This document shows positions 1 through 64,000 of a DNA stretch of 64,000 nucleotides, one piece after another. How positions within the stretch are numbered: position 1 is the first letter of the stretch; every line of letters begins with the position of its first letter. The translations under genes were made by a program, and so were the position numbers. The DNA lies in contig JBAZWF010000001.1 in assembly GCA_041660485.1 (NCBI GenBank), positions 410,224 to 474,223 on the forward strand, in the 5' to 3' direction. Under the pieces are notes generated by a model. It ran no database searches, was not told the origin of the DNA, and saw nothing but the letters and a program-made list of their open reading frames with translations. The stretch is from Candidatus Pacearchaeota archaeon. GTDB taxonomy: Archaea > Nanobdellota > Nanobdellia > Pacearchaeales > GW2011-AR1.

Positions 1-1831
1 AATTAATTAAGTTAAAGTTTCCTGTAGAAGAATAATAACTGTTTGATGTTCCATCATTTCCAGTATAATCTGTCCAAGTGCTATTATCATTACTTGTTCT
101 AAATTTAAATTTCATTCCATCACCTGAACTATTTCTATTATATCTTGCCAAAACTTCTGCTGCAGACAAAGTTCTATTATAAACTGCAACTTCATCAATT
201 GTTCCATTAAAGAAATGATCTGCAAGAAGAGATGTTCCTGCTCCAATCATTTTAGAATCACTATTATCTACAAAACTATATGCAGTTTCTGCCTGAAGAG
301 TTTGTAACTGCCCATTAACATAAATTTTACTCGTCCCTGTTCCAGTTCCATTTCTAGTATAAACAATATGATTCCATGCATTTAAAGTAACTGCATTATT
401 TGCACTTTCAGCAACCCAGGTATTTATTCCTGAAACAACAACTACATTAGTATGGAAATTTCCTCGCCCAACTTCTAATTGCCATGAACCTGCAGGATTA
501 TTTACTCTTGTTGAATATATTGCTACTCTATTTGTCAAATTTCTCGGATAAATCCAAGCTTCAACAGTTAAATTATTTCCTAAATTTAAACTACTTGAAT
601 GAGTAATATTCAAATAATCATTAATTCCATTAAAACTTATTGCATTTCCATATTTTCCAGAAGCACTATATGTAACTCCTCCAACATCTCTTCCATTATT
701 TCCTCTTCCACTTGAATCATTTAATATTCCACTAGCCTCATTTAAATGCATAAGTAAAACATTTCCATACATATTTACAGAACTATCAGATTGTTGATTA
801 TCTGGTAAAGCTCCTAAACCTTGTGTTAAACCATTCCAAGTAAAATTAGTCCAATTAACAATATTTCCTGCATCTTTAACTTCTGATTCGTATGTCCCAG
901 AAGTTGGTTGTGAAAAACTTTGGCCAGTTGTATTTAACCCTTTTTGATAAAGTGCTAAAATATCAGAGGAATTTAACGCTTTATTCCAAACAGCAACTTC
1001 ATCAATTGTTCCATTTGCAGGATAACCATTTGCAATAGGTGCAGCCTGCCCATCATCATATCCAATTGTCAAATTACCAGTATTATTAACATTTCCAAGA
1101 GCAGGAATTGAAGTATTTGCAACTAAAACCCCGTCCCTATAAAGATAAATTTGCCCTGCACTTCTATCTAAAACCCCCGCAAAATGAAACCAGGTATTAT
1201 AAGAAACATTAACATAAGTAGAATTTCTAATAGAAGCAGCATTTGCAACACCTGCATCATATCTTGTTGTTCCTGCCATAATAAAATTTAATCCAGAACC
1301 TTGTTTAAACCCAAGATAATATCCATTATTTGCAGCAACTCTCTTAGCAACATAAATTTGAAATTCAGAAGCTCCAACAGTTCCATAAACAGATTTTGCC
1401 CAGCCAGTTATTGTGAAATTTCCATTTCCCGGATTTAATTCTTCTCTATTTGATATTCTAATACTATTATTAACTCCATCAAAATTTCCAGCCATACCAA
1501 ATAAACCGTTTGTAGTATTAGCCCCATTTAAAGCAGTTCCATTATTTTTTCCAAGAACATCTTTTACTTCCCCAGCAACACTATTCCAAGAACTTTCATT
1601 TAATCTCCAATAGCTAATTAACCCGTTTTCATTTCCAATCATTTCAGTTCTATTAATATAATTAATTTCTTGAGTAGAAATATTTCCAACTTGTATAAAT
1701 CCTGAAACATTATAAAAAGTATTATTAAAACTGCCTAAAAAATTTCCCTGATTTAAATCAGAAAAATTATAAGCATAAACACCCATTATAAATACTATAA
1801 TCCCAAATATTAAAAATCCTCTTTTTTTCAT
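1..1831 (-). CDS. Secreted LamG / concanavalin-A-like lectin-domain repeat protein (N-terminus complete, C-terminus outside the window)
   Basis: Absent from the ORF track because it runs off the window edge. ATG is the reverse complement of cat at 1829-1831 and gives MKKRGFLIFGIIVFIMGVYA (signal/anchor). Two in-frame LamG_3-type motifs: GTIDEVAVWNKA (codon start 1012) and GTIDEVAVYNRT (codon start 205). Confidence 0.7.
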   Translation of the reverse strand, partial: MKKRGFLIFGIIVFIMGVYAYNFSDLNQGNFLGSFNNTFYNVSGFIQVGNISTQEINYINRTEMIGNENGLISYWRLNESSWNSVAGEVKDVLGKNNGTALNGANTTNGLFGMAGNFDGVNNSIRISNREELNPGNGNFTITGWAKSVYGTVGASEFQIYVAKRVAANNGYYLGFKQGSGLNFIMAGTTRYDAGVANAASIRNSTYVNVSYNTWFHFAGVLDRSAGQIYLYRDGVLVANTSIPALGNVNNTGNLTIGYDDGQAAPIANGYPANGTIDEVAVWNKALNSSDILALYQKGLNTTGQSFSQPTSGTYESEVKDAGNIVNWTNFTWNGLTQGLGALPDNQQSDSSVNMYGNVLLMHLNEASGILNDSSGRGNNGRDVGGVTYSASGKYGNAISFNGINDYLNITHSSSLNLGNNLTVEAWIYPRNLTNRVAIYSTRVNNPAGSWQLEVGRGNFHTNVVVVSGINTWVAESANNAVTLNAWNHIVYTRNGTGTGTSKIYVNGQLQTLQAETAYSFVDNSDSKMIGAGTSLLADHFFNGTIDEVAVYNRTLSAAEVLARYNRNSSGDGMKFKFRTSNDNSTWTDYTGNDGTSNSYYSSTGNFNLIN

Positions 1832-2032
1832 CATTAAAACAAGGAAAATTATGTTTTTAAATATTGTTCTATAAAATTATAGAATAGAAAAAGCAGCTAT
1901 CTCAATACTTCTTTCACATTGTTTTAAATTTCAATAAAATACAAAAGAAATCTTTAAATGTAAATAATCAAAGATTTTTAGAGTTAAAGATTCTCAGAAA
2001 TCTTTAAATATAGAACAAATCTATTAAACTAT

Positions 2033-2812
2033 ATGAAAAGAGCGTTAATAATTATAGGATATATTTTGTTTTTAGGAGTTCTTGTTTCTGCTGCAGCAGT
2101 TAAAATGGAAGTTTCAACTCTTGGAAAAGATAGTTTTCAATCAGGCAGTAATATAACTCTCAAAGTTTCTTTATTTGATGATCAAAATAATCCTATAAAT
2201 TCTGAAGTTAGATTAACTTTTGAAAATGAAGCAAAAACAATGCAAATTCAAAAAATAGTTTCTGCAAATAAATTAATTTCAGTTAATTTAGGTAATAATA
2301 TAACTGGCGGGTATTGGACTATTACCTCCCAATATCTTGAATCACAGGCAAAAACAGGATTTGTAATTGAAACAAATGAAGCAGTTAAGTTTGAAATTAA
2401 TGGAGATGTATTAACAATTACAAATATTGGGAATACAAAATATGAAAAAAAAGTAAATGTAATAATTAGTGATACAGTTGGTTATAAAGAACCAAGTTTA
2501 GATTTAGGAGAAAGTGTAAGTTTTAGATTAATTGCTCCTCCCGGAAGTTATAATATTAAAGTTACAGATGGAAAAACAACAATTAATCGAGCAGGTGTAG
2601 CTCTTACAGGAGAAGTAATAGGAATTTTAGATGAGAGGATTAGTGATAGAATACCTATAACTGGAATTGGCCCTGAAGATTTAAATAAAGGTTCACCAGG
2701 ATTTATTCAAAATAATAAATTTATTTATATTTCAATTCTTGCAATTGTTGGCGCAACAGTTCTTTTAGGAATAGAAAGACATTATAGAAAAAAAGCAAAA
2801 GCTTCTCAATAA
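2033..2812 (+). CDS. Hypothetical cell-surface protein with an N-terminal signal peptide and a C-terminal TM anchor
   Basis: 259-aa ORF. N-terminus MKRALIIIGYILFLGVLVSAAA. C-terminal hydrophobic segment FIYISILAIVGATVLLGI followed by basic RHYRKKAK. Confidence 0.55.
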   Translation: MKRALIIIGYILFLGVLVSAAAVKMEVSTLGKDSFQSGSNITLKVSLFDDQNNPINSEVRLTFENEAKTMQIQKIVSANKLISVNLGNNITGGYWTITSQYLESQAKTGFVIETNEAVKFEINGDVLTITNIGNTKYEKKVNVIISDTVGYKEPSLDLGESVSFRLIAPPGSYNIKVTDGKTTINRAGVALTGEVIGILDERISDRIPITGIGPEDLNKGSPGFIQNNKFIYISILAIVGATVLLGIERHYRKKAKASQ

Positions 2813-2868
2813 AAAAACTCAAATATTATTAAAAATATTATTCTAAAAAAGTTTATAAGAGTAGATAC

Positions 2869-2877
2869 TTTTATAAA
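2869..2877 (+). promoter_or_regulatory. TATA-like box upstream of tRNA-Arg
   Basis: TTTTATAAA centred about 29 nt upstream of tRNA position 1. The same spacing is seen for other tRNAs and leaderless genes in the window. Confidence 0.4.
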
Positions 2878-2901
2878 CAAAACAGTTGAAGTTTAAACTA
2901 T

Positions 2902-3041
2902 GCTCCCGTAGCTCAGCCTGGATAGAGCGCTGGCCTTCTAAGTAAAAAGAACCGAGGGTTCTTCTTACGACATCTCCTTTTTGGAGAGGGCGAAGAAAAG
3001 AAGACAGTCAGAGGTCGCAGGTTCGAATCCTGTCGGGAGCA
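2902..3041 (+). tRNA. tRNA-Arg (anticodon UCU) with a 65-nt intron at 37/38
   Basis: Manual fold: acceptor GCTCCCG/CGGGAGC, D arm GCTC..GAGC, anticodon stem CTGGC/GTCAG, loop CT-TCT-AA, T arm GCAGG-TTCGAAT-CCTGT, discriminator A. Intron is 2941-3005. Confidence 0.85.
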
Positions 3042-3095
3042 TTTATGTTATTATGCTATTGAATGAAATGAAATAGTATAAAATATTCTGATTGA
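3029..3095 (+). repeat. Direct repeat copy 1 (67 nt): last 13 nt of tRNA-Arg plus 54 nt of trailer
   Basis: cctgtcgggagcatttatgttattatgctattgaatgaaatgaaatagtataaaatattctgattga is identical to 3222-3288. Confidence 0.9.
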
Positions 3096-3109
3096 TTCAA
3101 ACTAGAGTT

Positions 3110-3234
3110 CAGGTTCGAATAGTTGGTTTCCAGAGAAAACAACTTGCCAAAATTCTATTAAGAATTTTAAGCACCTTAAATTCTCTAGAATTTAATGGGA
3201 TAGAGAATAAAATTCTCTAGACCTGTCGGGAGCA
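3110..3234 (+). other. Interrupted pseudo-3' segment of tRNA-Arg
   Basis: caggttcgaat (3110-3120, same as the tRNA T-arm 5' half and loop) + 101-nt insert (3121-3221, includes hairpin TTAAATTC-tcta-GAATTTAA at 3176-3195) + cctgtcgggagca (3222-3234). Removing the insert recreates the last 24 nt of the tRNA exactly. Confidence 0.7.
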
Positions 3235-3288
3235 TTTATGTTATTATGCTATTGAATGAAATGAAATAGTATAAAATATTCTGATTGA
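3222..3288 (+). repeat. Direct repeat copy 2 (67 nt) of the tRNA-Arg 3' end plus trailer
   Basis: Perfect match to 3029-3095, offset 193 nt. Confidence 0.9.
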
Positions 3289-3363
3289 ATTCGAACTCAA
3301 GAGCATTTTACTTTAATAATATTTAAAAAATCAATATTCTTTGTTATTTCTTATATTATTAAA

Positions 3364-3627
3364 ATGAAACCTTCAAATAGGATTGAGGCAAGAACAAAAG
3401 TCATGGAAATGGGATTAAGAGAAGATTATATTGCAGGGATTGAAAGAAATATTCGTTCTGCAAATAAAACAATAGAATCAATTACTAAAACTGAAACTTA
3501 TAATGTTATAACTGCTGCAATCCGATACTATTCTTATATATATAACGGCCAATCAGATAATAAGCTATTAATGAGAGCAGCTGACAAAGCTTTAGATATT
3601 TATAGTAGAAAACGCAAAAGAAACTAA
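3364..3627 (+). CDS. Hypothetical protein (87 aa)
   Basis: ORF with plausible composition and no recognisable motif. Lies between the tRNA-Arg repeats and the LAGLIDADG ORF. Confidence 0.35.
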   Translation: MKPSNRIEARTKVMEMGLREDYIAGIERNIRSANKTIESITKTETYNVITAAIRYYSYIYNGQSDNKLLMRAADKALDIYSRKRKRN

Positions 3628-3696
3628 TTAATTATTTATTATATTAAATTAAGGGAATATTTAAATATCAAAAACTAAATGTTTTTATGATTAATT

Positions 3697-4398
3697 ATGG
3701 ACTTATATGAATTAATGGGGTTTATAATTGGCGACGGTAATATTTATTATAGCAATAAATTTCAAGTCTATAGACTAGAATTATGTGGTAATTCTAAAGA
3801 AGATTATGATTATTTTCAAAAAATTTGTACATTTCTTGAAAAAGAAACTAGTAAGAAACCAATAATGTTTATAAGAAAAGAAAAAAAAGGAGAGAGTTTA
3901 AGAATCCAGTTTAATAACAAAAATTTTGTAGATAAATTAATAAATCTTGGATTACCTAAAGGTAAAAAGACTTTTAGCATAAAAATACCCGATAATTTAC
4001 TAAAAGAAGAAATTATGTTTTCTATATTAAAGGGACTATTTGAAGCCGATGGATGCTTATATTTTTCTAAATCAAAGAAATTAGAATATCCCTCTTATCC
4101 AAGAATTGAAATAAAAACTTCTAGTTCTGAATTAGTTCAACAAATTAATAATTTTTTAAATTCTCAAGGTTTTATAACATATATAAAAAATCCGTCTAGT
4201 GATAGAACATTTTCATTAGTATTAAGTGGAGAAAATATGCTTAAAAAATGGATTAATAAAATTGGTTTTGCAGGTCAAAAAAATCTAACTAAATATGAAA
4301 TATGGAAATCGAAAGGGTTTTATATACCTAATACTCCACTAAAAGATAGGTTAAACATGTGCGGGGATGGCACAGCGGCTACTGCGGTCGATTTTTAG
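3697..4398 (+). CDS. Double-motif LAGLIDADG homing endonuclease (free-standing)
   Basis: Two LAGLIDADG motifs: LMGFIIGDGNIY and ILKGLFEADGCLY, about 100 aa apart. The last 38 nt, including the stop, overlap the 5' exon of tRNA-Lys. Confidence 0.85.
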   Translation: MDLYELMGFIIGDGNIYYSNKFQVYRLELCGNSKEDYDYFQKICTFLEKETSKKPIMFIRKEKKGESLRIQFNNKNFVDKLINLGLPKGKKTFSIKIPDNLLKEEIMFSILKGLFEADGCLYFSKSKKLEYPSYPRIEIKTSSSELVQQINNFLNSQGFITYIKNPSSDRTFSLVLSGENMLKKWINKIGFAGQKNLTKYEIWKSKGFYIPNTPLKDRLNMCGDGTAATAVDF

Positions 4399-4491
4399 TA
4401 ACTTATGTTCATAAAGAGCCGAACCTGCAGCTGATGTGTAAGGTGTAAAGTAGTAAGCGACTTTTCCCGGGTTCGAGTCCCGGTCCCCGCT
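4361..4491 (+). tRNA. tRNA-Lys (anticodon UUU) with a 58-nt intron at 37/38
   Basis: 5' exon is exactly 37 nt (GCGGGGA TG GCAC..CTGC G GTCGA TT-TTT-A). 3' exon: A GCGAC TTTTC CCGGG-TTCGAGT-CCCGG TCCCCGC T. Intron is 4398-4455. One A-G mismatch closes the anticodon stem. Confidence 0.8.
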
Positions 4492-4524
4492 TTTCAATTT
4501 ATAAATATATTTCTAGAAATCCCA

Positions 4525-5418
4525 TTAAACATTAATTTTCATCATATCTTCTGCAATAACTGTTTCTTTAAAATATTTTTTTGCAAAAGTTAAAAGCTCT
4601 TTTACATTATTTTCATGTTTCTGGCTAAAATGAGTTAAAACTAATTTTTTAGTTCCAACTCTTTTCGCAATCTGTGCAGCTTGAGTAGCAGTCATATGTT
4701 TATACTCTTTAGCTAAATCCTCTTCATCTAAATAAGTAGATTCACAAATTAACAAATTTGAATCTTTAGCAATTCTATCGATATCAAGATTAGTTTTTGT
4801 ATCGGTAACAATAACTATTTTCTTTCCTTCTTGTTTAAATATTAAATCTTTAGCTTTTATTTTTTTGCCATTTATAGTTATATCTTTTCCTTGTTTCAAA
4901 TTTCCAATAATCGGCCCATTTGGAATTTTAAGTTTCTCTAATTTCTTTTTGTCAATTTTAATTTTATCTTTTTCAATAAATGCATAAGCTAAACATGGAG
5001 CATCATGAATCATTTCTTGAGCAGTAATTTGAAAATCTTCAGTATCTAAAACAATTCCAGAAGAAATTTCTTTTACTTTAATTTTTATTTTTCCAATATG
5101 AACAAAAATTGAAAGTATTTTTTCCATATAATCTCTAGTTCCTTTTGGCCCGTAAATTTCAAGTTCCCTAGGATAATCATTTAATGCAAGAGTTTGTAAT
5201 AATCCAGGAATACCCAAAATATGATCTCCATGCCAATGGCTAATAAAAAGTCTTGTTAATTTGCACGGATTAAGTCCTGCCTTCCTAAACTGCTTCTGTG
5301 TGCCTTCACCACAATCAAAAAGAATATTTTCAGTTTTATATCGTAAAAAAACTGATGGATGATTTCTTCTTACTGTTGGCACAGCACTTCCTGTACCTAA
5401 AAAAACTATTTCTATCAT
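4525..5418 (-). CDS. rnz: Ribonuclease Z (tRNA 3' endonuclease, metallo-beta-lactamase fold)
   Basis: 297 aa, HxHxDH motif ISHWHGDHILG, typical RNase Z length and N-terminus MIEIVFLGTGSAVP. Confidence 0.9.
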   Translation of the reverse strand: MIEIVFLGTGSAVPTVRRNHPSVFLRYKTENILFDCGEGTQKQFRKAGLNPCKLTRLFISHWHGDHILGIPGLLQTLALNDYPRELEIYGPKGTRDYMEKILSIFVHIGKIKIKVKEISSGIVLDTEDFQITAQEMIHDAPCLAYAFIEKDKIKIDKKKLEKLKIPNGPIIGNLKQGKDITINGKKIKAKDLIFKQEGKKIVIVTDTKTNLDIDRIAKDSNLLICESTYLDEEDLAKEYKHMTATQAAQIAKRVGTKKLVLTHFSQKHENNVKELLTFAKKYFKETVIAEDMMKINV

Positions 5419-5534
5419 AAATACATTTACAAATAATTAGTTTAAATAAGTTCCCAAACCATAAGCATAATTCTCATTAGCTCTTAAGACACCAGAAATC
5501 AGGCGCCGTTAAAATAAAAAAGGGCAATTCAAAT

Positions 5535-5789
5535 TTACTTTTTTAAAACCGTAGATGCAGGTGAGATAAATACAATTGTATCTCCTCTAAGGAAAGTCAA
5601 TCCAACATTTCTTTTTATTTCGTTGTTCTGCATTTCCTTGGCATTATCTAAAACCACATTAATGTGGATATCAAATGCTAAAAGAGTTCCAACCAATTGC
5701 TTATCACTCTTAAGCTGCACTAAAATTTCTTTTCCCTTTGAGTTATTCAAAAGGTCAAGTGGTCTATCAATTCCGTTAACCATAAACAA
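5535..5789 (-). CDS. Archaeal Sm-like (LSm/SmAP) protein
   Basis: Sm1/Sm2 signature: VGTLLAFDIHINVVLDNAKE ... LRGDTIVFISP. The start may be the internal M (MVNG). Confidence 0.85.
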   Translation of the reverse strand: MFMVNGIDRPLDLLNNSKGKEILVQLKSDKQLVGTLLAFDIHINVVLDNAKEMQNNEIKRNVGLTFLRGDTIVFISPASTVLKK

Positions 5790-5815
5790 GTTCGCCCAAA
5801 CAACTTTTTAAATGT

Positions 5816-6088
5816 TTGCTTCATATTATAATGAATATGAAAAAATATTGGTTCAAAGCAAAGTATTATGGTTGGGGTTGGTATCCTTCATCCTGGCAAG
5901 GAGGTTTAGTAATGCTAATTTTTATTTTATTAATTATATTCAATGCAATAAGAATTGACAGTCAACAGCATTCAGTTTCAAACTTTCTAATTAATTTTAT
6001 CCCTCAAACAATTTTATTTGCAATTATATTAATAATTATTGCATGGCAAACAGGTGAAATGCCAAAATGGAGATGGGGAAAAAGTTAA
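5816..6088 (+). CDS. Small hypothetical membrane protein
   Basis: 90-aa ORF with two hydrophobic segments. The start is probably the internal MKKYWF. Confidence 0.4.
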   Translation: MLHIIMNMKKYWFKAKYYGWGWYPSSWQGGLVMLIFILLIIFNAIRIDSQQHSVSNFLINFIPQTILFAIILIIIAWQTGEMPKWRWGKS

Positions 6089-6319
6089 TAAACTGATTAT
6101 CAATCAAATAAATATGGCACATGATATTACAACTTATTTTCCAGAACTTGATTTAAATAATCCCGGAGATATATTTGTAGATGATGAAAATGAATGGATA
6201 AAAAGAAATTATCTTCTTGACCAGCCAAATAATTTAAGTGTTGAAATTTTAGCTATTCAATTTGATTAGGCTAATAAAAAGGTATTTAAAGCATCTTTTT
6301 AATAATTTAATATCATAAA

Positions 6320-6685
6320 ATGAAAACCGGAAGAAAAATCTCAGGCGGAAAATACAAAAAGCAGAGAAAAAAGAAAAAGTATGAGCTTGGAGCAGATAAA
6401 AGAGTTGTAAAACTCAAAGAAACAAAGCAAAAAGTTCTTAGAACAATTGGAGGAAACAAAAAAACAGTGCTATTAACTGCAGATGTAATTAATCTTATTG
6501 ATCCAAAAACAAAAAAATCAAAAAAAGTTAAAATAAAGAATGTTATTGAAACTCCTTCAAATCGTTTCCTTGCAAGACAAAATATCCTTACAAAAGGAGC
6601 AATAATAGACACAGAAGCAGGAAAAGCTAGAATAACTAACCGCCCAAGCCAAGAAGGAATGGTTCAGGGAATCTTAATTGAATAA
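6320..6685 (+). CDS. rps8e: 30S ribosomal protein S8e
   Basis: GRKISGGKYKKQRKKKKYELG ... RQNILTKGAIIDTEAGKARITNRPSQEGMVQGILI matches the archaeal S8e pattern. Confidence 0.85.
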   Translation: MKTGRKISGGKYKKQRKKKKYELGADKRVVKLKETKQKVLRTIGGNKKTVLLTADVINLIDPKTKKSKKVKIKNVIETPSNRFLARQNILTKGAIIDTEAGKARITNRPSQEGMVQGILIE

Positions 6686-6703
6686 AACCTAATTTTCTAA
6701 AAA

Positions 6704-6722
6704 TTTTTATCGACGATAAAAA
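6704..6722. terminator. Palindrome/hairpin downstream of rps8e
   Basis: tttttatcg-a-cgataaaaa, 9-bp arms with T-rich flanks, 19 nt after the stop codon. Confidence 0.35.
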
Positions 6723-6812
6723 CAAATTATAATGCAAACATTTAAAAACCCTTCCAGTATATATTTATAAAGGTTCCTAAAGATTTTTAAATAAAATTCT
6801 AAGAAAACAAAA

Positions 6813-7760
6813 ATGTCCTCTAATGTCAAAAGATGCCCGGAATGTAATAGCATTAATTTAACTTATGACGACGAAAAAGGTGAAGTAATCTGTAATGACT
6901 GTGGACTATTAATTGAAGAAAAAATGGTTGATACTGGAGTTGATCTCTCAGGAAAGTTTGATAAATCAGAAAAAAAAGGACGTGGAGGAGCTCCAATGAG
7001 TATGCAGAAGTTCGACAAAGGACTTACCACAAATGTTGGAGAGATTTCTGATATCTATAAACTTGATACTAAACAAACTAGAAAATTTTTAAGATTAAAA
7101 AAATGGCAGGAAAGAGTTTCAACAAGTATTGAAAGAAATTTAAGATTAGCAATGGCAGAACTAAGAAGAGTTGCTTCATATCTAAACTTACCAACAGTTG
7201 TAGGAGATGAAGCTGCAAGAATCTATAACTATGTCCTTCAAAGAGGATTTGTTCGTGGACGTTCAATGGAATCAGTTATAGCTGCCTGTATTTATGCAGC
7301 ATGCCGTTCATATAATATCCCAAGAACACTTGATGAAATTGCACAAGCATCTGACATGGAAAGAAAAGAAATAGGAAGAACCTACCGTTTTATAATTAGA
7401 AGACTTGTAATTAAAGTTACACCAAGTTCGCCAAATGACTATATTTCAAGATTTTCAAGTATTCTTCATCTATCACCTAAAACCCAAAATCACGCTCTTA
7501 AAATTCTTAAAAGAGCAAATGATGAAGAGTTAACATCTGGCAGAGGCCCTGCAGGAATTGCAGCAGCAGCATTATATGTAGCAGCTCTTCTAAATGACGA
7601 GAAAAAAACCCAAAGAGAAGTTGCAGATGTTGCAGGTATAACAGAAGTAACTATTAGAAATCGTTACAAAGAACTTATCGACAAACTCGGCTTAGAAGAC
7701 AAAATGAAACTCAACGAACTTGAAAAAAAGCAGATTTCTAAAGCAGCAAAATCAAAATAA
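6813..7760 (+). CDS. tfb: Transcription initiation factor IIB (TFB)
   Basis: N-terminal Zn ribbon CPECNS..CNDCG and two cyclin-fold repeats (GRSMESVIAACIYAACR; GRGPAGIAAAALYVAA). Confidence 0.92.
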   Translation: MSSNVKRCPECNSINLTYDDEKGEVICNDCGLLIEEKMVDTGVDLSGKFDKSEKKGRGGAPMSMQKFDKGLTTNVGEISDIYKLDTKQTRKFLRLKKWQERVSTSIERNLRLAMAELRRVASYLNLPTVVGDEAARIYNYVLQRGFVRGRSMESVIAACIYAACRSYNIPRTLDEIAQASDMERKEIGRTYRFIIRRLVIKVTPSSPNDYISRFSSILHLSPKTQNHALKILKRANDEELTSGRGPAGIAAAALYVAALLNDEKKTQREVADVAGITEVTIRNRYKELIDKLGLEDKMKLNELEKKQISKAAKSK

Positions 7761-7818
7761 TCTTCCTTCAGTAAATATATTATATTCTTATTAAATTTTA
7801 ACATTGCTTTAAATATCA

Positions 7819-7860
7819 ATTAATAAATTTGCAAGGTTATAATCAAGTATAAATTTTAGA
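7819..7860 (+). repeat. Dispersed ~42-nt AT-rich repeat, copy 1
   Basis: attaataaattt-N-aatcaagtataaattttaga. Related copies at 45827-45868 (minus) and 46315-46359 (plus). The 15-nt core agtataaattttaga is identical in all three. Confidence 0.7.
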
Positions 7861-7886
7861 GTTCACATTTTCTAAAAATATATGAT

Positions 7887-7909
7887 CAATTTTCGCAAAG
7901 CGAAAATTG
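7887..7909. repeat. 23-nt hairpin, copy 1
   Basis: caattttcgc-aaa-gcgaaaattg (10-bp stem). Identical 23-mer at 45937-45959. Confidence 0.8.
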
Positions 7910-8051
7910 CACAAATAAACACACAATAATGATTTATGCTTCGTAAAACCTTCCTTATTCTAACATTAATCTCCTTTTCATGTAATTACTTTAAAGAAGT
8001 TACATACCGAAAGCTTTTTATACCCCTAGCGGATAGTGTCATTAATTGAAA

Positions 8052-8201
8052 ATGGTAACAAAATTAATTGAAATAATAGAACAAGAAAGAATTAAAGAAG
8101 CAACTAACATTGTAAAAACTTTTGATGCATATAATGCAGATACTAAATATAATCTTACTAAACAATATACAGAATTTATTGCAGAAGATTTAAGAATTTA
8201 A
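8052..8201 (+). CDS. Possible small ORF (49 aa) directly upstream of the 8203 gene
   Basis: MVTKLIEIIEQERIKEATNIVKTFDAYNADTKYNLTKQYTEFIAEDLRI. Its stop lies 1 nt before the next ATG. Below the ORF-track size cutoff. Confidence 0.3.
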   Translation: MVTKLIEIIEQERIKEATNIVKTFDAYNADTKYNLTKQYTEFIAEDLRI

Positions 8202-8202
8202 A

Positions 8203-8859
8203 ATGAACCAAAAATTAAATACTATTATAGCATCATTTCTTATATTCACAATTCTAATTAATTTTGCATCTGCAGAAATAATCTGGTCAATTCCTACAGG
8301 AGTTTCTTTTAATATTATTACTGCTTCAGACTTAATAATTAACATAATAAGCCCAACATCAAAGGTTTATACAACAAAAACAATTCCAATTGAAATTGAT
8401 ACAAATATGGACTCACAATGTTCATATAGTATTGATAGTGGTGCAGCAGTAAGTCTTGGGAACGGAACATACTTTAAACAAAACATTGTTGTTGCAAACG
8501 GAAATCACAATCTTAAAGTTTATTGTAAAGCAGGAAATATAGAAAAAACAGCAAATGTAACTTTTACAGTAAATTGTAAAAATAAAACTACAAACCATAC
8601 AACAATTTATGATGATTTATCTTATGGAGATAATACTACTCCAATATATGGAGAATGGAGCTGTCTTGCAAATCAAATGCAAAGAACAGTAACAACAAAT
8701 AATGTTCAAACAATAGAATATGGTGGAGTCTGTGGAGTTAATATAGGCGCTTCAGAAAGAACAGAAAAAGCTTCATGGCTTTGGATTCTTCCATTAATAC
8801 TTATACTTTTAATATTAATTTTGTTGGTTCTAATTACTTTAGTAATTGTAAGAAAGTAA
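8203..8859 (+). CDS. Hypothetical cell-surface protein (signal peptide plus C-terminal TM anchor)
   Basis: N-terminus IIASFLIFTILINFASA. C-terminus WLWILPLILILLILILLVLITLVIVRK. Several N-x-T sequons. Confidence 0.55.
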   Translation: MNQKLNTIIASFLIFTILINFASAEIIWSIPTGVSFNIITASDLIINIISPTSKVYTTKTIPIEIDTNMDSQCSYSIDSGAAVSLGNGTYFKQNIVVANGNHNLKVYCKAGNIEKTANVTFTVNCKNKTTNHTTIYDDLSYGDNTTPIYGEWSCLANQMQRTVTTNNVQTIEYGGVCGVNIGASERTEKASWLWILPLILILLILILLVLITLVIVRK

Positions 8860-8888
8860 TAAATTATAACTATTCTCAAAAGCAGATA

Positions 8889-8898
8889 CTTTTTTAAG
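8889..8898 (+). promoter_or_regulatory. TATA-like box upstream of tRNA-Leu
   Basis: cttttttaag centred about 28 nt upstream of tRNA position 1. Confidence 0.35.
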
Positions 8899-8921
8899 TG
8901 TGACAATTTTATTTCTTTTAT

Positions 8922-9005
8922 GTGGGTGTGCCGGAGTGGTCAAACGGGACAGACTCAAAATCTGTTAGCTTAGTGCTTTCCTAGGTTCGAATCCTAGCAC
9001 CCACA
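8922..9005 (+). tRNA. tRNA-Leu (anticodon CAA), no intron
   Basis: Acceptor GTGGGTG/CACCCAC, anticodon arm ACAGA-CT-CAA-AA-TCTGT, long variable arm, T arm CTAGG-TTCGAAT-CCTAG, discriminator A. Confidence 0.85.
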
Positions 9006-9213
9006 TTTTATAAATATGCTATGAGATTCGAACCGTAGGTTCGAACTCAGTTAAATTCACAGAATTTAACTTACCAGAAATCTTTGATTTATGAGTACTA
9101 GCACCCACATTTTATAAATATGCTATGAGATTCGAACCGTAGGTTTGAACTCAGTTAAATTCACAGAATTTAACTTACCAAAAATAGAATATTTTTGAGT
9201 ACTAGCACCCACA
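9006..9213 (+). repeat. Two tandem 104-nt units, each ending in a copy of the last 12 nt of tRNA-Leu
   Basis: Units are 9006-9109 and 9110-9213. Each starts ttttataaatatgctatgagattcgaacc and ends gagtactagcacccaca. Unit 1 has hairpins ttcgaacc-gta-ggttcgaa (9027-9045) and agttaaattc-aca-gaatttaact (9049-9071). ctagcacccaca occurs at 8994-9005, 9098-9109 and 9202-9213. Confidence 0.9.
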
Positions 9214-12200
9214 TTAATTAGAAGAACTCTCTTTATACTTGTCATAATATTGTAAAACCTTTTCAACATAATCATCTCGAATAACATTAAAACATACGTC
9301 AGAACGATATTGAGGGCAATTTTTCTCTAAATTTCCAATTCCATGATTATAAGCATATAATAAATTACTAATAAGATTAACTCTATAAACCTCTTGCAAA
9401 CATTTTAAATAACAAATTCCTAGATTAATATTTGCCGAAACATCAGTATTTGAAGGATTATCAATATTGTCCCACCCTGTAAAAACTAAACCTCTACAGT
9501 TATTAACTCTATTAAAACATTCTCCATTGCTAACTGCAACTGCCCCATAACCTCCACTATTTGTTATTTGCATTAAACCTAAAGCTCCTGCATTACTTTT
9601 ATCTTTTGGATTCCAATTACTTTCTTGTTTAACAACTGCTTTAGCTAAATTTGCATCAAAGTTTCTAGCACTAGCAATTTGTTCAACAATTGGAGAATAA
9701 GTTATTTCATTTTGAGAAGGAGTTGTAGTTGTTGTAGTTGTATCTTTTTTTGCAAGTGGTTCCCAAATAATGGTAATCGGATCTTTATTAAAATCCACAG
9801 TTGTCAAAATAAGTTTATTACCTGTAGCTGTTGCAGGATAACTATAAACCTCAGCAGTTTTTTTATCTTTATCTATCCATTTACTAAATATAACATTATG
9901 TTCTCCAGTAGCAGTATTTTTATTATAAATCTGAAGTAAATCTCCTGCTCTTAAATCATATTGTCCCCTAGAACAAGCATTACACGAAGAACAAGCAGGT
10001 TTTGCATATGAAGGATTAATATCATTTGTTGCAAAAACACAATTCTTATCAACACCTGCAACATAATAAACAGAAACAGCAACAGTAAAACAACTCAATT
10101 CCCCTTCACTTTTAGGACAATACTGATTATAAATGTCTTTTCCAAGTTGCCCTTTTAATTCTTCAGCAGCCTGAATTACTTTTGCACCTAAATCAGTTTC
10201 AGTTGTAGTTGTCCCACCCTTCACTTTACAACAAACTTTATCTGCATCTAAAATTTCTTTTTTATTTGTTAATTTATCAGTTATATCTTCTTCATTAGTA
10301 GCACACTTATCATCTTTTATATTTCCACCGGCAGTTTTACATTCACTTTCTCCACTTATCTCACTACTTACAGCATTTGGTTGAGTTGTAATAGGTAAAC
10401 TTTTCCAAATAACTAAAGATAAAACATGATAAACTCTTGCTCGATCAAAAAACATTCTTGCTTTTTGTAAAATATTTAAAGAATATTGGTTATCAAGAGT
10501 ATCAAGTTTTACAATAATAACTTTAGCATTTGCTTTTGCATCATCAACATTCATTGAATTTAATTTATTAATTTCCTCTTCAATTTTTCCAAACTCACTA
10601 GCTGCAATATTTACATCAAGTTCTTTAAATCCTGCAATTTGTTGGCTAAGCAAACCTGCTTGTTTATCTAATGTACTTATTGTTTCATTTAAAACTCCTG
10701 CATTTCCAGAAGTTATTGCATCTGCAATTGAACTTTTATCAAGCCAGCATCTTATTTTTGTATCTCCACAATATCCAACAGTTTGCCATCTTGCAGGTTC
10801 AGTTGTTCCACCCGGATTGTTTGTTGCACATATTCTTATTAATCCTCTACTATAAATTTGTGCAGTTGTTGCTTCTTGAACACCTGCTTGAAGATTTGGA
10901 TTAACAGTGGCTAATAGTCCCGGAGTTCCAGAAACACAACCTGCTTCAGTTGTTATTTGAGTATTTGTTGCCTGATCTTGTATATATTTATCTCTAATAT
11001 AATTTATAGCAAATGAAGTTGAAACTTGTTTAAATCCGCATTTTTCTTCTATTCCAATTCTCACACAAAGTTGTTGATAACCAGAAGGCCCTGTAAAGTC
11101 TTTTGTTTGATCAACATATCCTCCTTTTGCAACATAACCTGTATCAACATAACCATAGCCAGTTGTTGAATAAAGTGAAACTCCAGTTGCATCTTTCAAA
11201 TAAACTGAATACTGCGCACCTTCATCATTTCCTGCATAAATATGATAATAAACTTTATATTGTGAAACAGCAGGCACAGTTGAATCTGTTTGTTTAATTT
11301 CTTCAAACCAGGCACTAAATTGTGTTGGTGAATCAGGTTCAATTAATGTTTTAAATGAACTTGGATATTTTGTTGAAACAAATGATTTACAAACTTCAGT
11401 TCCAACTTCTGCTGTTGAACGAGTTTTAAATGATTTCATTGCATTAATTCCATAAACATTTGTAAAATAATTAATTGAACTTTGCATATTTGTCCATGCA
11501 GCTTGAACACTCATATATTCTCCTCCGCCTCTTGAACCTCCTCCAACTGCAAATTCTAAAAGTTTAGGAAGAATCACATTTAATAAAGGAGAAACTTGTT
11601 TCCAGAAAAATTCACAAGTATAAATTGCAGTTATTTCATCACATATTCCAACATATCTTCCAGTTTCAAGATTTTCCTGCAAACAATCACGTGAAGCTTT
11701 CAAAATTGAAACATAATTATCAACACCTGCCTGAACTCCAGTTAAACAAACCGGTATGAAAATTCCTTCTTTATAATTAGGCAGACATAAAAATAAACTT
11801 CCTGCAATTCCACTCTGAACAACATCATCAACATAATATTTTCCTCCTAAATTACATCTTGAGGCAGGACATATAACCGGATCACACATATTAAATAATA
11901 ATTTACAATCATCAGCAGACATAAAGTCTTGACATTGAGTTTCAGGATTATTTGTTGCAGCATTTCCAACTGTAATTTTTTGTCCTAAAATTGTTACATA
12001 TTTAATACTTGAACCATATTGATTTGCAGCTTGTTCAATTGCCTGCAAAGCACTCTGAACTTTTTGTGTAGCTTCTTTATCAGTTAAACCATAAAACTGA
12101 TTTAATTGTTGTCCAGTATTCATATTAAACTGCTGGCATAAATCATCACCTAATCCTGTATTAAATTCTTCTCGTCCATTTTTACCAACATTACAAAGCC

Positions 12201-15200
12201 AGAAACTTGAAACCGCTCCAGAATCTTGATATGTTTTAATATTTCCAAATGCAGCAATTGTTTGCTTTGTAGCCGCATACCATCCATTTTTCAAATCAAA
12301 CGGAACAACAGCAGGCATTCCTTTGTAAGGTTCAGTTTCATAATATTTTACTTTTGCATCTTTAAATGCATTATTATATGAAGATGAATCAAACTTTTCA
12401 AATAAAGGATGTTCAGTTTTAATTTTACTAATTAAAGTATTATCTGTAATTTGCTGATTATTTTTATCAAATATTTTACCTTCATCAATAATATATTGAG
12501 TTGTACTTCCAGGAGCTAATTTTAATGCAACAGAATAAACATTTCCATCAATCATAACTCCTTGAATATGAGTATTTGTTGGTAAACTAAATTGATTTGT
12601 AGCTTCAGTTACTGCTCCTGTATAAGGTTCAACATTTGCAATCCCTTGTTTATTTTTTTGAGCATTAACACTATAAGTTCCTGCAATTCCTAAAGTTCCT
12701 GCATTTGCAACTGTCTGTTTTATATTATCAGTTTCTGCCTCAATCTGTTTAATATTATTCATTGAGGTGTATAATTTTTGTTCTTGAATTTTCTTTAATG
12801 TTGAACTAGTATCGCTTGCAATATAACTATTATAAGCTAATCTTAATTCTCTTGTCTGATCATATGTTAATGTTTCAGAATCTAATTTTGATGCAATATC
12901 TTTTATGGCAATAGAATTTTGTCCTTTATCATCAGCTATACTTAAAGAACTTGTACTTAATTCAGTTTTCAACTTTTCAACATAAGCTGCATTTGCACTA
13001 TCTGCATCAATTGTCTTTCCGCCAAGAATGCCAGTAGTTTTTGTAAATGGTTCTTGAATAGCTTTAATTTCATTATTCACATTAGTTATTTGTTGAGATA
13101 ATAAATTAACATCTCTTTCTATGTTATCATTATTTTTAGAAAAACAATCATCTAAACTTGCATAAGGCCCGCCAGCCATTGTAGTTCCAGTCTTCGGCAT
13201 ACCTCCATTTGACATTGCATCAGCACAAAGTGCATTCCATCCAGAATTTGCTGCATTCATAACCTGAGTTCTTGCAATAGCTTTTCCACCTAAATTTGAA
13301 AATAAATTCTTAACTTGCAATACAGCAGATGTTGCAAAACAAGCAGTTTTCATTACTTTAACTGTTGAAGTTAATTTAGCAGAGATATTTTGCCATTTAG
13401 CAATTGATTCATTTAACCTTGCTATTCTTTCTTTTGTTTTTTCAGGAGATAACTTTATAGCTCTTTCTTCAATTCCAATTCTATAACTTACATTAGCATA
13501 TGAACCAAGATTTTTCACAACTGGTTGAATTTTTATTTTTGCAACACTTTTAACAGTTACTTCTTGTAAAATTAAATTTTCTCCACAAACCGGTTTTTGA
13601 ACTCCAATAACTAAACTTTCAGTTTGAGTTGTTAATTTTCCATTAGTATCATAACAATTTCCAATTACTTTAGCTCCTTCATCAGTAAAACTATCTAATT
13701 GAATATTTGTTTTTTGTTTTTTAGTTCCATCTGTTTGAGTAACTGAACTAGGAGAAATAATATATTCTTTAGCTTCACTTAATATTACTGGATTTCCATT
13801 AAGCATAAATTTGACCTTGCTTAAATCTTCTCCAACATTATAAATGGATTTTAATGTAACAACGTGTTTTTGCCCAGAAAGCTCAAAAACAAATGATGCT
13901 TTGCTATTATCAATATTTATGTCTTGAATCCCATAAGGTAATTCATTATATTTCGATTTATATAAGGCTAAAATTTCTTCTGCAACTTTTCCTTTATTTG
14001 TACTTACAGCAAGATTATATGCATTTTGCAAAGAAACTTTTCCATAAGTATCTCCATTTGAAGAATCTGATTTTTCATATTCAACATCTCCATAAGTTTC
14101 ACTTACAGATTTATATCCATCAACAGCTAAATTAAAGTTATTTTCAAAATCTCCACTTCCAGTATCAATACTAATTGCTCCAGTATAATCTGAAAATAAA
14201 ATATCCTTGCCAATAAAATTAACAGAATCTCCTTTTTTTATTATTGCAATAGCATATTGTTTATTGTATGTATAAACATTGCTTTTAAAATCAGTATTTA
14301 AAAGACTTAATGCATAATCATTTAATTTTTTCTTGAGCTCTTCACTAAATATAGTTGTTTGAGGTAATGAAACTAAAATTAAAAATGGCGCTTTATCTTT
14401 TGAACTAACTCCTGTTGATGCAAAATAAGTATTATTGTTATCTCCATTATATAATAAACTTCCAACAGAATATCCATCATTACTTGAACTATCAAATGTA
14501 ATTAAAGCACTTTTAACTCCAAGCTCTAAAACAAATGGTTTTCTTCCACTACTTGTCTGACAATCTCCTCTTACAATTCCACTGCTTCCACCACTTGATT
14601 CAATTTTATTAACCTTACAAATATTATCTGCAAATACCCCTCCTACACCTTCATAAACATCATATTCATCACTATCAAAAGTTAATTTTGCACTTTTTTG
14701 TGCACTTAGTGAATCAGAATAAGTAATTGTATATCCTGCATTACAATAAAATCCAGGTAAATATTGTTCAGATGAAGATTTTCCTCTTGAAACTTCAAAC
14801 GAACTTACTTTATGATTTACATCACTATAAACAGAACCTCTAACAACACCACTATCAACATATTCAACTCTTAAAAATCCTTTTCCATTCATAAACACAA
14901 ATTCATTATATCTCTGTTGCCATTGTTCCTCTGTTAAAACCGGAATTAGTTTTTCATTAATTCCCATTCCAAAAGCAACCGGAGCATCATAAGTTATTTT
15001 AGCAGTTAAATTTCCTGAAATAACTTTAGTTAAATTATTTTCATTTGGTTGTTGTTTTAATACAATAACTGCATATCCAATATTATCGATTGTTGGAAAT
15101 CCATTTTTGCCTTTTGATGTAGATAATATTGTTTTAGTAGGTTGATAAAAAGTAACACCTGTAACACCTACAGGAGTTTTTCCACTATAACTAAAACTAA

Positions 15201-15573
15201 TTGATTTAATTTCTTCTGGATTTACTGCAGGATTAATTTGTATTGCTTGCAACTTGCAAAAAACCGGAACATTTTGTTCAGCAAGCAAATCACTTCTTAC
15301 CACAGCCGGAGTACAACCGCCAGGAGAAATTTGAACTATAAAATCCTGTCTTGCTAAACACATCTCACGATTTGCAGTTGGATTTCCTCCATATAAATAA
15401 GGAAATAAAACCGAATTACTTCCTGAAAATCCAGGTTGATAGTATTGAGGATTTGAAAAAGATGCACTACTCCCTCCAGAAGAATATTCTCCTCCAGTGC
15501 TTCCATAAAATTCAGCACTAACAAAAAATACCATGCTTAAAGTTAATAACAAAACTAATATTTTACGAATCAT
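9214..15573 (-). CDS. Giant secreted protein (2119 aa) with a C-terminal SLT lytic-transglycosylase domain, preceded by a candidate papain-fold (NlpC/P60/CHAP-like) module
   Basis: Signal peptide MIRKILVLLLTLSMVFFVSA. SLT motifs AVVKQESNWNP, GLMQI and AYNHG in the last ~168 aa (nt ~9217-9720). Upstream are ELSCFTVAVSVYY ... AGDLLQI..GEHNVIFSKW (Cys/His spacing, inference), a poly-Thr linker, and a Cys-rich and coiled-coil middle. Confidence 0.85.
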   Translation of the reverse strand: MIRKILVLLLTLSMVFFVSAEFYGSTGGEYSSGGSSASFSNPQYYQPGFSGSNSVLFPYLYGGNPTANREMCLARQDFIVQISPGGCTPAVVRSDLLAEQNVPVFCKLQAIQINPAVNPEEIKSISFSYSGKTPVGVTGVTFYQPTKTILSTSKGKNGFPTIDNIGYAVIVLKQQPNENNLTKVISGNLTAKITYDAPVAFGMGINEKLIPVLTEEQWQQRYNEFVFMNGKGFLRVEYVDSGVVRGSVYSDVNHKVSSFEVSRGKSSSEQYLPGFYCNAGYTITYSDSLSAQKSAKLTFDSDEYDVYEGVGGVFADNICKVNKIESSGGSSGIVRGDCQTSSGRKPFVLELGVKSALITFDSSSNDGYSVGSLLYNGDNNNTYFASTGVSSKDKAPFLILVSLPQTTIFSEELKKKLNDYALSLLNTDFKSNVYTYNKQYAIAIIKKGDSVNFIGKDILFSDYTGAISIDTGSGDFENNFNLAVDGYKSVSETYGDVEYEKSDSSNGDTYGKVSLQNAYNLAVSTNKGKVAEEILALYKSKYNELPYGIQDINIDNSKASFVFELSGQKHVVTLKSIYNVGEDLSKVKFMLNGNPVILSEAKEYIISPSSVTQTDGTKKQKTNIQLDSFTDEGAKVIGNCYDTNGKLTTQTESLVIGVQKPVCGENLILQEVTVKSVAKIKIQPVVKNLGSYANVSYRIGIEERAIKLSPEKTKERIARLNESIAKWQNISAKLTSTVKVMKTACFATSAVLQVKNLFSNLGGKAIARTQVMNAANSGWNALCADAMSNGGMPKTGTTMAGGPYASLDDCFSKNNDNIERDVNLLSQQITNVNNEIKAIQEPFTKTTGILGGKTIDADSANAAYVEKLKTELSTSSLSIADDKGQNSIAIKDIASKLDSETLTYDQTRELRLAYNSYIASDTSSTLKKIQEQKLYTSMNNIKQIEAETDNIKQTVANAGTLGIAGTYSVNAQKNKQGIANVEPYTGAVTEATNQFSLPTNTHIQGVMIDGNVYSVALKLAPGSTTQYIIDEGKIFDKNNQQITDNTLISKIKTEHPLFEKFDSSSYNNAFKDAKVKYYETEPYKGMPAVVPFDLKNGWYAATKQTIAAFGNIKTYQDSGAVSSFWLCNVGKNGREEFNTGLGDDLCQQFNMNTGQQLNQFYGLTDKEATQKVQSALQAIEQAANQYGSSIKYVTILGQKITVGNAATNNPETQCQDFMSADDCKLLFNMCDPVICPASRCNLGGKYYVDDVVQSGIAGSLFLCLPNYKEGIFIPVCLTGVQAGVDNYVSILKASRDCLQENLETGRYVGICDEITAIYTCEFFWKQVSPLLNVILPKLLEFAVGGGSRGGGEYMSVQAAWTNMQSSINYFTNVYGINAMKSFKTRSTAEVGTEVCKSFVSTKYPSSFKTLIEPDSPTQFSAWFEEIKQTDSTVPAVSQYKVYYHIYAGNDEGAQYSVYLKDATGVSLYSTTGYGYVDTGYVAKGGYVDQTKDFTGPSGYQQLCVRIGIEEKCGFKQVSTSFAINYIRDKYIQDQATNTQITTEAGCVSGTPGLLATVNPNLQAGVQEATTAQIYSRGLIRICATNNPGGTTEPARWQTVGYCGDTKIRCWLDKSSIADAITSGNAGVLNETISTLDKQAGLLSQQIAGFKELDVNIAASEFGKIEEEINKLNSMNVDDAKANAKVIIVKLDTLDNQYSLNILQKARMFFDRARVYHVLSLVIWKSLPITTQPNAVSSEISGESECKTAGGNIKDDKCATNEEDITDKLTNKKEILDADKVCCKVKGGTTTTETDLGAKVIQAAEELKGQLGKDIYNQYCPKSEGELSCFTVAVSVYYVAGVDKNCVFATNDINPSYAKPACSSCNACSRGQYDLRAGDLLQIYNKNTATGEHNVIFSKWIDKDKKTAEVYSYPATATGNKLILTTVDFNKDPITIIWEPLAKKDTTTTTTTPSQNEITYSPIVEQIASARNFDANLAKAVVKQESNWNPKDKSNAGALGLMQITNSGGYGAVAVSNGECFNRVNNCRGLVFTGWDNIDNPSNTDVSANINLGICYLKCLQEVYRVNLISNLLYAYNHGIGNLEKNCPQYRSDVCFNVIRDDYVEKVLQYYDKYKESSSN

Positions 15574-17450
15574 CTTAAAGTCACTCCTAAAATTTTATTA
15601 TTAATTAATTCATAATTTTGTTGAAGTTGATCAAGACTTGAAGGATTTGGAAGTGACCCAACAGAAATATCTAATGAAGTTGCAGATTTAATATTATCTT
15701 CAAGAAGATATTCACTTGTTTTTCCTCCTGCAGTAAGAGCATTTGTTAAAGTTTCTCCAGGAATTGTAATATCAAAGCATTTTTCACTTGTTTTTCCAAA
15801 GAATCCCATTATTCCAGAATCTAAAACACTTACACACTGTCTTGATGTGCTTGAAGGTATAGTTAATGAAGCTCCGCTAAATACCTGCATACTAATATTA
15901 TAATATCCTTCACTTAATTTTATCTGCTTCTGTTGAGGATAAACCAGAGTAAATTTATTTTTATCACTTTCAAAATTAATTATTGCAATATCATTTTCTC
16001 CTCCAGTAAATTCGATTCCATTAATGATAACTCTAACATTAATGTCATAACTTTTATCCATAGGAATATTAACAACTCCAGCTTCATTTGTTGAAATAAT
16101 ATTTTCCTGAGTAATATATCCTTCAGCAGTTGCAGTTACTTTTCCATTAATGCATTGAGGAAATTCAGTTGTTAATTTTGCATCTTGTCCACTTAATTTA
16201 GTTGTTCCAATATTACATTTTGTATTAAAACAATTATAACTTACATCTGCTTCAACAGGAGCAAGAGTTTTCAAATCATAAGTATAAACATCCATTTGAG
16301 TATTTTTATAATTGCAAATTTGTTCTATATTATCCTGATTATCAAGTGCTTGTCCATTAATTGCTTTCCTTGGAACATTTTTATCAAGAACAACTGAAAC
16401 CGGGAATTGGAAAAGTTCCCTACCATCATAAATTTGAACTAATACCGGATAATAAACATCATATACATAATGATAAGGCACATAACAAAATCCAATTATT
16501 CCCATTCCTTGTTCTAATCCAACTGGCTCTGCAATTAAAAGATTATTATCTGCAGGCCAAACTTCAATTCTTGTTGGCCAATCAGAATTATACATAAAAT
16601 TAACAGAATCTTCTGTTTTTAATCCATCGACAACAAAATACTTATTATCTTTATCATTAAGATTATAATAATTTCCTTCTAATTTTATTGCTGCAATATT
16701 TGCTGATAATCCTAACTTGATATCATTTGCAACATCCTGAGCTTTCCATATTTTTGGAGCACAGCTTAATTCTGTTCCAGTAACCGGAGCATAATTATAT
16801 AATGCATCAACAGAATAATTTTCTAAAAACGCATCACTTAATTCTTTATCATAAATATCTCTTGCAGTACTGTAAAACTTTCCAAATTTGCTGTCTACTT
16901 CAACTTCATAAGAAGATTTTGAAGAAGAAACATTTCCTTTTGCAACTCCAATATTTTCATTAACATTTACTCTTACACTTCCATCAAATATTGTTACACT
17001 TGTTTCTGCATCTCCAGTCTTAACAGTATATCCTCTAGAAACAAATTCATTAAAATTACATTTCGCAACTTCTTCATTTAAATAATTAGCTAATTGTGTT
17101 TCAATTTCAGTTTTTGATGGCACCTGCTCTTCAACAAGATTATTTCCAGAAACATAATACCAATACGGAACCGGATTACCTAAAAAATCTAACTGTGATG
17201 AAAACGGAGCATATTCACTTCCAGGTTTAAACTCAGGCACCTCAATATATCCTCCTTGCGAACCTGCAATTCTTAATCCCTCTAAAGTTTTCTGTTTTAT
17301 GCAATCATCAAAATACTGATAAACTTCATTTGTTTCAGGTGCAGTAGTACCAGTAAAAATCTTATCTCTAAAAGTATAAATTAAAATCCCTGCTGCAATT
17401 ATAATCACTGCAAATATTATGAAAATAGTAACTTGTCCCTTCTTGCTCAT
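15570..17450 (-). CDS. Large extracellular protein with a class III (prepilin-type) signal peptide
   Basis: The ORF track starts at GTG 17462. ATG at 17450 gives MSKKG/QVTIFIIFAVIIIAAGILIY (KG then Q, followed by a hydrophobic helix), preceded by GGAGGT. The stop overlaps the start of the 2119-aa gene (ATGA). Confidence 0.65.
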   Translation of the reverse strand: MSKKGQVTIFIIFAVIIIAAGILIYTFRDKIFTGTTAPETNEVYQYFDDCIKQKTLEGLRIAGSQGGYIEVPEFKPGSEYAPFSSQLDFLGNPVPYWYYVSGNNLVEEQVPSKTEIETQLANYLNEEVAKCNFNEFVSRGYTVKTGDAETSVTIFDGSVRVNVNENIGVAKGNVSSSKSSYEVEVDSKFGKFYSTARDIYDKELSDAFLENYSVDALYNYAPVTGTELSCAPKIWKAQDVANDIKLGLSANIAAIKLEGNYYNLNDKDNKYFVVDGLKTEDSVNFMYNSDWPTRIEVWPADNNLLIAEPVGLEQGMGIIGFCYVPYHYVYDVYYPVLVQIYDGRELFQFPVSVVLDKNVPRKAINGQALDNQDNIEQICNYKNTQMDVYTYDLKTLAPVEADVSYNCFNTKCNIGTTKLSGQDAKLTTEFPQCINGKVTATAEGYITQENIISTNEAGVVNIPMDKSYDINVRVIINGIEFTGGENDIAIINFESDKNKFTLVYPQQKQIKLSEGYYNISMQVFSGASLTIPSSTSRQCVSVLDSGIMGFFGKTSEKCFDITIPGETLTNALTAGGKTSEYLLEDNIKSATSLDISVGSLPNPSSLDQLQQNYELINNKILGVTLR

Positions 17451-17729
17451 TTTACTTTTCACTTTTCTTACCTCCTATTTTTATTTTTATCAGTTCCATA
17501 ATCTCGCTGTTAATATCTTTATCAATAGTTTCTTTGAACTTTTCCCAAAGTTTCTCATCTTCTATAAGAAGCAAGTATTTTTTCACTTTTTCATTTCCTC
17601 TTTTAATTAAACACCCAAACAAACAATAAAGTATATAAAAAAACGCGCTATTTAAATCTTATTATTAAGTTAGTAAGTAAGTTACTTAGTAAGAGAAAGA
17701 AAAAGAAATGCCAAATTACTTAATCAAAC

Positions 17730-18530
17730 TTACTTTTCTAACTTTTCTATTGTCTTCTTATAACAATCAAAAGCCTCTTGTAATCCTTTTACCTGCTGGC
17801 ACATTGTACTTGATAGTGATTTAATATCTTCTTTTTTACGTTTTCCCATCATTTCATTCTTTTTAGCTCTATAAATTTCATATGCTCCGCTCAGAACATT
17901 TGTTGCAACTACCGCTCCAAGATAAGAATTTACAATATTTCTTGAATTAGGTTGTGTAAAAGGAAACATATTATTAGCCATAATTCCTGCAAGAAAATGA
18001 AATGCTCCAGAATATAAAGAATACATAATTTTAAAAGATTCATAATTTCCGAAAGCAGGATTAATATCAAATGCTTTATTTTCTTTTTCTAATATATCAA
18101 GATTTTTTCTTATATGTGTTGGTGCAAAATATATTGATTCTACAACTGATTTTGCAAAATTATATGTGCCTTTTCCAATTTCTTTTGTAACATTATATGT
18201 ATCTTTTCCAATTTCTCCAACTACTTCATACCATTTTGGTTCTCTTAAATTTCCATTTAAACTTAAATTTCCTTCTGTACCCACCATACTTTCTAAATCA
18301 TTTTTTTTCTTTTCTTTTTCTAAAAGAGTTTCACACGGATCTTCTGCATATTCTATTAATTTCTTTTCAATTTCGCCTAGAAACTCACGATTACTCTTAA
18401 GTTCTTCTTCATATGAAATGTTTGTATAACTATCCTGTCCAGTTTCATGAAGAGCATAGTCTTCAGTTTCATAAGGCACAGTTGATGTTTGTGCTCTTTT
18501 ATTTGCTTGAATTTTTGTTTGTGTTTCCAT
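17730..18530 (-). CDS. Hypothetical protein, tandem paralog A (266 aa)
   Basis: N-terminal ~110 aa are homologous to the 18552-19229 product. Internal duplication IGKDTYNVTKE/IGKGTYNFAKS. Hydrophobic Gly/Ala-rich C-terminal region LGAVVATNVLSGAYEIYR. Confidence 0.6.
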   Translation of the reverse strand: METQTKIQANKRAQTSTVPYETEDYALHETGQDSYTNISYEEELKSNREFLGEIEKKLIEYAEDPCETLLEKEKKKNDLESMVGTEGNLSLNGNLREPKWYEVVGEIGKDTYNVTKEIGKGTYNFAKSVVESIYFAPTHIRKNLDILEKENKAFDINPAFGNYESFKIMYSLYSGAFHFLAGIMANNMFPFTQPNSRNIVNSYLGAVVATNVLSGAYEIYRAKKNEMMGKRKKEDIKSLSSTMCQQVKGLQEAFDCYKKTIEKLEK

Positions 18531-18551
18531 TTTAAGTTTTTGAAAATATAA

Positions 18552-19229
18552 TTAAGATTTTCTTTCTTCTGCTCTTAATTTATCTTTGTATTCCTCCATC
18601 ATTTTATTTTTCTTATTTCTGTAAATTTCATATGCTCCGCTTAGTAAATTAGCGCCAACTACTGCTGCAAGGTAAGCATTTGCTTTAGGAGATGATCCTG
18701 CTCCGCTTAAAGCATTTCCTGCAGAATACATTCCTAAAAAAACATTACCTAATATTGAAGTTCCTGAAATTATACATCTCATTATTTCTTCAGTTGCACT
18801 ATCTTCTTCATCCTCATTATGTCTTTTATCATCAGATTTTCTCATTGAAGTTGGAATAAAATATATACTTTCTACAACTGCTTTTGCAACATTATATGTA
18901 TCTTTTCCAAGTCCTTTAACAACATCGTAAAAACCAGGTTCTCTTAATTTTCCATTTGAACTTAAATTTCCTTCTGTACCGGCTATACTTTCTAAATCAT
19001 TTTTTTTCTTTTCCTGCCCAAGCATAGTTTCACACGGATCTTCTGCATATTCTATTAATTTCTTTTCAACTTCGCCTAGAAACTCACGATTACTCTTAAG
19101 TTCTTCATCATATGAAATGTTTGTATAACTATCCTGTCCAGTTTCATGAAGAGCATAGTCTTCAGTTTCATAAGGCACAATTGATGTTTGTGCTCTTTTA
19201 TTTGCTTGAATTTTTGTTTGTGTTTCCAT
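18552..19229 (-). CDS. Hypothetical protein, tandem paralog B (225 aa)
   Basis: Only 3 nt of the first ~205 nt differ from paralog A. C-terminus AAVVGANLLSGAYEIYR. Confidence 0.6.
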   Translation of the reverse strand: METQTKIQANKRAQTSIVPYETEDYALHETGQDSYTNISYDEELKSNREFLGEVEKKLIEYAEDPCETMLGQEKKKNDLESIAGTEGNLSSNGKLREPGFYDVVKGLGKDTYNVAKAVVESIYFIPTSMRKSDDKRHNEDEEDSATEEIMRCIISGTSILGNVFLGMYSAGNALSGAGSSPKANAYLAAVVGANLLSGAYEIYRNKKNKMMEEYKDKLRAEERKS

Positions 19230-19345
19230 TTTGTTTTTTCCTTTGTTTTATATGTAGTTACTTTTAACTACTTGATAATAACACCAAATTATCAGTATAT
19301 TTATATATTAAGGACTACTTAGGTAGGTAGTAAAAATATAAAAAA

Positions 19346-20092
19346 ATGGCAGAAGAAAATAAAGCATTAAATGATGCAGGTTTATCTAATTGGGAAAGCA
19401 GTGTTTATCGAGCGTTAATAAAGCTTGGAGAAAGTAAAGCTGGCCCAATTATTTCAGAATCAGAAGTTCCTCAATCAAAAATTTATAGAATTCTATATTC
19501 ACTTCAGAACAAGGGACTTGTAAGTTATATTATCAAGGGTAAAATCAAATATTTTCAGGCAAGTGATCCGGAAAAAATTTATCTATTGTTTAAAAAAAAG
19601 GAAAATGCAATAAAATCAGAAGTAGATAAACTAAAAGAATTAAAAAAATCAGAACCTAAAAAAAGTTCTGTAAGAATATTTGAAGGATTAAGGGCAATTA
19701 GGGCATTAAATTTAGAAATTATACAAGGCGCAAAAAAAGGAGAAGAATTCTATGGTTATTCTGAAGGAACCGGCTATTCTAAAGAAGTTAGTGAATTTTA
19801 TCATCAGTTTGGAGAGCTTAGAAAAACTGTCGGTTTAAAAGACCATTTATTAATAACTAAAAATAATAAGGCAGAATTTGAAAAAGGCATATCAAAAGAA
19901 GATTTGCCATATACAAGAAAGAAAACAAAATATTATGAAGTTTCATTTCCTCAGGATACTGCAATTTTCAGAGATATGGTTATAATTTACGACTGGGACG
20001 AAATTCCTAAAGCAATTCTTATAAAAAGTGAAAATCTCGCAAGAAATTATAAAGAATTCTTCTTGGATTTATGGAATGAGAAAAAGAAGTAA
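19346..20092 (+). CDS. TrmB-family transcriptional regulator
   Basis: N-terminal winged helix LSNWESSVYRALIKLGESKAGPIISESEVPQSKIYRILYSLQNKGLV plus a C-terminal effector-like domain. Divergent from the paralog pair. Confidence 0.7.
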   Translation: MAEENKALNDAGLSNWESSVYRALIKLGESKAGPIISESEVPQSKIYRILYSLQNKGLVSYIIKGKIKYFQASDPEKIYLLFKKKENAIKSEVDKLKELKKSEPKKSSVRIFEGLRAIRALNLEIIQGAKKGEEFYGYSEGTGYSKEVSEFYHQFGELRKTVGLKDHLLITKNNKAEFEKGISKEDLPYTRKKTKYYEVSFPQDTAIFRDMVIIYDWDEIPKAILIKSENLARNYKEFFLDLWNEKKK

Positions 20093-20102
20093 AATCATAA
20101 AA

Positions 20103-20123
20103 TGGCCCTGCCAAGAATCTAAC
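20103..20123 (-). repeat. Pseudo-copy of the tRNA-Val 3' end
   Basis: tggccctgccaagaatctaac matches 20250-20270 (tggccctgccaagaatcgaac) at 20 of 21 positions. It lies 127-147 nt downstream of the tRNA on the tRNA strand. Confidence 0.8.
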
Positions 20124-20175
20124 ACCTGCAGTTCGCAGAACAAGGGTTGCCAAAAATTTATAAAATTTTTTAGCA

Positions 20176-20207
20176 CTTACAAAACTTTGAGATTTTGGTT
20201 TTGTAAG
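20176..20207. repeat. Hairpin within the tRNA-Val downstream element
   Basis: cttacaaaac-N12-gttttgtaag (10-bp stem). Related to the hairpin at 30343-30378. Confidence 0.6.
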
Positions 20208-20249
20208 GATGATTCTTCAGGTTATATATTATTTAGAAGAAATAATTTA

Positions 20250-20321
20250 TGGCCCTGCCAAGAATCGAACTTGAATCTCATCCACGTCAAGGATGCATCT
20301 TAGCCATTGGACTACAAGGCC
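20250..20321 (-). tRNA. tRNA-Val (anticodon GAC)
   Basis: Reverse complement: GGCCTTG TA GTCC..; anticodon arm CATCC-TT-GAC-GT-GGATG; T arm TCAAG-TTCGATT-CTTGG; acceptor 3' strand CAGGGCC; discriminator A. Confidence 0.85.
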
Positions 20322-20343
20322 ATATATCTAATATCTTTCCCCA

Positions 20344-20355
20344 GATTATAAATTT
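20344..20355 (-). promoter_or_regulatory. TATA-like box upstream of tRNA-Val
   Basis: Minus-strand AAATTTATAATC centred about 28 nt upstream of tRNA position 1. Confidence 0.4.
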
Positions 20356-20388
20356 AATTAATACCTCCCCTCAAACTGAACTAAAAAG

Positions 20389-20398
20389 GTTTAAAAAC
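20389..20398 (+). promoter_or_regulatory. TATA-like box upstream of rpl44e (probable leaderless transcript)
   Basis: gtttaaaaac centred about 26 nt upstream of the ATG. The motif rTTTAAAAA recurs upstream of the S15, aIF2-alpha, EF-1beta and tfb genes. Confidence 0.45.
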
Positions 20399-20418
20399 CA
20401 CCTTGATAATTAATTCCT

Positions 20419-20730
20419 ATGAAGAAGCCAAAAGTAACTAATCGATATTGCCCTTCATGCAATAAACGAACACAGCATAAAATAAAACTATTATCTACAG
20501 GTATTAAACGAGGTTCTCTTAAGAGAGGAGGTATTCCTCGTGCAAAACTTCGTGGATTAGGAATAGGTTTTGGTAATAAAGGAAAATGGGGAAGTAAACC
20601 AGCTATTGGTAAATGGAAAAGAAAAACTAAAAATACAAAAAAAGCAGTTTTTGTTTATACTTGTCAAACATGCAAGAAATCACATCAATCTAAAAAAGGA
20701 AAGCGATCTGGGAAGGTATTGTTAGAATAA
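20419..20730 (+). CDS. rpl44e: 50S ribosomal protein L44e
   Basis: Zn-ribbon pairs CPSC..(N)..CQTC, basic composition and a typical N-terminus YCPSCNKRTQHKI. Confidence 0.8.
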   Translation: MKKPKVTNRYCPSCNKRTQHKIKLLSTGIKRGSLKRGGIPRAKLRGLGIGFGNKGKWGSKPAIGKWKRKTKNTKKAVFVYTCQTCKKSHQSKKGKRSGKVLLE

Positions 20731-20731
20731 A

Positions 20732-21367
20732 ATGGCAATTGAAAAAAAGAAATTTTTATCGGTTAAAATCCCTTTAATAAACAAAGAAATAGAATTATTA
20801 GGTTTATCAGTTGAAGATTTTGAAGGAAGATTTGTAAAATTTGATATGACCTCTGATTTAAGAGGAAAAAGCCTTGAATTAAGAACTAAAGTTAAAGTAT
20901 CTGATGGTAAAGCAGAAGCAAATGTTCTTGAAGCATATTTATTAGGATATTATATAAGAAGAATGATGAGAAAAGGAACAGATTATGTTGAAGATTCATT
21001 CCTTGTTCAATGCAAAGACCATCAAGTAAGAATAAAACCATTTTTAATTACAAGAAAAAGAGTGTCAAGACAAATAAGATCTGCACTTAGAGAAATAGCA
21101 AAGAAAGAAATTATAGAATATGTTAAAGACAAAACATTTGAAAATCTTGTCCTTGATATGATTAATAATAAAATACAAAAAGAATTAAACATAAAACTGA
21201 AAAAAATTTATCCTCTTGGCTTATGTGAAATAAGATTTATAGGAATTGAAGATTCAAAAGAATATAAAGGAGAAGTTGAAGAAGTACAAGAAGTTGAAGA
21301 AAAGAAAAAACCTGCTAAGACAAAAAAGAAAAAAGAAGTTGAAGAAAAAGGGGAAGAAGCAGAATAA
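20732..21367 (+). CDS. rps3ae: 30S ribosomal protein S3Ae with a K/E-rich C-terminal tail
   Basis: FEGRFVKFDMTSDLRGKSLEL, YIRRMMRKGTDYVE and KKIYPLGLCEIR match the S3Ae pattern. Confidence 0.7.
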   Translation: MAIEKKKFLSVKIPLINKEIELLGLSVEDFEGRFVKFDMTSDLRGKSLELRTKVKVSDGKAEANVLEAYLLGYYIRRMMRKGTDYVEDSFLVQCKDHQVRIKPFLITRKRVSRQIRSALREIAKKEIIEYVKDKTFENLVLDMINNKIQKELNIKLKKIYPLGLCEIRFIGIEDSKEYKGEVEEVQEVEEKKKPAKTKKKKEVEEKGEEAE

Positions 21368-21373
21368 ATAAAG

Positions 21374-21865
21374 ATGCTCCAGCAGACATTAATTCTAATA
21401 AAACCCGATGGTGTTCAAAGAGGTTTGGTTGGCGAAATTATAAAAAGATTTGAACAAAGAGGATTAAAAATTGTTGCAATTAAAATGGTTCATATTGATA
21501 AAGATTTTGCAGGCAAGCACTATCAAGAATCAATTGCAAAAAAACACGGAGAACATGTTAGAAACTATTTATTAGATTATATTACTTCATCACCAATTAT
21601 AGCAATTGTTTTAGAAGGAAGCAATGCAATAACTCATGTAAGAAAAATTGTCGGCAATACTTATCCTGGAGAAGCAGAAATCGGAACAATAAGAGGAGAC
21701 TTTGCACATGCAAGCAAAGAACGTGCAAAATCAAGTAAAAAAGCTCTTCCAAACCTTGTCCATGCTTCAGAAAATATAGAAGATGCAAAATATGAAATAT
21801 CTTTATGGTTCACAAAAAAAGAAATTCATGATTATAAATTATCTGCAGAAGAGCATTTGTATTAA
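21374..21865 (+). CDS. ndk: Nucleoside diphosphate kinase
   Basis: TLILIKPDGVQRGLVGEIIKRFEQRGLKIVAIKM, TIRGDFA and NLVHASEN. It has a longer-than-usual loop between GDFA and the catalytic His. Confidence 0.85.
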   Translation: MLQQTLILIKPDGVQRGLVGEIIKRFEQRGLKIVAIKMVHIDKDFAGKHYQESIAKKHGEHVRNYLLDYITSSPIIAIVLEGSNAITHVRKIVGNTYPGEAEIGTIRGDFAHASKERAKSSKKALPNLVHASENIEDAKYEISLWFTKKEIHDYKLSAEEHLY

Positions 21866-22092
21866 ATTAAAAAATCCCTCATTATTTCTAATTCTCTAGT
21901 CCTTGGATTTTCAATATACTCAAACTTACAATTTACTCTTAATTCTTTTTTTGAACTAGGATTTCCAACACTATCAGATAAATCTTTTAAAGCCCTTAAT
22001 TCAGTTTCACTAGATGATTGATAATCTCCAGAAATATAACTTGTTTGTTTATTTAATCTATCAATTTTTCCAATATAATTTAAACTTAACAT
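21862..22092 (-). CDS. Hypothetical protein (76 aa)
   Basis: ORF only. Convergent with ndk and overlaps its stop by 4 nt. Confidence 0.3.
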   Translation of the reverse strand: MLSLNYIGKIDRLNKQTSYISGDYQSSSETELRALKDLSDSVGNPSSKKELRVNCKFEYIENPRTRELEIMRDFLI

Positions 22093-22213
22093 ATCTGCTA
22101 ATTACCAAATGCCTATTTAAATATTATCAAACAGAGATTATTATAATAAATATATATTCTCTACCACATATCTTTAAAACATCTCTTTTATTTTTTAATA
22201 AAAAAGAGGATAA

Positions 22214-22558
22214 ATGGGAACTTATACATCTTGCACATTTTATAGACAACAAAACAGCTCTTGCAGAAAAATTCCTTGTAGGAAAAGAAAGAAACATAAA
22301 AATTTATCAAATCTTATTTTTATCAATCCTATGGAATCTCGAGAAAGAAATCGAATTATTAGTCCAGAAATTCAAGAAGCAAGAATGAATCTTTTAAATA
22401 TCATAAATAAGGCAAAAACCAAAGTAACTCAAGAGCTTTCAGATACAATATACAATTATATACAAAAGCACGGTTCAGACTATTGGCTTAACAAAGCTCG
22501 TTCAGATTATGTTGATAAAGTTATTGTAGGCAATTATAAAAGTGATGTTTCTCGCTGA
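22214..22558 (+). CDS. Hypothetical protein, start uncertain
   Basis: The C-terminal two thirds (MESRERNRIISPEIQEARMNLL...) look protein-like. The 5' third overlaps another open frame (22014-22388). Confidence 0.3.
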   Translation: MGTYTSCTFYRQQNSSCRKIPCRKRKKHKNLSNLIFINPMESRERNRIISPEIQEARMNLLNIINKAKTKVTQELSDTIYNYIQKHGSDYWLNKARSDYVDKVIVGNYKSDVSR

Positions 22559-22610
22559 ATATTTTCAGACACTATAACCTTTTTAAACCCCTGCTAACTA
22601 AATAATTTAT

Positions 22611-22682
22611 GCCTCCATAGCTCAGTGGTAGAGCGGCGGTTTTGTAAACCGTAGGTCGAGGGTCCAAATCCCTCTGGAGGCT
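22611..22682 (+). tRNA. tRNA-Thr (anticodon UGU)
   Basis: GCCTCCA TA GCTC-AGTGGTA-GAGC G GCGGT-TT-TGT-AA-ACCGT AGGTC GAGGG-TCCAAAT-CCCTC TGGAGGC T. TATA-like ctttttaaac lies about 27 nt upstream. Confidence 0.88.
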
Positions 22683-22713
22683 TTTTCTATTTAAATTAAA
22701 TCCAAAAATAAAA

Positions 22714-22989
22714 TTATATTCCAAATAAACTCTTAATAAAAAACTTTAAAGCCCAAACATTTAATAATATAAAATTAAGAACAATAATAAAAATAACAAG
22801 AAAGAATAAAACCCAGAAAATTGTCTTCAAAATCCCTCTTTTCTTTTTATTTTTCTGTTTCCTTAAAATAAATTTCCCCTGAACTTTATTAAGAACATTA
22901 TCAATATCTTCAGCAAAACCCTCAGTCATTTCCTCTCTTTCTTGTTTTGCTTTTTCTCTTGAAATATCATCAACTGTTTTAAATTTCAT
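22714..22989 (-). CDS. Hypothetical membrane protein (91 aa)
   Basis: Charged N-terminal half and one long TM (ILKTIFWVLFFLVIFIIVLNFILLNVW). 4-nt overlap with the upstream gene. Confidence 0.4.
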   Translation of the reverse strand: MKFKTVDDISREKAKQEREEMTEGFAEDIDNVLNKVQGKFILRKQKNKKKRGILKTIFWVLFFLVIFIIVLNFILLNVWALKFFIKSLFGI

Positions 22990-23306
22990 TTTAATTTAAC
23001 TGCAGTTCCATAAGCAAGTATCTCTGAATCTCCCATAGTGACTAGTGAAGTTATAAATCTAATATTAACAACAGCATCAGCATTAAGTTTAATTGCTTCA
23101 TTAATCATTCTATTAAAAGCTTCATCTCTTGCCTGATTTATTAGCTCAGTATATGTTTTAATTTCTCCGCCAACAATACTCTTTAATCCAGCTGCAATAT
23201 TTCTTCCAATATTTCTCGACCTAACAGTATTTCCCCTTACAACTCCCAATATTTTCACAATCCGCTTTCCAGGCACAAAATCCGTATTTGTTGTTATAAT
23301 TTCCAT
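22986..23306 (-). CDS. YbjQ/UPF0145-family protein
   Basis: 106 aa. GVVRGNTVRSRNIGRNIAAGLKSIVGGEI..Y..L...R.EA ... ADAVVNIRF ... AYGTAVKL is the typical UPF0145 pattern. Confidence 0.75.
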   Translation of the reverse strand: MEIITTNTDFVPGKRIVKILGVVRGNTVRSRNIGRNIAAGLKSIVGGEIKTYTELINQARDEAFNRMINEAIKLNADAVVNIRFITSLVTMGDSEILAYGTAVKLK

Positions 23307-23307
23307 A

Positions 23308-23514
23308 TTATTTGTTTTTATTCGTACTTTTTAATTGTTTTGCTATTGGCTCAATATAACTTTCCTTGCCAAAATCAATTAATAATAGTATTCCAATAAT
23401 AAAAATTAAGATTCCATAAACTAAAAAAACCCAACTAACAATAAATGAAAGAATAACTAAGAATACTCCTAAAACTAATAATGCTAATCCTGTAAATATT
23501 CTTATTTTATCCAT
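23308..23514 (-). CDS. Small hypothetical membrane protein (68 aa)
   Basis: Two TM segments, tightly linked to the downstream gene. Confidence 0.35.
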   Translation of the reverse strand: MDKIRIFTGLALLVLGVFLVILSFIVSWVFLVYGILIFIIGILLLIDFGKESYIEPIAKQLKSTNKNK

Positions 23515-23543
23515 AAATCTAGATATTTCAAATATTAATAAAG

Positions 23544-24116
23544 CTATTCTTCGACAACAATCTCAACTTTTTTGCCTGAGACAAGAATGTCTGCAATTTC
23601 TCTAGGAATATTTGCAACCTCATCTTTCCTAAATGGCCCAAGAGATTCTCCATTAATTCCCATAAATTCCTCAACATCTTCTAAAAATAAAACTAATTTA
23701 AGTTGTTTTTCAATTTTTATTGCATCTCCACCATTTGTAAACTCAGATGAAAGAATTTTTTCAGCTTCCTGAACAGAGATAATAATCTTATCAAAAAGCT
23801 CTTTTTCAAAATCAAGCATATTTTCAAAATCTCTCTTACTCATTCCAGTTTCAGATGCAACAAAAACCAATCCCAAAAGCTTCTTTTTTCTCAGTAACAT
23901 AAGTTCATTAAAAATAGAAACTGAATTTTCCAGTTGTTTTTTTATTTTAAGTATTTCATCAGAAAACATATCTCCTTGCTGATTCTGATTTGCAAGTACT
24001 CTCTTCTCTTTAATATATTCAGAAACCTCTGAAACAAACTTCTTTGAAAGTGGCTGTAACTGCTCAGAATACCTCTCTCTCCTAAGGCATTCATAAATAT
24101 CATTATATGTTATCAT
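23544..24116 (-). CDS. GINS51-like (Sld5/Psf1 family) replication factor
   Basis: 190 aa. N-terminus YNDIYECLRRERYSEQLQPLSKKFVSEV, central LLRKKKLLGLV, C-terminal GPFRKDEVANIPREIADILV, consistent with the archaeal Gins51 layout (from memory, not searched). Confidence 0.55.
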   Translation of the reverse strand: MITYNDIYECLRRERYSEQLQPLSKKFVSEVSEYIKEKRVLANQNQQGDMFSDEILKIKKQLENSVSIFNELMLLRKKKLLGLVFVASETGMSKRDFENMLDFEKELFDKIIISVQEAEKILSSEFTNGGDAIKIEKQLKLVLFLEDVEEFMGINGESLGPFRKDEVANIPREIADILVSGKKVEIVVEE

Positions 24117-24352
24117 AATAAACCCAAACTACCTCAATTTAAAACAATTATGGTTATGAGGTTTTCGTGTTAAATTGTTAATTAACATATAATTCTTTAC
24201 TTAAGTTAAAATTATTCTAGTTGGTTATAAGTAATTTTTATTTATCCTTTAATATAACTTTAGATGTCACATTTCCTAATAAACAATATAATCTAATTTC
24301 CAAAGGAAATTGGGCAAGTAATATTTATAAGCTCTTACACGCTAATTAATTT

Positions 24353-25624
24353 ATGTTCAAGTTCTTAAAAGACAAGCTAAAAGACCTCTTCAAATCAACC
24401 AAAGAAGAGGTAGAAGTAGTTGAAAAACCAGCTAAAAAAGTAAAAGAAAAGAAGGAGGGTAGAGCCGAGGAACTTCGCGAGGATTATAGAAATCTAGAAA
24501 AGCGAGGTTCTGAGCAAGTAGGGAAACTTGGTTCCCTGAGCAAAGAAGTTAAAAAACCTGAAAAAAAACAAAAAATAAAAGAGCTCAAAGAAGAAATTCA
24601 TGAAGATATTGAAACAACAATAGAAGAAAAAGAAGAAACTAAAGAACAATTCAATGAAGAAGTTGAAAAGCTTATTGAAAAAGAAGAGTATAAAGAGGGA
24701 GTAATTGAACCAATAGTTGGAGAAAAAACTGAACCAAAACCCGAGAAAAAAGGTTTTTTCTCGCGCATTCAAACGCGATTTAACACAGTTCAAATTAACC
24801 AAAAAACATTTGATGAATTTTTTGAAAAACTAGAAATGCTACTATTAGAAAACAATGTTGCTTTATCAGTTGTTGATAAAATCCGAGAGGATATGCAAAA
24901 ACGCCTAGTTAATATAGAAGTAAAAAAAGACCAATTAGAAAACGAAATAAAAAACACATTAAGAGATTCAATTCTTGAAATCCTAATTGAACCATTTGAC
25001 TTAATTGAAAAAATAAAAAAGAAAGAGGGAACATTTGTAATACTATTTTTTGGCATTAACGGAAGTGGAAAAACAACAACAATTGCTAAAGTAGCTAGTT
25101 TATTGCAAAAAAATAAAATCTCAAGTGTTTTAGCAGCTGCAGATACATTTAGAGCAGCTTCAATTGAACAGCTAGAAAAACACGGAGAAAAACTCGGAAT
25201 AAAAGTTATTCATCAAGAATACGGCTCAGACCCTTCAGCAGTTGCATTTGATGCAATAAAATATGCTCAAGCCCATCAAATTAAAGTTGTCCTTATAGAC
25301 ACTGCAGGAAGAATGCATACAAAAGATAATTTATTAAAGGAAATGGAAAAAATTGTTCGGGTTACAAAACCAGACTTAAAAATATTTGTTGCAGAATCAA
25401 TAACTGGCAATGATGCAACCGAACAAGCTAAAATATTTAATGAAACAGCAAATATTGATGGTTCAATTCTTACAAAAGCAGATGTAGATGAAAAAGGCGG
25501 AACCGCAATTTCAATTGGCTATGTAACAGGCAAGCCAATTCTCTTTCTCGGCACCGGCCAAGAATACAAAGACCTCGAAAAATTCGACCCTAAAGATATA
25601 ATTGCTAATTTAGGACTTGACTAA
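24353..25624 (+). CDS. ftsY: Signal recognition particle receptor FtsY
   Basis: K/E-rich N-terminal domain, then NG domain motifs GINGSGKTTTIAK, DTAGR and TKADVDEKGG. Confidence 0.92.
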   Translation: MFKFLKDKLKDLFKSTKEEVEVVEKPAKKVKEKKEGRAEELREDYRNLEKRGSEQVGKLGSLSKEVKKPEKKQKIKELKEEIHEDIETTIEEKEETKEQFNEEVEKLIEKEEYKEGVIEPIVGEKTEPKPEKKGFFSRIQTRFNTVQINQKTFDEFFEKLEMLLLENNVALSVVDKIREDMQKRLVNIEVKKDQLENEIKNTLRDSILEILIEPFDLIEKIKKKEGTFVILFFGINGSGKTTTIAKVASLLQKNKISSVLAAADTFRAASIEQLEKHGEKLGIKVIHQEYGSDPSAVAFDAIKYAQAHQIKVVLIDTAGRMHTKDNLLKEMEKIVRVTKPDLKIFVAESITGNDATEQAKIFNETANIDGSILTKADVDEKGGTAISIGYVTGKPILFLGTGQEYKDLEKFDPKDIIANLGLD

Positions 25625-25671
25625 AATCTCAAAACCGCAACTTTATTAATCCTCAAAATACTAATTTTACC

Positions 25672-27042
25672 ATGCTTGAGAGTCTAGGAAACATACTAAG
25701 AAAGTCAGTGGATAAAATAACCTCTGCAATTTTTGTAGATAAAACTCTAATTGATTCTATTGTAAAAGACTTGCAAAGAGCATTAATTATGGCAGATGTA
25801 AATATCGCTCTAGTTAAAGAAATAAGTGAAAAAATAAGAAAAGAAGGAGAATCAAAAGTAAAAGGCATTGAAAAAAAAGAACATCTAATCAAGCTATTAA
25901 ATGATGAAGTAATTAGAATAATTGGTGGAGAGAAAAAAGAATTAATATTAGGTAAAAAAGACAAAATATTATTTGTTGGACTTTACGGAACCGGTAAAAC
26001 AACTACAATTTCAAAACTAGGTGCTTATTATAAAAAACGTGGAAAAACAGTTGCTCTTCTTGGTCTCGATGTTCACCGTCCAGCAGCTTCAGAACAACTA
26101 GAACAATTAGGGAAGAAAATTGAAGCTCCAGTATTTGTTAATAAAACAGAAAAAAATCCAATAAAAATATATGAAGAATATAAAAAAGAATTAGATAAAT
26201 TTGATTTAGTTTTAATTGATTCTGCAGGCCGTGATGCTTTAGAAGATTCACTTATAGAAGAAATAAAACAAATAGGTGAAAAAATAAAACCTACTCACAC
26301 AATTCTAGTTATTGCAGCAGATATTGGACAAGCTGCAAAAACCCAAGCACAAAAATTTAAATCAACTTGCGAGGTTGATGGAGTTATAATAACACGTATG
26401 GATTCTTCTGCAAAGGCAGGAGGAGCTCTAACTGCCTGCTATGAAGCTCAAGCCCCAGTATATTTTATAGGAACAGGTGAAAAAGTTCCTGACTTAGAAC
26501 AATTTAACCCTCAATCATTTGTATCTCGTCTTTTAGGAATGGGAGATTTAGAAGGTTTAATTGAAAAAGTTCGTTCAGCAACAACAGAAAAAGAACAGGA
26601 AAAATTAAAGAAAAGAATTGAAGAAGGAAAATTAACTTTAATGGATGTTTATGAACAAATAAAATCAATGCAAAATATCGGCCCTTTAAGTAAAATAACC
26701 GAGCTAATTCCAGGATTAGGAAAAGCAAAAATCCCAGAAGAACTTTTAGGCACTCAAGAAGAAAAACTTAACCATTGGAAATCTGCAATAAGTTCAATGA
26801 CTCAAGAAGAAATTGAAAATCCCGAAATAATGGAAAAACAAACTTCAAGAATATCTAGAATTGCAAAAGGCTCAGGAACATCAACAACTGAAATCCGTCA
26901 GTTAATTAAGCAATACAAAATGATTAAAGAGTTAACAAGCTCTGCAAGCTCTTTAGGTGACATAAGCGACCCAAGCCAAATGTCACAAAAACAGCTAATG
27001 AAATTAGCAAAGAAATTCGGCGGAAAAAAGATGAAGTTTTAA
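25672..27042 (+). CDS. srp54: Signal recognition particle protein SRP54
   Basis: GLYGTGKTTTISK, DSAGR, TRMDSSAKAGGAL and a Met-rich M domain. Confidence 0.92.
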   Translation: MLESLGNILRKSVDKITSAIFVDKTLIDSIVKDLQRALIMADVNIALVKEISEKIRKEGESKVKGIEKKEHLIKLLNDEVIRIIGGEKKELILGKKDKILFVGLYGTGKTTTISKLGAYYKKRGKTVALLGLDVHRPAASEQLEQLGKKIEAPVFVNKTEKNPIKIYEEYKKELDKFDLVLIDSAGRDALEDSLIEEIKQIGEKIKPTHTILVIAADIGQAAKTQAQKFKSTCEVDGVIITRMDSSAKAGGALTACYEAQAPVYFIGTGEKVPDLEQFNPQSFVSRLLGMGDLEGLIEKVRSATTEKEQEKLKKRIEEGKLTLMDVYEQIKSMQNIGPLSKITELIPGLGKAKIPEELLGTQEEKLNHWKSAISSMTQEEIENPEIMEKQTSRISRIAKGSGTSTTEIRQLIKQYKMIKELTSSASSLGDISDPSQMSQKQLMKLAKKFGGKKMKF

Positions 27043-27175
27043 AACAAGACGCTCCGCTTTTAGCAAAACATCCCATATCTTTACCTTATTTTAATAATTT
27101 TTAGTGAAGTATTACTTAATTTATTTTATATTTCAATCAAAAGTTTACTGCAAGAGTTTCCAGATAATAAAATAT

Positions 27176-27196
27176 CAGTTTTGTGAAACAAAACTG
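27176..27196. terminator. Hairpin between the convergent srp54 and bud32 genes
   Basis: cagttttgt-gaa-acaaaactg (9-bp stem) directly after the bud32 stop. Confidence 0.35.
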
Positions 27197-27199
27197 CAA

Positions 27200-27823
27200 T
27201 TAAATCTTCTCTTTATATCTTCCTCTGCTTTCAACAACTTTTAATCTTTCAACAACCTGCGAATCATTTTTAGAAATCTTATAACCTTTCATAATCGCCT
27301 TAAAATACTCTTCCCAATCTTCAAAATGTTTTGCTTCCAAAGCTTGTTTAATTAAATGCAAATCAACAGCTTTGTCTTCAATTCTTTCTGAATGAAATCC
27401 CAACCCAAAATCAATAAACCATACTTCATTATTTTTATCAAGAATAATATTGCTTGTCGTCAAATCTCCATGAATAATATTACTATCATGCAACTTTGCA
27501 ATTGACTGCCCAATTTTCTGACAAATCTCCAAAGCTTTTTTCTCAGGTAGTTTATCAAGATATTCAGAAAGTTTTTTTCCTTTTATCTCAGGCATAACTA
27601 TTTTAGTTGATTTCTTATCTTTTTGCTCTTCAGGTTTTGGCGCATTAATAATCTTGCTTGCTTTTTCAAGTAATTTTGTTTCTTGGCGAGTTCTTAATAT
27701 TCTAATTTTACTATCAATTTCTTTTAATCTATAACCTTTCTCAATTCTGTCTTTTATAACTTTATCATTCGATAAAACAATATTTGCCTCTGCTCCTGAT
27801 GCAATTATTTTCCCACTAATCAT
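27200..27823 (-). CDS. bud32: Bud32/PRPK-type atypical kinase (KEOPS subunit)
   Basis: 207 aa, GAEANI Gly-loop, IIHGDLTTSNIIL catalytic loop, FIDFGLG. Stand-alone, not fused to Kae1. Confidence 0.8.
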   Translation of the reverse strand: MISGKIIASGAEANIVLSNDKVIKDRIEKGYRLKEIDSKIRILRTRQETKLLEKASKIINAPKPEEQKDKKSTKIVMPEIKGKKLSEYLDKLPEKKALEICQKIGQSIAKLHDSNIIHGDLTTSNIILDKNNEVWFIDFGLGFHSERIEDKAVDLHLIKQALEAKHFEDWEEYFKAIMKGYKISKNDSQVVERLKVVESRGRYKEKI

Positions 27824-27872
27824 ATATTTTTAATTCTCATAATGCTTAAATATCCTTCTCTTATATAATTTT

Positions 27873-28409
27873 ATGGTAAAACTAAGTGGAAATATTTTTA
27901 ATAGAATGCGAGGAAGCCTTAATACAACATTTCATCCTAATGAAGTTCACGAAGGCATGCTTACTACTCGAGGCTTAAGACTAATAAAACCTTCAATTGA
28001 TTCTATTCCTGAAGTTAAATGGGCATTTCTGACTGATAAAAGATTTTGCAATGAAAAAATATACAAAGAATTTGAAAGATTTATGCCTCCTGGATTTGAA
28101 TTAGTCTCACCTCCTGCTGAACAAGATGCTTTTACCTATGCTTTAAACCTCAACGGACAAATGAATAGAATGAAATTCCTATTTGAATTAAATAAAAATT
28201 ATTTAAGGGATCGTAAACCTGAAAGTGGAAGTATCATTGCTTACTATTTAGAAGATTCACTTGAGATTGACCCAATCCATGCAGGAATTTATGCAGGTAA
28301 TGAAAGAGTTAATTCAAGATTTTCTCTAGGTTATCCTGTTGTACAACATCCCATAAATGACATCCCATATTCTGAATTTCACTATGAATGCTATAAAAAA
28401 CGTAGTTAA
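27873..28409 (+). CDS. Hypothetical protein (178 aa)
   Basis: ORF only. PIHAGIYAG is reminiscent of papain-fold amidases, but no convincing Cys partner is present. Confidence 0.4.
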   Translation: MVKLSGNIFNRMRGSLNTTFHPNEVHEGMLTTRGLRLIKPSIDSIPEVKWAFLTDKRFCNEKIYKEFERFMPPGFELVSPPAEQDAFTYALNLNGQMNRMKFLFELNKNYLRDRKPESGSIIAYYLEDSLEIDPIHAGIYAGNERVNSRFSLGYPVVQHPINDIPYSEFHYECYKKRS

Positions 28410-28607
28410 ATAAATATACTATATCTCTACCAAATTTTTAATAAGCTATCTTAAAGATTAATTAGTTCACGTTAGAAAATTGCAATCAAAAGAGCCGAGC
28501 TTGCAAAGCAATATCAAATAAATTATCTATTTCAATATAATTTTAATTATATTAAAAAAATAAAAAACAAAGAAGAAGAAAAATAAAAAAATAAAATTCT
28601 TTATGCT

Positions 28608-30113
28608 TTAGCAAGAGAAACTATATGCTGCATTTTGGGTTCCACCTACATAACTTTGATAAGTTATTGATGTAAGTTTTATTTTAGCTCCGTCAGATAA
28701 TGTAAATAGTTGTCCATTAATAAGCTGTCCAGTACTTTCTCCATTAACTGTAAACATAGCTTTTAATGAGTCAAGATCCATTAATTTAACTGCATAAGTT
28801 TTACCTTTACATACGAGATTCTTAGTCTGAACTTCATTTAATGTATCTGTTAATGTTGAAGTCAAATCAGTATTACACTTTCCAGCATCACATCCGTTTG
28901 CACAAATAGCTATTTCATAGCTTAAAGTTTGTGCTGTTGCAGAAGGGCATTTAAACTCTAGTAAGGTAGTTGGTCCTAAACAAATATCTTCTCCAGCATA
29001 TAATTTATTGCTAGAAGTTACTTCTGTCTTTCCTTTAACAAATGAAGGCGAAACCATTGCTCTATCACTATCAATACAACTTGTAGCTATACAAGCTTTA
29101 TTTAAACAACCATTTTCACAATTTATTTCTTGTTTAATTACTTGATCTCCGTTTACATTATATAACAAATAATTTGTTACTATCTGTAAATCTAAAACAT
29201 CTGCTTTTTTATCTCCATTTAAATCAGCCCTATTACATTCAGAAGTTATAGAACCTGAAGGCAAGCATGTATCTCTAAGGAATGTAACATCTGCTTCATC
29301 TACAACTCTATCTTTGTTTATATCATACATTTGACTGTAAAATATATTTACATTACAGTTATATTCAACTAATTTTTTACCATCACATACATCAGTAAAT
29401 GTTGTTTTTTCTGTTTTTGTATTAGTTGCAGTTACCACGCCAGTTACCTCATCTTTAGTACATGTTGGTCCAGCAATGCTACAATAAAATGAAGCATATT
29501 CAACTCCATTTGATGCTTTAATTTTTGAATTTTTAATTACTCCTGGACAAACAGTTGATACTGAAGTAAATTTCCCATCTTGACAATAATACTCTATAAT
29601 ATTATTTCCAGAATACGAGTCTGCATAAACTTCCATAGATGCACCACTTCCTAATTCAACAACTCCTGCACGAAGAGGATAGTTTCCATCTGTATCTTTA
29701 CAAACTGGAGAAATACATTGTCCAACTTTTTCTACAGTAGTAGTTCCCATCTGTACAGTTTTTTCTTCACATCCTACCGGGCACGGAACTGTTACAGTCA
29801 TAAGTGTATTAACATCTACAGTTTTTTCCTGTACTAAACAAATTCCAAGAAATTTTCGGCCAGGACAATATTTTGATGGAACTTTTGAGATATAAGTTTC
29901 AGTAACTCCACTTGAAGCTACTCCTTGATTTGTACAAAGATCTTTATTTATTGCACCATTCCAAACAACTCCGGCAAAATACTTATTATTTCCATTATCA
30001 CTTTCTTGCCATTCAGTAGGAGACAAACTAACTATTGCATCTTCAGCAATAACTCCAGCACTCATTAAAACAACTAATGCGAGAGAAATTCCTAATATTA
30101 AATTCTTTTTCAT
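28608..30113 (-). CDS. Secreted Cys-rich repeat protein with a dockerin-like double Ca-binding repeat
   Basis: Signal peptide MKKNLILGISLALVVLMSAGVIA. DINKDRVVDEADVTFL and DLNGDKKADVLDLQIVTNYLL resemble dockerin type I repeats. Recurrent ..EY.C../..GC..G.C modules. Strong SD GGAGGT upstream. Confidence 0.6.
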   Translation of the reverse strand: MKKNLILGISLALVVLMSAGVIAEDAIVSLSPTEWQESDNGNNKYFAGVVWNGAINKDLCTNQGVASSGVTETYISKVPSKYCPGRKFLGICLVQEKTVDVNTLMTVTVPCPVGCEEKTVQMGTTTVEKVGQCISPVCKDTDGNYPLRAGVVELGSGASMEVYADSYSGNNIIEYYCQDGKFTSVSTVCPGVIKNSKIKASNGVEYASFYCSIAGPTCTKDEVTGVVTATNTKTEKTTFTDVCDGKKLVEYNCNVNIFYSQMYDINKDRVVDEADVTFLRDTCLPSGSITSECNRADLNGDKKADVLDLQIVTNYLLYNVNGDQVIKQEINCENGCLNKACIATSCIDSDRAMVSPSFVKGKTEVTSSNKLYAGEDICLGPTTLLEFKCPSATAQTLSYEIAICANGCDAGKCNTDLTSTLTDTLNEVQTKNLVCKGKTYAVKLMDLDSLKAMFTVNGESTGQLINGQLFTLSDGAKIKLTSITYQSYVGGTQNAAYSFSC

Positions 30114-30289
30114 TTTTACCTCCTTTCACTTCTTTTATCTCATAAATGAGATATTACTATTAAAAAAAACAGATATTTAAATATTATGCTTTAACAATAA
30201 AAGATTAGAAAATCAATATCTGTAAATTTATTTTATATTATTCTAAATATTTGAAAATTTAGTAATATTTAAGAAATTAATAAAAATAA

Positions 30290-30303
30290 ATAGCCCCGCC
30301 AGG
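30290..30303 (-). repeat. Pseudo-copy of the tRNA-Gln 3' end
   Basis: atagccccgccagg versus atagccctgccagg at 30401-30414 (13 of 14), 111 nt downstream on the tRNA strand. Confidence 0.65.
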
Positions 30304-30342
30304 CACTTAAAATTTATTCTAAATTTTGGTGACTATGATTTT

Positions 30343-30378
30343 TTACAAAATCAAGTATTCGAACACTTGAGTTTGTAA
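30343..30378. repeat. Long hairpin capped by a T-loop-like sequence in the tRNA-Gln downstream element
   Basis: tRNA-strand reading: TTACAAACTCAAGT-GTTCGAAT-ACTTGATTTTGTAA. The stem sequence is related to the Val element hairpin. Confidence 0.6.
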
Positions 30379-30401
30379 GAACGAAAGTAGGTGAGAATCA
30401 A

Positions 30402-30525
30402 TAGCCCTGCCAGGATTCGAACCTGGGTCACAAGCTTTCTCCGATGTTCGCTCGCGATAATATTAATGGGTCTCGCAAACAACCTCGCCAAAGGCTCGTA
30501 GATTTGACCGCTGTCCTACAGGGCT
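30402..30525 (-). tRNA. tRNA-Gln (anticodon UUG) with a 51-nt intron at 37/38
   Basis: Reverse complement: acceptor AGCCCTG/CAGGGCT, anticodon stem CGAGC/GCTTG, loop CT-TTG-G[intron]A, T arm CCAGG-TTCGAAT-CCTGG, discriminator A. The D stem is only 3 bp. Confidence 0.75.
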
Positions 30526-30547
30526 ATTAATTTAAACAAAACTATTA

Positions 30548-30557
30548 GTTTAAAATA
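30548..30557 (-). promoter_or_regulatory. TATA-like box upstream of tRNA-Gln
   Basis: Minus-strand TATTTTAAAC centred about 27 nt upstream of tRNA position 1. Confidence 0.4.
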
Positions 30558-30681
30558 CTTTGCTATATCATTATTCCCTATAAAAAATACAAAATAACAA
30601 GGTTTAAAAACAACATTTCAGAAAGAACAATATAACAACGCAAGGTTCCTGGAGTCATCAGAACCCGGCGGAGGTTTTGAT

Positions 30682-31050
30682 ATGGCAAAAGAAGAAAAAG
30701 AAAAAACAACAGAAGATAAAAAAATGCCAGAAAGAGCAAAAGTAGAAGACATAGAAGCAATAGTCATTGACTTAGCTAAAAAAGGAACATCTCCTTCAAA
30801 AATAGGAATAATTTTAAAGGAAAAATACGGAGTTCAAAAAATAAAGCTTCTTGGCAAAAAAATCTCAAAAATATTAAAAGAAAATAAAATTAGTTATGAA
30901 GACGATCATGTATCTATTCAAAATAAAATTAAATCTCTTGAAAAACATTATGAAAAAAATAAGCAAGACAAAAGAGCAGAAAGAGAAATTGTTAGATATA
31001 TTGGACTTAGAAAAAAAATTGAAAAGTACAAAATAAAAAAAGGTGAATAA
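30682..31050 (+). CDS. rps15: 30S ribosomal protein S15 (archaeal S15P/S13e)
   Basis: VEDIEAIVIDLAKKGTSPSKIGIILKEKYGV..IK..GKKISKIL. SD GGAGGT 8 nt upstream. The stop abuts the next gene. Confidence 0.8.
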   Translation: MAKEEKEKTTEDKKMPERAKVEDIEAIVIDLAKKGTSPSKIGIILKEKYGVQKIKLLGKKISKILKENKISYEDDHVSIQNKIKSLEKHYEKNKQDKRAEREIVRYIGLRKKIEKYKIKKGE

Positions 31051-32367
31051 ATGTTAGCCTCTATAAAAGAGGTTGCAAAGCAATTCCTTGCTAAAACAGA
31101 AAATAAATCGATACAGGTTATAAGTCATCATGATACAGATGGAATAACTTCTGCATCAATTCTTACAAAAGCATTGCAAAGACTAGGTAAAGAATTTTCA
31201 GTAAGGATTGTGAAACAACTTGAAGAAAAAACAATAAAAGAACTGCAACAAGACAGAGTTATAATTTTTCTAGATCTTGCATCAAATAGCTTTGATTATA
31301 TTAAACAACTTAAAACTGAAGTATTTATTTTTGACCATCATGAAATTAATTCAGAAATTCCACAAAATGTTACAATAATAAATCCGCATTTGTTTAATGA
31401 AGAAGAAATCAGTGGAGCAGGCTTAACATATTTATTTGCAAAGGAATTAAGTGAACAAAATATTGATCTTGCCTATCTTGCAATAATTGGAATGGTTGGA
31501 GATATGCTTGAAAAAAATATTGGAAAAATATATAATACAATAATAAAAGATTCAAAAGTTATTGTAAAAAAAGGATTGATAATGTATCCTGCAACACGTC
31601 CAATAAATAAAATATTAGAATATAGTTCTGAAATTTATATACCTGGAGTTACTGGTTCAAGTTACGGAGCATCAAATTTTCTAAGAGAAATAGATATAAA
31701 ACCAGTTAATGGACAATATCAAAGTCTTATAGAACTAACTGAAGAAGAAACCTCTAAATTAATTACTGCAATTGCTCTTCAACGTTCAGACAATCAAGAC
31801 CATTCAGATTTAATAGGAAATATTTATCTTGTTAATTTTTTTAGCAGACTTGAAGATGTAAGGCAAATAAGTGCGATGATAAATGCCTGCAGTCGTCTAG
31901 GTGAAAGTGGAACAGCAATTTCATTTTGCCTTCAAAATAAAAAAGCAAAGACAAAAGCAGATAATATTTACACAAAATATAAGCAAAGTATTGTAAAAGC
32001 TCTTGAAAGTCTTCCAAAAATCAAAAAAATTGAAAAAAAGAATTATTTAATTATTCAAGCAGAAGATAAAATTCAAGATACCATTATAGGAACAATTGCA
32101 AGTATACTTTCTAACTCAAAATCTTATGAAGATGGCAAAGCAATAATTGCAATGGCTTACAATGAAGATAAAATAAAAGTCTCTGCAAGAGTTGTTGGAA
32201 AAAACGGAAAAAACATTCGTGAGCTTTTAAGCTCTGTAATTGATGAAGTTGGAGGCGAAGTTGGAGGGCATAAGTTTGCAGCCGGCTGTTTAGTTGAAAA
32301 AAACAAAGAAAAAGAGTTCCTTGATATGCTTCAAAAAAAGCTTGAAATTGAGCTAGTTAAAATTTGA
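31051..32367 (+). CDS. DHH-family RecJ-like / GAN (Cdc45-like) nuclease
   Basis: DHH motifs HHDTDGITSA, IFDHH, GDM and GGHKFAAG. The conserved archaeal rps15-recJ neighbourhood supports the call. Confidence 0.75.
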   Translation: MLASIKEVAKQFLAKTENKSIQVISHHDTDGITSASILTKALQRLGKEFSVRIVKQLEEKTIKELQQDRVIIFLDLASNSFDYIKQLKTEVFIFDHHEINSEIPQNVTIINPHLFNEEEISGAGLTYLFAKELSEQNIDLAYLAIIGMVGDMLEKNIGKIYNTIIKDSKVIVKKGLIMYPATRPINKILEYSSEIYIPGVTGSSYGASNFLREIDIKPVNGQYQSLIELTEEETSKLITAIALQRSDNQDHSDLIGNIYLVNFFSRLEDVRQISAMINACSRLGESGTAISFCLQNKKAKTKADNIYTKYKQSIVKALESLPKIKKIEKKNYLIIQAEDKIQDTIIGTIASILSNSKSYEDGKAIIAMAYNEDKIKVSARVVGKNGKNIRELLSSVIDEVGGEVGGHKFAAGCLVEKNKEKEFLDMLQKKLEIELVKI

Positions 32368-32526
32368 CTCATATAAAATTATAATAAAAGTAATATTATC
32401 AATATTGCTAGATATTCCTTCTAACAAAACTTTAAAAACCTAATCTATATTCTATTCTCATTGGGTTGCTAAACAATTAAAGGAAAGGTAGTGTTAGGAA
32501 AACCTTTGGTTGTCCCACATTTTATA

Positions 32527-33225
32527 ATGAAAGAATATCATGAAGGCGAGATAATTCTCTGTACAGTAACAGACATAGTTAAAACAACAGTATTTGTAGA
32601 AACTGAAGATGGGAAAAAAGGAAGCATAGTTTTCAGCGAAGTAGCTCCAGGAAGAATTAGAAATATAAGAGATTATGTAGTTCCTCAAAAGATAATTGTT
32701 TGTAAAGTTCTTAATATTGCACCAGATCACTTATTTCTAAGCTTAAGAAGAGTAAAAGATAAAGAAAAAAAAGAAATGTTAGAAGTATTCAAGAGAGAAA
32801 AGCGTCTTATTGAAGTTATGAAAAAATTAATTGGTGAAAATTCAGTAAATATAGTTAAAAAAATAAATGAAAAATATACTTTAGCAGAATTTATAGAAAA
32901 TGCAAGAGAAAATCCAAAAATAATTGAAGAGTATTTTGATAAAGAGCAATCAATAAGAATAACTGATGTTTTAAAAGAAAAAAAAGAAAAAGAGCGTGAA
33001 ATAAAACAAGAATTTCTGCTTTCATCAAAAGCTTCAGATGGAATAATCAAAATCAAAAAAATCCTTTCAAAATATAATAATATCAATTATCTTGGCAGTT
33101 CAAAATATGTAATAAAAATAAAATCCACAAATCTAAAGCAAGCAGACTCTCACATTTCTGAAATGATAGAAGATATTGAAAAACAAGCTAAAAAAGAAAA
33201 GTGTGAGTTTGCAATAAAAAAATAA
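32527..33225 (+). CDS. Translation initiation factor aIF2 alpha subunit
   Basis: S1 domain GEIILCTVTDIV.., then SEVAPGRIRNIRDYV and LSLRRV. The ORF track begins at GTG 32491; ATG 32527 (MKEYHEGE) is more likely. Confidence 0.7.
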   Translation: MKEYHEGEIILCTVTDIVKTTVFVETEDGKKGSIVFSEVAPGRIRNIRDYVVPQKIIVCKVLNIAPDHLFLSLRRVKDKEKKEMLEVFKREKRLIEVMKKLIGENSVNIVKKINEKYTLAEFIENARENPKIIEEYFDKEQSIRITDVLKEKKEKEREIKQEFLLSSKASDGIIKIKKILSKYNNINYLGSSKYVIKIKSTNLKQADSHISEMIEDIEKQAKKEKCEFAIKK

Positions 33226-33522
33226 CTAAGCATAAATCTTTTTCTTAGGCATTATTACTTCATCAAAAAGTTCAACCATTTTTTTAACAAAGGGATTTTG
33301 TATATTTAATTTATACAGCTGAGCATTCCCTATTTGTCTTGTAAATACAATCATTTTACTGCTCAAAAGATCATCAAATATCCTAAATAAAGTAGTTCTT
33401 CCAATTTCTGCTCCTTCTGCAATATCTGAAATACTATAATCTAATTCTCTGCCCTCTATAAAAAACTCCAAAACCCTTATTTTAGGAGTATCTCCTAGTG
33501 CTTTTCTAAACAATGTTTCCAT
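33226..33522 (-). CDS. Small winged-helix DNA-binding protein
   Basis: 98 aa. IRVLEFFIEGRELDYSISDIAEGAEIGRTTLFRIFDDLLSSKMIV is typical of a wHTH. Confidence 0.55.
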   Translation of the reverse strand: METLFRKALGDTPKIRVLEFFIEGRELDYSISDIAEGAEIGRTTLFRIFDDLLSSKMIVFTRQIGNAQLYKLNIQNPFVKKMVELFDEVIMPKKKIYA

Positions 33523-33628
33523 AGAATAATATTATATAACTTATTTATAAATGTTCCTATAATGAAACATTAATGTTTCATAATAAAACAAGGCAATATA
33601 TTAATAACTATAAATCTTATTTAGTAAT

Positions 33629-33889
33629 ATGGAATTGCAACAAGCAATTATGAAAAGATTTCTCAGAAAACTAATTAACCTTAATATTTGGGGTGGAAGA
33701 CATACAGAAATAAAAAATCTCCAAAAAGCCCTCCCAGATCATTTGCGTGGAAGCAAAGAAGCAAAAGAAGCTATAAAAGAACTCATTAAAAACGAATTTA
33801 TATTAATTAAAATGTCAACAGGAGAGCAACATATCTCCCTAAATAGTCATAAACAAAAAGAAATCTTTGAATTTTTAGAAAAAGAATAA
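33629..33889 (+). CDS. Hypothetical protein (86 aa)
   Basis: ORF only. Confidence 0.35.
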   Translation: MELQQAIMKRFLRKLINLNIWGGRHTEIKNLQKALPDHLRGSKEAKEAIKELIKNEFILIKMSTGEQHISLNSHKQKEIFEFLEKE

Positions 33890-33961
33890 AAAACACTCAA
33901 GAATTTTAAATTCTTGGTGCATCAAATTTTTAAAAATTTAATGAAAAGAAAATTAAATTAA

Positions 33962-34486
33962 TTATTTTGGAAATCCTGCATCAGCATATTGTAAAAGTTC
34001 TTTATCAATACAAAGATATTGCACAATAACTTTAGAATCTTTAACCCAACCACTTTGAGATTGCATTTGGGTTAAATCTAATGTTTGATCACAAGATATA
34101 ATTCCTTCATTATCATAATCAAAATATTTTGTATTTGGAAAAACTATTCCTCCAAATCCTATTAAACATTCTTTATTTGTTCCACATTCAGTATGTCCAT
34201 TTGTTATTTTAATTGGTTTATTATCTCGTTGAGTTATACCTAACCAAATTTTCCCGGTTGTTTTTGCATCACCAAACATTTCTCCAATACCTGAATATGT
34301 AGCTTTATAAGATAATGTTGTCAATTTCGCGTCAACCTCTGCCTTTGTATAAACCTGCTGATAACCTTGTCCATAGGTAAATACTCTAATAACATTTCCA
34401 GTTATTCCTGCAGTAATTAATGTAATAGCAATTGTAACTACAATTGTAATACCAACAATTGCCCAAATTTGTTTACTATTTTTCAT
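33962..34486 (-). CDS. Membrane-anchored extracellular hypothetical protein
   Basis: The track start (GTG 34501) includes the SD. ATG 34486 gives MKNSKQIWAIVGITIVVTIAITLITAGITG. The leader is shared with the 28608-30113 gene. Confidence 0.5.
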   Translation of the reverse strand: MKNSKQIWAIVGITIVVTIAITLITAGITGNVIRVFTYGQGYQQVYTKAEVDAKLTTLSYKATYSGIGEMFGDAKTTGKIWLGITQRDNKPIKITNGHTECGTNKECLIGFGGIVFPNTKYFDYDNEGIISCDQTLDLTQMQSQSGWVKDSKVIVQYLCIDKELLQYADAGFPK

Positions 34487-34584
34487 TTTACCTCCTTTCA
34501 CTTCGTTTATTAATTTAATTCTCTATAATTGAGAACTCAAAAGTTAAAGAAAAGATATATATATATTTCGGAATTAGATTTCAT

Positions 34585-34722
34585 ATGAATCTCAAAAAAT
34601 GCCCAAAATGTGCAACCTATACCCTCAAAGATATTTGCCCAAAATGTGCAACTAAAACCTTAGAAGCTCACTATAAATTCAGAGAAAGATTTTTGAAAAA
34701 TAGCCAAGAAAGTATTAAGTAA
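34585..34722 (+). CDS. nop10: H/ACA RNP protein Nop10 (45 aa, below the ORF-track cutoff)
   Basis: MNLKKCPKCATYTLKDICPKCATKTLEAHYKFRERFLKNSQESIK: Zn-ribbon CPKC..CPKC followed by AH..F, as in archaeal Nop10. Confidence 0.7.
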   Translation: MNLKKCPKCATYTLKDICPKCATKTLEAHYKFRERFLKNSQESIK

Positions 34723-34839
34723 ACACCCAATATCTTTTCTTAATTTTATATAGTTTAAATAAATTATAAATTACTTAAATTATGTGACATCACTTTCCAG
34801 ACAATAAAATATCTTGCCGATAGGCAAGCAATCACTCGC

Positions 34840-34896
34840 GAGCCGAGAAACTTTGCGAGGTTTAGCAAAGTTCTGGATGAGCAAAGTTTCGAGTAA
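34840..34896 (+). repeat. 57-nt GC-enriched conserved element, copy 1 (candidate structured RNA)
   Basis: gagccgagaaactttgcgaggtttagcaaagttctggatgagcaaagtttcgagtaa. The reverse complement of 52844-52900 differs at only a few positions. Internal complementarity: AACTTTGC with two GCAAAGTT copies. Confidence 0.7.
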
Positions 34897-34924
34897 AAGT
34901 GAGCGAGATTAATTCTTTTTATTT

Positions 34925-36130
34925 TTAGAATAACTTCTTCTGCTCTTCCAAAACCGGCTCACCATAAGTTCCGTCATAGCCTGCTTTAACTTTAATATGC
35001 CCAGAACGATTTTTCATAATTAACTCAACTAGTTTTTCATGAACCCTATTATCTAAAAACTCTTTTTTATCAACACTAAGTAAAATATTCAATTCATTTT
35101 TAAATTTCTCAATTAAATCATTATAAATTTCCCAGTTTTTCTTAGCAGATATTCCAGTTAAAGTAAACATTGCAATAATTTCATGCAAAGGAAGAATTTT
35201 ATAAACTTTTTTTGCATTTTTACTAATAAATCCAACAGGCCTATCAGCAAGTTCTTCAACTCTATATTCAACTCCAATGGTCAATGGGTCTCCACACTTA
35301 GGACAAATTCCATTTAATTTTTTAGTTTCTTCAGGAGAACAGGAAAAATTACAATTTCTATGCCCATCCCAATGATACATCCCATAAGCAGGTTCAACTT
35401 CAATTGTTCCTTCAATGGCATTTGTTCTTATTGCATCAATTATTGTTTTATAAGATAAATTTCCTTTTACATCAATAATAGTTGCTTCTCTTCCCATTCT
35501 CCACGGCCAAAAACTATGAGAGTCTGAAAAAGATAAAATAGCATAATCATCTAATTGTGATAAACGCCAATTCATTGCAGGATCTGAAGATAAACCAGTT
35601 TCAATTGCATGTATATTTCCTATTTGTTCACCAAAAGCTTCTTTTAAAGAATCAAATCCTGACTTACTTCCAAAAATTCCAAACCACGGTGTCCAAGCAT
35701 GTGCAGGAATAACTTCGATATCGCAAGAAATTTTCATCATTTCTTCTGTAAATTTCTCGCAAGAAATTCCAAATATCGGCCTGCCATCATAATCTCTTCT
35801 TCCAAGAGTATCTAAATAACTATTAATTTTTTCTGCAATTTCAAAACTAGGCACAAGCAAAACCAAATGAACTTTTCTTGATTTTCCCCCTTGTGGATAC
35901 ATTAAAGAAATCTCTCCAGTTATCATAAATGGATAAGCACCATAATAATACAACCCGTTTTTTTCTTTTAGTTTTTTTATTGCTTTTATATGTTCAGGAT
36001 GTGTAAAATCTCCTGTTCCTAAAACATCAATTCCTTTTATCTTCGCATATTTAACCAGCTTTTCAAAACTCAAATCTTTGCTAGTAGCTCTAGAATACTT
36101 AGAATGCATATGTAAATCTAAAAATATCAT
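34925..36130 (-). CDS. endoQ: Endonuclease Q (PHP domain plus Zn finger)
   Basis: LDLHMHSKYSRATS, GTGD, PAHAWTPW, SDSHS, CPKCGD, PLHEIIA and the C-terminal GYDGTYGE match the EndoQ pattern. The ORF is open to 36238, but the conserved N-terminus begins at M37 (ATG 36130). Confidence 0.8.
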   Translation of the reverse strand: MIFLDLHMHSKYSRATSKDLSFEKLVKYAKIKGIDVLGTGDFTHPEHIKAIKKLKEKNGLYYYGAYPFMITGEISLMYPQGGKSRKVHLVLLVPSFEIAEKINSYLDTLGRRDYDGRPIFGISCEKFTEEMMKISCDIEVIPAHAWTPWFGIFGSKSGFDSLKEAFGEQIGNIHAIETGLSSDPAMNWRLSQLDDYAILSFSDSHSFWPWRMGREATIIDVKGNLSYKTIIDAIRTNAIEGTIEVEPAYGMYHWDGHRNCNFSCSPEETKKLNGICPKCGDPLTIGVEYRVEELADRPVGFISKNAKKVYKILPLHEIIAMFTLTGISAKKNWEIYNDLIEKFKNELNILLSVDKKEFLDNRVHEKLVELIMKNRSGHIKVKAGYDGTYGEPVLEEQKKLF

Positions 36131-36253
36131 GTTTTCTGATTTTTTAGAGTCTAAAAATTCAGCAGAATTTTTTGAATCAACAAATATCACCATAAAATTA
36201 ACAAAATTATCCAGTATAAAAACATTATTACAAAACAAATTTTAAACTATTTA

Positions 36254-36733
36254 TTATATCTCTAATAATTTATCTAACTTTTCTCTGCCTTTACAAATAT
36301 TTATTTCTCTTTGTTTTACCTTCTTCTCTGATTCAGAATTATAAAATCCTTTCTGAATTTTCCTATAAAGAAAGAACAAGGAATTCTCCTCATTTTTTCC
36401 TTTTTCAATATCAAAATAATTTATACTTATATCATCGCCATATTGTTCATATGACTCTATAACACAATTTGTTTCTGAATCCATAACATCTAAAGTAACT
36501 TTTTGAGTATCTACTTTAATTGGAAGACTATGAAGAACTTCGCTATTCTCTCCTTCCCCTATTAAAAGCCCACCTTCAGCACCATTAACTATCCTGCCTT
36601 TCTGTTGCCTTAAATATAATCTAAAAATAAGAGAATTATTTAATAATTCATATTTATCCTTATTAGCACACCACTTATGTTCTGGAATATCTTCAAGATA
36701 ATCTGATATTTTTTTAAGTCTTTTATAATTCAT
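36254..36733 (-). CDS. Hypothetical protein (159 aa)
   Basis: ORF immediately downstream of radA (1-nt gap). Confidence 0.4.
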   Translation of the reverse strand: MNYKRLKKISDYLEDIPEHKWCANKDKYELLNNSLIFRLYLRQQKGRIVNGAEGGLLIGEGENSEVLHSLPIKVDTQKVTLDVMDSETNCVIESYEQYGDDISINYFDIEKGKNEENSLFFLYRKIQKGFYNSESEKKVKQREINICKGREKLDKLLEI

Positions 36734-36734
36734 T

Positions 36735-37754
36735 TTACTCTTCGCTTTTTAATTCAATATCTTTCAACCCACCAGTTGTTATCATAAACACTGTTTCATT
36801 ATCGGGCAAATTAGGACTATCAATTAATTTAGCAACTCGCGAATCTTTTTTACCTCTTCTAAAATAAATTCTATAAGTTGAAGCATGAGCAACTATATTT
36901 CCACCAATTGCAGTTGTAGGATCACCAAACATCATTGCAGGGTTTGACATAACTTGATTTGTTACTAAAATTGCAATATTTCTTTGCTCAGCTAATTTCA
37001 TTAAGTCATGTAAATATCGATTTAATCTCTGCTGTCTATCAGCTAATTGCCCTCTACCAGAATATTCTGCTCTAAAATGTGCAGTCAACGAATCAACAAT
37101 AACTAATCTTATTGGTTCTCCATTTTTAATCATTTCATTTATTTTATCAATTAATAAAATCTGATGATCTGAATTAAAAGCACGTGCAACAAAAATATTT
37201 TTTAAGACTTTTTCAGGATTAGCACCAATTCCTTCTGCATATTGTTTAATTCTTTCAGGCCTAAATGTCCCTTCTGTATCAATATAAACCGCTTTCCCAT
37301 TTGCCCCTCCTTGTTCTTTAGGAAGTTGAACATTTACCGCAAGAGAAAGGGCAAGTTGGGTCTTTCCAGAACCAAATGCCCCAAACACCTCAGTAATTGC
37401 CTTACTTTCAACTCCTTTTCCCCCAAGCAAATTATTAAGATTTTTTGAACCAGTTGTAATATAATTTATATCTTCTCTTTTTTTCTGATATTCAGAAGCA
37501 TCCATAAATCCTAAATCAAGCATCCCACGAGAAGCCTGAATAGCCTTTCTTGCAACAGCTTCTCCAAGCCCAGTTAATTCAGCTAAAGCAGGAGGAGATA
37601 ATACAGCTAAACCCATTAAATCATAAATTCCAGCAGCTTCAAGCTTTGCAACTGCAGAAGGCCCAATTCCAGGAAGATCTGCTAATTTTTTACCTTCTTC
37701 TTCAGGTTTAACTTTCTTTTCTTCTTTTTCTTTCACCATTAAATAAGTCCTCAA
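36735..37754 (-). CDS. radA: DNA repair and recombination protein RadA
   Basis: HhH LPGIGPSAVAKLEAAGI, Walker A GAFGSGKTQLA, Walker B LVIVDSL. The start may be M6. Confidence 0.93.
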   Translation of the reverse strand: MRTYLMVKEKEEKKVKPEEEGKKLADLPGIGPSAVAKLEAAGIYDLMGLAVLSPPALAELTGLGEAVARKAIQASRGMLDLGFMDASEYQKKREDINYITTGSKNLNNLLGGKGVESKAITEVFGAFGSGKTQLALSLAVNVQLPKEQGGANGKAVYIDTEGTFRPERIKQYAEGIGANPEKVLKNIFVARAFNSDHQILLIDKINEMIKNGEPIRLVIVDSLTAHFRAEYSGRGQLADRQQRLNRYLHDLMKLAEQRNIAILVTNQVMSNPAMMFGDPTTAIGGNIVAHASTYRIYFRRGKKDSRVAKLIDSPNLPDNETVFMITTGGLKDIELKSEE

Positions 37755-37881
37755 TCCTTGTTTATAAATATTGTTTCAATTACAAGATATATGTTCAGAT
37801 ATATAGCAACGGATTTTAGTTTAAATTAATCATACTTATTTACCTAAAGATAATATTCTTTTTATGCAAGTCAGTCTAAGT

Positions 37882-38340
37882 TTATATTATACCAGCAACC
37901 CTTACAAGAATTAAAATAAAGTCTACAACAAAAAAACCAAAAAATATCCCTTTTTCAACAACTGTATTCATTTCCACAAATCCAAAAGCTTTCTTTGAAT
38001 ACGGCCAAAAAGGAGTTATTCCTATTTTATTAAATGAATCTGCCATCAAATGAAGAGAATATCCTAAGAAAAAACCAAAAGCTAATATTGGAATAAAAAT
38101 TGCAAGAATTAAACTTATCAAAAAACATATTGTTAAACTATGTGCAAATCCTCTATGATGAGTAACTAATTGAGTTGCCTTTGCAGCAATATTTTTTCCA
38201 TATTTTGAAAATCTATTATCAAAATCCGGCAAAACAGTAGCAACCAAAGTAACTGCAACAAAACTAATTGGATTATTTACAAGTGGAAGAAATAATATAA
38301 TTGCAAAAATAGTTATTGTTAAATGTGTTTTAATTAACAT
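37882..38340 (-). CDS. Membrane-bound metal-dependent hydrolase, YdjM/DUF457-like
   Basis: Polytopic, 152 aa, with HHRGFAHS and HLMADS motifs. Confidence 0.55.
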   Translation of the reverse strand: MLIKTHLTITIFAIILFLPLVNNPISFVAVTLVATVLPDFDNRFSKYGKNIAAKATQLVTHHRGFAHSLTICFLISLILAIFIPILAFGFFLGYSLHLMADSFNKIGITPFWPYSKKAFGFVEMNTVVEKGIFFGFFVVDFILILVRVAGII

Positions 38341-39188
38341 TACTTTCTCCTTGAATATAATGCAAGAATAATAATGCCTATAATTATTAAAAATATTCCA
38401 CTACTAGAATTCAAATAATTCTGATTAAAGATACTAAATCCTGTTATTGAAAAAGTCATAAATGAAGAACCAATTATTATTAAAAACAAACCCAATAATT
38501 TTTCTAAACTTCTCTTCCTATGAAAAAACTTATTTTCTATATCCCTATTAGGTATTGAATAAAAATTATCAAGACTTAAAAATTCATCTGCAGAATGTTG
38601 ATCTGCATAGGTATAAGCAATGTGGGATTTAAACTGAACCGCTTCATTCTCAATATGACTCTTCTGGGAATTCCTATCCATTCCACTATAATTTTTTACT
38701 TCCCTGCGCATTTTTCGAACATTTTCACCAATTTCAGAAAGTCTTTTCCTGCCTTCTGGACTTGAATAATCAATTTCTTCTTTAAACAAATTTTCTTGTT
38801 TTGTTCCTTTAGTTAATTTTTTTGCAATTATTGTAGTTGCCCTATCAAAAAATTCTTCAACCCTAAGTTCCTCAAGATTTTCAATAGGTTGGGCATGTAT
38901 TCTTTTCATTGAATAATTTCTTAAAAAATGACCAATTTCTGCAGAATAAGATTCTCCAACCCCAATTTTTCCTTCAGCAATGCCAATTATATTTCTAGAT
39001 CTATCATATTCAGAAGATTCTCCAGGAATTATCTCTATCTGAGGTAAATCCTCTTTCGAAATTTTATAATTATATTTATTAGCAACTAAATTTAAAATAG
39101 AATAAACATCTGATTTTATCTTATTAACTTCTTCTATAGAAATCCACCCTTTATACCTTTCTTTTTTATTAACTGTTGCTATTGTCAT
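38340..39188 (-). CDS. Hypothetical protein with C-terminal TM segments
   Basis: 282-aa ORF with two C-terminal TM helices. Confidence 0.4.
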   Translation of the reverse strand: MTIATVNKKERYKGWISIEEVNKIKSDVYSILNLVANKYNYKISKEDLPQIEIIPGESSEYDRSRNIIGIAEGKIGVGESYSAEIGHFLRNYSMKRIHAQPIENLEELRVEEFFDRATTIIAKKLTKGTKQENLFKEEIDYSSPEGRKRLSEIGENVRKMRREVKNYSGMDRNSQKSHIENEAVQFKSHIAYTYADQHSADEFLSLDNFYSIPNRDIENKFFHRKRSLEKLLGLFLIIIGSSFMTFSITGFSIFNQNYLNSSSGIFLIIIGIIILALYSRRK

Positions 39189-39251
39189 TTAAATAATTCA
39201 CTTTTATTTTAATAATATATTTAATAATTAGTTATATTTAAATTCTTATAT

Positions 39252-40184
39252 TCACCCTCTCAAACTTTGTATTAAACTTTCAAGCTCAATTTTATCAATA
39301 CCATTAATTATAAGTTCAGTTGTATTAAACATTTTATTATTTCTAACATTTGCAGAAAAAATTGCTTCCATTCCAAGAATTTCGCTTTTCTTTTTTGCAA
39401 ACATTTCTAAGTTATTTAATTCTTCATCTGAAATTCCCAATAATTTTATATGTTCATTAAATAAAACTGCTTTCATATTTTCTGTACCATCATCAATAAC
39501 AATACTTATCAATGCTCTTTTTACAGGAACTATAGTTCCGTGTGCTTCACAACTATTATTTACCGCTTTTTTATTGCATTCAGGACAAACTTCAAAGAAT
39601 TTAGGTTCAAACATTTGAACAATAACACTTCTTAATTTAACATTTTCTCCAGATTTTAAATCTGCAATTTTCTTTTCAATTACTTTTTTCTCAGTCTTAA
39701 CAGCATCTATAACTTCTCTGCTTAATTTAATATCAGAAAATCCAGATAAATGCAATTCATCTTTTCTAATCATCCCATTCCCAATTTCAACTACATCTCC
39801 GTGTTTTATTTTTCCATCTTCAAATAATTTAATATGATTAGTATCCCATAAAACAGTTCTGATATTCCCAGTTTCATCAGCAACAGTCATTGCAGCAATT
39901 TTACCAGAACGCCCGTTCTTATTATATTCTTTAATTGGCTGAACATCAATTATTTTCCCAACCATATTAACTTTTTTCATTCCATCAACCAGCTCAGAAA
40001 CTTTCATTTTTTCTTTTTCAAATGAAATTCCTAATTCAGAAGCAACAATCTGCGCAGCACCTTCTTTAGAAATAAGTCCAGATAATTTTGCGCATTTAGC
40101 TTCAACTTTCCTATCAACATCTTCAACAGTTAAGCCAGAGGCTCTAGCCATCTTGTCAATTAACTGATTATAATTATATAACAT
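39252..40184 (-). CDS. Replication protein A-like ssDNA-binding protein (OB folds plus Zn finger)
   Basis: VNMVGKIIDVQPIKEYNKNGRSGKIAAMTVADETGNIRTVLWD OB-fold pattern. CPECNKK..CEAHG zinc finger. Confidence 0.7.
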   Translation of the reverse strand: MLYNYNQLIDKMARASGLTVEDVDRKVEAKCAKLSGLISKEGAAQIVASELGISFEKEKMKVSELVDGMKKVNMVGKIIDVQPIKEYNKNGRSGKIAAMTVADETGNIRTVLWDTNHIKLFEDGKIKHGDVVEIGNGMIRKDELHLSGFSDIKLSREVIDAVKTEKKVIEKKIADLKSGENVKLRSVIVQMFEPKFFEVCPECNKKAVNNSCEAHGTIVPVKRALISIVIDDGTENMKAVLFNEHIKLLGISDEELNNLEMFAKKKSEILGMEAIFSANVRNNKMFNTTELIINGIDKIELESLIQSLRG

Positions 40185-40328
40185 TTTTCTCTTTTTATAG
40201 CAAACATCTTCTAAAAAGAAAACAGCTTTTTAAGTATTTTGATAGTTGCTTTTTGTTATAAAAATAATAAGGTTATAATAATTTTAATATTTCTTTATTA
40301 TAATGTCCATTTATATGAACATATAAAG

Positions 40329-40338
40329 CTTTAAAAAG
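40329..40338 (+). promoter_or_regulatory. TATA-like box upstream of the aEF-1beta gene (leaderless spacing)
   Basis: ctttaaaaag centred about 25 nt upstream of the ATG. Confidence 0.45.
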
Positions 40339-40358
40339 CATTTTTACATTTTTATTAT

Positions 40359-40631
40359 ATGGGAAGCGCAGCAGTTAAAATAAAAATAATGCCAGATTCT
40401 CCAGATGCAAATTTAGAGAAAATTGAGAAAAAAGCAGAAGAAATAATCACAGAAGAAGGCGGAAGAGGAGTTAAAATAGAGCGAGAGCCTATTGCATTTG
40501 GCTTAAATGCTGTTCTAATCACATTTGCATGGCAAGAAGACGCAGAGCGTGAAGTTCTTGAAGCAAAATTAGCAGAAATCCCTCATGTTAATAGCGCCGA
40601 AGTCATTGATTTTCGTCGAGCCTTTGGATGA
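40359..40631 (+). CDS. Elongation factor aEF-1 beta
   Basis: 90 aa. VKIKIMPDSPDANLEKIEKK ... FGLNAVLITF ... EVIDFRRAFG is typical of aEF-1beta. Confidence 0.8.
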   Translation: MGSAAVKIKIMPDSPDANLEKIEKKAEEIITEEGGRGVKIEREPIAFGLNAVLITFAWQEDAEREVLEAKLAEIPHVNSAEVIDFRRAFG

Positions 40632-40691
40632 GAGCAATTTAAGTTAGAATAACGAATCCAGGGGCGAGAAGAGCCTTTGGATAAGAAGTAA

Positions 40692-41372
40692 TTAAATCTC
40701 TCCAGTTAAACCTTCTTTTTCAGCATCAGCAACGGTACTTATAATCTCTCTATCTTGTTTTGTTTTTTCCTTAGCCTCTTCTTCTTTTTTCTTTTCAATT
40801 AATTCTTTAGAAGCTTTTCCAAGTTTTAGCATTAAAAATCCAATAAGAAGAGCTATTGCCAAAGAAGTCCATGCAATCCAAGTATTTGAAATCATAAATG
40901 AAAGTAAATCCACTGCTTGTTTAATAACTCCTGAAACTCCAATTAAACAAGTAATAATAAATGCTGCAATAAACCCAAAAACTTTATTGCCAAGTATTGC
41001 ACCTACAGGATTAAATAAAAATAAAAATAATATAAGCCAAATTAATACTGCAAATACAAATGCCCAAGATAAAGAATAATCTACACCTAAAATTAAATTA
41101 AATAATGGATTTAATTTTGTAAGAAAATCACTAATTGCTAATAATACCTGCCCAAGAGGATATTTCTCTAATATCTTTGTCCATTCCTGAGTTAAATAAG
41201 TTGTAGAAGCATTTTGTATATCTTCAGGATTCTGAGGCAACTCTTGAGGATTTATACCTATTCCTAAAGGATCTTCAATATTTTCAGGATTAACATTAAC
41301 CTGCGCATTTACAAAAGAAATAGCAAACAAGCTACAAGTCAATAAAAATAAAATAAATAAACTTTTTTTCAT
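40692..41372 (-). CDS. Signal-peptide polytopic membrane protein (distant member of paralog family 1)
   Basis: Signal ..FAISFVNAQ, 4-5 TMs, K/E-rich C-terminal tail. Confidence 0.5.
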   Translation of the reverse strand: MKKSLFILFLLTCSLFAISFVNAQVNVNPENIEDPLGIGINPQELPQNPEDIQNASTTYLTQEWTKILEKYPLGQVLLAISDFLTKLNPLFNLILGVDYSLSWAFVFAVLIWLILFLFLFNPVGAILGNKVFGFIAAFIITCLIGVSGVIKQAVDLLSFMISNTWIAWTSLAIALLIGFLMLKLGKASKELIEKKKEEEAKEKTKQDREIISTVADAEKEGLTGEI

Positions 41373-41417
41373 TATTAATCTAATACTAAAGTGTTTTTAA
41401 AATTAATTGAATTATTT

Positions 41418-42194
41418 TTAACCACCAAATGCTTCAAGATTTTCTTTTTCTAAATTTAATAATGCTTTTCTTCTTTGAGCAGCATTCATTCCTTTTTCTT
41501 TAACAGCAGTCAATTTTCCTCTAAAAACAAATGTTCTTATTCCAGGAATAAGTATTAAAATTAATATTCCAGCAATTATTGCCCCCCAATAAGGAATTGT
41601 TTGAGCCCACCAACCACCCTCTGCAGGAGTTGAAGCTAATTTATATATAAATAATGTAAAATAATAAACAATATAAAATATCCAAGTAACTCTTGCAATT
41701 AATAAACTTTCTGAAACCCAAACTGTAAAATATAATAAGATTGCAAATGGAATTACAGTTAATATTGCTGCACCCATTGCACTATATTGTAAAGTAATTG
41801 CTTCAACAAAATTTGCAGGCAAATAAATAAATGCAAGTAAAGTTATTATCAAAGCAACTGCTCCAGAAAATACTCTTGCCCATCTTTTTTCACCTACTTT
41901 AAAAATTTGGCCAAGAACTGAATAAAGAACAATCCAAAGTAAAGCTCCTAAAAGTACCGAACTTAAAGTTCTTGGAGTAAGTTGAATAGTAGATAAAAAA
42001 CCAGTTATCCCATTGGCTGCAGAACCTGCAACTGCACCTAAAGCACTATTAGAAAGATCCATAGTTGATAATTCATCTCCTGATCCGTCATCCCATTCTC
42101 CCGGGACATAAGCTGGTTGAGCAGAAACAAAATTAGCAACAGCTAAAAATACAAACATAAACAATACACTAGCCCAAATATATTTTATTTTCAT
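41418..42194 (-). CDS. Polytopic membrane protein, paralog family 1
   Basis: Signal ..ANFVSAQ. Conserved block LLAFIYLPANFVEAITLQYSAMGAAILTVIPFAILLYF. Basic coiled C-terminal tail. Confidence 0.55.
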   Translation of the reverse strand: MKIKYIWASVLFMFVFLAVANFVSAQPAYVPGEWDDGSGDELSTMDLSNSALGAVAGSAANGITGFLSTIQLTPRTLSSVLLGALLWIVLYSVLGQIFKVGEKRWARVFSGAVALIITLLAFIYLPANFVEAITLQYSAMGAAILTVIPFAILLYFTVWVSESLLIARVTWIFYIVYYFTLFIYKLASTPAEGGWWAQTIPYWGAIIAGILILILIPGIRTFVFRGKLTAVKEKGMNAAQRRKALLNLEKENLEAFGG

Positions 42195-43045
42195 TTTAAT
42201 TTTAATTCCTTTTCTAATTGTTTAATTTCTGTTCTTATCTCCGCTTTTCTAGCCATCGTTGTGGTATTAAGTAAAAGCTCTCTTTGTAAATTTTCAATTT
42301 CTACCGTTATTCTTCCTCTTTGACGACTAGTTAATTTTTCATAAGCTATTGCGCCTCTTCCCCTAAACCAAAGTTTATAAATTAATCCATCGAAAAAGAA
42401 TAAAAATCCGCAGCCAATAATTGCTAACCAATAAATATATCCCCAAGGTTTTGCATAATTTTGGTACCAAAGAACAAGAAATACTGCACCAAAAACAACC
42501 CAAGCAGCTCTTCTAAATGTTCCTCCCTTAATTGTTGTATAAACAAAATATCCATATATAACAAAAGGAATTATAATAGTTATTGAAGCAGCTAAAGCAC
42601 TTGAGGGAAGGGCTAATTGTCTAATTAAATCATTAGGTAAAAATCTAACACCCAATATTGCAACAATTGCTCCAATTAAAAACCTCAACCATATTTTATC
42701 ATCTCCTGAAAAAATTGAAGCAGCTACAACATTTAATACAGCCATAACAATTAATAAAACTAATAAGAAAACTAAAATTTTAGGAAAAGTAACTGAAGCT
42801 TCTGCAGCACCGATACTTGTATCTCCAAGCAAAGCATTAAATAATGGTTTTCCAACTTCCTGAACTCCGTTAATAAATCCTCCAAGACCTTTAACAATCA
42901 CATTTGTAGGAGTATTAACATCTACGCCTTCATCCCAAGTACTTCCTGTTTGCGCAAAAGCAAAATTAATTGAAAGAGCAAAAATAGAAATCACAAATAT
43001 AGATAATAAACATAAAGATAAAATCCTTTCACTTCTCTTTTTCAT
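42191..43045 (-). CDS. Polytopic membrane protein, paralog family 1
   Basis: Signal ..INFAFAQ. Block ILGVRFLPNDLIRQLALPSSALAASITIIIPFVIYGYF. 4-nt overlap with the downstream paralog. Confidence 0.55.
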   Translation of the reverse strand: MKKRSERILSLCLLSIFVISIFALSINFAFAQTGSTWDEGVDVNTPTNVIVKGLGGFINGVQEVGKPLFNALLGDTSIGAAEASVTFPKILVFLLVLLIVMAVLNVVAASIFSGDDKIWLRFLIGAIVAILGVRFLPNDLIRQLALPSSALAASITIIIPFVIYGYFVYTTIKGGTFRRAAWVVFGAVFLVLWYQNYAKPWGYIYWLAIIGCGFLFFFDGLIYKLWFRGRGAIAYEKLTSRQRGRITVEIENLQRELLLNTTTMARKAEIRTEIKQLEKELKLK

Positions 43046-43334
43046 AGAAAGATTAAATTATTCTCCTTTATAAATATTTCTGAACTCGCGAGATATATAA
43101 CAAATAATTCTACGAGAAGATTAAAGTATCTAAACATAAATAAACTTAAGCTAGTTCAATTAATAATTAAATTATAGATATATTAAAGATTATTATAATA
43201 TAAATTTAACTTAAGAGATTTAGTAATTAATATAAATAAAGATTTAATTACTCCTCAAAATTTATCTATTAGTTAAAATATAGATATTCCCACATCAAAG
43301 CAATATTTTTAAACTCTCTATTCATCTAATATTT

Positions 43335-44156
43335 ATGATTAAAAAAAAGGTATTTACATATCCTCTATTTACAACAATATTAACTTTGTTTGTCATAAAA
43401 CTAGTTTCTGCACAATATTATTCCTCTTCAATTTTAGGCGGAGTTGATTTAAGACAAGGAATGCAACAAATTATTGACCAAATAGTTGGGTTTCTAACTC
43501 CAGTTTTTGAAATTGTTCTGGGTTCTTATTCAGGAAGTGAATTTTTCTTTACAAAGGTTTTATTGTTAATATTATTAGCAATTATAATTCAATTAATTCT
43601 TACTAAAACTCCCTTAATGGAAGGTTATAGGGGAATTGCAACAATAATTGCAATAATTATCTCTGTAATTGCAGTTAGATTTATCTCAGAAGAAGGATTA
43701 ATTAGTGGAATAATTCTTCCATATAGCACTCTCGGAATTGCCCTTCTTACAATTTTACCATTTTTAATTTTTGTATACTTTATTTATAGCACTGAAATGT
43801 CTGGTTTAGCAAGAAAAATATCCTGGATTTTATTTATGATAATTTTTATTATTATGTGGATATACAAAGCACCAAAAATAAGTGATATGGGAAATCAAAT
43901 ATATTTGTGGACATTAATAGTAATGGGATTTATTTTTATTTTTGACAAAAGAATTCAAGCTTATTTTAGAGGAGAAGATATAAGGCAATTTGAAAGAGAA
44001 TCAAAAGACCATGAAATAAATGATTTGCAAGGAAGATTAAATTGGCTTATAACAAATGGCGGAACAAATCCTTCAAAGACAAATATTGCAGAAAGAAAAA
44101 GAATTATGAGAAGACTAAGAAAATTAGGTGCATCTTACGGAACAAGCAGTTATTAA
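43335..44156 (+). CDS. Polytopic membrane protein, paralog family 1 (divergently transcribed)
   Basis: Signal ..IKLVSAQ. Block VIAVRFISEEGLISGIILPYSTLGIALLTILPFLIFVYF. Basic C-terminal tail. Confidence 0.55.
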   Translation: MIKKKVFTYPLFTTILTLFVIKLVSAQYYSSSILGGVDLRQGMQQIIDQIVGFLTPVFEIVLGSYSGSEFFFTKVLLLILLAIIIQLILTKTPLMEGYRGIATIIAIIISVIAVRFISEEGLISGIILPYSTLGIALLTILPFLIFVYFIYSTEMSGLARKISWILFMIIFIIMWIYKAPKISDMGNQIYLWTLIVMGFIFIFDKRIQAYFRGEDIRQFERESKDHEINDLQGRLNWLITNGGTNPSKTNIAERKRIMRRLRKLGASYGTSSY

Positions 44157-44238
44157 TTTTTAATATATAAAATTATATTATAATTTTTAATATCTTTTTA
44201 ATGCAAAAGTTTAAAGATATTAAAAATCTAATTAAAAG

Positions 44239-44865
44239 ATGTTATCTCCAGAACAGGTGAAACAGATTAAAGAACAGCTTTTTAGTCAGTTAGAAGATTT
44301 ACCAGATGACCAAAGAATTTCATTTCAAAAACAAATTGAATCAATGGATGCTGAGCAATTAGAAGAGTTTCTTGTTAAAAATAATATGATTAAACAAGAA
44401 TCAAAAACAGAATCAACTGAATGTGTTTTTTGTTCAATTGTTCAGGGTAAAATTCCAAGCCATAAATTAGTTGAAAATAAATCTGCAATTGCAATACTTG
44501 AGATTAATCCTATATCTTCAGGACATGTTATAATTGTTCCTATAAAACATGATTATGCTGATAAAATACCTACAAGTGCATTTGCACTTGCTAAAAAGAT
44601 GGCTCAAAAAATAAAGACTGTTTTGAATCCAAAAAAAGTAGATATTATTTCAAGTGAATTAATGGGGCACGGAATTATCAATGTTCTTCCAATTTATGAA
44701 AAAGAACATCTTGGAAGTCCAAGAAAAAAAGCTTCTGAAGAAGAGTTAAATGAACTTAAACAAAAGCTTGAATTTAAGAAAAAAGAGAAAAGGCCAAAAA
44801 AACAGAAAATAAAAGAAGAAATTCCGATTTCTAAACTTCCTAAAGCTCCCCATAGAATGCCGTAA
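44239..44865 (+). CDS. HIT-family-like protein with an N-terminal extension and a degenerate histidine triad
   Basis: CVFCSIVQGKIPSHKL, NPISSGHVIIVPIKH. The expected HxHxH position reads GHGIINVLP (one His only). Confidence 0.55.
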   Translation: MLSPEQVKQIKEQLFSQLEDLPDDQRISFQKQIESMDAEQLEEFLVKNNMIKQESKTESTECVFCSIVQGKIPSHKLVENKSAIAILEINPISSGHVIIVPIKHDYADKIPTSAFALAKKMAQKIKTVLNPKKVDIISSELMGHGIINVLPIYEKEHLGSPRKKASEEELNELKQKLEFKKKEKRPKKQKIKEEIPISKLPKAPHRMP

Positions 44866-44873
44866 ATTATTGC

Positions 44874-45716
44874 CTAAAAAAATCCCCAGTTAGAATTATA
44901 GAAATATTTTATTGTAATAACAATTAAAAATGAAATTAAAAAGCTTGGTGAAAATGGAACTCCTTGCTTTATAAGTATTTTCTTTTTATAGTGCTTTTTA
45001 ATAAGTTCAACTTGCTCTTCATTTAATCCTTCCCAATAAGGTTCAATTTTAACATTTCCTACATGTATTGTTTCAGCAATCCAGTCTCCAATTGTAACTT
45101 TAGTTGGAGAAGTATAAACCATCATATATGATTGTTCAACTGATTTTGTATAAAGATATAAGAAAGGAGTTACAAAAATAAGAAGTGCAATAAGTGAGAG
45201 TATAATATTATTTAATAAAATTGAAATAATAACTATCGCAACTGCAGATATAAGAAGAACTATAATAGTTGTTTTAATTTTATTTGCCTGCTTTCTAAAT
45301 TCTTTGACAAATCTCTGTCTATTAATTAAAACTAACCCAAAGCTGTAACATAAAGTGTAAATTGCACCTGCGAATAAAAGCCCTATAGTAAATACAAAAA
45401 ATATTAGAGTATTTTCATAAAAGTTATTTGCAAATGGAAGTATTGTCCCTAAAGCAATAAGTAGTTTTGCATCTCCGCCTGCAAATAATCTCATGTAATA
45501 AAATAAATTACCTAATATAAAAAATACTAAAAGCCCATAGAGTCCAAAAAAGAAATAATTAAAATTATTTGTGAAAATAGAATAAAACAATCTTGCTGCA
45601 AGTGCAAATATAATTAGGCTAAAATTAAGCCAATTTGCAATTTCTCTTTGCCTAAAGTCTTGAACAACTGCAAATGTCAGCCATATTAATGCTAATATAA
45701 TCAGGAAGTCAATCAT
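44874..45716 (-). CDS. Archaeal prepilin/preflagellin peptidase (A24 family, PibD/FlaK-like)
   Basis: Polytopic. First catalytic Asp in VVQDFRQREIANW, second in FAGGDAKLL. Confidence 0.8.
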   Translation of the reverse strand: MIDFLIILALIWLTFAVVQDFRQREIANWLNFSLIIFALAARLFYSIFTNNFNYFFFGLYGLLVFFILGNLFYYMRLFAGGDAKLLIALGTILPFANNFYENTLIFFVFTIGLLFAGAIYTLCYSFGLVLINRQRFVKEFRKQANKIKTTIIVLLISAVAIVIISILLNNIILSLIALLIFVTPFLYLYTKSVEQSYMMVYTSPTKVTIGDWIAETIHVGNVKIEPYWEGLNEEQVELIKKHYKKKILIKQGVPFSPSFLISFLIVITIKYFYNSNWGFF

Positions 45717-45786
45717 TTTTATTCTAGCAAGAAATGCTTTATTAATGTTTTTAATGTATATGGGTTAAAATTATTGCTCTTTTGTC

Positions 45787-45809
45787 TAATTTTTGCCTTG
45801 CAAAAATTA
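45787..45809. repeat. Hairpin in the peptidase upstream region
   Basis: taatttttgc-ctt-gcaaaaatta (10-bp stem), similar in form to the caattttcgc-aaa-gcgaaaattg hairpins. Confidence 0.55.
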
Positions 45810-45826
45810 ATATAATTAAGAAAGTG

Positions 45827-45868
45827 TCTAAAATTTATACTGACTCATAACTTATAAAATTTATTAAT
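45827..45868 (-). repeat. Dispersed ~42-nt AT-rich repeat, copy 2 (inverted)
   Basis: The reverse complement reads attaataaattttataagttatgagtcagtataaattttaga. It points toward the prepilin peptidase start, about 110-150 nt away. Confidence 0.7.
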
Positions 45869-45936
45869 CTAAATTTAAACAATGTTAAAATTTAAGGTTT
45901 TGCAAATCACAAAACTATCTGGTATATTTACTTGTG

Positions 45937-45959
45937 CAATTTTCGCAAAGCGAAAATTG
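45937..45959. repeat. 23-nt hairpin, copy 2
   Basis: Identical to 7887-7909. Confidence 0.8.
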
Positions 45960-46030
45960 ATATTTTACGATCCTAGAAACTATTTCCTTAATGATAAGAT
46001 TTATATATATCTAAGATTAATAATTATTAG

Positions 46031-46309
46031 GTGATTAAAAAAATGAGTAAAATTCTGGGATATCTGAGTGCGTTTATTGGGCTTTTATTAATTGCTTTTA
46101 TTGTTAAACCTCTTAAGGATTTGGTTTTTGTTCAGTCAATAACTGCAACTATACCAATGGCTAATTTAATTTTTGTTGCAGTTGGCGTTGTTTTAATTGT
46201 TGTAGGAATTATTCTTTTAAAGTCTTCTGGCGGAAGTAAACAACTAAAGGAAGTTCCAATTTATCAAGGCAAAAGTGTAGTTGGATTTAGAAGAATGGGA
46301 AAGAAGTAA
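46031..46309 (+). CDS. Small hypothetical membrane protein (92 aa)
   Basis: Two TM segments and a basic C-terminus. Sits between inverted copies 2 and 3 of the AT-rich repeat. Confidence 0.45.
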   Translation: MIKKMSKILGYLSAFIGLLLIAFIVKPLKDLVFVQSITATIPMANLIFVAVGVVLIVVGIILLKSSGGSKQLKEVPIYQGKSVVGFRRMGKK

Positions 46310-46314
46310 ATTTG

Positions 46315-46359
46315 TTAATAATAAATTCACGTAAATCTTAATCAAGTATAAATTTTAGA
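46315..46359 (+). repeat. Dispersed AT-rich repeat, copy 3
   Basis: ttaataataaattcacgtaaatcttaatcaagtataaattttaga. Followed by cattttct, as in copy 1. Confidence 0.7.
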
Positions 46360-46384
46360 TACCTCATTTTCTGACATTAGAATA

Positions 46385-46504
46385 TTAATAACCTTTATCT
46401 TCTGCCCTATGCTGTCCACCTTTTTTATATCCTCTTACTTTTCTCTTTTTCCTAAAATCATTCTTTGTCTTTCTTTTGCCTGCAAATCCATAATCATCTG
46501 ACAT
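46385..46504 (-). CDS. Possible small basic protein (39 aa)
   Basis: MSDDYGFAGKRKTKNDFRKKRKVRGYKKGGQHRAEDKGY. In-frame ATG to TAA. No family recognised. Confidence 0.2.
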   Translation of the reverse strand: MSDDYGFAGKRKTKNDFRKKRKVRGYKKGGQHRAEDKGY

Positions 46505-46645
46505 GTCAAGAATTACCTTGTAAATTTAATTCTTGAGCATACTCAAGATTTATATTTGCCATTTTGTGAAAATTAAAATGTTTTGTGTAAATAATAAATT
46601 TTAACATGATAGAACTAATTACAAAGAATATTTAAATTTATTCAA

Positions 46646-47110
46646 TCAGCAAGTTATTGCAGGACAAGTTTCTACAACCGGAGAAGTCCATTTAGAACCT
46701 TCAACAGCAGGAGTATATGTTCCTCCGCTTGCTTTACAAGCTGCATCAGTACTTAACTCACTAACTGAATTATCAATTTGTCCATCTTTCATACAAGTCG
46801 CAGGTTGTGCAATAATTACTTTTGTTAATTGAATACAAGTAACTCCAGCTACTTTTGTTTTGCTATCAAAAACAATTGTTCTCTGAGTTGTACAAAAATC
46901 ATATTTAGCACCTGTTGAACATGCAACCTGACACGCACTTTTAATTGTATCAACATTTACCTGTCCCCCGCCTAAGTTAAATATTTTATCAAATAAATTT
47001 CCCCAACCCTGTGAAAATCCAAATACTAAAAACACAAGTACAAGTACGGCAAGAATAATAACTACAATAGTTCCAATAGTCATTTCTGCCCCTTTTTTAT
47101 TCTTAATCAT
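46646..47110 (-). CDS. Type IV pilin-like protein (class III signal peptide), last gene of the locus
   Basis: MIKNKKG/AEMTIGTIVVIILAVLVLVFLVF. The track start is GTG 47116. Cys-rich globular C-terminus. Confidence 0.7.
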   Translation of the reverse strand: MIKNKKGAEMTIGTIVVIILAVLVLVFLVFGFSQGWGNLFDKIFNLGGGQVNVDTIKSACQVACSTGAKYDFCTTQRTIVFDSKTKVAGVTCIQLTKVIIAQPATCMKDGQIDNSVSELSTDAACKASGGTYTPAVEGSKWTSPVVETCPAITC

Positions 47111-47151
47111 TTTCACTATATTATTAGAAAGATTTAATTTATAAATGTTTC

Positions 47152-47625
47152 TTAAGCTGACTCAAAATAACTTATATATTCTCTGCTAAGTTCAAACACT
47201 TTTTCACCTTTTTTGTTATAAAACTTGCTGTCAATCTTTATAGGAATACCAATACTAAACTTACCATTAACTAAAGAAACATCTTTTTCAGCAAGTTTTC
47301 CCTTAAACTGCTCAAGTTCTCCAAAAAGATATTTTCCATTTTGATCCCGATAATAATCTAAATTTGAATTAAAATTATTAATAAATATTTCAACAGAACC
47401 CGCATTTTTAGCAGAATTAGAAACTAAATCTTGCAGATAAAAATCAATTAATTTTTCTCTTGCAGTCAAATCTTCAAAAATTTTAGAACTGTAAATATCT
47501 CCACTAATTTGATTATTTCTTTGAATCATTACAAACAATGTAAAGGTAGTCAACGTAATTGTTGCTAAAACTAATAATAAAATTGCTATTGGCACTCCAT
47601 CACCTTTTTTATTAGATACCAGCAT
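47152..47625 (-). CDS. Pilin-like protein
   Basis: MLVSNKKG/DGVPIAILLLVLATITLTTFTLF. Confidence 0.6.
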   Translation of the reverse strand: MLVSNKKGDGVPIAILLLVLATITLTTFTLFVMIQRNNQISGDIYSSKIFEDLTAREKLIDFYLQDLVSNSAKNAGSVEIFINNFNSNLDYYRDQNGKYLFGELEQFKGKLAEKDVSLVNGKFSIGIPIKIDSKFYNKKGEKVFELSREYISYFESA

Positions 47626-48265
47626 TTAGCCCTCCAACAAACATTTTAACTTTCACAGTTTTTCTAACATTTCCATTATCTAAAAGCCAAAGTTCAGAAT
47701 ATCTTGTTTCAGGTTTAAAATAACTTGAACTTAAAGTTCCGCATAAATCTACATAATAACCAACACCTCTATGAAAAATATTTGTATCATCTGCAGAAAT
47801 GGTATCTTTACATTTTTTTCCAATTATTGCCTGAGGATTTTCTATTCTTTTTCCATCAAGATTATGATATACACAAACAAGATAGCAATCATCATAAACT
47901 CTATCAAAAAAACCAACTGCACTTTCATAGAACAATTTGTATGTTGCCCCCTCTTTTTCTATATTTTCTAAAGAAGGAGTTGAACTATAAAATTTATCAT
48001 CAACATTAATCGATAAATCTTTAATCATCATCTTTTGTCCATTAAAATCAACAGGAGAATCAAATAATAATACTAAATTGCCTGTCAAAGTTGAATCTTT
48101 TAATTGTTCTCCTTCATTAACAGTTATTTCCGGTCCAGAAAAAGATAATTTATTTTTCAAAACAATAAATCCTAAAAAAAACATGAAAATAAATAAAATA
48201 ACAATTACAATTATCGTTGCTGCAAACCAGCTTATACCTGTTCCAATTGATGCTTTTTTATTCAT
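47612..48265 (-). CDS. Pilin-like protein
   Basis: MNKKA/SIGTGISWFAATIIVIVILFIFMFF. Confidence 0.55.
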   Translation of the reverse strand: MNKKASIGTGISWFAATIIVIVILFIFMFFLGFIVLKNKLSFSGPEITVNEGEQLKDSTLTGNLVLLFDSPVDFNGQKMMIKDLSINVDDKFYSSTPSLENIEKEGATYKLFYESAVGFFDRVYDDCYLVCVYHNLDGKRIENPQAIIGKKCKDTISADDTNIFHRGVGYYVDLCGTLSSSYFKPETRYSELWLLDNGNVRKTVKVKMFVGGLNAGI

Positions 48266-48266
48266 T

Positions 48267-48752
48267 TTATGAACCTAAATTATTTGAACCAGTATTAATT
48301 ACAATTAAAATATCTTTATCTTCATAAATTCCAGAATATGTTTCACTAGCACATTTAGCAATATTCTGTGAATTTTTATTTGCATTTAAACTACACATTA
48401 CTTGAAAATTAGAATCTCCGCGAATAATATTTTCTCTTAATAAAATTCCAGAAGTTCTGTCAACTACACTAACATTAAAATAAATCTTACCATTACTAAT
48501 CATCTCTGTATTTATTTTGCAATAGCTGACTAAATCAAAATTGCTATTAAGATAATTTTTATCTAACTGGCTATTAATTAAAATACACTCCGCAATTTTA
48601 TCTGCAAGAATTTTAGATTGTATTTCACGAACATCTTGTGGTGAGCCATAATACAAATAAACTCCTGCAACAATTGCCATGCCTATAATTATCCATATAA
48701 AAAACATCCATATGGATAAAATTTTTTCATCTCCTTTTTTATTCTTTATCAT
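48267..48752 (-). CDS. Pilin-like protein
   Basis: MIKNKKG/DEKILSIWMFFIWIIIGMAIVAGV. Confidence 0.6.
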   Translation of the reverse strand: MIKNKKGDEKILSIWMFFIWIIIGMAIVAGVYLYYGSPQDVREIQSKILADKIAECILINSQLDKNYLNSNFDLVSYCKINTEMISNGKIYFNVSVVDRTSGILLRENIIRGDSNFQVMCSLNANKNSQNIAKCASETYSGIYEDKDILIVINTGSNNLGS

Positions 48753-49174
48753 TTTCTCTCTCCAATAAGCATATCTAAAAACAACTGCCCATTAACATCT
48801 CTATGACTGCTTATTTTAACATCATAATTATTAAAAAAATCATATGCATATCCTGCACCAGTTCCAAGTTTTACATTAATCTTATTTCCATTTATAACAA
48901 ATGCCTCTTCAACACTTCTTTTATTTTCTTCTAAAAAAGGTTTTACTTCTTCTAAGCTAACATAAACAATTGTTCCAGGTTCTGCACTATCAATCATAAG
49001 TGCCAGCTTCTTTGAGTAAATCTGCTCATACTGTCCAACATTAGTAGAATTTCTCTCTACAAATGCAAACATTGCTGCAAAAAATATAATATTAAGAATA
49101 ATTATTATAATTGTAGCAGTTAAACTATCAATACCTCTTTTATTTGAGCATATACTCATACTAACAACAGACAA
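48749..49174 (-). CDS. Pilin-like protein
   Basis: ..SNKRG/IDSLTATIIIIILNIIFFAAMFAF. The start may be the internal MSICSNKRG. 4-nt overlap with the next gene. Confidence 0.6.
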   Translation of the reverse strand: MSVVSMSICSNKRGIDSLTATIIIIILNIIFFAAMFAFVERNSTNVGQYEQIYSKKLALMIDSAEPGTIVYVSLEEVKPFLEENKRSVEEAFVINGNKINVKLGTGAGYAYDFFNNYDVKISSHRDVNGQLFLDMLIGERK

Positions 49175-49213
49175 AAATTGTTAATAAATTTAACTAAAGA
49201 GGTTAATTATAGT

Positions 49214-50305
49214 TTAGCTAACCAAATTCTCAAAAGAAGAACACTTAAGGTTATTCAAACTTTCAGAATCATAATTAACAACTGAAAATCCTGCATAAGA
49301 ATTTACATCTCCACCATTCCACCCATCAAGATAATTTCCATAATTTTCATATATTTTATCTCCGGCAAAATATCCTGCAAAACCTAAAACTCCTCCTGCA
49401 ACTAAACCAATTCCCGCACCAACAATTGTTCCTCCAACAGGCACAGCACTTCCAATTAATGCTCCTGTTGCTAATCCACTTAGTGCTCCTGTAACTCCAG
49501 CACCTATTTCAAAACTTGCACTTCTTTTAATTTCATAGAAAACAACTGCTTTTTGAGGATTATCTAAAATAAAGAAATCCTTCGCTTGTAAATCTGCAGT
49601 ATATGGTATATCAGATGTTAAACTATTTGTTAAATACTGCCAATAAGTTTTATCAGAATCAGGCATCTTAGTTGAAATAAAATATCTTATCCATCCATTA
49701 ACTTTTTTATTTTCTTTATCAGGCAAACTATTAATAACTGATTGATCAAAAGAAATTCTTGAACAAACAACACAAGCTTTAGTAGCTCCTGTGCTAAATT
49801 CTCTTGAAAAAACATTTATTTTTCCTGCACCCATCATTCCCCAGCACCCCTCTGCAGCATACTCTGCAACAATTGCATTTATTTCATTTTCAATAGCTAA
49901 AGAATCGCTGCTGACTCTTAAAGTAATATAACTATTTCCAAGTTCTTTTTCACAATCTCCTTTAAGAAACTTATTTGTTGTAACACAAATTTTTTCTGTC
50001 TGGCATTTAAGCGGAGTTTTTACAACATCAATATTTTTAACATCAGGCACAGAAGCCCGAATAACAACTGATTCATGGCAAGCTTCTCTGTCAATTGTCT
50101 GATTCCAATTAAAGAAAAAAATTGCAAGTAAAATAACTGCAAAACTAATTACTAGAATAAAAATTCCAATTGTAACTTCAGTAACCATAAATGCTTGTTT
50201 ATTGCTCAAACTAGGTGTAATACTCCGTAGCTTGCTACGATTTGTTCTTAGTTTGAGGCTTAAAGAATGCCTCAAAGCTTGTTGTGATAGGTATTCTTTA
50301 TTCAT
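49214..50305 (-). CDS. Pilin-like protein with a long leader, a bacterial-type F(+1)/E(+5) motif and a C-terminal glycine-zipper TM
   Basis: ..SNKQA/FMVTEVTIGIFILVISFAVILL. C-terminus GAGVTGALSGLATGALIGSAVPVGGTIVGAGIGLVAGGVLGFAG. Confidence 0.55.
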   Translation of the reverse strand: MNKEYLSQQALRHSLSLKLRTNRSKLRSITPSLSNKQAFMVTEVTIGIFILVISFAVILLAIFFFNWNQTIDREACHESVVIRASVPDVKNIDVVKTPLKCQTEKICVTTNKFLKGDCEKELGNSYITLRVSSDSLAIENEINAIVAEYAAEGCWGMMGAGKINVFSREFSTGATKACVVCSRISFDQSVINSLPDKENKKVNGWIRYFISTKMPDSDKTYWQYLTNSLTSDIPYTADLQAKDFFILDNPQKAVVFYEIKRSASFEIGAGVTGALSGLATGALIGSAVPVGGTIVGAGIGLVAGGVLGFAGYFAGDKIYENYGNYLDGWNGGDVNSYAGFSVVNYDSESLNNLKCSSFENLVS

Positions 50306-50421
50306 CCTGTCAACCTCTTAATTATATAATATGTTGCAAAAAGCAAAATAGAAAAAACAACAACCCAAATTATAATTTTAAAAATCTGGTCAAAATTTGC
50401 AGAACCTTTTAACCCTTTCAT
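50302..50421 (-). CDS. Mini membrane ORF (39 aa), translationally coupled on both sides
   Basis: MKGLKGSANFDQIFKIIIWVVVFSILLFATYYIIKRLTG. ATGA overlaps with both neighbours. Not in the ORF track. Confidence 0.45.
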   Translation of the reverse strand: MKGLKGSANFDQIFKIIIWVVVFSILLFATYYIIKRLTG

Positions 50422-51224
50422 TTTTCAATTATAAACACCCCATCAGATAATTTAACTTTTGCACTATTTAATAATTGCTTCTGCCCAATAATATCTGCAG
50501 AATTTAATTGATTAAAAAATTGTGAATTAATAGAATCAACACTTGAGTATCCATTTTCACAATTATTATAACTTACATCATTTCCTGCTAATTGAGAAGG
50601 TTGTTTTATACTCTGCCAATTCTCCAAATCAAAACTCCAAATCATTTCTTCATTAAACTTAAAAAATATCGGCTTATAGTACCTATTAATTTTACCTTCA
50701 CTAATCTGTAACGGGCTTAATTCTCCATTAAATGGATAAACTTTTTCATCAGAATATTTTATTTTAAGATTAACAGCTGGATTAAAATTTGAACTTGTTT
50801 TAATTTTTCTTACTTCTACAAAGGTATTTGCAAAATTTTCCTGACAATTAAAAGGATCTTTTTCTCTTAACAAAACAAAATTTTTAGTTGCAACACATGA
50901 TAAAATTCCTTTATCACAATTTTCTCCTTTGCATAAACACAAACAAAAATCACCATTACATCTTGTTCCTTGTTCAGTACTTATTAAAAACCAATCTTTT
51001 AAAGTTGAAAATAAATAACTTTTTTCAGTTGTTTTTGTAAAAGAATCATCCATTAAAAGAGAAATTGCATTTAACTCTGCATTTGCCTTTTTCAAGTCAT
51101 TTGAATCAGAAGCCCAGTTATAAATTAAAGTTCCAAGATAAATTAAAGCAACTAATATAATCACTCCAATAACAATATTCATAACTTCTTTTCCAAGCCA
51201 TTCAATTGCTCCTTTTTTATTCAT
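50418..51224 (-). CDS. Pilin-like protein
   Basis: MNKKG/AIEWLGKEVMNIVIGVIILVALIYLG. Confidence 0.6.
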   Translation of the reverse strand: MNKKGAIEWLGKEVMNIVIGVIILVALIYLGTLIYNWASDSNDLKKANAELNAISLLMDDSFTKTTEKSYLFSTLKDWFLISTEQGTRCNGDFCLCLCKGENCDKGILSCVATKNFVLLREKDPFNCQENFANTFVEVRKIKTSSNFNPAVNLKIKYSDEKVYPFNGELSPLQISEGKINRYYKPIFFKFNEEMIWSFDLENWQSIKQPSQLAGNDVSYNNCENGYSSVDSINSQFFNQLNSADIIGQKQLLNSAKVKLSDGVFIIEK

Positions 51225-52243
51225 TATTTAACCTCGCAATTATCTAAACAAATCCAATATCTTTTATCAAGTCTTCCAATATTTCCATAAACTAAATAAT
51301 AATCTTCTAAAACCCACGGACTTATAGCTTTTCTTTCATTAGAAAACTGCACATAATTTCTTTCATTAACCAATTTAACCTTTGCAGTTAACCTGGAAGA
51401 ATATGCATTAATACCTATTTCTTTAGCATCTTTAATATATTTTAAATCATCTAAAGAATAAAACTTATTATCAAGAACATTACCCATATTTTGTTCATTG
51501 CCTTCTGCATCAACATAAATAAAGTCATAATTTGAATTAATATAACTAGTGCTTATCTTAGACGCAACCATAGATTCATCATCAAATACATAAGTTGATT
51601 TACTATACCCATTAAAAATAATATCCTGAATTCCAAAATAAAACTTTTTTCCATTAAACTCTTCTACTCTAACATCTCTCAGATATCTCTCTTCCTCAAC
51701 CTGGCCAATTTTATTAAATCTACATAATGTTGTTTTTCCAACTAAGAAAGTTCCTTCAAGAGTAAGTAACCTTTCAAGATTAACTCCCTGCGGTTCAAGA
51801 AACTCAACAGCATTAAAGTAATTAGCCCCAATTCCCTTTAAAACATTATCCTCAATTTTAATTTTTCCATAAAATGTCCCAATTTTAAATTCATTTATTT
51901 TACCAATATAGGTAGAAGGATTCCAAACTTCTTTTGAATTATCAGTAACCTTAAGCTCTGTACCTTTAATAAGCAATCCATCATATTCTAGATTTTGTTC
52001 ACAAACATCATCTTGACACATTAATACTTTATCACCAGAAATTCTCGCAACCGGAACCGGACAGGTAGTTATATCAATTTTTTCAAGAGTTTTATTTTGC
52101 TGAAATCCCGGAATATCTAAAAATTTTTGTATAAGTCCAGCCCTAAATAAAAAAACAAAAACCGCTACAACTACAAGGACAACAAGCAAAATAGTAACTA
52201 TTTTTGATATTCCAAGTTCACTTGCTGCTTTTTTTGTTTTCAT
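51224..52243 (-). CDS. Pilin-like protein
   Basis: MKTKKA/ASELGISKIVTILLVVLVVVAVFVF. TAATG overlap downstream. Confidence 0.55.
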   Translation of the reverse strand: MKTKKAASELGISKIVTILLVVLVVVAVFVFLFRAGLIQKFLDIPGFQQNKTLEKIDITTCPVPVARISGDKVLMCQDDVCEQNLEYDGLLIKGTELKVTDNSKEVWNPSTYIGKINEFKIGTFYGKIKIEDNVLKGIGANYFNAVEFLEPQGVNLERLLTLEGTFLVGKTTLCRFNKIGQVEEERYLRDVRVEEFNGKKFYFGIQDIIFNGYSKSTYVFDDESMVASKISTSYINSNYDFIYVDAEGNEQNMGNVLDNKFYSLDDLKYIKDAKEIGINAYSSRLTAKVKLVNERNYVQFSNERKAISPWVLEDYYLVYGNIGRLDKRYWICLDNCEVK

Positions 52244-52395
52244 CTGCTAAATCTAAACATATTTTTAATAAAGTCAAGAGCATTATTTCCTTTGCCAGAA
52301 AGAATTATTATTCCAATAACCATTACAACAAATACTGCAAGCCCTAATAAAACCCAGCCAATTGCTTCCATTTCAAATCCTTTTTTAGATTTCAT
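52240..52395 (-). CDS. Short pilin-like ORF (51 aa), not in the ORF track
   Basis: MKSKKG/FEMEAIGWVLLGLAVFVVMVIGIIILSGKGNNALDFIKNMFRFSR. ATGA and TAATG overlaps with its neighbours. Confidence 0.55.
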   Translation of the reverse strand: MKSKKGFEMEAIGWVLLGLAVFVVMVIGIIILSGKGNNALDFIKNMFRFSR

Positions 52396-52724
52396 TAACA
52401 CACTCCTTCACAACCAATTTTATTTATCTTACTTCCCCAGCTTTCCAAACTTGCATTAGAACAAGTCATTGAAAATTTATCTTCTTTTGAAAGTTTAACT
52501 TCCTTATTAACACAACAAAATTCATATGCAGAATTAACCGCCACGAGATTATTACAAGAATCAATTATCCCATCAACATTTGATTCACTAAAATAATTCT
52601 TTATTTCAGAAAAAAATCCACTTGAAGAAGTCATAAAAAAATAAATTAATCCTGCTAGCAAAAGCAAAGCTAAAACCATAATTACAATAACATTAAATGC
52701 CAATTCCAGCCCTTTTTTATTCAT
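52395..52724 (-). CDS. Pilin-like protein, first pilin gene after the intra-locus gap
   Basis: Internal start MNKKG/LELAFNVIVIMVLALLLLAGLIYF (the track starts 7 codons earlier). Cys-rich C-terminus. Confidence 0.6.
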   Translation of the reverse strand: MNKKGLELAFNVIVIMVLALLLLAGLIYFFMTSSSGFFSEIKNYFSESNVDGIIDSCNNLVAVNSAYEFCCVNKEVKLSKEDKFSMTCSNASLESWGSKINKIGCEGVC

Positions 52725-52843
52725 AATTCCATAAATAAAACACAATTAATAAAGTTATCTGATAATATTAAATATCTTTAGAAATATAGCTTATAAAAAT
52801 ATATAAAAAGATTACCCTGCGCAGGAAACCAAAGGTTTCCTAC

Positions 52844-52900
52844 TTACTCAAAACTTTGCTCATCTAGACCTTTGCCAAACCTCGCAAAATTTCTCGGCTC
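52844..52900 (-). repeat. 57-nt GC-enriched conserved element, copy 2, sense to the pilus locus
   Basis: The reverse complement gagccgagaaattttgcgaggtttggcaaaggtctagatgagcaaagttttgagtaa is nearly identical to 34840-34896. On the minus strand it is followed by hairpin ggaaacc-tt-tggtttcc, palindrome cctgcgcagg and a T-tract. Confidence 0.7.
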
Positions 52901-53046
52901 TACCTTCCTTAAGAAAAGTGAAAAAGAAACTCACTCGAGAATATGAATAATTAAGAAATATCAAATTCAAAATATTATAACTATTAATCAACCTAAATTA
53001 CAATATATTAATTTTTATCTGATTATACAACTTAAAAAAATAATTT

Positions 53047-55242
53047 TTAACCAGCAACTGCTCCTGGAGCCAAATCTTTAAGCACAAATACTGCAAGGAA
53101 AGATAATACAAGTATTGAAATTAAAGCAATTAAAAGATACAATCCAAGTCCTGCTTTTAGATTATTTCCAGTATCATATGTTCTCTTCAATCTATCATCT
53201 CCTGAATCAATTATAACTAAAACTCTTGTTAAAATAAATATTATCTCTACAATATAAATTCCAATTGCAATCTGCAGAAAATAAGGAGGAATCATTGTTT
53301 CAATATGAAATAAATCTGTAATTGTACCTATAGCTCCAAGTCCTGAATCTCCTCCACTAGCAGTAATAGCAGTAATAATTGAACCAAGCTTATTAATAAT
53401 AAATGTAATCATTGCAGCTAAACCAATTACAATTCCAGATAAAAGTGGAGCTAAAAAGATCATATTGCTTCTCATATCTGATACAACTTCTGCCAGCAAA
53501 TCATTCAGCCTTTGTGTAACTTTTTGAATATTCTTAATATATTCAGAAATACTCATTAAGCTCTGCGCAGCAATTGTTAATCCTTTTTTAACAGATTCTA
53601 AAAGTATTCTCATGCTTGTCGCAACTAATGCAGAAGGATAATAAATAATAGCGCCTCTATGAGGGTCAAATATTGCATTTTCTAAAGACATTCCTGCTTG
53701 TTGCAAATTCAAATTAACTCTTCTAAAGAAATTTTCAGTTTTTTGTCCTCGTGTAGATTCAGCAACTCTTGCAAAAGCAATTTCTGCAGGCAATCCATCA
53801 CCTAACCTATTCCCAAGCTGGAAAAGAGAATTTGTAAATTCTTGTTCAAGTTGTTTGGTATAAACTCTTGATTTTATTAATCTTTTAGTTTTCATTCCAT
53901 AAGAAATTGAAAAAAACAAAGCAATTCCTAAAGGAATAAATAAACTTAATAATAAAGCTCCAAGCCCAAACGGTCCAACAACCTCTCCATTAGCTAAAGT
54001 CTTAAAATCAAATAGTTTCATTCCCTCTAAAAAGCTCATACCTAAATTTGCAAAATCATAATCTCCTGAAACATTTAATAGATTTTGAAACCATTTAATT
54101 TGAAAAATAAATGGAATTAATCCAATAATTATTAAGGGTAATGTTATAAGTGCAGCAATCCAGTAAGGTTTTTTACTCTGATAAACCGGATAATCTGGAT
54201 TCATTTCAAGAATTTCAGTTTCTCCATATCCTCCCGGGCGTTTAAGCATTATTTGTGTTGTAAGATAAAAAACAAAAAACGGAATAATTAAATTAAATAA
54301 AATAAAAACATGATACCAAGTTATTGCTCCACCCATAAGTGTTGAAGCTAATGGTAATAATGCTAATCCAAGTGTTGGCAAAACAACTCCAAGCATATAC
54401 ACATTAGTTAAAGGACTTCTAACCTCTCGCGAGAACAAAAGCATTTTCTCATAAACCCCATCTAAAATAACTTGAAGAGCTTTTTCAAGAATAGCAATTC
54501 TTCTTGCTTCAGAGGATTCATATAAACTACTTTCAATTAAATGAAATGCTTCAACAAATTCCAAACTATCCTCTTGCCAAGTTTCAAGATAATGATCTAA
54601 ACTTTCTTTAATTGTAGAAAACTTTCCAGTTTCCACATCCCAAAATATTTTTTTCAAATCAAGAGCAAGAGGATATTGCAAATGTTGAGAGGCAAAAGAA
54701 ATCGCTCTTTCAAGATTTGATGTATGTTTCATATAAACAACAACATAAAGAATACACGGAACCATCTGTGAGCTTGCTTTAAGTCTCCAGATTTTTCCCA
54801 TTCTTTCAGGTGAACTATAAATATAATAAAAAACAAACATAGCTGAGATAAAAAATAAAAATAAAAGCAATCCTGCAGGTCCAAAAATAAAAGATATAAT
54901 GTCTTGATTACCATAAAAATAAAGTCCTAAAAATATCAGCATTCCAACAATAAATGTAATAAATGCCCCAAAAAAAGCAAATGAAACAACATTACTTGAA
55001 GTCAAATCAAGATGTGCCACACTTAAATTTTTCATCATCTTTGCATTACCTTTTGGAGAAAGTTTTATTCCTAGCATAGAACCAAATGATTTTGACAGCT
55101 TTTCATAACGCGAAAGCGCAGGCATCATTTCTTTTTTAAACTCAGTATATTCTCTGCTTACATCTCCTACTCTTTCATCACTTGCAATCTGCTTGCTTAT
55201 CTTGCCACCATACTTTTTCAAAATATCATCTACATTTGCCAT
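53047..55242 (-). CDS. Polytopic membrane platform protein, FlaJ/TadC/PilC-like (T2SS-F-type)
   Basis: 731 aa, about 9-10 TMs in two blocks separated by soluble helical regions. Positioned downstream of the secretion ATPase, as in archaeal pilus/archaellum loci. The family call is contextual. Confidence 0.55.
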   Translation of the reverse strand: MANVDDILKKYGGKISKQIASDERVGDVSREYTEFKKEMMPALSRYEKLSKSFGSMLGIKLSPKGNAKMMKNLSVAHLDLTSSNVVSFAFFGAFITFIVGMLIFLGLYFYGNQDIISFIFGPAGLLLFLFFISAMFVFYYIYSSPERMGKIWRLKASSQMVPCILYVVVYMKHTSNLERAISFASQHLQYPLALDLKKIFWDVETGKFSTIKESLDHYLETWQEDSLEFVEAFHLIESSLYESSEARRIAILEKALQVILDGVYEKMLLFSREVRSPLTNVYMLGVVLPTLGLALLPLASTLMGGAITWYHVFILFNLIIPFFVFYLTTQIMLKRPGGYGETEILEMNPDYPVYQSKKPYWIAALITLPLIIIGLIPFIFQIKWFQNLLNVSGDYDFANLGMSFLEGMKLFDFKTLANGEVVGPFGLGALLLSLFIPLGIALFFSISYGMKTKRLIKSRVYTKQLEQEFTNSLFQLGNRLGDGLPAEIAFARVAESTRGQKTENFFRRVNLNLQQAGMSLENAIFDPHRGAIIYYPSALVATSMRILLESVKKGLTIAAQSLMSISEYIKNIQKVTQRLNDLLAEVVSDMRSNMIFLAPLLSGIVIGLAAMITFIINKLGSIITAITASGGDSGLGAIGTITDLFHIETMIPPYFLQIAIGIYIVEIIFILTRVLVIIDSGDDRLKRTYDTGNNLKAGLGLYLLIALISILVLSFLAVFVLKDLAPGAVAG

Positions 55243-55308
55243 TTTTCACTTCTTTTTATATTAATAAATAGAATTAAAGGTTAATAAAAGTAATCATCAG
55301 TATTTAAT

Positions 55309-55593
55309 TCAAACTATTTTTTTACCCTTATTTCTAGCTTTGCCAATAATCCAACCAATAAATGTTCCAATTAAAAGAAAAACTAAAGGAATAGTTAAGA
55401 TAATTATTCCACTAACATCTTTGCATAAGTTATTTCCAGAACAATTTAAAAAAGTTGCAAGAAAATTAGCAACACCATTAATAAAAAACGCAGCAGTTTT
55501 AGGAGAAAAAAGAAAAATAAGAATTATAATATAACTTAAAACTAAACCTATAACTCCACCAACTACTCTTTTTGGATGATCTCCTAGATTCAT
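55309..55593 (-). CDS. Small membrane protein (94 aa)
   Basis: Three hydrophobic segments, between the ATPase and platform genes. Confidence 0.45.
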   Translation of the reverse strand: MNLGDHPKRVVGGVIGLVLSYIIILIFLFSPKTAAFFINGVANFLATFLNCSGNNLCKDVSGIIILTIPLVFLLIGTFIGWIIGKARNKGKKIV

Positions 55594-55627
55594 AACAATA
55601 TATAATTCTTGAATTTATAAAACTACT

Positions 55628-55918
55628 CTATTTATCTTTAACATGTTCTTTAAAATCTCTTCCTAGATTTGGTAAACTCTCTCCAATTGTCTTTGTTCGT
55701 TCTTCAATTTTGCCTATAGTATTACTTTGATAAACTAAAAATCCAACAATAACAAACAAAGCACTTAATATAACTCCTAAAGCCCCAATAATTATATTTT
55801 CAGTTTGCCAAGTACCTCCAAAAATTGCTCTAATTACTTGATAAATAATTACAACCAATAAAATAATAAGAAAAATATATCCAACAATTCTAATTATATC
55901 AGAAAATTCTTTATTCAT
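55628..55918 (-). CDS. Small membrane protein (96 aa)
   Basis: Two TMs and a charged C-terminal tail. Confidence 0.45.
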   Translation of the reverse strand: MNKEFSDIIRIVGYIFLIILLVVIIYQVIRAIFGGTWQTENIIIGALGVILSALFVIVGFLVYQSNTIGKIEERTKTIGESLPNLGRDFKEHVKDK

Positions 55919-56019
55919 TTTACTAAATTTTTAGCAAGCCAAATAAAAAATAATATTGCTAATATTAAAAGTAACCATCTCAATATTTGCAAAAATAATA
56001 TTACCTGTTTTTTCTTCAT
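55915..56019 (-). CDS. Mini membrane ORF (34 aa), not in the ORF track
   Basis: MKKKQVILFLQILRWLLLILAILFFIWLAKNLVK. ATGA overlap with the 55628-55918 gene. Confidence 0.35.
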   Translation of the reverse strand: MKKKQVILFLQILRWLLLILAILFFIWLAKNLVK

Positions 56020-56049
56020 TTTATAATAAATTAATTAAAGTTAATAAAT

Positions 56050-58308
56050 TTACTCTCTAAACTTTAAAGCAGCTTCATCAACTTTTCTAGCCCATTCAGG
56101 AAAAACTCTTTTAGATTCAGGTATACCAATTTCTTTAGTTATTTCTTCAGAAACTTCGTGAAACATAGTAGTTGCCAAACTTGAGAACTTTGCTTCTAAA
56201 AGTCCATCATGATTTAGTTTTTTTGAAATATCCACTAAATATTGTTTTGTCTTTCCTCTTAATAAAATATTATCATAAACCGCATCCCAGTTTCCAACCC
56301 ATCCTTTAACTCCTGAAGCAATATCTTTTATAATATCTGAATTTCCATTCATAAGTTCATCACTTGGTTCAAGCTCATCTTTTTCAACATTATAATTTAA
56401 TAAATCAACAAATCCTCCTTCTTCAAGTGGGTCTTTTGTCCATTGTTTTCTAACTTCTGTAAGTTGTATTAACCTCCTGACAGAATGCAAACCGTCCGGA
56501 GTTTTTACCGGATTAGCAACAACAACTAAATCAGTTGCTTTAAAACTTGTAACTGGAACACCTAAATCATTTACAACCCTATCAAAAACAGCATAAGGTG
56601 AACTACCATGAATTGTTCCTGCAACAACATTTGCAAGCGCACCAACTCTCATTGCTTCATAAAGTGCTTTTGCTTCATTACTTCTAATTTCACCAACTAT
56701 CAAAGAACTATCTCCCAATCTTAGCGAAGTTCTAATTCCTTCTTCAGCAGAAACCTCATTTGAAGTTTCCAATAATGAAGAACGAACTTTCATAGATAAA
56801 ATATCATATCCTAATTCACGAAGATATTCACTCGGTAATTCTGGAGTATCTTCAACTAAAATCATTCTATATTTTGGTTTTATCTCAAGCATCAACGAAC
56901 CTAATAGAGAAGTTTTTCCAGAGCTTCTTGTTCCTGCAATTAGCATTGTTCTAGAACCATCAATCAAAAAGCTTAATAATCCTGCAGAAAAACTATTTAA
57001 CATTTTATTTTTAATAAATAAAGGCAATGTCCAAGGAAAATCCCTATGTCTTCTAACAGCATATGATAATCCTAAAGGAGATAACGGACGTTGCACAACT
57101 GCAATTCTAGCTCTGATACTTTCTAATGATAAATCTGTATCTAAAATCGGATTTGCTTCATCTAACGGCCTTCCAGAAATCATTCTAAATTTTGCAGCCC
57201 AAGAATCTGCATCTTCCTGGCTTAAAATAATATTAGTTGTGCATTCATCAAATTTATTATGTCTTAAAAAAATTGGATTTAAACTAATTGGTGCATTTAA
57301 AACAATATCTTGCAATTCTGTATCTTGCAATAAAACTTCCAAAAGTCCGAATCCAATTGTGTGTCTTACAAGAATTGTGGCAAGTTTATTTAAATCACCA
57401 TAAGAAACAAATATTTTTTTATTTTCAGAAAGCTCTTGTAGTAAATCTCGAGCAACATTAAAAAATACCTGTCTTGTCCTTGCAGGGTCAATAAATTCTT
57501 CTGCTTTTGGTTGATGTTCAATTAAAACATTTCTTGCAAGGTTTAACAGCATCTGATAATCTTCATTTAAAAAATATTCAGGGGGCATTAAATGATAAAA
57601 ATATTTTAGTTCATTAGGTTTTTTTAAAATTGTAACTGTACTTTTATCCAAATCTTTTCCTATTTCATACTGCGAGACTATCTGCGAATCTTCGGGCAAA
57701 GAAGCTACAAGTCTTGCAAAAGCAAAATTAGGAATTATATCTGGAGAAAAAAGTTCTGTATAAACTGTTCTATCTTTTGAAATAAATCCTTCCATTTTTT
57801 CAATTAAACTTTTAATTAATTCTGTTCCTTCCATAAGCTCAATAATTTTTTCAAGAAGTCTCCAATAAGTTTTATCATTAGATTCAGTTGCTGCTTCTTG
57901 GAGTTCTGCATCTTTTAACTTTAAGTAAGCTCCAATTGGATCTTGTTTAAGAAACTGCATAAAAAAGTTCATGAACTCATATCTTGCAGCAATTTGCATT
58001 TGCCCACCACCTAATTTTTCAGGAGATAAAACTCTTTCCTGTTTAATTAAAAAATTATAAAGATGTGCAATTTCTGCAAGCATTCTAACCTGATCAGAAT
58101 TGTAACTATAATTTCTCTGCTGAACTAAAACAACACGTGATACATTAGGAGATTCAACTAAAAGTTCAACAGTCCTCATCATAACTTCTGGAGAAGTTGC
58201 AATAGAAGGGATATAAGGTGCTCCTAAATAGTTTACATAAGCCACATTCTGCCCAGCTTCGTTTCTAACTTCATATGCATATAACTTTGTTCCTTTATCA
58301 AATATCAT
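56050..58308 (-). CDS. Type II/IV secretion-family ATPase (FlaI/PilB/VirB11-like) with a long N-terminal extension
   Basis: 752 aa. Walker A IAGTRSSGKTSLLGSL, LIVGEIRSNEA and His-box region AGTIHGSS. Confidence 0.8.
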   Translation of the reverse strand: MIFDKGTKLYAYEVRNEAGQNVAYVNYLGAPYIPSIATSPEVMMRTVELLVESPNVSRVVLVQQRNYSYNSDQVRMLAEIAHLYNFLIKQERVLSPEKLGGGQMQIAARYEFMNFFMQFLKQDPIGAYLKLKDAELQEAATESNDKTYWRLLEKIIELMEGTELIKSLIEKMEGFISKDRTVYTELFSPDIIPNFAFARLVASLPEDSQIVSQYEIGKDLDKSTVTILKKPNELKYFYHLMPPEYFLNEDYQMLLNLARNVLIEHQPKAEEFIDPARTRQVFFNVARDLLQELSENKKIFVSYGDLNKLATILVRHTIGFGLLEVLLQDTELQDIVLNAPISLNPIFLRHNKFDECTTNIILSQEDADSWAAKFRMISGRPLDEANPILDTDLSLESIRARIAVVQRPLSPLGLSYAVRRHRDFPWTLPLFIKNKMLNSFSAGLLSFLIDGSRTMLIAGTRSSGKTSLLGSLMLEIKPKYRMILVEDTPELPSEYLRELGYDILSMKVRSSLLETSNEVSAEEGIRTSLRLGDSSLIVGEIRSNEAKALYEAMRVGALANVVAGTIHGSSPYAVFDRVVNDLGVPVTSFKATDLVVVANPVKTPDGLHSVRRLIQLTEVRKQWTKDPLEEGGFVDLLNYNVEKDELEPSDELMNGNSDIIKDIASGVKGWVGNWDAVYDNILLRGKTKQYLVDISKKLNHDGLLEAKFSSLATTMFHEVSEEITKEIGIPESKRVFPEWARKVDEAALKFRE

Positions 58309-58479
58309 TTTGTTTTTCCAGGTTTGGAAACGTTTGCTTTGTTAAAAGCAAATGTCCGAGAAGTAACCAATTTCTCGTTTACCTTTTCAAAAGGTTCATA
58401 TCAAATATCATCTCTTTATTTATTCTCCTTAATCATTATTCTATAGATATTAATTCAAAAATCAATTAAAATAGTTTTC

Positions 58480-58558
58480 TATACAGAAAATTGATGGTTA
58501 TAATATGGAAATTTTCTGGCTAGAAAACTTCAAAAATCGATTAAAATAGTTTTCTATA
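58480..58558. repeat. 79-nt intergenic repeat unit, copy 1
   Basis: tatacagaaaattgatggttataatatggaaattttctggctagaaaacttcaaaaatcgattaaaatagttttctata. Contains inverted repeats cagaaaatt/aattttctg and tagaaaac/gttttcta. A third copy of the last 30 nt is at 58454-58483. Confidence 0.85.
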
Positions 58559-58647
58559 GTATAAGACTCCAACATTTCTTCTAAATTGTCTTATACTATA
58601 TTTGAGGGGACTAAATAGCAAATAAAAATTATTTAGTTCTCTCATTA

Positions 58648-58726
58648 TATACAGAAAATTGATGGTTATAATATGGAAATTTTCTGGCTAGAAAACTTCA
58701 AAAATCAATTAAAATAGTTTTCTATA
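58648..58726. repeat. 79-nt intergenic repeat unit, copy 2
   Basis: Identical to 58480-58558 except for one position (a instead of g, in aaatcaatt versus aaatcgatt). Offset 168 nt. Confidence 0.85.
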
Positions 58727-58811
58727 TTATAGTTTATCAATAAAAATTACTATAAAAAATTCCCATAGCAACTATTTTAAACCCTAATCACATAATATTA
58801 ATATAAAAAAG

Positions 58812-59234
58812 ATGGCGAAAGAACAAATTTCTGCAGTAGAACCCGTTTCATATGAAGTTGGACTAAAATTAAGGGATTTAGAAGAAAGTCATAGGCTTAT
58901 GAAAGAAAGAGTTTTGCTTATTGGGCAAAATTTAATTGACTCTCAAGAAAAAAATAATCGTGAAATAACCTCTCTAAAAAAAGAAGTTTATGAACTTAAA
59001 ACAGATATTAAAAGAATTAAAGAAATAATTCAATCTATGTCAGAAGAAATTGAAAAAAGTGCTCGTAGAGAAGAACTTGCAATTTTATCTCGCCAGTTTA
59101 AAATGTTTGAACCATTAAGATACGCTCGAATAGAAGATGTAGAAAAAATAGTTGAAGAAAAATTAAATAAATCACAACATCATATTAAAGAAACTCTTCC
59201 ATCTAAACACGAGTTTTGGAACGGGAAATTATAA
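58812..59234 (+). CDS. Hypothetical coiled-coil protein (140 aa)
   Basis: Heptad-rich sequence, divergent from the pilus ATPase. Confidence 0.45.
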   Translation: MAKEQISAVEPVSYEVGLKLRDLEESHRLMKERVLLIGQNLIDSQEKNNREITSLKKEVYELKTDIKRIKEIIQSMSEEIEKSARREELAILSRQFKMFEPLRYARIEDVEKIVEEKLNKSQHHIKETLPSKHEFWNGKL

Positions 59235-59235
59235 A

Positions 59236-59922
59236 ATGAGCACTTTAGATTCAGTAAATCAATTAAAACAGTCAGGATATAGTGAAAGTGAAATAATACA
59301 AACACTTCAACAAAATGGCATTTCACCAAGAGAAATTAATGATGCTATATCTCAGTCAAAAATAAAAGAAGCAGTTGCAGGAAGTTCAATGATTGAAGAA
59401 CAAAATGGAGAATTCAGTGGTATGCAACCTTCTTTAATGAATCAGCCTATAGAAGAAGTTCCACTTGAACCCGAAGTTCCTTCTCCATATGAAACCCAAA
59501 TACCTTACCCTCAAGAAACTCAGCAATACGGAGAACAGCCTTCAGGATATCCTCAAGAATCTTATCAAGCATATCCTCAAAGCTATGGATTAAATACTGA
59601 AACAATGAGTGAAATAGCAAGTCAATTAATTGCAGAAAAACTCTCAAAAACAAATCTTTCTATCTCTTCTTTAATGGAATTTAAATCACTTATTGACTCA
59701 AAAGTTGACAAAATAGATTCTCGGCTTGTAAGAATAGAGTCAATTATGGACCAACTACAAACAACTTTAATAAGAAGATCTTCTGGACAAGTTCAAGATA
59801 TAGAAGATATAAAAACCGAACTTAGAGGCATGCAAAACAGCTTTAGTAAAGTAATTAATCCCTTAACAGATTCTATACGCGAAGTTCAGGCAATGAAGAA
59901 CAAAGCTAAAAAAACAAAATAA
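59236..59922 (+). CDS. Hypothetical protein (228 aa) with a small helical N-domain, a Q/P/E-rich linker and a coiled-coil C-terminus
   Basis: SGYSESEIIQTLQQNGISPREINDAISQ, then a PQE-rich low-complexity stretch. 1-nt gap from the upstream ORF. Confidence 0.45.
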   Translation: MSTLDSVNQLKQSGYSESEIIQTLQQNGISPREINDAISQSKIKEAVAGSSMIEEQNGEFSGMQPSLMNQPIEEVPLEPEVPSPYETQIPYPQETQQYGEQPSGYPQESYQAYPQSYGLNTETMSEIASQLIAEKLSKTNLSISSLMEFKSLIDSKVDKIDSRLVRIESIMDQLQTTLIRRSSGQVQDIEDIKTELRGMQNSFSKVINPLTDSIREVQAMKNKAKKTK

Positions 59923-60004
59923 TTCTCAATTTCTAGACTTTTTAACATCTATAATAAACAATAGAAATCTTAATAAACAATTTTAGCACATTTTCACAAG
60001 TAAC

Positions 60005-61036
60005 ATGGCTAACAAAAACACACTATTTTTAGTATTTGGGTTAATGATAATTTTATTATCTTTTTCAATTGTTTCTGCAGAAACATACAAACTATTATGT
60101 TTAGATAAAGGACAAACAGTTTATTTTTCAAGATGTAATAATGCAATGCAAGATAAAGTTTGCACAAGCGACACCGGATGCCAATATTGTGTAAGTGTTA
60201 CAAATTCAAATACATATTGCCCTGCAAATGTAAATATATGCAACACTCAAGGATATTCATGCACATCAGATTCTTCAGTTCCAGAAGTTAAAAATACAAC
60301 AACTCCAGGAGTATCGTTAAATCTAACCCAAATAACAGTCAGCCCATCATTGCCTTTATCAAATAATGGAAGTCAAAAAGATATAACAATTAGTTTTAAA
60401 AGTAATGTTTATCCATTTATAGCCACTATTAAAATTTATGAAACAACCGGCCAATTAATTAGCTCATCAAGCCCAAAAACAATATCAAAACTTTCTGAAT
60501 CTCAAATAACATATACAATTCCCTCAGGATTATCAGATGGAAATCATCTTATAACATTAACCGGAACAACTTCACAACAAAGCACAAAAACAATAAATCT
60601 TGGAATGATTGTTGTAAAAAAGCCAAGTTCTTCAACATCAACAAATAATCAATCAACAAGTTCTTCAACTTCAAGTTCAACAACAGCTACTCCATCTACA
60701 AGTTCTACAAGTTCAACAAGCAGTCAATCAATAAACCCTACAAGTTCAAATCATAATTTAACAGATAATTCAGATAATGGCATTTCAGCATCAAACACTA
60801 ATTCAAATCCTTATTCAGATTCTTCAAATAATTCAAACACTTTAGAAAAAATAGATGAAATAAATAAATCAAGCTCTGTAAAAAATGTAACTAGTAAAAT
60901 AACTGGCGCAGCAATTGGCACAATAACCACTGGAAAACTAACAATTTTATTAATCATAATCTTAGTAATTGCAATAGCATATAGTATTGTAAAAAAGAGA
61001 AGAAACTCAAATCCAATAAATGAATTTACAATATAA
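60005..61036 (+). CDS. Secreted Ser/Thr-rich surface protein with a C-terminal TM anchor
   Basis: Signal LIILLSFSIVSAE, Cys-rich N-domain, S/T/N-rich stalk, TM LTILLIIILVIAIAYSIV + KKRR. Confidence 0.55.
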   Translation: MANKNTLFLVFGLMIILLSFSIVSAETYKLLCLDKGQTVYFSRCNNAMQDKVCTSDTGCQYCVSVTNSNTYCPANVNICNTQGYSCTSDSSVPEVKNTTTPGVSLNLTQITVSPSLPLSNNGSQKDITISFKSNVYPFIATIKIYETTGQLISSSSPKTISKLSESQITYTIPSGLSDGNHLITLTGTTSQQSTKTINLGMIVVKKPSSSTSTNNQSTSSSTSSSTTATPSTSSTSSTSSQSINPTSSNHNLTDNSDNGISASNTNSNPYSDSSNNSNTLEKIDEINKSSSVKNVTSKITGAAIGTITTGKLTILLIIILVIAIAYSIVKKRRNSNPINEFTI

Positions 61037-61045
61037 TTCAGATTA

Positions 61046-61564
61046 TTACTTTTTCTTTGTTAAAATCCAAGAAGCAATTGCAGCAATAATTAAGAGAATT
61101 ATTGCTCCTAAAACTTTTTCAGAATAAAAAAAGTTCTTGAATAAAAGCAAAGATGGATCTCCACCAGTATCACTTACTCCAGGCAGATACGGTCCAAGAA
61201 TTGGATTAAATACTTTTATTGCAGAAATTAAAAATATTATTATTAGTATTGCAATAAATACCCAAGTTACCCAAGGTTTCATAAATTTGCTCATATCTTT
61301 CTGAGAAAAACCAATCATTATTAAAAATAAAAACAGGCAAATAAGAAGTATAACAAACCAAGGTAAAACAACCCCAACATATTCCACACCAGGTGAAAAT
61401 GTAATAAATATTATTGCAAAAACAAATGCAGTTAGTGAATTAATGTAATTATTATCTCCAAGAAGTTTTGTATTTGAAAGAATTGCATAAACAACCACAT
61501 AAACAAAAAGAAATCCAAATATAGCCATATAATATGCTAACCATGAAAAATCCAAAATTGCCAT
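61046..61564 (-). CDS. Small polytopic membrane protein, paralog family 2
   Basis: 172 aa. N-terminal block FGFLFVYVVVYAILSNTKLLG is shared with the two upstream genes. Confidence 0.5.
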   Translation of the reverse strand: MAILDFSWLAYYMAIFGFLFVYVVVYAILSNTKLLGDNNYINSLTAFVFAIIFITFSPGVEYVGVVLPWFVILLICLFLFLIMIGFSQKDMSKFMKPWVTWVFIAILIIIFLISAIKVFNPILGPYLPGVSDTGGDPSLLLFKNFFYSEKVLGAIILLIIAAIASWILTKKK

Positions 61565-61566
61565 TT

Positions 61567-62094
61567 TTAAATTTCTTTAAACATCCATGCTTTTTCACCA
61601 GATGCTCTATGATGTCCAGAAGTTATAACAACCAAGATGAAAATTACAATTATAATTCCGGCAACTATTGCAGACATGTTTTCTTGCCAAAAGCCTCCAC
61701 CCCACCATGAATATTCCTCAAACGAATTTAATATAATCACAAGTGTTGCAACACCGCCAAATGCTAAGAATATATATGCTGCGCCCTGATGTTTAGTATA
61801 ATCCATGAATAACCCCATTAAGATTAAACCAACAAGTAAAATAGAAAGTGCAATTCCAAGTTTAGGGAAAATTATCTGAAAAAATCTAGGCACAGAATCA
61901 AACTGCAATGCCATTAAACCCACAGCAATTGCAATCACTGCACTTATTCCACGATTATCAGCCTCTTTACCCATAATCTTTACTTTTTCAAGTATTGCAA
62001 ATACTAATGCAAATATAAGTAAGAACGGAAGAGCATAATAGAATATATCTAAATCTGCCCATTGTTGCAATATCACCCCAATTGGTTGAGCCAT
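61567..62094 (-). CDS. Small polytopic membrane protein, paralog family 2
   Basis: 175 aa. LPFLLIFALVFAILEKVKIMG. Confidence 0.5.
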   Translation of the reverse strand: MAQPIGVILQQWADLDIFYYALPFLLIFALVFAILEKVKIMGKEADNRGISAVIAIAVGLMALQFDSVPRFFQIIFPKLGIALSILLVGLILMGLFMDYTKHQGAAYIFLAFGGVATLVIILNSFEEYSWWGGGFWQENMSAIVAGIIIVIFILVVITSGHHRASGEKAWMFKEI

Positions 62095-62338
62095 GTTGCA
62101 TATAGAACAAAATTCTTATTTAAATACCTTTCGTAGAAAAAGATTAAAAGAAAAATTATTCATGACAAGACTTATTTAAATTATTATAACATTATTTTAA
62201 ATTACTATTGGTTTATCCTGTGCAAAACCTCCTTATTTTAAAATTGTTATAATTAAATCATAATTATTATCACAAATTATAATCTTTAATAAAAATTTTA
62301 GTGTCTAATAAATAATATTATATTTTTAATTTTATTAT

Positions 62339-62848
62339 TTACGACCCACCTTTCTTCTTACCAGAAATAACAACAGTTGTAATTGCAGCAATAAGAATTG
62401 CAATAATTATAATATTTGAACCCCAACCAGTTGGTTCGCCAGAAACAAATAAAGAATTATAAACAAAATCCCATTGCCCGGTTGCAACTATAACTGCAAT
62501 AATAACTGCAATAATAATAATTACCAAAAATCCGTATTGCAACCATTTCGGAAGTTCTAATCCTTTCTCATTAGTACTTGAAACAAATCCAAATAAAATT
62601 AAAAATACTAAAATAACTACAACTGAAACAGCTAAAAAAGGCATAAGTTTTGTAACAATTCCTGTTGCCCATGAAAATGCAACAAAAATTAATGCAATAG
62701 ATAAAGCTGCAAGAGCATCAATTTGTTGTTTTCCCTCTCCAAGAATTTTAGATTTTTGAAGTATTGCAAAAACGATTGTAAATATTAAAAGAAACGGATA
62801 TACAACTTGAACTGCAAAACTGCTTGTCAATATTGTTTCCAAAGCCAT
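62339..62848 (-). CDS. Small polytopic membrane protein, paralog family 2
   Basis: 169 aa. YPFLLIFTIVFAILQKSKILG. Confidence 0.5.
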   Translation of the reverse strand: MALETILTSSFAVQVVYPFLLIFTIVFAILQKSKILGEGKQQIDALAALSIALIFVAFSWATGIVTKLMPFLAVSVVVILVFLILFGFVSSTNEKGLELPKWLQYGFLVIIIIAVIIAVIVATGQWDFVYNSLFVSGEPTGWGSNIIIIAILIAAITTVVISGKKKGGS

Positions 62849-62912
62849 ATTTAATTAAATAATAACAGGTTTAAAAACTATTCGGAAATAAAGTAAAAAC
62901 ATTTTAGTATCC

Positions 62913-63179
62913 TTATAGCATTCTAGTAATAAAAAAATACAAACCTACTAGCCCCATAAGAAGCATCAATATCATAAGCAAATAGTTAATGAAATTAAAT
63001 TTTCTATTCCTTGTCAATTTATTCATATAATAACTTACTGGGATAGATAGCCAAAATAAAGTAAAGAATAACAAACCATAAAATGAACTTCCAAAAATAA
63101 AAGCGCTTATAAAAATAGCAAAAAAAGAAATAATCGCAATTAAACCAAAAACATCCTGTATTATCTCAGCTATTTTCAT
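62913..63179 (-). CDS. Small hypothetical membrane protein (88 aa)
   Basis: Three hydrophobic segments. Confidence 0.4.
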   Translation of the reverse strand: MKIAEIIQDVFGLIAIISFFAIFISAFIFGSSFYGLLFFTLFWLSIPVSYYMNKLTRNRKFNFINYLLMILMLLMGLVGLYFFITRML

Positions 63180-63257
63180 AGACTTATAATTAACTGCTGG
63201 TTTAAAAATATAATCTTCTAATTAATACTAAATATTCTAACAAAAGAAGCTACAAAC

Positions 63258-63536
63258 CTATTCCTGAGCAAATTCTGCTAAATCTTCAGAGCGTTGAGAT
63301 GGTATCGCTGACTGGCTGATAACAAATACATCACCTATAGATTTTACATAACTGTGTGGGATAATAACTCCTCTTGCTCCGCTGAAGATAGAATTTAAGC
63401 CAGTCTTTATTTTTATTCTCCAGCTTTCAACCTTGTTATTAACAAGATTAACTTCTTCAACCTCACCGAAAAAATTACCCTCATCAGTAAAGGCTTTTTT
63501 ACCAATAACTTCACTTACTTTTTTTATTTTAAGCAT
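63258..63536 (-). CDS. PRC-barrel domain protein
   Basis: 92 aa. VSEVIGKKAFTDEGNFFGEVEEVNLVNNKVESWRI .. IIPHSYVKSIGDVFVI is typical of archaeal PRC-barrel proteins. Confidence 0.6.
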   Translation of the reverse strand: MLKIKKVSEVIGKKAFTDEGNFFGEVEEVNLVNNKVESWRIKIKTGLNSIFSGARGVIIPHSYVKSIGDVFVISQSAIPSQRSEDLAEFAQE

Positions 63537-63612
63537 AAATTAATTTAAAATAGGGCTATTTATATACTTTTCTATAGTTAGTTTATATCAACGGAACATT
63601 TATAAAAAAATA

Positions 63613-64000
63613 ATGTTATATATGCTTATGTTCAGCTTAAAAGAGATTGGTAGTATGATCTTGGCAACAATTATCCTTACATTTGTAGTGAGTTATAATT
63701 CTATTCTTGCTTCTCCCCAAAATTTTATTAATATCTTTATAAATTTCATATTTATAGCAATAGTAGTATTATCAAGTGTCATTGCAAAGAAACTTGTAGC
63801 TTATTATTATGAAGCTAAAATAGAACACCAGATTTGGATGATTCAAAGATTTGGAATAAAGAAACAAGATTACTTCAAAAAGCCAATTCCTATGGGAGTA
63901 ATATTCCCATTTATTTTATCTTTAATTTCTATGGGCTATATTTGGTGGATGGCAGTTTTAGAATTTGATGTTTTTTCAACAACTGCAAGAGCTGCAAAAA
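63613..64000 (+). CDS. Hypothetical polytopic membrane protein, C-terminus outside the window
   Basis: Open frame from in-frame ATGs at 63613, 63622 and 63628 to the window end: MFSLKEIGSMILATIILTFVV... Confidence 0.45.
   Translation, partial: MLYMLMFSLKEIGSMILATIILTFVVSYNSILASPQNFINIFINFIFIAIVVLSSVIAKKLVAYYYEAKIEHQIWMIQRFGIKKQDYFKKPIPMGVIFPFILSLISMGYIWWMAVLEFDVFSTTARAAK

Follow-up and report, generated by a model that had tools for sequence, protein, structure and literature searches.

Hairpin-structured cassettes between repeated tRNA 3' ends in a Pacearchaeota genome

tRNA genes and their 3'-end copies

The window, that is, the whole 64-kb stretch of DNA analysed here, contains six tRNA genes, five of which were recovered by an Rfam search; the sixth, tRNA-Lys(UUU) (4361-4491, plus strand, intron of about 60 nt), was recovered solely by aragorn with introns allowed. 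Four of the six, those for Arg, Leu, Val and Gln, are followed downstream by direct copies of their own 3' ends. A sequence-only reading of this DNA had claimed as much, and the repetition is stronger than it stated, with a 2.1-copy array at Leu and a 67-nt exact repeat at Arg, for which the proposed length of 12-21 nt is far too short. The genes for Lys and for Thr(UGU) (22611-22682, plus strand, Rfam), the latter with a T5 run directly after it, had been described as lacking copies; none was found in the direct-repeat comparison, and both genes, being without an element, serve as internal negatives. The same reading overlooked an inverted copy of the T-loop, the true length of the Arg repeat and a module common to all four elements.

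The tRNA-Arg(UCU) gene (2902-3041, plus strand, intron of about 67 nt, Rfam 53.7 bits) has as its repeated 3' end the last 13 nt, CCTGTCGGGAGCA (3029-3041), as read from the sequence. By repeat search, these 13 nt and a 54-nt trailer, B, form a direct repeat in which 3029-3095 and 3222-3288 on the plus strand are 100% identical over 67 nt at a spacing of 193, with the second 3' end at 3222-3234. Arg element 1 (3042-3221, plus strand), delineated by sequence reading, folding and a covariance model, carries TATGCTATTGA at 3052-3062 and three more hairpins in addition to its T-arm copies, of which the inverted T-loop, GATTCAAAC (about 3094-3102), is degenerate and the direct T-arm copy, CAGGTTCGAAT, lies at 3110-3120 (3112-3122 in one of the analyses). 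The H hairpin module, TGC-C-AAAATTC..GAATTTT-AA-GCA (3145-3173, plus strand), was located by structural scan and has a covarying outer helix; the hairpin TTAAATTC-TCTA-GAATTTAA (3176-3195, plus strand) is common to the Leu, L005 and L079 elements. The element folds with an MFE of -39.8 kcal/mol (z -3.4), and a covariance model built without the window Arg sequence matches 3092-3186 with an E of 7e-5. Further downstream lies a distal remnant (3287-3309, plus strand), comprising an inverted T-loop, GAATTCGAAC (3287-3297), TCAA, and a truncated third 3'-end copy made up of GAGCA (3301-3305) and TTTT (together 3301-3309). This remnant is orthologous to the sole trailer feature of the L181 tRNA-Arg, TTT-GGATTTGAAC-ACAC-TCAAGAG-TTTT.

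At tRNA-Leu(CAA) (8922-9005, plus strand, Rfam 60 bits), the 3' end CTAGCACCCACA (8994-9005) begins a tandem array (8994-9215, plus strand) in which the 3' end and a three-hairpin element of about 90 nt occur twice, followed by a third 3'-end copy. TRF gives a period of 104, 2.1 copies and 93% matches, with further copies of the 3' end at 9098-9109 and 9202-9213. Unit 1 (9023-9109, plus strand) comprises the T-loop palindrome GAGATTCGAACC-GTA-GGTTCGAACTC, a hairpin at 9051-9069, the H hairpin at 9072-9097 and the 3'-end copy; it folds with a z of -5.5 and, as a training sequence, scores 90.2 bits in the covariance model. Unit 2 (9127-9213, plus strand) shares 97% identity with unit 1 across 75 nt, and its H hairpin (9176-9201) shows seven differences from that of unit 1, including a compensatory C-G to A-T change.

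The remaining two loci lie on the minus strand. Downstream of tRNA-Val(GAC) (20250-20321, Rfam 54.7 bits), repeat and structural scans delimit a feature at 20102-20249, consisting of an element (20120-20249) and a second 3'-end copy, GATTCTTGGCAGGGCCAT (20102-20119); the repeat pairs 20102-20123 with 20249-20270 (22 nt, 95%). The element contains a hairpin, CTTACAAAAC..GTTTTGTAAG (20177-20206), an inverted H module (20148-20175) and a GTTC-TGC-GAAC hairpin. The tRNA-Gln(UUG) gene (30402-30525, intron of about 54 nt, Rfam 44.8 bits) is followed at 30289-30401 by an element (30304-30401) and a second 3'-end copy with one mismatch, CCTGGCGGGGCTATT (30289-30303), the repeat pairing 30285-30303 with 30396-30414 (19 nt, 89%). 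This element has an inverted T-arm in degenerate form, GATTCTCACCT, together with a long hairpin with apex TTCGAA (30343-30378) and the H hairpin CAC-C-AAAATTT..AAATTTT-AA-GTG (30304-30331); its match to the covariance model is weak (22 bits, E 0.21).

Anatomy and distribution of the cassettes

The cassettes are built to a regular plan: an inverted copy of the T-loop of their own tRNA, paired with a direct copy, then A/T-rich hairpins, one or two in number, that show compensatory changes, and finally the 3'-end copy. The inverted T-loop tracks the unusual loop of its own tRNA (TTCAATT in L013, TTCGATT in L052, TTCAATC in L005 and TTTGAAT in L079) and covaries between orthologues, as in the window and L181 Arg genes. 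The motifs named in the sequence-only reading were found within the 64 kb only in the elements to which it assigned them, and above expectation from shuffles, the patterns having been defined after seeing the data: TTAAATTC-N3/4-GAATTTAA has three matches (0 expected) and TATGCTAT(N)GA four (0.49 expected), all in the Arg and Leu elements, and TTACAAA-N8-30-TTTGTAA has two (0.08 expected), in the Val and Gln elements. The split drawn there between an Arg/Leu and a Val/Gln family is not a clean one: one hairpin module is common to all four elements (inverted in Val).

An architecture of about 85 nt with three conserved hairpins by RNAalifold, and compensatory changes in 13 of 25 pairs, recurs at Leu-CAA, Leu-TAG, Thr and Arg tRNAs in six genomes. 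In 945 kb searched, covariance-model matches with E <0.01 fall only immediately 3' of tRNAs; the unseen members matched were at the L042 tRNA-Leu (40 bits), the window tRNA-Arg (38.8 bits) and the L079 tRNA-Thr (28.7 bits). Modules are also similar across tRNAs, with the window Val element homologous to the L035 tRNA-Gln element (z 14.7), followed by window Leu and L005 Thr (7.7), window Arg and L005 Thr (6.8), and window Arg and window Gln (5.4). By structural scan, 11 of 33 matches fall in the 5.4% of the sequence that adjoins tRNAs. The H module can face either way with respect to the tRNA, as seen in Val and L035. An H-like hairpin was also seen at 33894-33919, in a convergent intergenic region.

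We surveyed about 0.87 Mb of related Pacearchaeota loci with 139 tRNAs, taking as threshold the 99th percentile of controls. Similar elements do occur at other tRNA loci and in related genomes: 23 of the 139 tRNAs (about one in six) exceeded the threshold, against 2 of 417 control comparisons. Every copy lies downstream of its tRNA, on the tRNA strand and no more than 200 nt away. At 12 nt with at most one mismatch, 14 of 136 tRNAs have a downstream copy and none of the 136 has an upstream or opposite-strand copy, and no 3'-end copies were found more than 400 nt away in up to 10 kb of flank. Cassette sizes are discrete (27-193 nt), with none of 0.4-10 kb in loci picked without regard to integrases. 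In every case 1-19 nt separate the tRNA from the left junction, after which comes the inverted T-loop. Repeats span 10-67 nt and sometimes reach 14-54 nt into the flank (L042, L048 and Arg). T-runs of at least four stand after 3 of the 18 first copies but after 7 of the 18 last ones, and after 50 of the 119 copy-free tRNAs, indicating that the native flank follows the distal copy; runs of T4-T8 come after several first copies. Arrays are seen at Leu (two units), at Arg (two to three copies) and in L009 (two).

Cassettes are present or absent between relatives. In L181, whose LAGLIDADG protein is 76% identical, the tRNA-Leu site is empty and tRNA-Arg has a minimal remnant alone, and the close relative L013 has an unrelated element at tRNA-Val and no copy at tRNA-Gln detected in the 3'-end copy screen. 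The same small architecture was noted at a bacterial tRNA-Lys locus, with a prophage attR upon it in one genome.

Integrases of the phylum and known systems

For the window, the stated absence of an integrase is borne out, with no Phage_integrase match among the 40 ORFs scanned and no tblastn match to the Nanoarchaeota integrase family; nor was an integrase or transposase found in 91 S3Ae-anchored loci. Integrases of the phylum use the tRNA 3' site, and an integrase element can adjoin a miniature cassette in tandem. In L188 (Nanoarchaeota), tRNA-Cys is followed by a 5.07-kb element that encodes a 392-aa PF00589 tyrosine integrase and ends in TGGCGTGCGCT, then by a 75-nt hairpin cassette and a third GGCGTGCGCT, both insertions lying between copies of one repeat of 10-13 nt. 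This repeat is found again with the elements of L193 (7.2 kb) and L189 (11.2 kb). The integrase family numbers 1940 homologues and adjoins a tRNA 3' end in five contexts, and the sublocation and repeat length of the Nanoarchaeota integrase elements equal those of the cassettes. None of the five integrase elements examined has arms that resemble the cassettes or contain an H module, and an inverted T-loop is found in one P arm only. No free, unintegrated form or viral copy of the cassettes was found.

Tyrosine-integrase elements and proviruses use attachment sites in tRNA genes, and displaced tRNA 3' fragments are known in archaeal genomes. Sublocation classes of tRNA-gene integration were reportedly described by Williams in 2002; She et al. 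are said to have treated archaeal integration, and a study of Thermococcaceae, reportedly, tRNA gene fragments. As at such sites, the insert lies between direct repeats of a tRNA 3' segment running from the T-loop or T-stem to just past the discriminator, the tRNA is regenerated with the native fragment displaced downstream, and the site serves integrases of the phylum as well. Unlike integrase elements, the cassettes are 40-190 nt long and gene-less, with a three-hairpin anatomy, an inverted T-loop and no integrase nearby, and they outnumber full elements by about 25 to 0 in unbiased loci. CIMEs of Streptococcus ICEs, att-flanked DNA without recombination genes that is mobilised by joining an autonomous element, are likewise att-bounded and integrase-free, and in L188 a cassette stands in tandem with an autonomous element at one tRNA; however, CIMEs are bacterial and kilobases long, whereas the cassettes are archaeal, <0.2 kb and highly structured, and their mobilisation is putative.

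Among palindromic mini-elements, REP/BIME and the IS200/IS605-derived PATEs resemble the cassettes as extragenic mosaics of short imperfect hairpins in both orientations, with conserved asymmetric internal loops and stems that evolve compensatorily, but they have neither long direct repeats nor a tie to tRNA ends, where the cassettes almost exclusively lie; no RAYT or TnpA was seen with the cassettes. Casposons of Aciduliprofundum and Methanosarcina duplicate 14-15 bp of target sequence at tRNA 3' ends. Many cassettes, too, are flanked by a duplication of about 12-16 nt over the tRNA gene end, yet the cassettes are without terminal inverted repeats or Cas1 and have repeats anywhere between 10 and 67 nt long. 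Transposed non-canonical tRNA introns of Thermoproteales, reportedly described by Fujishima et al. in 2010, are also related short structured inserts common to different tRNA genes, and in the second copy the insert separates the T-loop from the T-stem's 3' strand. The cassettes differ in lying outside the functional tRNA, the first copy being an uninterrupted tRNA, and inspection revealed neither a bulge-helix-bulge motif nor a 5' acceptor partner in them.

Origin of the cassettes

With a probability of about 0.5, we read the cassettes as miniature, protein-less, hairpin-structured insertion elements bounded by att repeats at tRNA 3' ends. Of the three origins put forward in the sequence-only reading, this is best supported, by one architecture at several tRNAs and in six genomes, the empty orthologous Leu site in L181, the tandem copies and the discrete sizes. 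The specific geometry and polarity of the 3'-end copies, the phylum's integrases at this site and the bacterial tRNA-Lys locus also speak for it. It is opposed by the missing recombinase genes in the window and anchored loci, the unlike arms of the integrase elements, the failure to find a free or viral form, and the physical awkwardness of double-stranded 100-200 bp circles as intermediates. The variable length of the repeats and their extension into the flank also count against it, being easier to reconcile with homology-driven recombination or with tandem events than with a fixed integrase core, and the copies within the window are diverged and give no sign of recent mobility. Decayed att footprints, the second origin, would make each cassette the remains of a full-length element after interior deletion, with no life of its own. 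The att link in this proposal is supported, as the phylum's integrase elements generate exactly such repeats and one adjoins a cassette in L188, and the genomes are small and deletion-prone. Random decay, however, predicts a size continuum and unrelated remnants, and is contradicted by the discrete sizes, the left junction that always lies close to the tRNA and leads into an inverted T-loop, the three-hairpin order repeated at different tRNAs and the dissimilar arms of the full elements examined; we consider it unlikely.

Less likely again is a local rearrangement without mobile DNA: during replication of a highly transcribed gene, template switching at its quasi-palindromic T-arm would yield a direct-inverted-direct T-arm triplication with a duplicated 3' end, slippage later expanding the arrays. 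Such a process would suit an inverted T-loop that equals each tRNA's own loop and covaries with it, repeats that reach into the flank, the plain tandem repeat at Leu, and the bacterial case and L181, which are made almost wholly of tRNA-derived pieces, but it cannot make non-tRNA hairpin modules homologous across tRNAs and genomes and leaves their near confinement to tRNAs unaccounted for. The tRNA-linked small RNAs of the earlier proposal belong to a reading that we hold more doubtful still, a functional trailer, co-transcribed with the tRNA, that would work as RNA, be it a processed small RNA or a module of anti-T-arm, terminator or processing type, or, in a variant, A4..T4 hairpins serving as bidirectional terminators under host selection. 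Module orientation in either direction, T-runs after first copies that should halt archaeal RNA polymerase, patchiness among orthologous tRNAs, the lack of any Rfam family matching the cassettes, and the bulge-helix-bulge motif and 5' acceptor partner looked for by eye and not seen all disfavour it, against a hairpin structure conserved through compensatory changes where sequence is not, better folding of sense than antisense in GC-richer members, a native terminator after the last copy, and the H-like intergenic hairpin. One Logan contig stops inside tRNA-Leu, which shows that the repeats disturb assembly; an artefact is nonetheless very unlikely, since an independent Logan contig, L092, matches the entire Val locus at 100% identity and the architecture recurs at over 20 loci in assemblies obtained from JGI, ENA, NCBI and Logan. 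The Val, Gln and Leu copies are, moreover, diverged and non-identical.

As miniature insertion elements, the cassettes would insert by recombination within the last 10-22 nt of the tRNA gene, an interval that begins in the T-loop or the T-stem's 3' strand and closes 1-5 nt beyond the discriminator. A replacement 3' end would come with the incoming DNA, so that the tRNA would be left intact, and the native 3' end with its oligo-T terminator would be displaced downstream as the second copy. The elements encode nothing, and the recombinase would most likely come from elsewhere, in trans or in cis through joining a full-length element, with the Nanoarchaeota tyrosine integrases of about 390 aa that use this site as its model. 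Arrays may arise via repeated insertion or unequal recombination between repeats. These particular insertions would be the work of an integrase and not of homologous recombination or some other enzyme; the T-arm palindrome and hairpins would be cis-acting sites, and the elements may still be mobile.

Duplicated tRNA 3′ ends in the window

Four of the six tRNA genes in the window, those for Arg, Leu, Val and Gln, are followed by a downstream copy of their own 3′ end, as the sequence-only reading had claimed, and no copy was found at tRNA-Thr or tRNA-Lys, which it had listed as lacking them. The Arg repeat is an exact 67-nt duplication (3029–3095 and 3222–3288), with a truncated third 3′-end copy at 3301–3305, immediately before a TTTT run. 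At tRNA-Leu, TRF reports a 104-nt unit present 2.1 times, giving three 3′-end copies, while the Val and Gln repeats span 22 nt at 95% and 19 nt at 89% identity. An independent Logan contig is identical base for base at the Val locus. The motifs that the same reading described as shared between elements are confined to these elements within the 64 kb and occur more often than in shuffled sequence; its statement that no integrase is present holds for the window, with PF00589 found in none of 40 window ORFs scanned and tblastn also negative. No further copies of the element bodies were found within the window by blastn. Head-to-tail tandem copies occur at tRNA-Leu (period 104, 2.1 copies) and in a second locus, L009 (period 69, two copies); tandem repetition or slippage explains the amplification, without explaining where the unit came from. 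A 2119-aa ORF with no assigned family, 9214–15573 (−), ends 1 nt from the third tRNA-Leu 3′-end copy.

The window carries archaeal chromosome markers (ribosomal protein S3Ae, TFIIB, SRP54/FtsY, RadA and RNase Z) at a G+C content of 30%, and its nearest S3Ae relatives are Pacearchaeota/Nanoarchaeota MAGs at 71–73% identity. Many of its ORFs match no Pfam family, as is usual in DPANN. Rfam identifies five tRNAs, to which intron-aware ARAGORN adds tRNA-Lys(UUU) at 4361–4491 (+). Neither Rfam, whether at its gathering or at an E-value threshold, nor ARAGORN with default settings detected this gene, whose intron is about 60 nt long, and ARAGORN with introns allowed labels it wrongly as 'Stop(tta)'; long introns (54–67 nt) at the canonical position occur in three of the six window tRNAs. 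A free-standing LAGLIDADG ORF of 233 aa, 3697–4398 (+), overlaps the 5′ half of tRNA-Lys by 38 nt, its stop codon falling in the anticodon loop. It has 59 Nanoarchaeota homologues, and the 3′ end of the ORF is likewise overlapped by tRNA-Cys in L188, by Lys-like tRNAs in L184 and L185 and by another tRNA in L183, all loci fetched for comparison. It is odd for a conserved gene resembling those of homing endonucleases to abut a tRNA gene. The RNase Z (tRNase Z) gene, 4525–5418 (−), directly adjoins tRNA-Lys, a neighbourhood also seen in L181, L188 and L189.

The inserts between copies share a regular anatomy. Starting 1–19 nt past the tRNA (further in Arg, Leu and the L042 tRNA-Leu element) lies an inverted copy of the tRNA's own T-loop and adjoining stem bases, usually partnered by a degenerate direct copy with which it pairs, so that the two form a palindromic hairpin. 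Of 148 tRNAs, 10 have an inverted match of at least 9 nt on their downstream side, and none has one upstream. The inverted copy tracks unusual loops exactly (TTCAATT in L013, TTCGATT in L052, TTCAATC in L005, TTTGAAT in L079), and between orthologous tRNA-Arg genes it changes with the loop, from ATTCGAA in the window to ATTTGAA in L181, with motif boundaries set by eye; several others were likewise fixed by inspection. The T-arm palindrome is followed by one or two A/T-rich hairpins, the last of which, the H module (pattern NNC-C-A4..T4-NA-GN'N'), adjoins the 3′-end copy. Its three outer pairs covary (TGC/GCA, CAC/GTG, TAC/GTA, TCC/GGA, AGC/GCT, CGC/GCG, GAC/GTC), a test that is partly circular because some instances were chosen for pairing. 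Each of the four window elements has an H module, which in Val, as in the tRNA-Gln element of L035, is inverted. Strict H hairpins are six-fold enriched within 300 nt 3′ of tRNAs (this 5.4% of the sequence holds 11 of the 33 matches). Compared with shuffled sequences, the elements form much more stable folds (z −2 to −5.5); folding energies of sense and antisense, compared for which strand forms the structure, gave a mixed result. An H-like hairpin, CACCAAGAATTTAAAATTCTTGAGTG, also lies between convergent ORFs away from tRNAs at 33894–33919 (−), with a similar one at 13750–13774 of L005, and H-type hairpins may also be general terminator-like or REP-like elements.

Cassettes and shared hairpins among relatives

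To place the window in a wider context, we fetched loci from 10 genomes and 80 metagenomes via S3Ae, covering about 0.87 Mb and 155 tRNAs. Of 136 tRNAs, 14 have a 12-nt 3′-end copy with at most one mismatch in the 400 nt downstream, and none has such a copy upstream or on the opposite strand. By local alignment, 23 of 139 tRNAs exceeded the 99th percentile of controls, against 2 of 417 control comparisons. The tRNA 3′-end cassettes are a lineage-wide phenomenon, and the case that the sequence-only reading had named against itself, that other tRNA loci and related genomes would hold nothing similar, failed with the elements found in relatives' loci. A literature search returned no published description of such a tRNA 3′-end cassette architecture. 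Across the 91 S3Ae-anchored loci, no 3′-end copy was found more than 400 nt downstream, where it would be a sign of a full-length integrated element, and the observed spacings of 27–193 nt therefore form a discrete class. Runs of at least four T residues come directly after 17% of first copies and 39% of last copies; for tRNAs without a copy the figure is 42%. The native flank therefore belongs to the distal copy, as expected if the insertion supplied its own replacement 3′ end.

The search for close strains of the window organism returned none beyond the same Logan sample, and a 'strain' comparison of L048 with L049 was unusable, L049 being apparently a chimeric contig with its join around positions 1090–1170. 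As far as the tRNA-Thr T-arm it matches L048 at 99.6% identity; from there on, the 3′ acceptor strand of the tRNA does not pair with its 5′ partner and is similar to that of the L039 lineage. It seems that assemblies can fuse different strains at conserved T-loops.

Comparison with L181, whose LAGLIDADG protein is 76% identical to that of the window and in which the succession tRNA-Arg, small ORF, LAGLIDADG, tRNA-Lys is conserved, reveals differences in occupancy. The L181 tRNA-Leu is without an element, and the tRNA-Arg trailer consists solely of TTT, the inverted T-loop, ACAC, TCAAGAG and TTTT, corresponding to the distal remnant at 3287–3309 of the window. Thus the 180-nt Arg element and the Leu array were either acquired in the window or lost from L181. 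In L013, a near relative, the tRNA-Val element is unrelated to that of the window, and tRNA-Gln shows no copy in the 12-nt 3′-end screen. Both occupied and empty sites, the pattern sought for att-site integration, were therefore found among relatives. Gene order around tRNA-Leu is inverted in L181 relative to the window, marking this locus as a rearrangement breakpoint.

Five sequences from four genomes, comprising two window Leu units, L005 Thr, L006 Leu and L068 Leu-TAG, align to a consensus of three hairpins, and 13 of its 25 pairs show compensatory change. A covariance model built on this family finds three unseen members, at the L042 tRNA-Leu (40 bits), the window tRNA-Arg (38.8 bits) and the L079 tRNA-Thr (28.7 bits, where the element runs into the contig end), and matches the Gln element weakly. 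All matches with E <0.01 in 945 kb lie immediately 3′ of a tRNA. Pairwise similarity also links Val with the L035 Gln element (z 14.7) and Arg with Gln (z 5.4). Together, these matches indicate that different tRNAs and genomes have the non-tRNA hairpins in common, whereas each tRNA has a T-arm mimic and terminal repeat of its own. No Rfam family covers the elements; matches to mir-3015 and Plastid-ycf2 fell well below gathering scores (E 0.075 and 0.029, respectively) and were taken as spurious. Searches of IMG/VR for carriers yielded non-hairpin chance matches alone with the H-module pattern, more than 80 loci with the T-loop palindrome pattern, none adjoining a tRNA or matching the covariance model, and mostly convergent tRNA genes, plus two bacterial examples, with the a..a' pattern.

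Integrase-bearing elements and known classes

Complete integrase elements came to light in other Nanoarchaeota. In L188 (GCA_002634255.1), reached by chance via LAGLIDADG homologues, tRNA-Cys is followed by a gene for a 392-aa tyrosine integrase, and TGGCGTGCGCT recurs 5.07 kb downstream; GGCGTGCGCT then occurs once more 75 nt past that repeat, beyond a hairpin-forming mini-element. Here a mini-element and an autonomous element in tandem have att repeats in common, a CIME-like arrangement seen in this single example. The integrase family has 1940 homologues at E ≤1e-10 and adjoins tRNA-Cys or tRNA-Leu(UAA) wherever the context examined covered DNA upstream of the integrase gene, with distal matching repeats at 7.2 kb in L193 and 11.2 kb in L189. 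In all three loci the repeats are 10–13 nt long, beginning in the 3′ strand of the T-stem and ending one base beyond the discriminator. This repeat geometry is that of the mini-elements, in genomes other than the window's source; neither the window nor any of the 91 S3Ae loci contains this integrase family. The full elements examined share none of the mini-elements' hairpins, and an inverted T-loop-like 9-mer near the right end occurs among them in L193 alone. Elements of this family at tRNA-Cys also carry reverse transcriptase (RVT_1) genes (L189, 13692–14813; L193, 4448–5689), and other cargo includes a PemK toxin (L191) and a nucleotidyltransferase (L193). A type I restriction-modification system lies downstream of the L195 integrase, an element whose distal boundary was not found.

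The same small architecture, with 63-nt spacing, occurs at a Firmicutes-like bacterial tRNA-Lys locus (L097, 145–240; L100, 13651–13740), in the order tRNA, spacer, inverted T-arm, direct T-arm and 3′-end copy. In L100, the place of the tRNA is taken by a prophage attR.

Among known classes, tyrosine-integrase att elements resemble the mini-elements in placing an insert between direct repeats of a tRNA 3′ segment and leaving the tRNA intact, but the mini-elements are 40–190 nt long, non-coding and contain no integrase gene. MITEs depend on a transposase, end in inverted repeats and duplicate a short target of constant length; the mini-elements have no inverted repeats at their ends beyond T-loop-derived bases, and their direct repeats vary from 10 to 67 nt. 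The lack of inverted repeats and the variable repeat length also speak against a casposon derivative, a class with terminal inverted repeats, a 14–15-bp target duplication and Cas1 in autonomous copies; no Cas1 was found in the ORFs scanned. IS200/IS605-type palindromic elements carry hairpins near their ends, do not duplicate their target and work with TnpA or TnpB. Subterminal hairpins occur in the mini-elements, as do long direct repeats; no TnpA was seen in the window. By inspection, bulge-helix-bulge introns were rejected, as the first copy is an uninterrupted tRNA, the Leu junctions lack the 3-nt bulge/4-bp helix, and no such motif lies between T-loop and T-stem of the second copy; split or permuted tRNAs and alternative 3′ exons were rejected on a contiguous cloverleaf and elements without a 5′ acceptor strand.

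Origin and significance of the mini-elements

An origin by att-type insertion is likely, given the direct repeats, their polarity, an insertion site in common with real integrases and the tandem case in L188. Purely local template switching would account well for the tRNA-derived pieces, yet fails on the hairpins common to different loci. That the cassette serves the host as an RNA sits poorly with H modules in both orientations, T-runs after some first copies and a patchy distribution. Turning back to insertion, the regular architecture, transfers between tRNAs and bimodal sizes argue that the mini-elements are elements in their own right rather than random leftovers. The inverted T-loop may have arisen by quasi-palindrome conversion; alternatively, it may act as a recombinase half-site or belong to an att site formed by folded single-stranded DNA. 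Integron attC sites and the CTX-phage attP integrate as folded single-stranded DNA, and the hairpin-rich build and tiny size of the mini-elements would fit such a route, which would sidestep the difficulty of 100-bp double-stranded circles. We tentatively propose, at a probability of roughly 0.3, an undescribed class of ultra-small (about 45–190 nt), protein-less mobile elements specialised for DPANN tRNA 3′ ends, each combining a T-arm-mimic hairpin matched to its tRNA with a replacement 3′ end and one or two further hairpins conserved in structure.

If truly mobile, these would be the smallest att-type integrative elements known, and in this major group of uncultured archaea they would mark some 15–20% of tRNA genes. 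They lend themselves to testing with a DPANN integrase, a tRNA gene and an 85-nt synthetic site. The cassettes also bear on tRNA genes as landing pads, on metagenome assembly breaks at tRNA loci and on the annotation of tRNA fragments. Were they scars alone, integration at tRNA genes would still be frequent in DPANN genomes that otherwise seem free of mobile DNA.

Follow-up and report, generated by a model that had tools for sequence, protein, structure and literature searches.

A two-hairpin module within the T-loop of a tRNA-Arg tail copy in a Pacearchaeota-type archaeon

Described repeats and inserts at tRNA genes

The tRNA genes are classic landing sites of mobile DNA, whose known occupants are large integrase-borne elements and scars. 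The tRNA-linked repeats of Escherichia coli comprise the tyrT/rtT units and the repeats found behind tRNA genes of the rrn operons. Each of them ends in a copy of the tRNA 3' end, some are arranged in tandem, and they are transcribed with the tRNA. The REP/REPIN sequences with their RAYT Y1 transposases, the IS200/IS605-derived PATEs and the Rickettsia palindromic elements are miniature hairpin repeats that are mobilised in trans. Fujishima and co-workers are said to have described, in 2010, transposed bulge-helix-bulge tRNA introns of Thermoproteales.

The term tRNA-linked repeats is used in PMC8144298. Partial tRNA duplications at attL/attR are produced by integrative elements, namely those with SSV-type and other tyrosine integrases (PMC9897764) and the tycheposons (bioRxiv 10.1101/2020.12.28.424599). 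The genome of Methanopyrus kandleri carries a palindromic motif ~10 bp downstream of half of its tRNA genes, which was proposed to be a signal for 3'-end maturation (PMC5217627).

The locus described here lies in a window of 64 kb, the whole stretch of DNA that was analysed, from a tiny-genome groundwater archaeon (DPANN, Pacearchaeota-type). Its tRNA-Arg(UCU) gene is followed by a copy of its own 3' end that is interrupted in the T-loop by a small structured module. The likeness to the rtT-type repeats of E. coli is one of arrangement, a unit placed behind a tRNA gene and ending in the 3' copy of that gene. However, rtT (Rfam RF00391) has no match here at the gathering threshold or with E up to 10. 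In addition, the T-arm is part of the copy and is split at nt 60/61 by a covarying module, the host is an archaeon, and the units are found at about half of all its tRNA genes and across genera. The att duplications share with the locus a direct repeat that runs from the T-arm (nt 50 when the module is left out) to and past the gene end (67 nt exact, 78 nt without the interrupting block), with the intact gene on one side. They differ in that here neither an element nor an integrase lies between the repeats (126 nt in this genome, 42 nt in the congener G012), the partial copy is broken inside the T-loop, and tandem arrays exist.

The module resembles the REP and PATE-type repeats in being gene-less, hairpin-forming and multi-copy, with patchy numbers in close relatives and what may be a short specific target on either strand. 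In contrast to them, no Y1 transposase or TnpB was found in its own genome, the T-loop of spare tails would serve as target, and the fold has strand-specific G-U pairs and GNRA loops. The transposed introns of Thermoproteales likewise form a set of small, related, structured inserts that occupy various positions in various tRNA genes, T-loop included, and one module copy was found inside an intron; but there is no bulge-helix-bulge at the junctions studied here, the host copy is an incomplete gene, and reversed copies also occur. The motif of M. kandleri resembles the module in that it is conserved, of hairpin type and placed behind many of an archaeon's tRNA genes, although it is a simple 18-nt palindrome that has no tRNA-tail copy and is known from one species only. 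No description of modules of the present type was found in the literature that was searched.

Anatomy of the tRNA-Arg(UCU) tail

The tRNA-Arg(UCU) gene is complete and occupies positions 2902-3041 of the forward strand (53.7 bits with Rfam RF00005); ARAGORN calls it only when introns are allowed. The exons (2902-2940 and 3006-3041, +) are separated by a canonical 65-nt intron (2941-3005). The latter served as positive control in the bulge-helix-bulge test, where it showed 4/4 central pairs and a 5-bp outer helix, and exactly these 65 nt are skipped by a Logan contig of an intronless relative.

The two copies of a direct repeat lie at 3029-3095 and 3222-3288 (both +), each of them made of tRNA nt 61-73 and 54 nt of trailer; the second has an imperfect extension to ~3303. 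The sequence-only reading had reported this 67-nt identity as perfect, and the comparison confirmed it, with zero matches expected from shuffled sequences. The repeat has these two copies only within the whole 922-kb genome. The same reading held that 3110-3120 reproduces the T-stem 5' strand and the T-loop of the tRNA, and this stretch is indeed identical to tRNA nt 50-60 (3018-3028). Without the block 3121-3221, 3110-3120 and 3222-3234 join to give exactly the last 24 nt of tRNA-Arg (nt 50-73), as it had also proposed. Once the block is removed the two tails have 78 identical nt in common, followed by ~15 nt of imperfect similarity, so the tail repeat is best read as a head-to-tail duplication of ~92 nt that starts at tRNA nt 50. 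The recombination junction that had been offered as one origin of the second copy is borne out in part by this duplication, which would account for the repeat itself.

The 126 nt between the repeats are non-coding and consist of a hairpin and modules. The small hairpin (3095-3120, +), read from the sequence, pairs an inverted T-loop-like octamer (3095-3102) with a direct T-arm piece (3113-3120). Such an inverted mini-copy of the T-loop is usually found 5' of the direct one at other loci too, and is able to pair with it. The 3' side of the tRNA-Arg gene has TTT only. Since archaeal transcription terminates at oligo-T, read-through past the gene is plausible.

The block 3121-3221 had been taken as a single 101-nt insert, a view that did not survive: it is composed of one full module of ~53 nt and a partial second one. 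The full module (3121-3173, +) is made of hairpin 1 (3121-3144) and hairpin 2 (3145-3173), the latter with the conserved UGCCAAAAUU...AAUUUUAAGCA arms. It scores 75.4 bits (E 1e-13, match 3105-3175) with the covariance model R1 described below, a score to be read knowing that this copy is one of the seven seed sequences of R1. The partial module (3174-3221, +) has, according to its fold, a hairpin-1-like stem-loop (3174-3198) and then a different hairpin (3200-3219). The stem-loop has a homologue in the first hairpin of a full G020 module; the partial module has no full homologue in the genus, where its first hairpin only is matched, and no other copy in its own genome. Rfam 15 identified nothing besides the tRNA at 2850-3400, either at the gathering threshold or with E up to 10. 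Hammerhead, K-turn, C/D and H/ACA RNAs were dropped by eye, their conserved boxes being absent.

The genome is metagenome-assembled and the 67-nt repeat is longer than common k-mer sizes, both of which would favour an assembly artefact in which two strain variants were stitched in series as a tandem repeat. The depth of the interior, 16.4, is also a little under the 19.7 and 19.2 of the flanking contigs. A 223-nt Logan contig nevertheless spans 3066-3288 with 0 differences, reaching from within copy 1 across the interior as far as the last nt of copy 2 at a depth like that of the flanks, and the single-copy state that would speak against the repeat was not seen; both repeat copies are real. 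This contig comes from a DNA run of a groundwater metagenome, the only public run with the stretch, which may be the sample behind the genome assembly; it represents a second assembly and not an independent sample. Note that Logan contigs are built on 31-mers, shorter than the repeat, and that a minority of molecules without the unit is not visible in them. A stitching error of the original assembler is ruled out by this second assembly. The equal architecture at ~20 loci of the same genome, and in many other genomes, leaves an artefact with a practically negligible probability.

A module family downstream of tRNA genes

A BLAST search of the own genome with the 126-nt interior returned the match to itself only, and the family came to light through a match in the congener G010 and a covariance model. 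The G010 stretch is 83% identical to the 3121-3173 module and lies behind tRNA-Pro, in the order tRNA-Pro, 21 nt, T-loop, module stretch, 3' end of tRNA-Pro. The covariance model, R1, was built from seven copies and has a consensus of two adjacent hairpins. It is defined by a variable, covarying hairpin 1 and a hairpin 2 with conserved arms and a 1x2 internal loop, placed directly after a T-loop-like heptamer; the tRNA-Arg module has all of these features.

R1 matches 22 copies in the own genome, and copies are found in 33 of 151 genomes in a sample of one per genus across the family. Within the genus (21 genomes) the number of copies per genome varies from 0 to 22, with R1 absent from 11 of the 20 congeners. 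The earlier suggestion of a mobile insert agrees with this distribution: the insert behaves as a mobile or repeated element, its core belonging to a family that is found behind many tRNA genes.

Three more R1 copies are present inside the 64-kb window, behind the tRNAs at 30402-30525, 8921-9006 and 20249-20322. The first (30302-30368, -; 68.5 bits) is found 33 nt behind an intron-containing tRNA gene (30402-30525, -) and is followed by a 12/13 copy of the 3' end of this tRNA. The second (9141-9203, +; 36.5 bits) is found downstream of tRNA-Leu(CAA) at 8921-9006 and is then followed by the 3' end of that tRNA; a weaker R1 match of 26.5 bits lies nearby (9035-9099). The third (20112-20177, +; 41.3 bits) is downstream of tRNA-Val(GAC) at 20249-20322 (-) and has the opposite orientation. 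It abuts the reverse complement of the T-loop, beside a sense copy of tRNA nt 53-73.

The layout with a tail split in the T-loop is found at ~20 tRNA genes of the own genome, in units of 90-200 nt. At least one downstream copy of the 3' end lies behind ~22 of its 35 tRNA genes, 13 having none, and several unrelated module families, among them a G009 type, occupy the same place behind tRNA genes. Nearly identical tandem units, two or three in number, occur in several genomes: three units of 95 nt behind tRNA-Gln in the own genome, two behind tRNA-His, three in G070, three in G017, and two behind initiator tRNA-Met in G010. A module copy was also found in G004, which counts with G006 and G010 among the module-rich congeners.

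The position of the modules follows a rule. Among the copies that have an ARAGORN tRNA within 300 nt, 42 of 49 (86%) are downstream of it on the same strand. Most modules sit just after the T-loop heptamer of a T-arm copy and are then followed by cognate nt 61-73, so that the flanks of a module copy the cognate tRNA, odd T-loops included (UCCAAAU of tRNA-Lys, UUCGACU of tRNA-His). The first hairpin always faces a TTCRAAY-type word, and reversed modules border on a T-loop in reverse complement and are placed just 5' of a sense nt 53-73 copy. A perfect T-loop-like heptamer precedes the module in 28 of 41 distinct copies versus 0.6% of background 12-mers, a comparison that is partly circular as the first positions of R1 include the motif. 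This pattern, with the heptamer on the 5' side and its reverse complement for reversed copies, may be that of insertion at a specific target without a duplication of fixed length, to be read knowing that R1 itself contains the motif. The downstream repeat in the own genome is mostly nt 61-73 plus 0-4 nt, with longer ones at initiator tRNA-Met (27 nt) and tRNA-Arg (67 nt). In old copies the trailer has diverged, yet nt 61-73 are perfect, which functional selection fits as well as homogenisation; the T-stem 5' copy decays.

The fold was assessed on 48 copies, 41 of them distinct. Standard pairs fill 96.6% of the cells, and each of the 20 pairs has changes in both partners. In 500 shuffles this level was never attained, and slid partners gave at most 54%. 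Fitting of the alignment to R1 biases the test towards the structure, although the margin is wide. The G-U pairs number 27 against 5 A-C mismatches, and the loops of the first hairpin are GNRA in 19 of 41 copies versus ~2% expected from composition. This excess of G-U pairs and GNRA loops points to an RNA read in the direction of the tRNA. The module thus looks like a transcribed RNA whose fold is selected on the tRNA-sense strand, and such selection suggests that it is most likely copied into RNA within the tRNA 3' trailer.

Other observations bear on insertion and amplification. The congener G012 has an exact, uninterrupted copy of nt 50-73 (24 nt) located 42 nt behind its tRNA-Arg(UCU). The sequence-only reading had described the second copy as a tRNA 3' segment with an insertion inside the T-loop; this holds, the segment being nt 50-73 and the insertion lying exactly between nt 60 and 61, and G012 has the uninterrupted state. 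Its arrangement argues for two steps, in which a tail copy would have arisen before the insertion. In G004 and G009 the tRNA-Arg(UCU) gene adjoins tRNA-Cys(GCA) without any unit, with spacers unrelated in sequence. No filled and empty pair with alignable flanks was found, the tRNA-Pro genes of G000 and G010 being not syntenic and the G004 and G009 spacers unrelated.

Near-identical modules are present at unrelated tRNAs. In G010 the identity between the modules of tRNA-Pro and initiator tRNA-Met is 88%, although each has flanks that correspond to its own tRNA. The tRNA-Arg module is 83% identical to the G010 module versus at most 69% in the listed same-genome pairs, none of which involves the tRNA-Arg copy, and modules at different tRNAs of different genera reach up to 80% identity. 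One module copy lies, reversed, within the hairpin of a tRNA-Ser intron. Clustering of the modules was not clear: pairs from one genome had a mean identity of 0.57 and pairs from one tRNA type 0.56, versus 0.54 for unrelated pairs.

Searches of the own genome, of 87% completeness, with Y1_Tnp (PF01797), the TnpB zinc-ribbon (PF07282) and RVT_1 were negative. Two integrase-like genes are present, one of 401 aa on C1 and one coding a 292-aa Phage_integrase protein, over the cut-off, on C2; both lie away from the tRNA-Arg repeats. Among the 20 congeners the C1 gene is found in G015 only, and weakly in G004, and it is absent from the module-rich G010 and G006. This gene does not track module content across the genus. 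A 63-nt repeat of similar kind is found at tRNA-Asp, its copies 2.1 kb apart around a gene-bearing segment.

Origin and significance of the split tail

The explanation that we favour, to which about an even chance is given, is that the tRNA-Arg tail is a ~92-nt head-to-tail duplicate whose T-loop was struck by a non-autonomous, T-loop-seeking structured element that would be transcribed with the trailer and spread between tRNA loci. The working tRNA-Arg(UCU) gene would have given rise to a dead duplicate of its tail (nt 50-73 and ~68 nt of trailer, ~92 nt in all), and a small gene-less structured element, now present as one full and one partial copy, would have struck the T-loop of this duplicate exactly between nt 60 and 61. 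Such modules, of ~53 nt and two hairpins, would settle in both orientations beside the T-loop heptamers that spare tRNA tails provide, and would pass from one tRNA locus to another. Unequal crossing-over between the repeated tRNA ends may then multiply them locally and keep the ends identical, by which the perfect 67 nt at tRNA-Arg can be explained. Movement as DNA, transcription and the order of events are the parts that we infer. Several points weigh against this explanation. No one-step insertion model accounts for both flanks copying the target while the upstream gene stays intact, and no filled and empty pair with alignable flanks is available. The 87%-complete genome shows no Y1, TnpB or reverse transcriptase, and the C1 integrase-like gene does not follow the module. 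The perfect nt 61-73 in old copies would fit a function equally, and the modules do not cluster clearly by genome or tRNA type. A DDE-type MITE was set aside since the repeat lengths range from 13 to 67 nt and the module has no terminal inverted repeats.

The strong strand-specific covariation and GNRA loops, the 86% of copies that are co-oriented downstream of tRNAs and the perfect nt 61-73 beside a diverged trailer would suit a host-functional RNA cassette of the pre-tRNA 3' trailer, as opposed to a selfish insert, that is inherited with each tRNA and whose match to it is maintained by selection or gene conversion. Its role could be, for example, in processing or termination, or it could be a mimic of the T-arm and acceptor strand that titrates a tRNA-end enzyme. 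A candidate gene for tRNase Z is located at 4525-5418. The modules of tRNA-Ser(GCU) in two genera, which lie at equal distance, show compensatory changes and have 3' copies that track the tRNA of each species, and the ~22 of 35 tRNA genes with a downstream 3'-end copy agree with such a cassette. It is, however, at odds with the patchy distribution (R1 is absent from 11 of 20 congeners, and 13 tRNA genes of this genome have no downstream copy), with the unrelated module families found in the same place, with the reversed and intron copies, with the copy numbers that vary in tandem arrays, with the tRNA-Arg(UCU) genes of G004, G009 and other congeners that have no unit, and with the decay of the T-stem 5' copy; a cassette is possible but rather unlikely. 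Improbable to a greater degree is an attL/attR-type scar, in which a tyrosine-integrase element using the T-loop sublocation made the gene whole again with the nt 50-73 block that it carried and was later almost entirely deleted, the module being a leftover end. Partial tRNA copies that result from integration are well documented in archaea (PMC9897764). Without the module the repeat extends from nt 50, where identity blocks of integrases usually start, to beyond the end of the gene; G012 has the nt 50-73 block too, the 63-nt repeat of tRNA-Asp surrounds a gene over 2.1 kb, and the genome codes two integrase-like proteins. But only 126 nt, none of them coding, separate the tRNA-Arg repeats, the layout recurs at ~20 tRNA genes in units of 90-200 nt and in tandem arrays, and the module-rich G010 and G006 have no C1 integrase-like gene. 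The foreign piece sits between nt 60 and nt 61, a place that is free of foreign DNA in both the attL and the attR of a T-loop crossover, and a classical att scar was rejected on these grounds. The exact 60/61 position would also suit a non-canonical intron in the T-loop of a tRNA 3' piece (3110-3234), or a trans-spliced split tRNA of which this piece is the 3' half. Introns of the T-loop exist in Thermoproteales, and the present genome is rich in tRNA introns, with two in the neighbouring tRNA-Cys. The intron-like insert put forward from the sequence failed the bulge-helix-bulge test at 3120/3121 and 3221/3222, where the junctions form 3/4 central pairs and no outer helix (2/4 for the module alone) versus 4/4 and 5 bp for the real intron. 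The flanks are nt 50-60 and 61-73 only, with no complete tRNA, while the complete gene lies at 2902-3041; a bulge-helix-bulge intron was discarded for this reason. A split 3' half of the Nanoarchaeum/Caldivirga type was discarded as well, because the piece starts at nt 50 and a full-length tRNA-Arg(UCU) lies 68 nt upstream. The tRNA-Arg genes GCG, TCG and CCT are whole and reversed copies of the module exist, which makes an intron or split tRNA highly improbable.

A further idea, regarded as quite doubtful, concerns the module as a transcribed RNA in which the two-hairpin scaffold has the last 13 nt of the neighbouring tRNA as its 3' tail, and which would thus belong to a tRNA-specific family of scaffold-plus-address RNAs. 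Such an RNA could mimic the tRNA end and engage an enzyme of the T-arm or of the 3' end, or it could serve as the RNA component of an undescribed RNA-directed route by which DNA moves into T-loops in tiny DPANN genomes.

Annotation can easily mistake the split copies of tRNA tails for pseudo-tRNAs, introns or att sites. The occupant of the tRNA-Arg locus differs from the large elements known at tRNA genes: it is a gene-less element of ~53 nt with RNA-type covariation that occupies the T-loop of spare tails. In this 0.9-Mb genome roughly one tRNA gene in two is followed by it, and many genera of the Pacearchaeota type have it too. Should the element be mobile, the mechanism may be new, or a host enzyme recognising T-arms may move it. 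Should it be functional, pre-tRNA biology in these minimal-genome organisms would have a layer that has not been described so far.

tRNA-Cys and the spacer behind tRNA-Arg

The spacer that separates the genes of tRNA-Arg(UCU) and tRNA-Cys(GCA) carries on the + strand (3364-4398) an 87-aa ORF without a Pfam match and an ORF coding a 233-aa LAGLIDADG endonuclease (3697-4398, +); the latter runs at its end into the tRNA-Cys 5' exon. The tRNA-Cys(GCA) gene (4361-4491, +; Rfam 36.9 bits) is interrupted by two introns: intron 1 of 33 nt (4391-4423) at position 30/31 and intron 2 of 25 nt (4431-4455) at position 37/38. Its identity was defined by ARAGORN, which reports tRNA-Cys(gca) when the exons are joined. 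On the raw DNA the same program outputs 'Stop(tta)', and another sequence-only reading labels the gene tRNA-Lys. The orthologous gene of the congener G004 has no introns and is found 85 nt behind tRNA-Arg, the spacer in that genome measuring only about 85 nt. A gene coding a tRNase Z-like metallo-beta-lactamase is found on the - strand at 4525-5418.

A further intron-containing tRNA is encoded at 30402-30525 (-; Rfam 44.8 bits) and is labeled 'Stop(tta)' by ARAGORN. It is probably a Gln isoacceptor whose intron call is misplaced, because its 3' end is nearly identical to that of tRNA-Gln.

Sequences shared between tRNA loci

The tRNA-Asp locus of the same genome (G000:C1:254391-256570; L082 892-3069) is a gene-bearing form of the tRNA-Arg repeat layout. 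A 63-nt segment composed of tRNA-Asp nt 62-73 and 51 nt of trailer recurs 2115 nt downstream with 98% identity. The two copies, each followed by a module (the type of small structured element that accompanies spare tRNA tails), bracket a gene coding a 434-aa metallophosphoesterase.

The core of the tRNA-Arg intron (2941-2981), a 39-nt hairpin motif, is a dispersed repeat. The tRNA-Asp intron begins with a copy of it (95% identity), and the genome has further copies at two non-tRNA sites, C1:119020 and C1:833925. Congeners are rich in copies, with at least 17 matches in G001; in G012 one copy lies directly 3' of the spare tRNA-Arg tail. A 28-nt word of the tRNA-Arg trailer (3048-3075) is common to the tRNA-Asp trailer with 93% identity, and a 17-nt word is also present in the trailers of tRNA-Gly(GCC) and tRNA-Ala(TGC). 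Over the stretch from intron to trailer, tRNA-Arg and tRNA-Asp are 74% alike. These shared trailer words, together with the Arg/Asp likeness, suggest that tRNA loci may exchange sequence.

A second module family

The congener G009, which lacks any copy matching R1 (the covariance model of the ~53-nt module), possesses modules of another family, about 42 nt long. Its members are found behind tRNA-Lys, tRNA-Arg(CCT), tRNA-Leu(TAG) and tRNA-Ala(TGC) (loci L061, L064, L071 and L073). They start with an inverted T-loop/T-stem word and end at a direct copy that runs from the T-loop through nt 73. Since this family is distinct from the R1 type, several unrelated modules occupy one niche.

Follow-up and report, generated by a model that had tools for sequence, protein, structure and literature searches.

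The locus considered here lies in a 64,000-nt window (the whole stretch of DNA that was analysed) of a Candidatus Pacearchaeota archaeon genome (GCA_041660485.1 JBAZWF010000001.1:410224-474223), and consists of a giant gene, A, the partner gene B immediately upstream of it and a short ORF preceding both (Table 1).

Table 1. Features of the A/B locus and of the type IV filament genes, numbered from the first nucleotide of the window
Feature	Position	Strand	Basis
ORF A, 2119 aa	9214-15573	minus	
ORF B, 630 aa, GTG start, in-frame ATG at codon 5	15570-17462	minus	
44-aa ORF, VKKYLLLIEDEKLWEKFKETIDKDINSEIMELIKIKIGGKKSEK	17452-17586	minus	sequence read
Signal peptide of A (Sec type), MIRKILVLLLTLSMVFFVSA/EF	15508-15573	minus	sequence; sole hydrophobic segment of A
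Conserved carrier body of A, aa ~23-1740	10354-15507	minus	conservation profile
Hyper-conserved core of body, aa ~1050-1640, 50-72% column identity	10654-12426	minus	conservation and AF2 model
Body-tail junction and Cys-rich linker, aa 1741-1794	10192-10353	minus	homology among family members stops here
Cys/His module, aa ~1795-1945, candidate triad C1828, H1892, D1901	9739-10191	minus	conservation
Poly-Thr linker DTTTTTTTP	9712-9738	minus	sequence
SLT (GH23) lytic transglycosylase domain, aa 1955-2119, predicted catalytic E1984	9217-9711	minus	Pfam, PDB, NCBIfam, PHROG, AF2/Foldseek
N-terminus of B: short basic leader ...SKKG, then Q and a ~22-residue hydrophobic helix	17373-17462	minus	putative A24 prepilin peptidase cleavage site
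Peptidase_A24 prepilin peptidase	44874-45716		E 4e-12
T2SSE ATPase	56050-58308		domain match

A conserved core locus and its giant carrier protein

At the B/A junction (...TTAAG-ATGA-TTCGT), the TGA stop of B overlaps the ATG of A by 4 nt, with AGGAG upstream. As there are more than 500 homologs of A and more than 1900 of B, the two are not chance ORFs; members of the family occur in at least 579 species genomes from the Pace- and Woesearchaeota. The coupling of the giant gene to its partner, on which the original prediction was built, holds across relatives, with B preceding A in all 81 of the related loci; the distance between the B stop and the A start is at most 20 nt in 66 of 83 loci, and the 4-nt overlap recurs in 31 of these. 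In 48 of 82 related loci the 44-aa ORF immediately precedes B (62-91% identity over ~37 aa); in the window its stop lies 1 nt before the ATG of B or overlaps the GTG. The ORF has no match in Pfam, NCBIfam or PHROG, and its strand-helix-turn-helix pattern suggests a ribbon-helix-helix regulator.

In the window the locus is flanked by TFIIB, tRNA-Leu, TrmB, L44e, S3Ae and NDK genes, with a convergent tRNA-Leu gene following A, and synteny with core genes (those for ribosomal proteins, NDK, TFIIB and RNase Z) is common to the three relatives inspected, none of which shows a conserved gene downstream of A. No conjugation, T4SS or phage genes were seen in the flanks within the window. This is a vertically inherited core locus, outside mobile elements.

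The greater part of A is a carrier body of ~1720 aa which is rich in cysteine (~30 residues, most of them invariant) and comprises, in order, a conserved N-domain (aa 60-350), variable regions, a conserved helical segment (aa 690-850), the hyper-conserved core and a helical end. Searches of PDB, Pfam, NCBIfam and PHROG returned no match to A outside the SLT domain, and no similarity of the body to any solved structure was detectable. The Cys-rich stretch of the core (aa 1220-1415) is modelled by AF2 as long helices of low confidence, such that the most conserved stretch of the body coincides with low model confidence, and the flanks of this stretch, which include an ApaG-like beta sandwich, model well.

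C-terminal modules and interchangeable tails

The SLT signature initially read at the extreme C-terminus of A is borne out by profile searches, with PF01464 matched over aa 1964-2086 at E=1.1e-13 and 51.2 bits (curated cut-off 21.3 bits), alongside Slt70 and EmtA in the PDB and lytic transglycosylases in NCBIfam and PHROG. The AF2 model (pLDDT ~85-96 over most of aa 1950-2119, lower in one loop) displays a goose-type lysozyme-like all-alpha fold and retrieves MltE, MltF, MltC and cod g-type lysozyme in Foldseek (probability 0.97-1.0). The motifs E1984-S1985, G1999-LMQ and A2074-YN-x-G are all present; the first, with its catalytic glutamate, as well as GLMQ1999 and AYN2074, is retained in 14-15 of 15 related SLT tails. 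From sequence and model, we regard this as the genuine SLT domain of a GH23 family-1 lytic transglycosylase, with intact catalytic motifs and a predicted ability to cut murein glycan, leaving 1,6-anhydroMurNAc.

The Cys/His module upstream of it (~150 aa) is a real domain that recurs, 202 relatives being detected at E<=1e-3. Its histidine H1892 is present in 54 of 54 homologs, C1828 in 50 of 51, and an Asp or Asn at +9 from the histidine (D/N1901) in 51 of 54; in the homolog P0059 the cysteine and histidine have been lost together. Cysteine, histidine and a third polar residue thus occur in the order seen in NlpC/P60-type enzymes. Neither profile nor structure methods gave a significant placement of the module in NlpC/P60 or CHAP: the query has no Pfam match, its relatives reach only sub-threshold scores (NLPC_P60 21.3 bits, cut-off 23; Amidase_6 E 0.04), hhalign against MepS, NlpC and MepH aligns only 30-34 columns around GD...H (E 3-5e-4, probability 31-38%), PDB profile searches were empty, and the AF2 pLDDT is below 60. 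Of the papain-like NlpC/P60-type assignment made earlier, the module, its poly-Thr linker and the conservation of Cys and His stand, whereas membership in NlpC/P60 or CHAP stays a candidate assignment; a papain-like fold of the NlpC/P60 kind, and with it a putative role as peptidoglycan peptidase or amidase, is plausible.

In all homologs the body ends at aa ~1720-1740, and the tails that follow range from 0 to 800 aa and include more than 45 singleton types. Among 61 tails surveyed (60 related loci and the query), those recognisable by Pfam are SLT (11), Phage_lysozyme2 (4), Amidase_3 (2), DUF2272 (2), M15_4 (2), GH3 (1), Amidase_2 (1) and Glucosaminidase (1), every one of them a murein hydrolase. 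Approximately two-thirds of the tails have no recognisable domain, and hence wall lysis may not be the universal function of the family. Different tails are found on bodies whose cores are 81-90% identical, and the nearest relative of the query carries a lysozyme2 plus amidase tail in place of SLT. The SLT domain is one of at least nine alternative tail modules on the conserved 1720-aa body. A conserved N-terminal carrier is thereby combined with unrelated, exchanged C-terminal domains, as in polymorphic toxins. The original prediction had not recognised this interchangeability.

The same prediction had likened the pair of enzymes to the CwlT/PrgK/TraG hydrolases of Gram-positive conjugation, and the locus could by extension be viewed as the relic of a conjugative element or virus, its product descending from a CwlT/PrgK-type transfer hydrolase, a phage tape-measure protein or a tail lysin. 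CwlT, PrgK and TcpG do unite, within a single secreted polypeptide, a lytic glycan-cleaving domain and one of the Cys-His peptidase type, and some of the tails in the present family are phage tail lysozymes. The resemblance, however, does not go beyond the pairing of domains: CwlT, PrgK and TcpG are small proteins of conjugative elements, in which the muramidase is N-terminal to NlpC/P60, whereas A has the reverse order, with a putative NlpC/P60 module, and a 1720-aa carrier encoded in a chromosomal core locus. Further, PHROGs match the SLT domain alone, the body and B having no viral relative, and the synteny with core genes is conserved across species. The genomic context contradicts such an origin, which we consider highly improbable.

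A partner with a prepilin-type signal

The N-terminus of B (MSKKGQVTIFIIFAVIIIAAGILIY), with a putative processing site at MSKKG/QVTIFIIFAVIIIAAGILIY, combines a basic leader with an N-terminal hydrophobic helix, the only hydrophobic segment of the protein, as in class III signals. The KKGQxTIF consensus is retained across 45 B homologs, and the same KKG-plus-hydrophobic motif is seen in 7-8 pilin-like ORFs of the window, which also contains a type IV filament locus with peptidase, ATPase and pilin genes. These findings agree with the pilin-type N-terminus originally ascribed to B, and the protein can be said to carry a prepilin-type (class III) signal with a predicted cut after KKG.

Homologs of B are 44-64% identical and of uniform size (610-670 aa), with all 10 cysteines invariant. 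No sequence match was obtained in Pfam, NCBIfam or PDB. The model (AF2 pLDDT 82) opens with the N-terminal helix and continues through alpha/beta domains into a stalk built of beta sandwiches; for this model Foldseek reports weak multi-domain matches to Gram-positive pilins, adhesins, the S-layer stalk SlaB and transthyretin-like domains. In one relative (L001), short B-like proteins, made up of the signal and the first ~200 aa of B, precede two other secreted murein-hydrolase proteins, an arrangement pointing to the N-domain of B as a dedicated partner module.

The presence, side by side in a universal core locus, of a large secreted protein and an anchored beta-sandwich stalk recalls the adjacent genes for SlaA and SlaB of Sulfolobus, and A and B might accordingly be a two-component surface layer of canopy and stalk, with the enzymatic tails as lineage-specific decorations. 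The match of the B model to SlaB (8qox_B) has E 7e-5 and probability 0.99, but TM values of only 0.13-0.17, with generic sandwich domains alone matching. The anchor of SlaB is C-terminal, whereas that of B is N-terminal and of prepilin type. Additionally, A is enzyme-bearing and Cys-rich, with core identity of 65-70% among relatives, and cysteine-richness and strong conservation are untypical of S-layer proteins; its N-glycosylation sequons are depleted rather than enriched. A surface layer of this kind is quite improbable. The structural comparison covered B and the C-terminal half of A, the latter giving no SlaA-type match.

Proposed display of wall-cutting enzymes and its implications

The reading that we modestly favour is that B, anchored in the membrane or in a filament, holds the giant carrier A, which displays a swappable murein-cutting warhead against contacted bacteria. 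The small putative regulator, B and A would form a three-gene translationally coupled operon. A would be exported by Sec, and B inserted via its prepilin-type signal, cleavable after KKG by the A24 peptidase, to remain membrane-anchored or to become part of the type IV filament. There, forming a stalk of Ig-like domains, it would hold or mature the 1720-aa disulfide-rich body of A at the cell surface. The C-terminus of A, on its flexible Cys-rich and poly-Thr linkers, would then display the exchangeable warhead. In the present case the Cys-His module would probably cut peptide stems and the SLT domain the MurNAc-GlcNAc glycan, such that both together could locally breach the murein of a contacted bacterial cell, be it for attachment, host access or feeding on wall fragments. 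Domain identities, catalytic residues, the conserved gene order and the polymorphism of the tails are observed; we infer from them that A binds B, that it is retained at the surface by mounting on B or on a pilus, and that the attacked bacterium serves as host or prey. Attack on bacterial walls fits in that every C-terminal domain that can be recognised in the family has murein as its substrate. To our knowledge, no host has been identified for any member of the Pacearchaeota or Woesearchaeota.

The flexible linkers would also suit the proteolytic release of a soluble enzyme, which counts against surface display. A might then be a diffusible, archaeocin-like bacteriolysin whose released warhead kills without contact, B being only a helper in secretion or maturation. 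Killing of bacteria by archaeal peptidoglycan hydrolases has been demonstrated, with Nanoarchaeota harbouring the greatest diversity of such enzymes (PMC12352652); A carries a Sec signal and is itself without an anchor, flexible linkers precede its enzymes, and its tails are polymorphic in the manner of polymorphic toxins. We nevertheless hold release to be unlikely: a conserved 1720-aa body with an obligate anchored partner is costly in a genome of less than 1 Mb, many tails have no lytic domain, and neither a release protease nor immunity is evident, a cognate immunity gene downstream of A being absent in the loci inspected (the window and L001-L003).

Alternatively, an A-B complex could digest the peptidoglycan of dead bacteria or debris and thereby provide an auxotrophic cell with amino acids and amino sugars. 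Pacearchaeota are without amino-acid biosynthesis, and dead-cell peptidoglycan has been proposed as a source, to go by the accessible part of that account (PMC11537232); the tails also include exo-acting GH3 and M15 carboxypeptidase types. Scavenging, however, leaves the giant conserved carrier, the anchored partner and the rapid tail swapping unexplained, and neither in the window nor in L001-L003 does the locus have linked uptake genes. We accordingly give it little credence.

Display by B of a carrier with exchangeable ends has to be seen against what is already published. Large SLT proteins of Pace- and Woesearchaeota, with a proposed attack on bacterial walls, were described in 2021 (PMC8204110; also PMC9723730, PMC10936187, PMC11537232), and the query belongs to that family: as far as the accessible text of these accounts goes, it shares with them the lineage, the size class (up to ~3000 aa), the extracellular location, the C-terminal SLT/GH23 domain and the proposed binding and degradation of the bacterial wall. 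The original proposal of a surface device attacking a host or prey wall is thus consistent with the murein-acting tails, while its central idea had been anticipated for the family (PMC8204110, PMC9723730, in the text accessible). The same portions of the four accounts describe the SLT domain alone and do not mention the alternative tails, the partner B, the 44-aa ORF or the Cys/His module; to that extent, the carrier-plus-warhead logic, the partner gene and the conserved 44-aa ORF appear to be unreported before.

In organization, A and B are comparable to the CdiB-CdiA, Rhs and LXG systems, in which a long conserved carrier bears a C-terminal effector that recombines independently of it, and cdiB-cdiA likewise has a ~600-aa partner gene directly upstream of the giant gene. 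There is, however, no sequence or fold relationship with A or B; CdiB is an Omp85 barrel, as opposed to B, a multi-domain protein anchored by a prepilin signal, and the effectors of polymorphic toxins are nucleases or pore formers, those of the present family wall hydrolases. The loci inspected showed no immunity gene, and the producing archaeon is presumably without murein of its own. The Archaeovorin giants of predatory Omnitrophota (bioRxiv 10.1101/2023.11.21.568195) are similar in that ultrasmall cells depending on a host make very large surface proteins with wall-degrading domains, including SLT, but these are bacterial proteins with a multi-enzyme mosaic build, 10-40 times larger and not related in sequence. 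Tentatively, and with less confidence than in display as such, the B-A pair, together with the shorter pairs of a B-like protein and an effector, could be considered a dedicated system by which these archaea display effectors, following the logic of contact-dependent polymorphic toxins: an adaptor with a prepilin signal would dock the giant carrier on the cell surface or a type IV filament, and recombination would swap the warhead to match the wall chemistry of the bacterial host.

Being large, highly conserved and without known fold, the carrier body and B are good structural targets, and the locus supplies reagents: its warhead domains can be assayed for activity and specificity, and the two proteins can be localised. 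Few uncultured archaea are as widespread as Pace- and Woesearchaeota, and a surface locus that is universal and syntenic, with recognisable variable ends that are all murein-specific, is the strongest genomic pointer to their having bacterial partners. Should tail type follow the wall chemistry of the host, attempts at co-culture could be guided by it, and, if the effector-display interpretation is true, tail type would predict the host range of these uncultured lineages.

The conserved carrier and variable tails of the A family

The giant protein A carries an N-terminal Sec-type signal peptide and no further hydrophobic segment. The lytic transglycosylase (SLT) signature that the original prediction had placed at its extreme C-terminus is confirmed. 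The profile search against Pfam proposed as a check was positive, with SLT assigned to residues 1964-2086 well above threshold (E 1.1e-13), and the corresponding matches among PDB sequences were Slt70 and EmtA. This part also yields a confident AF2 model for which Foldseek retrieves MltE, MltF, MltC and g-type lysozyme, and the catalytic E1984-S together with the GLMQ and AYNxG motifs is preserved in 14-15 of 15 related tails.

Homologs of A number more than 500 and measure 1750-2600 residues; all come from assemblies labelled Pace-, Woese- or Nanoarchaeota. Homology extends from residue 1 to about 1720-1740 and no further, leaving tails of 0-800 residues that are extremely diverse. Within the body, conservation peaks at residues 60-350, 690-850 and, most strongly, 1050-1640, where column identity reaches 50-72% and most of the roughly 30 largely invariant cysteines are located. 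The body has no match in Pfam, NCBIfam or PHROGs, and a profile from the full family alignment found nothing meaningful beyond SLT among PDB sequences. In an AF2 model of residues 1060-2119, the core flanks and the SLT domain fold well; the most conserved, Cys-rich segment (residues 1220-1415) is rendered as long helices with a pLDDT of 33-47, and on this model it may require partners, disulfides or the N-terminal half of the protein, or may change conformation. Foldseek searches of the same model against the PDB and BFVD matched only SLT and an ApaG-like sandwich.

Inspection of 61 tails (from 60 related loci and the query) with Pfam at E<=1e-3 revealed SLT in 11, Phage_lysozyme2 in 4, Amidase_3, DUF2272 and Peptidase_M15_4 in 2 each, and GH3, Amidase_2, Glucosaminidase and SLT_2 in 1 each, with no domain beyond these nine types; about two thirds of the tails received no Pfam assignment. 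Hence, all the tail domains that could be recognised are murein hydrolases or candidates for that activity. The closest cores to that of the query (65-71% identity) carry tails with lysozyme2 plus amidase, DUF2272, SLT or lysozyme2, and core pairs as much as 81-90% identical differ in their tails; the body does not dictate tail class. The architecture of A is that of a conserved carrier bearing an exchangeable C-terminal warhead. Two further modules without known identity recur in the tails, namely a repeated F.F.DG....N.YYRY....W.W unit and a C-terminal KWT.ESAL..V....GKYSDNK.FVDEL..DGILTEKEY domain (homologs P0103, P0108, P0114, P0116, P0080, P0064, P0097, P0045 and others).

The Cys/His module of A (residues 1795-1945), which had been read as a papain-like, NlpC/P60-type peptidase, is also found, at varying positions, in other tails of the family. 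An exhaustive HMM search recovered 202 relatives at E<=1e-3, as against 2 matches from a word-indexed search with the module alignment; these are mostly C-terminal in proteins of 2000-3100 residues, with some short stand-alone versions. The module is a genuine mobile domain. His1892 is invariant in 54 sequences, Cys1828 is present in 50 of 51 and Asp/Asn1901 in 51 of 54, and one homolog has lost the Cys and the His together, which is how a catalytic Cys-His-Asp/Asn triad would behave. Thus, the conserved Cys and His are real and shared across relatives; however, the assignment to NlpC/P60 did not reach significance, as NLPC_P60 and Amidase_6 gave only sub-threshold Pfam matches in a few relatives and profile searches of PDB sequences were empty. 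Comparison by hhalign with the E. coli proteins MepS, NlpC and MepH returned E-values of 3-5e-4 at a probability of 31-38%, with an alignment limited to the GD(L)...H strand motif, which lines up with the catalytic His. The AF2 model of the module, of low confidence, places helices before five strands, with the His opening the second strand, an order compatible with a papain-like fold. A putative papain-like peptidase with a conserved candidate triad is accordingly plausible.

Protein B, its pairing with A and the prepilin peptidase

The two genes meet at a 4-nt stop/start overlap (TTAAG-ATGA-TTCGT) preceded by AGGAG, and both the reading frames and the ATGA overlap of the original prediction are borne out by the coordinates and the junction sequence (see table). 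The sole hydrophobic segment of B is its N-terminus, MSKKG/QVTIFIIFAVIIIAAGILIY. Its homologs number more than 1900 and are of uniform length, with 44-64% identity, ten cysteines that are all invariant and a conserved KKGQxTIF N-terminus. Searches of B against Pfam, NCBIfam and PHROGs found nothing, and a profile search of PDB sequences nothing meaningful. The B model (pLDDT 82) consists of an N-terminal helix and alpha/beta domains followed by a chain of beta sandwiches, for which Foldseek reports only weak multi-domain likeness to Gram-positive pilins and adhesins, the S-layer stalk SlaB and transthyretin-like domains. N-X-S/T glycosylation sequons are far scarcer in both proteins than composition predicts, with 7 against an expected value of about 25 in A and 3 against about 7 in B, which is unusual for archaeal surface proteins.

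Coordinates of the operon, the type IV filament locus and other features in the window
Feature	Position	Strand	Size	Remarks
tRNA (Rfam)	2902-3041		140 nt
LAGLIDADG endonuclease ORF	3697-4398			free-standing
ORF A	9214-15573	minus	2119 aa
A residues 1220-1415	within 10654-12426	minus		most conserved segment
ORF B	15570-17462	minus	630 aa
44-aa ORF	17452-17586	minus	44 aa	MKKYLLLIEDEKLWEKFK..DINSEI.ELIKKK
Tandem paralog	17730-18530	minus	266 aa
Tandem paralog	18552-19229	minus	225 aa
Dockerin type I protein	28608-30113	minus	501 aa	secreted
tRNA (Rfam)	30402-30525		124 nt
Three consecutive signal-peptide proteins	40692-43045	minus		function not assigned
Type IV filament locus	44874-58308	minus
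A24 prepilin peptidase (Peptidase_A24)	44874-45716	minus		in filament locus
About 8 consecutive ORFs	46646-52745	minus		(N)KKG-plus-hydrophobic N-termini as in B
731-aa ORF	53047-55242	minus	731 aa	no Pfam match; possibly membrane platform
T2SSE ATPase	56050-58308	minus		in filament locus

A pattern scan with one genome per species located B relatives at no fewer than 579 loci, in genomes named as Pace-, Woese- or Nanoarchaeota apart from a few evident mis-binnings. The survey of gene co-occurrence proposed as a check was positive: an A-body homolog lies downstream of B on the same strand at every one of the 81 retrieved loci that extend far enough, and B was found upstream in each of three A homologs looked up independently. 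In 66 of 83 loci, a candidate start codon for A is no more than 20 nt from the B stop, and in 31 the two overlap by 4 nt. A functional link between B and A finds its best indirect support in a relative (locus L001), in which the main pair is followed by two extra gene pairs (14707-21684), each combining a protein of 271-274 residues with an overlapping gene. The short proteins bear a KKGQ or KKAQ signal and align to the B profile over positions 5-210 (E 1e-20 to 1e-24), while their partners are secreted proteins of 972 and 794 residues, neither with the A body; the former contains PG_binding_1, Phage_lysozyme2 and Amidase_3, and the latter only a weak PG_binding_1 match. Judging by these mini-pairs, the N-terminal domain of B behaves as a module that partners secreted proteins with wall-binding or wall-lytic functions.

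Directly 5' of B, 48 of 82 loci encode a 44-aa ORF (62-91% identity), the conservation of which exceeds that of either large protein. It has no match in Pfam, NCBIfam or PHROGs, and its strand-helix-turn-helix pattern indicates that it may be a ribbon-helix-helix regulator. Directly upstream of the operon are also tandem paralogs, with no match in Pfam or NCBIfam, that share nearly the same first ~100 residues and both have hydrophobic segments at the C-terminus, which looks like recent duplication or gene conversion.

The pilin-type N-terminus claimed for B is upheld, as the same KKG motif begins the pilin-like ORFs of the type IV filament locus, which also encodes the A24 peptidase. The presence of peptidase, pilin-like ORFs and ATPase in the window makes it credible that B is processed by the prepilin peptidase, after which it may either remain in the membrane or be built into a filament.

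Genomic setting, proposed mechanism and alternatives

The window is archaeal, with a G+C content of ~30% and genes for TFIIB, ribosomal proteins S3Ae and L44e, NDK, SRP54/FtsY and RadA. Over 99% of its length, the B product shows 100% identity to a protein named by NCBI from a Candidatus Pacearchaeota MAG, where it is encoded on a contig of 856,651 bp; the source is therefore a member of the DPANN archaea, and its genome is very small. Two unusually long tRNAs were detected by Rfam and neither by ARAGORN; they probably contain introns. The first is closely followed downstream by a LAGLIDADG endonuclease ORF. The dockerin protein and the trio of signal-peptide proteins enlarge the extracellular repertoire.

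Three contigs with A homologs share the gene neighbourhood of the window, in which the pair is flanked by L44e, S3Ae and NDK at one end and by TFIIB, S8e, LSM and RNase Z at the opposite end. A and B thus constitute a vertically inherited core locus rather than an island. This core-gene context contradicts a conjugative or viral origin, as does the lack of viral relatives for the body and B; the likeness to the hydrolases of conjugation systems is one of domain pairing.

The most economical reading would have A secreted and B anchored, with the B ectodomain holding or maturing the carrier and the carrier presenting a linker-tethered warhead. In the query, this warhead would combine SLT, which cleaves glycan, with what is probably a hydrolase of stem peptides, and could open murein locally on a contacted bacterium. 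The chemistry of SLT, Amidase_2/3 and M15 domains is specific for MurNAc-containing murein and has no obvious target in an archaeal envelope. A role of these enzymes in the wall of the archaeon itself seems unlikely, since the tails vary and are missing in many species. Alternatively, A could be a released bacteriolysin, the system could serve necromass scavenging, or A and B could form an S-layer-like structural pair; all three have their enzymology in common with the display of a warhead by anchored B, and differ from it in purpose and localisation.

A Pace- and Woesearchaeota-specific family of proteins of up to 3000 residues (fam00969) was reported by Castelle et al. 2021 (PMC8204110), who credit Rinke 2013 and Castelle 2015 with prior observations; Vigneron et al. 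2022 (PMC9723730), PMC10936187 and PMC11537232 repeat the point. Bacteria can be killed by archaeal peptidoglycan hydrolases, the greatest diversity of which is found in Nanoarchaeota (PMC12352652). In light of the fam00969 reports, the finding is known at its core, and so is its interpretation. The papers searched contain no description of the carrier/warhead polymorphism, the obligate B with its prepilin-type signal, the 44-aa ORF or the Cys/His module, which are incremental but useful additions. The underlying observation is confirmed, and its interpretation as a surface- or pilus-mounted device directed at cell walls is partly supported. A host-matching effector-display system, if true, would make the locus more interesting.
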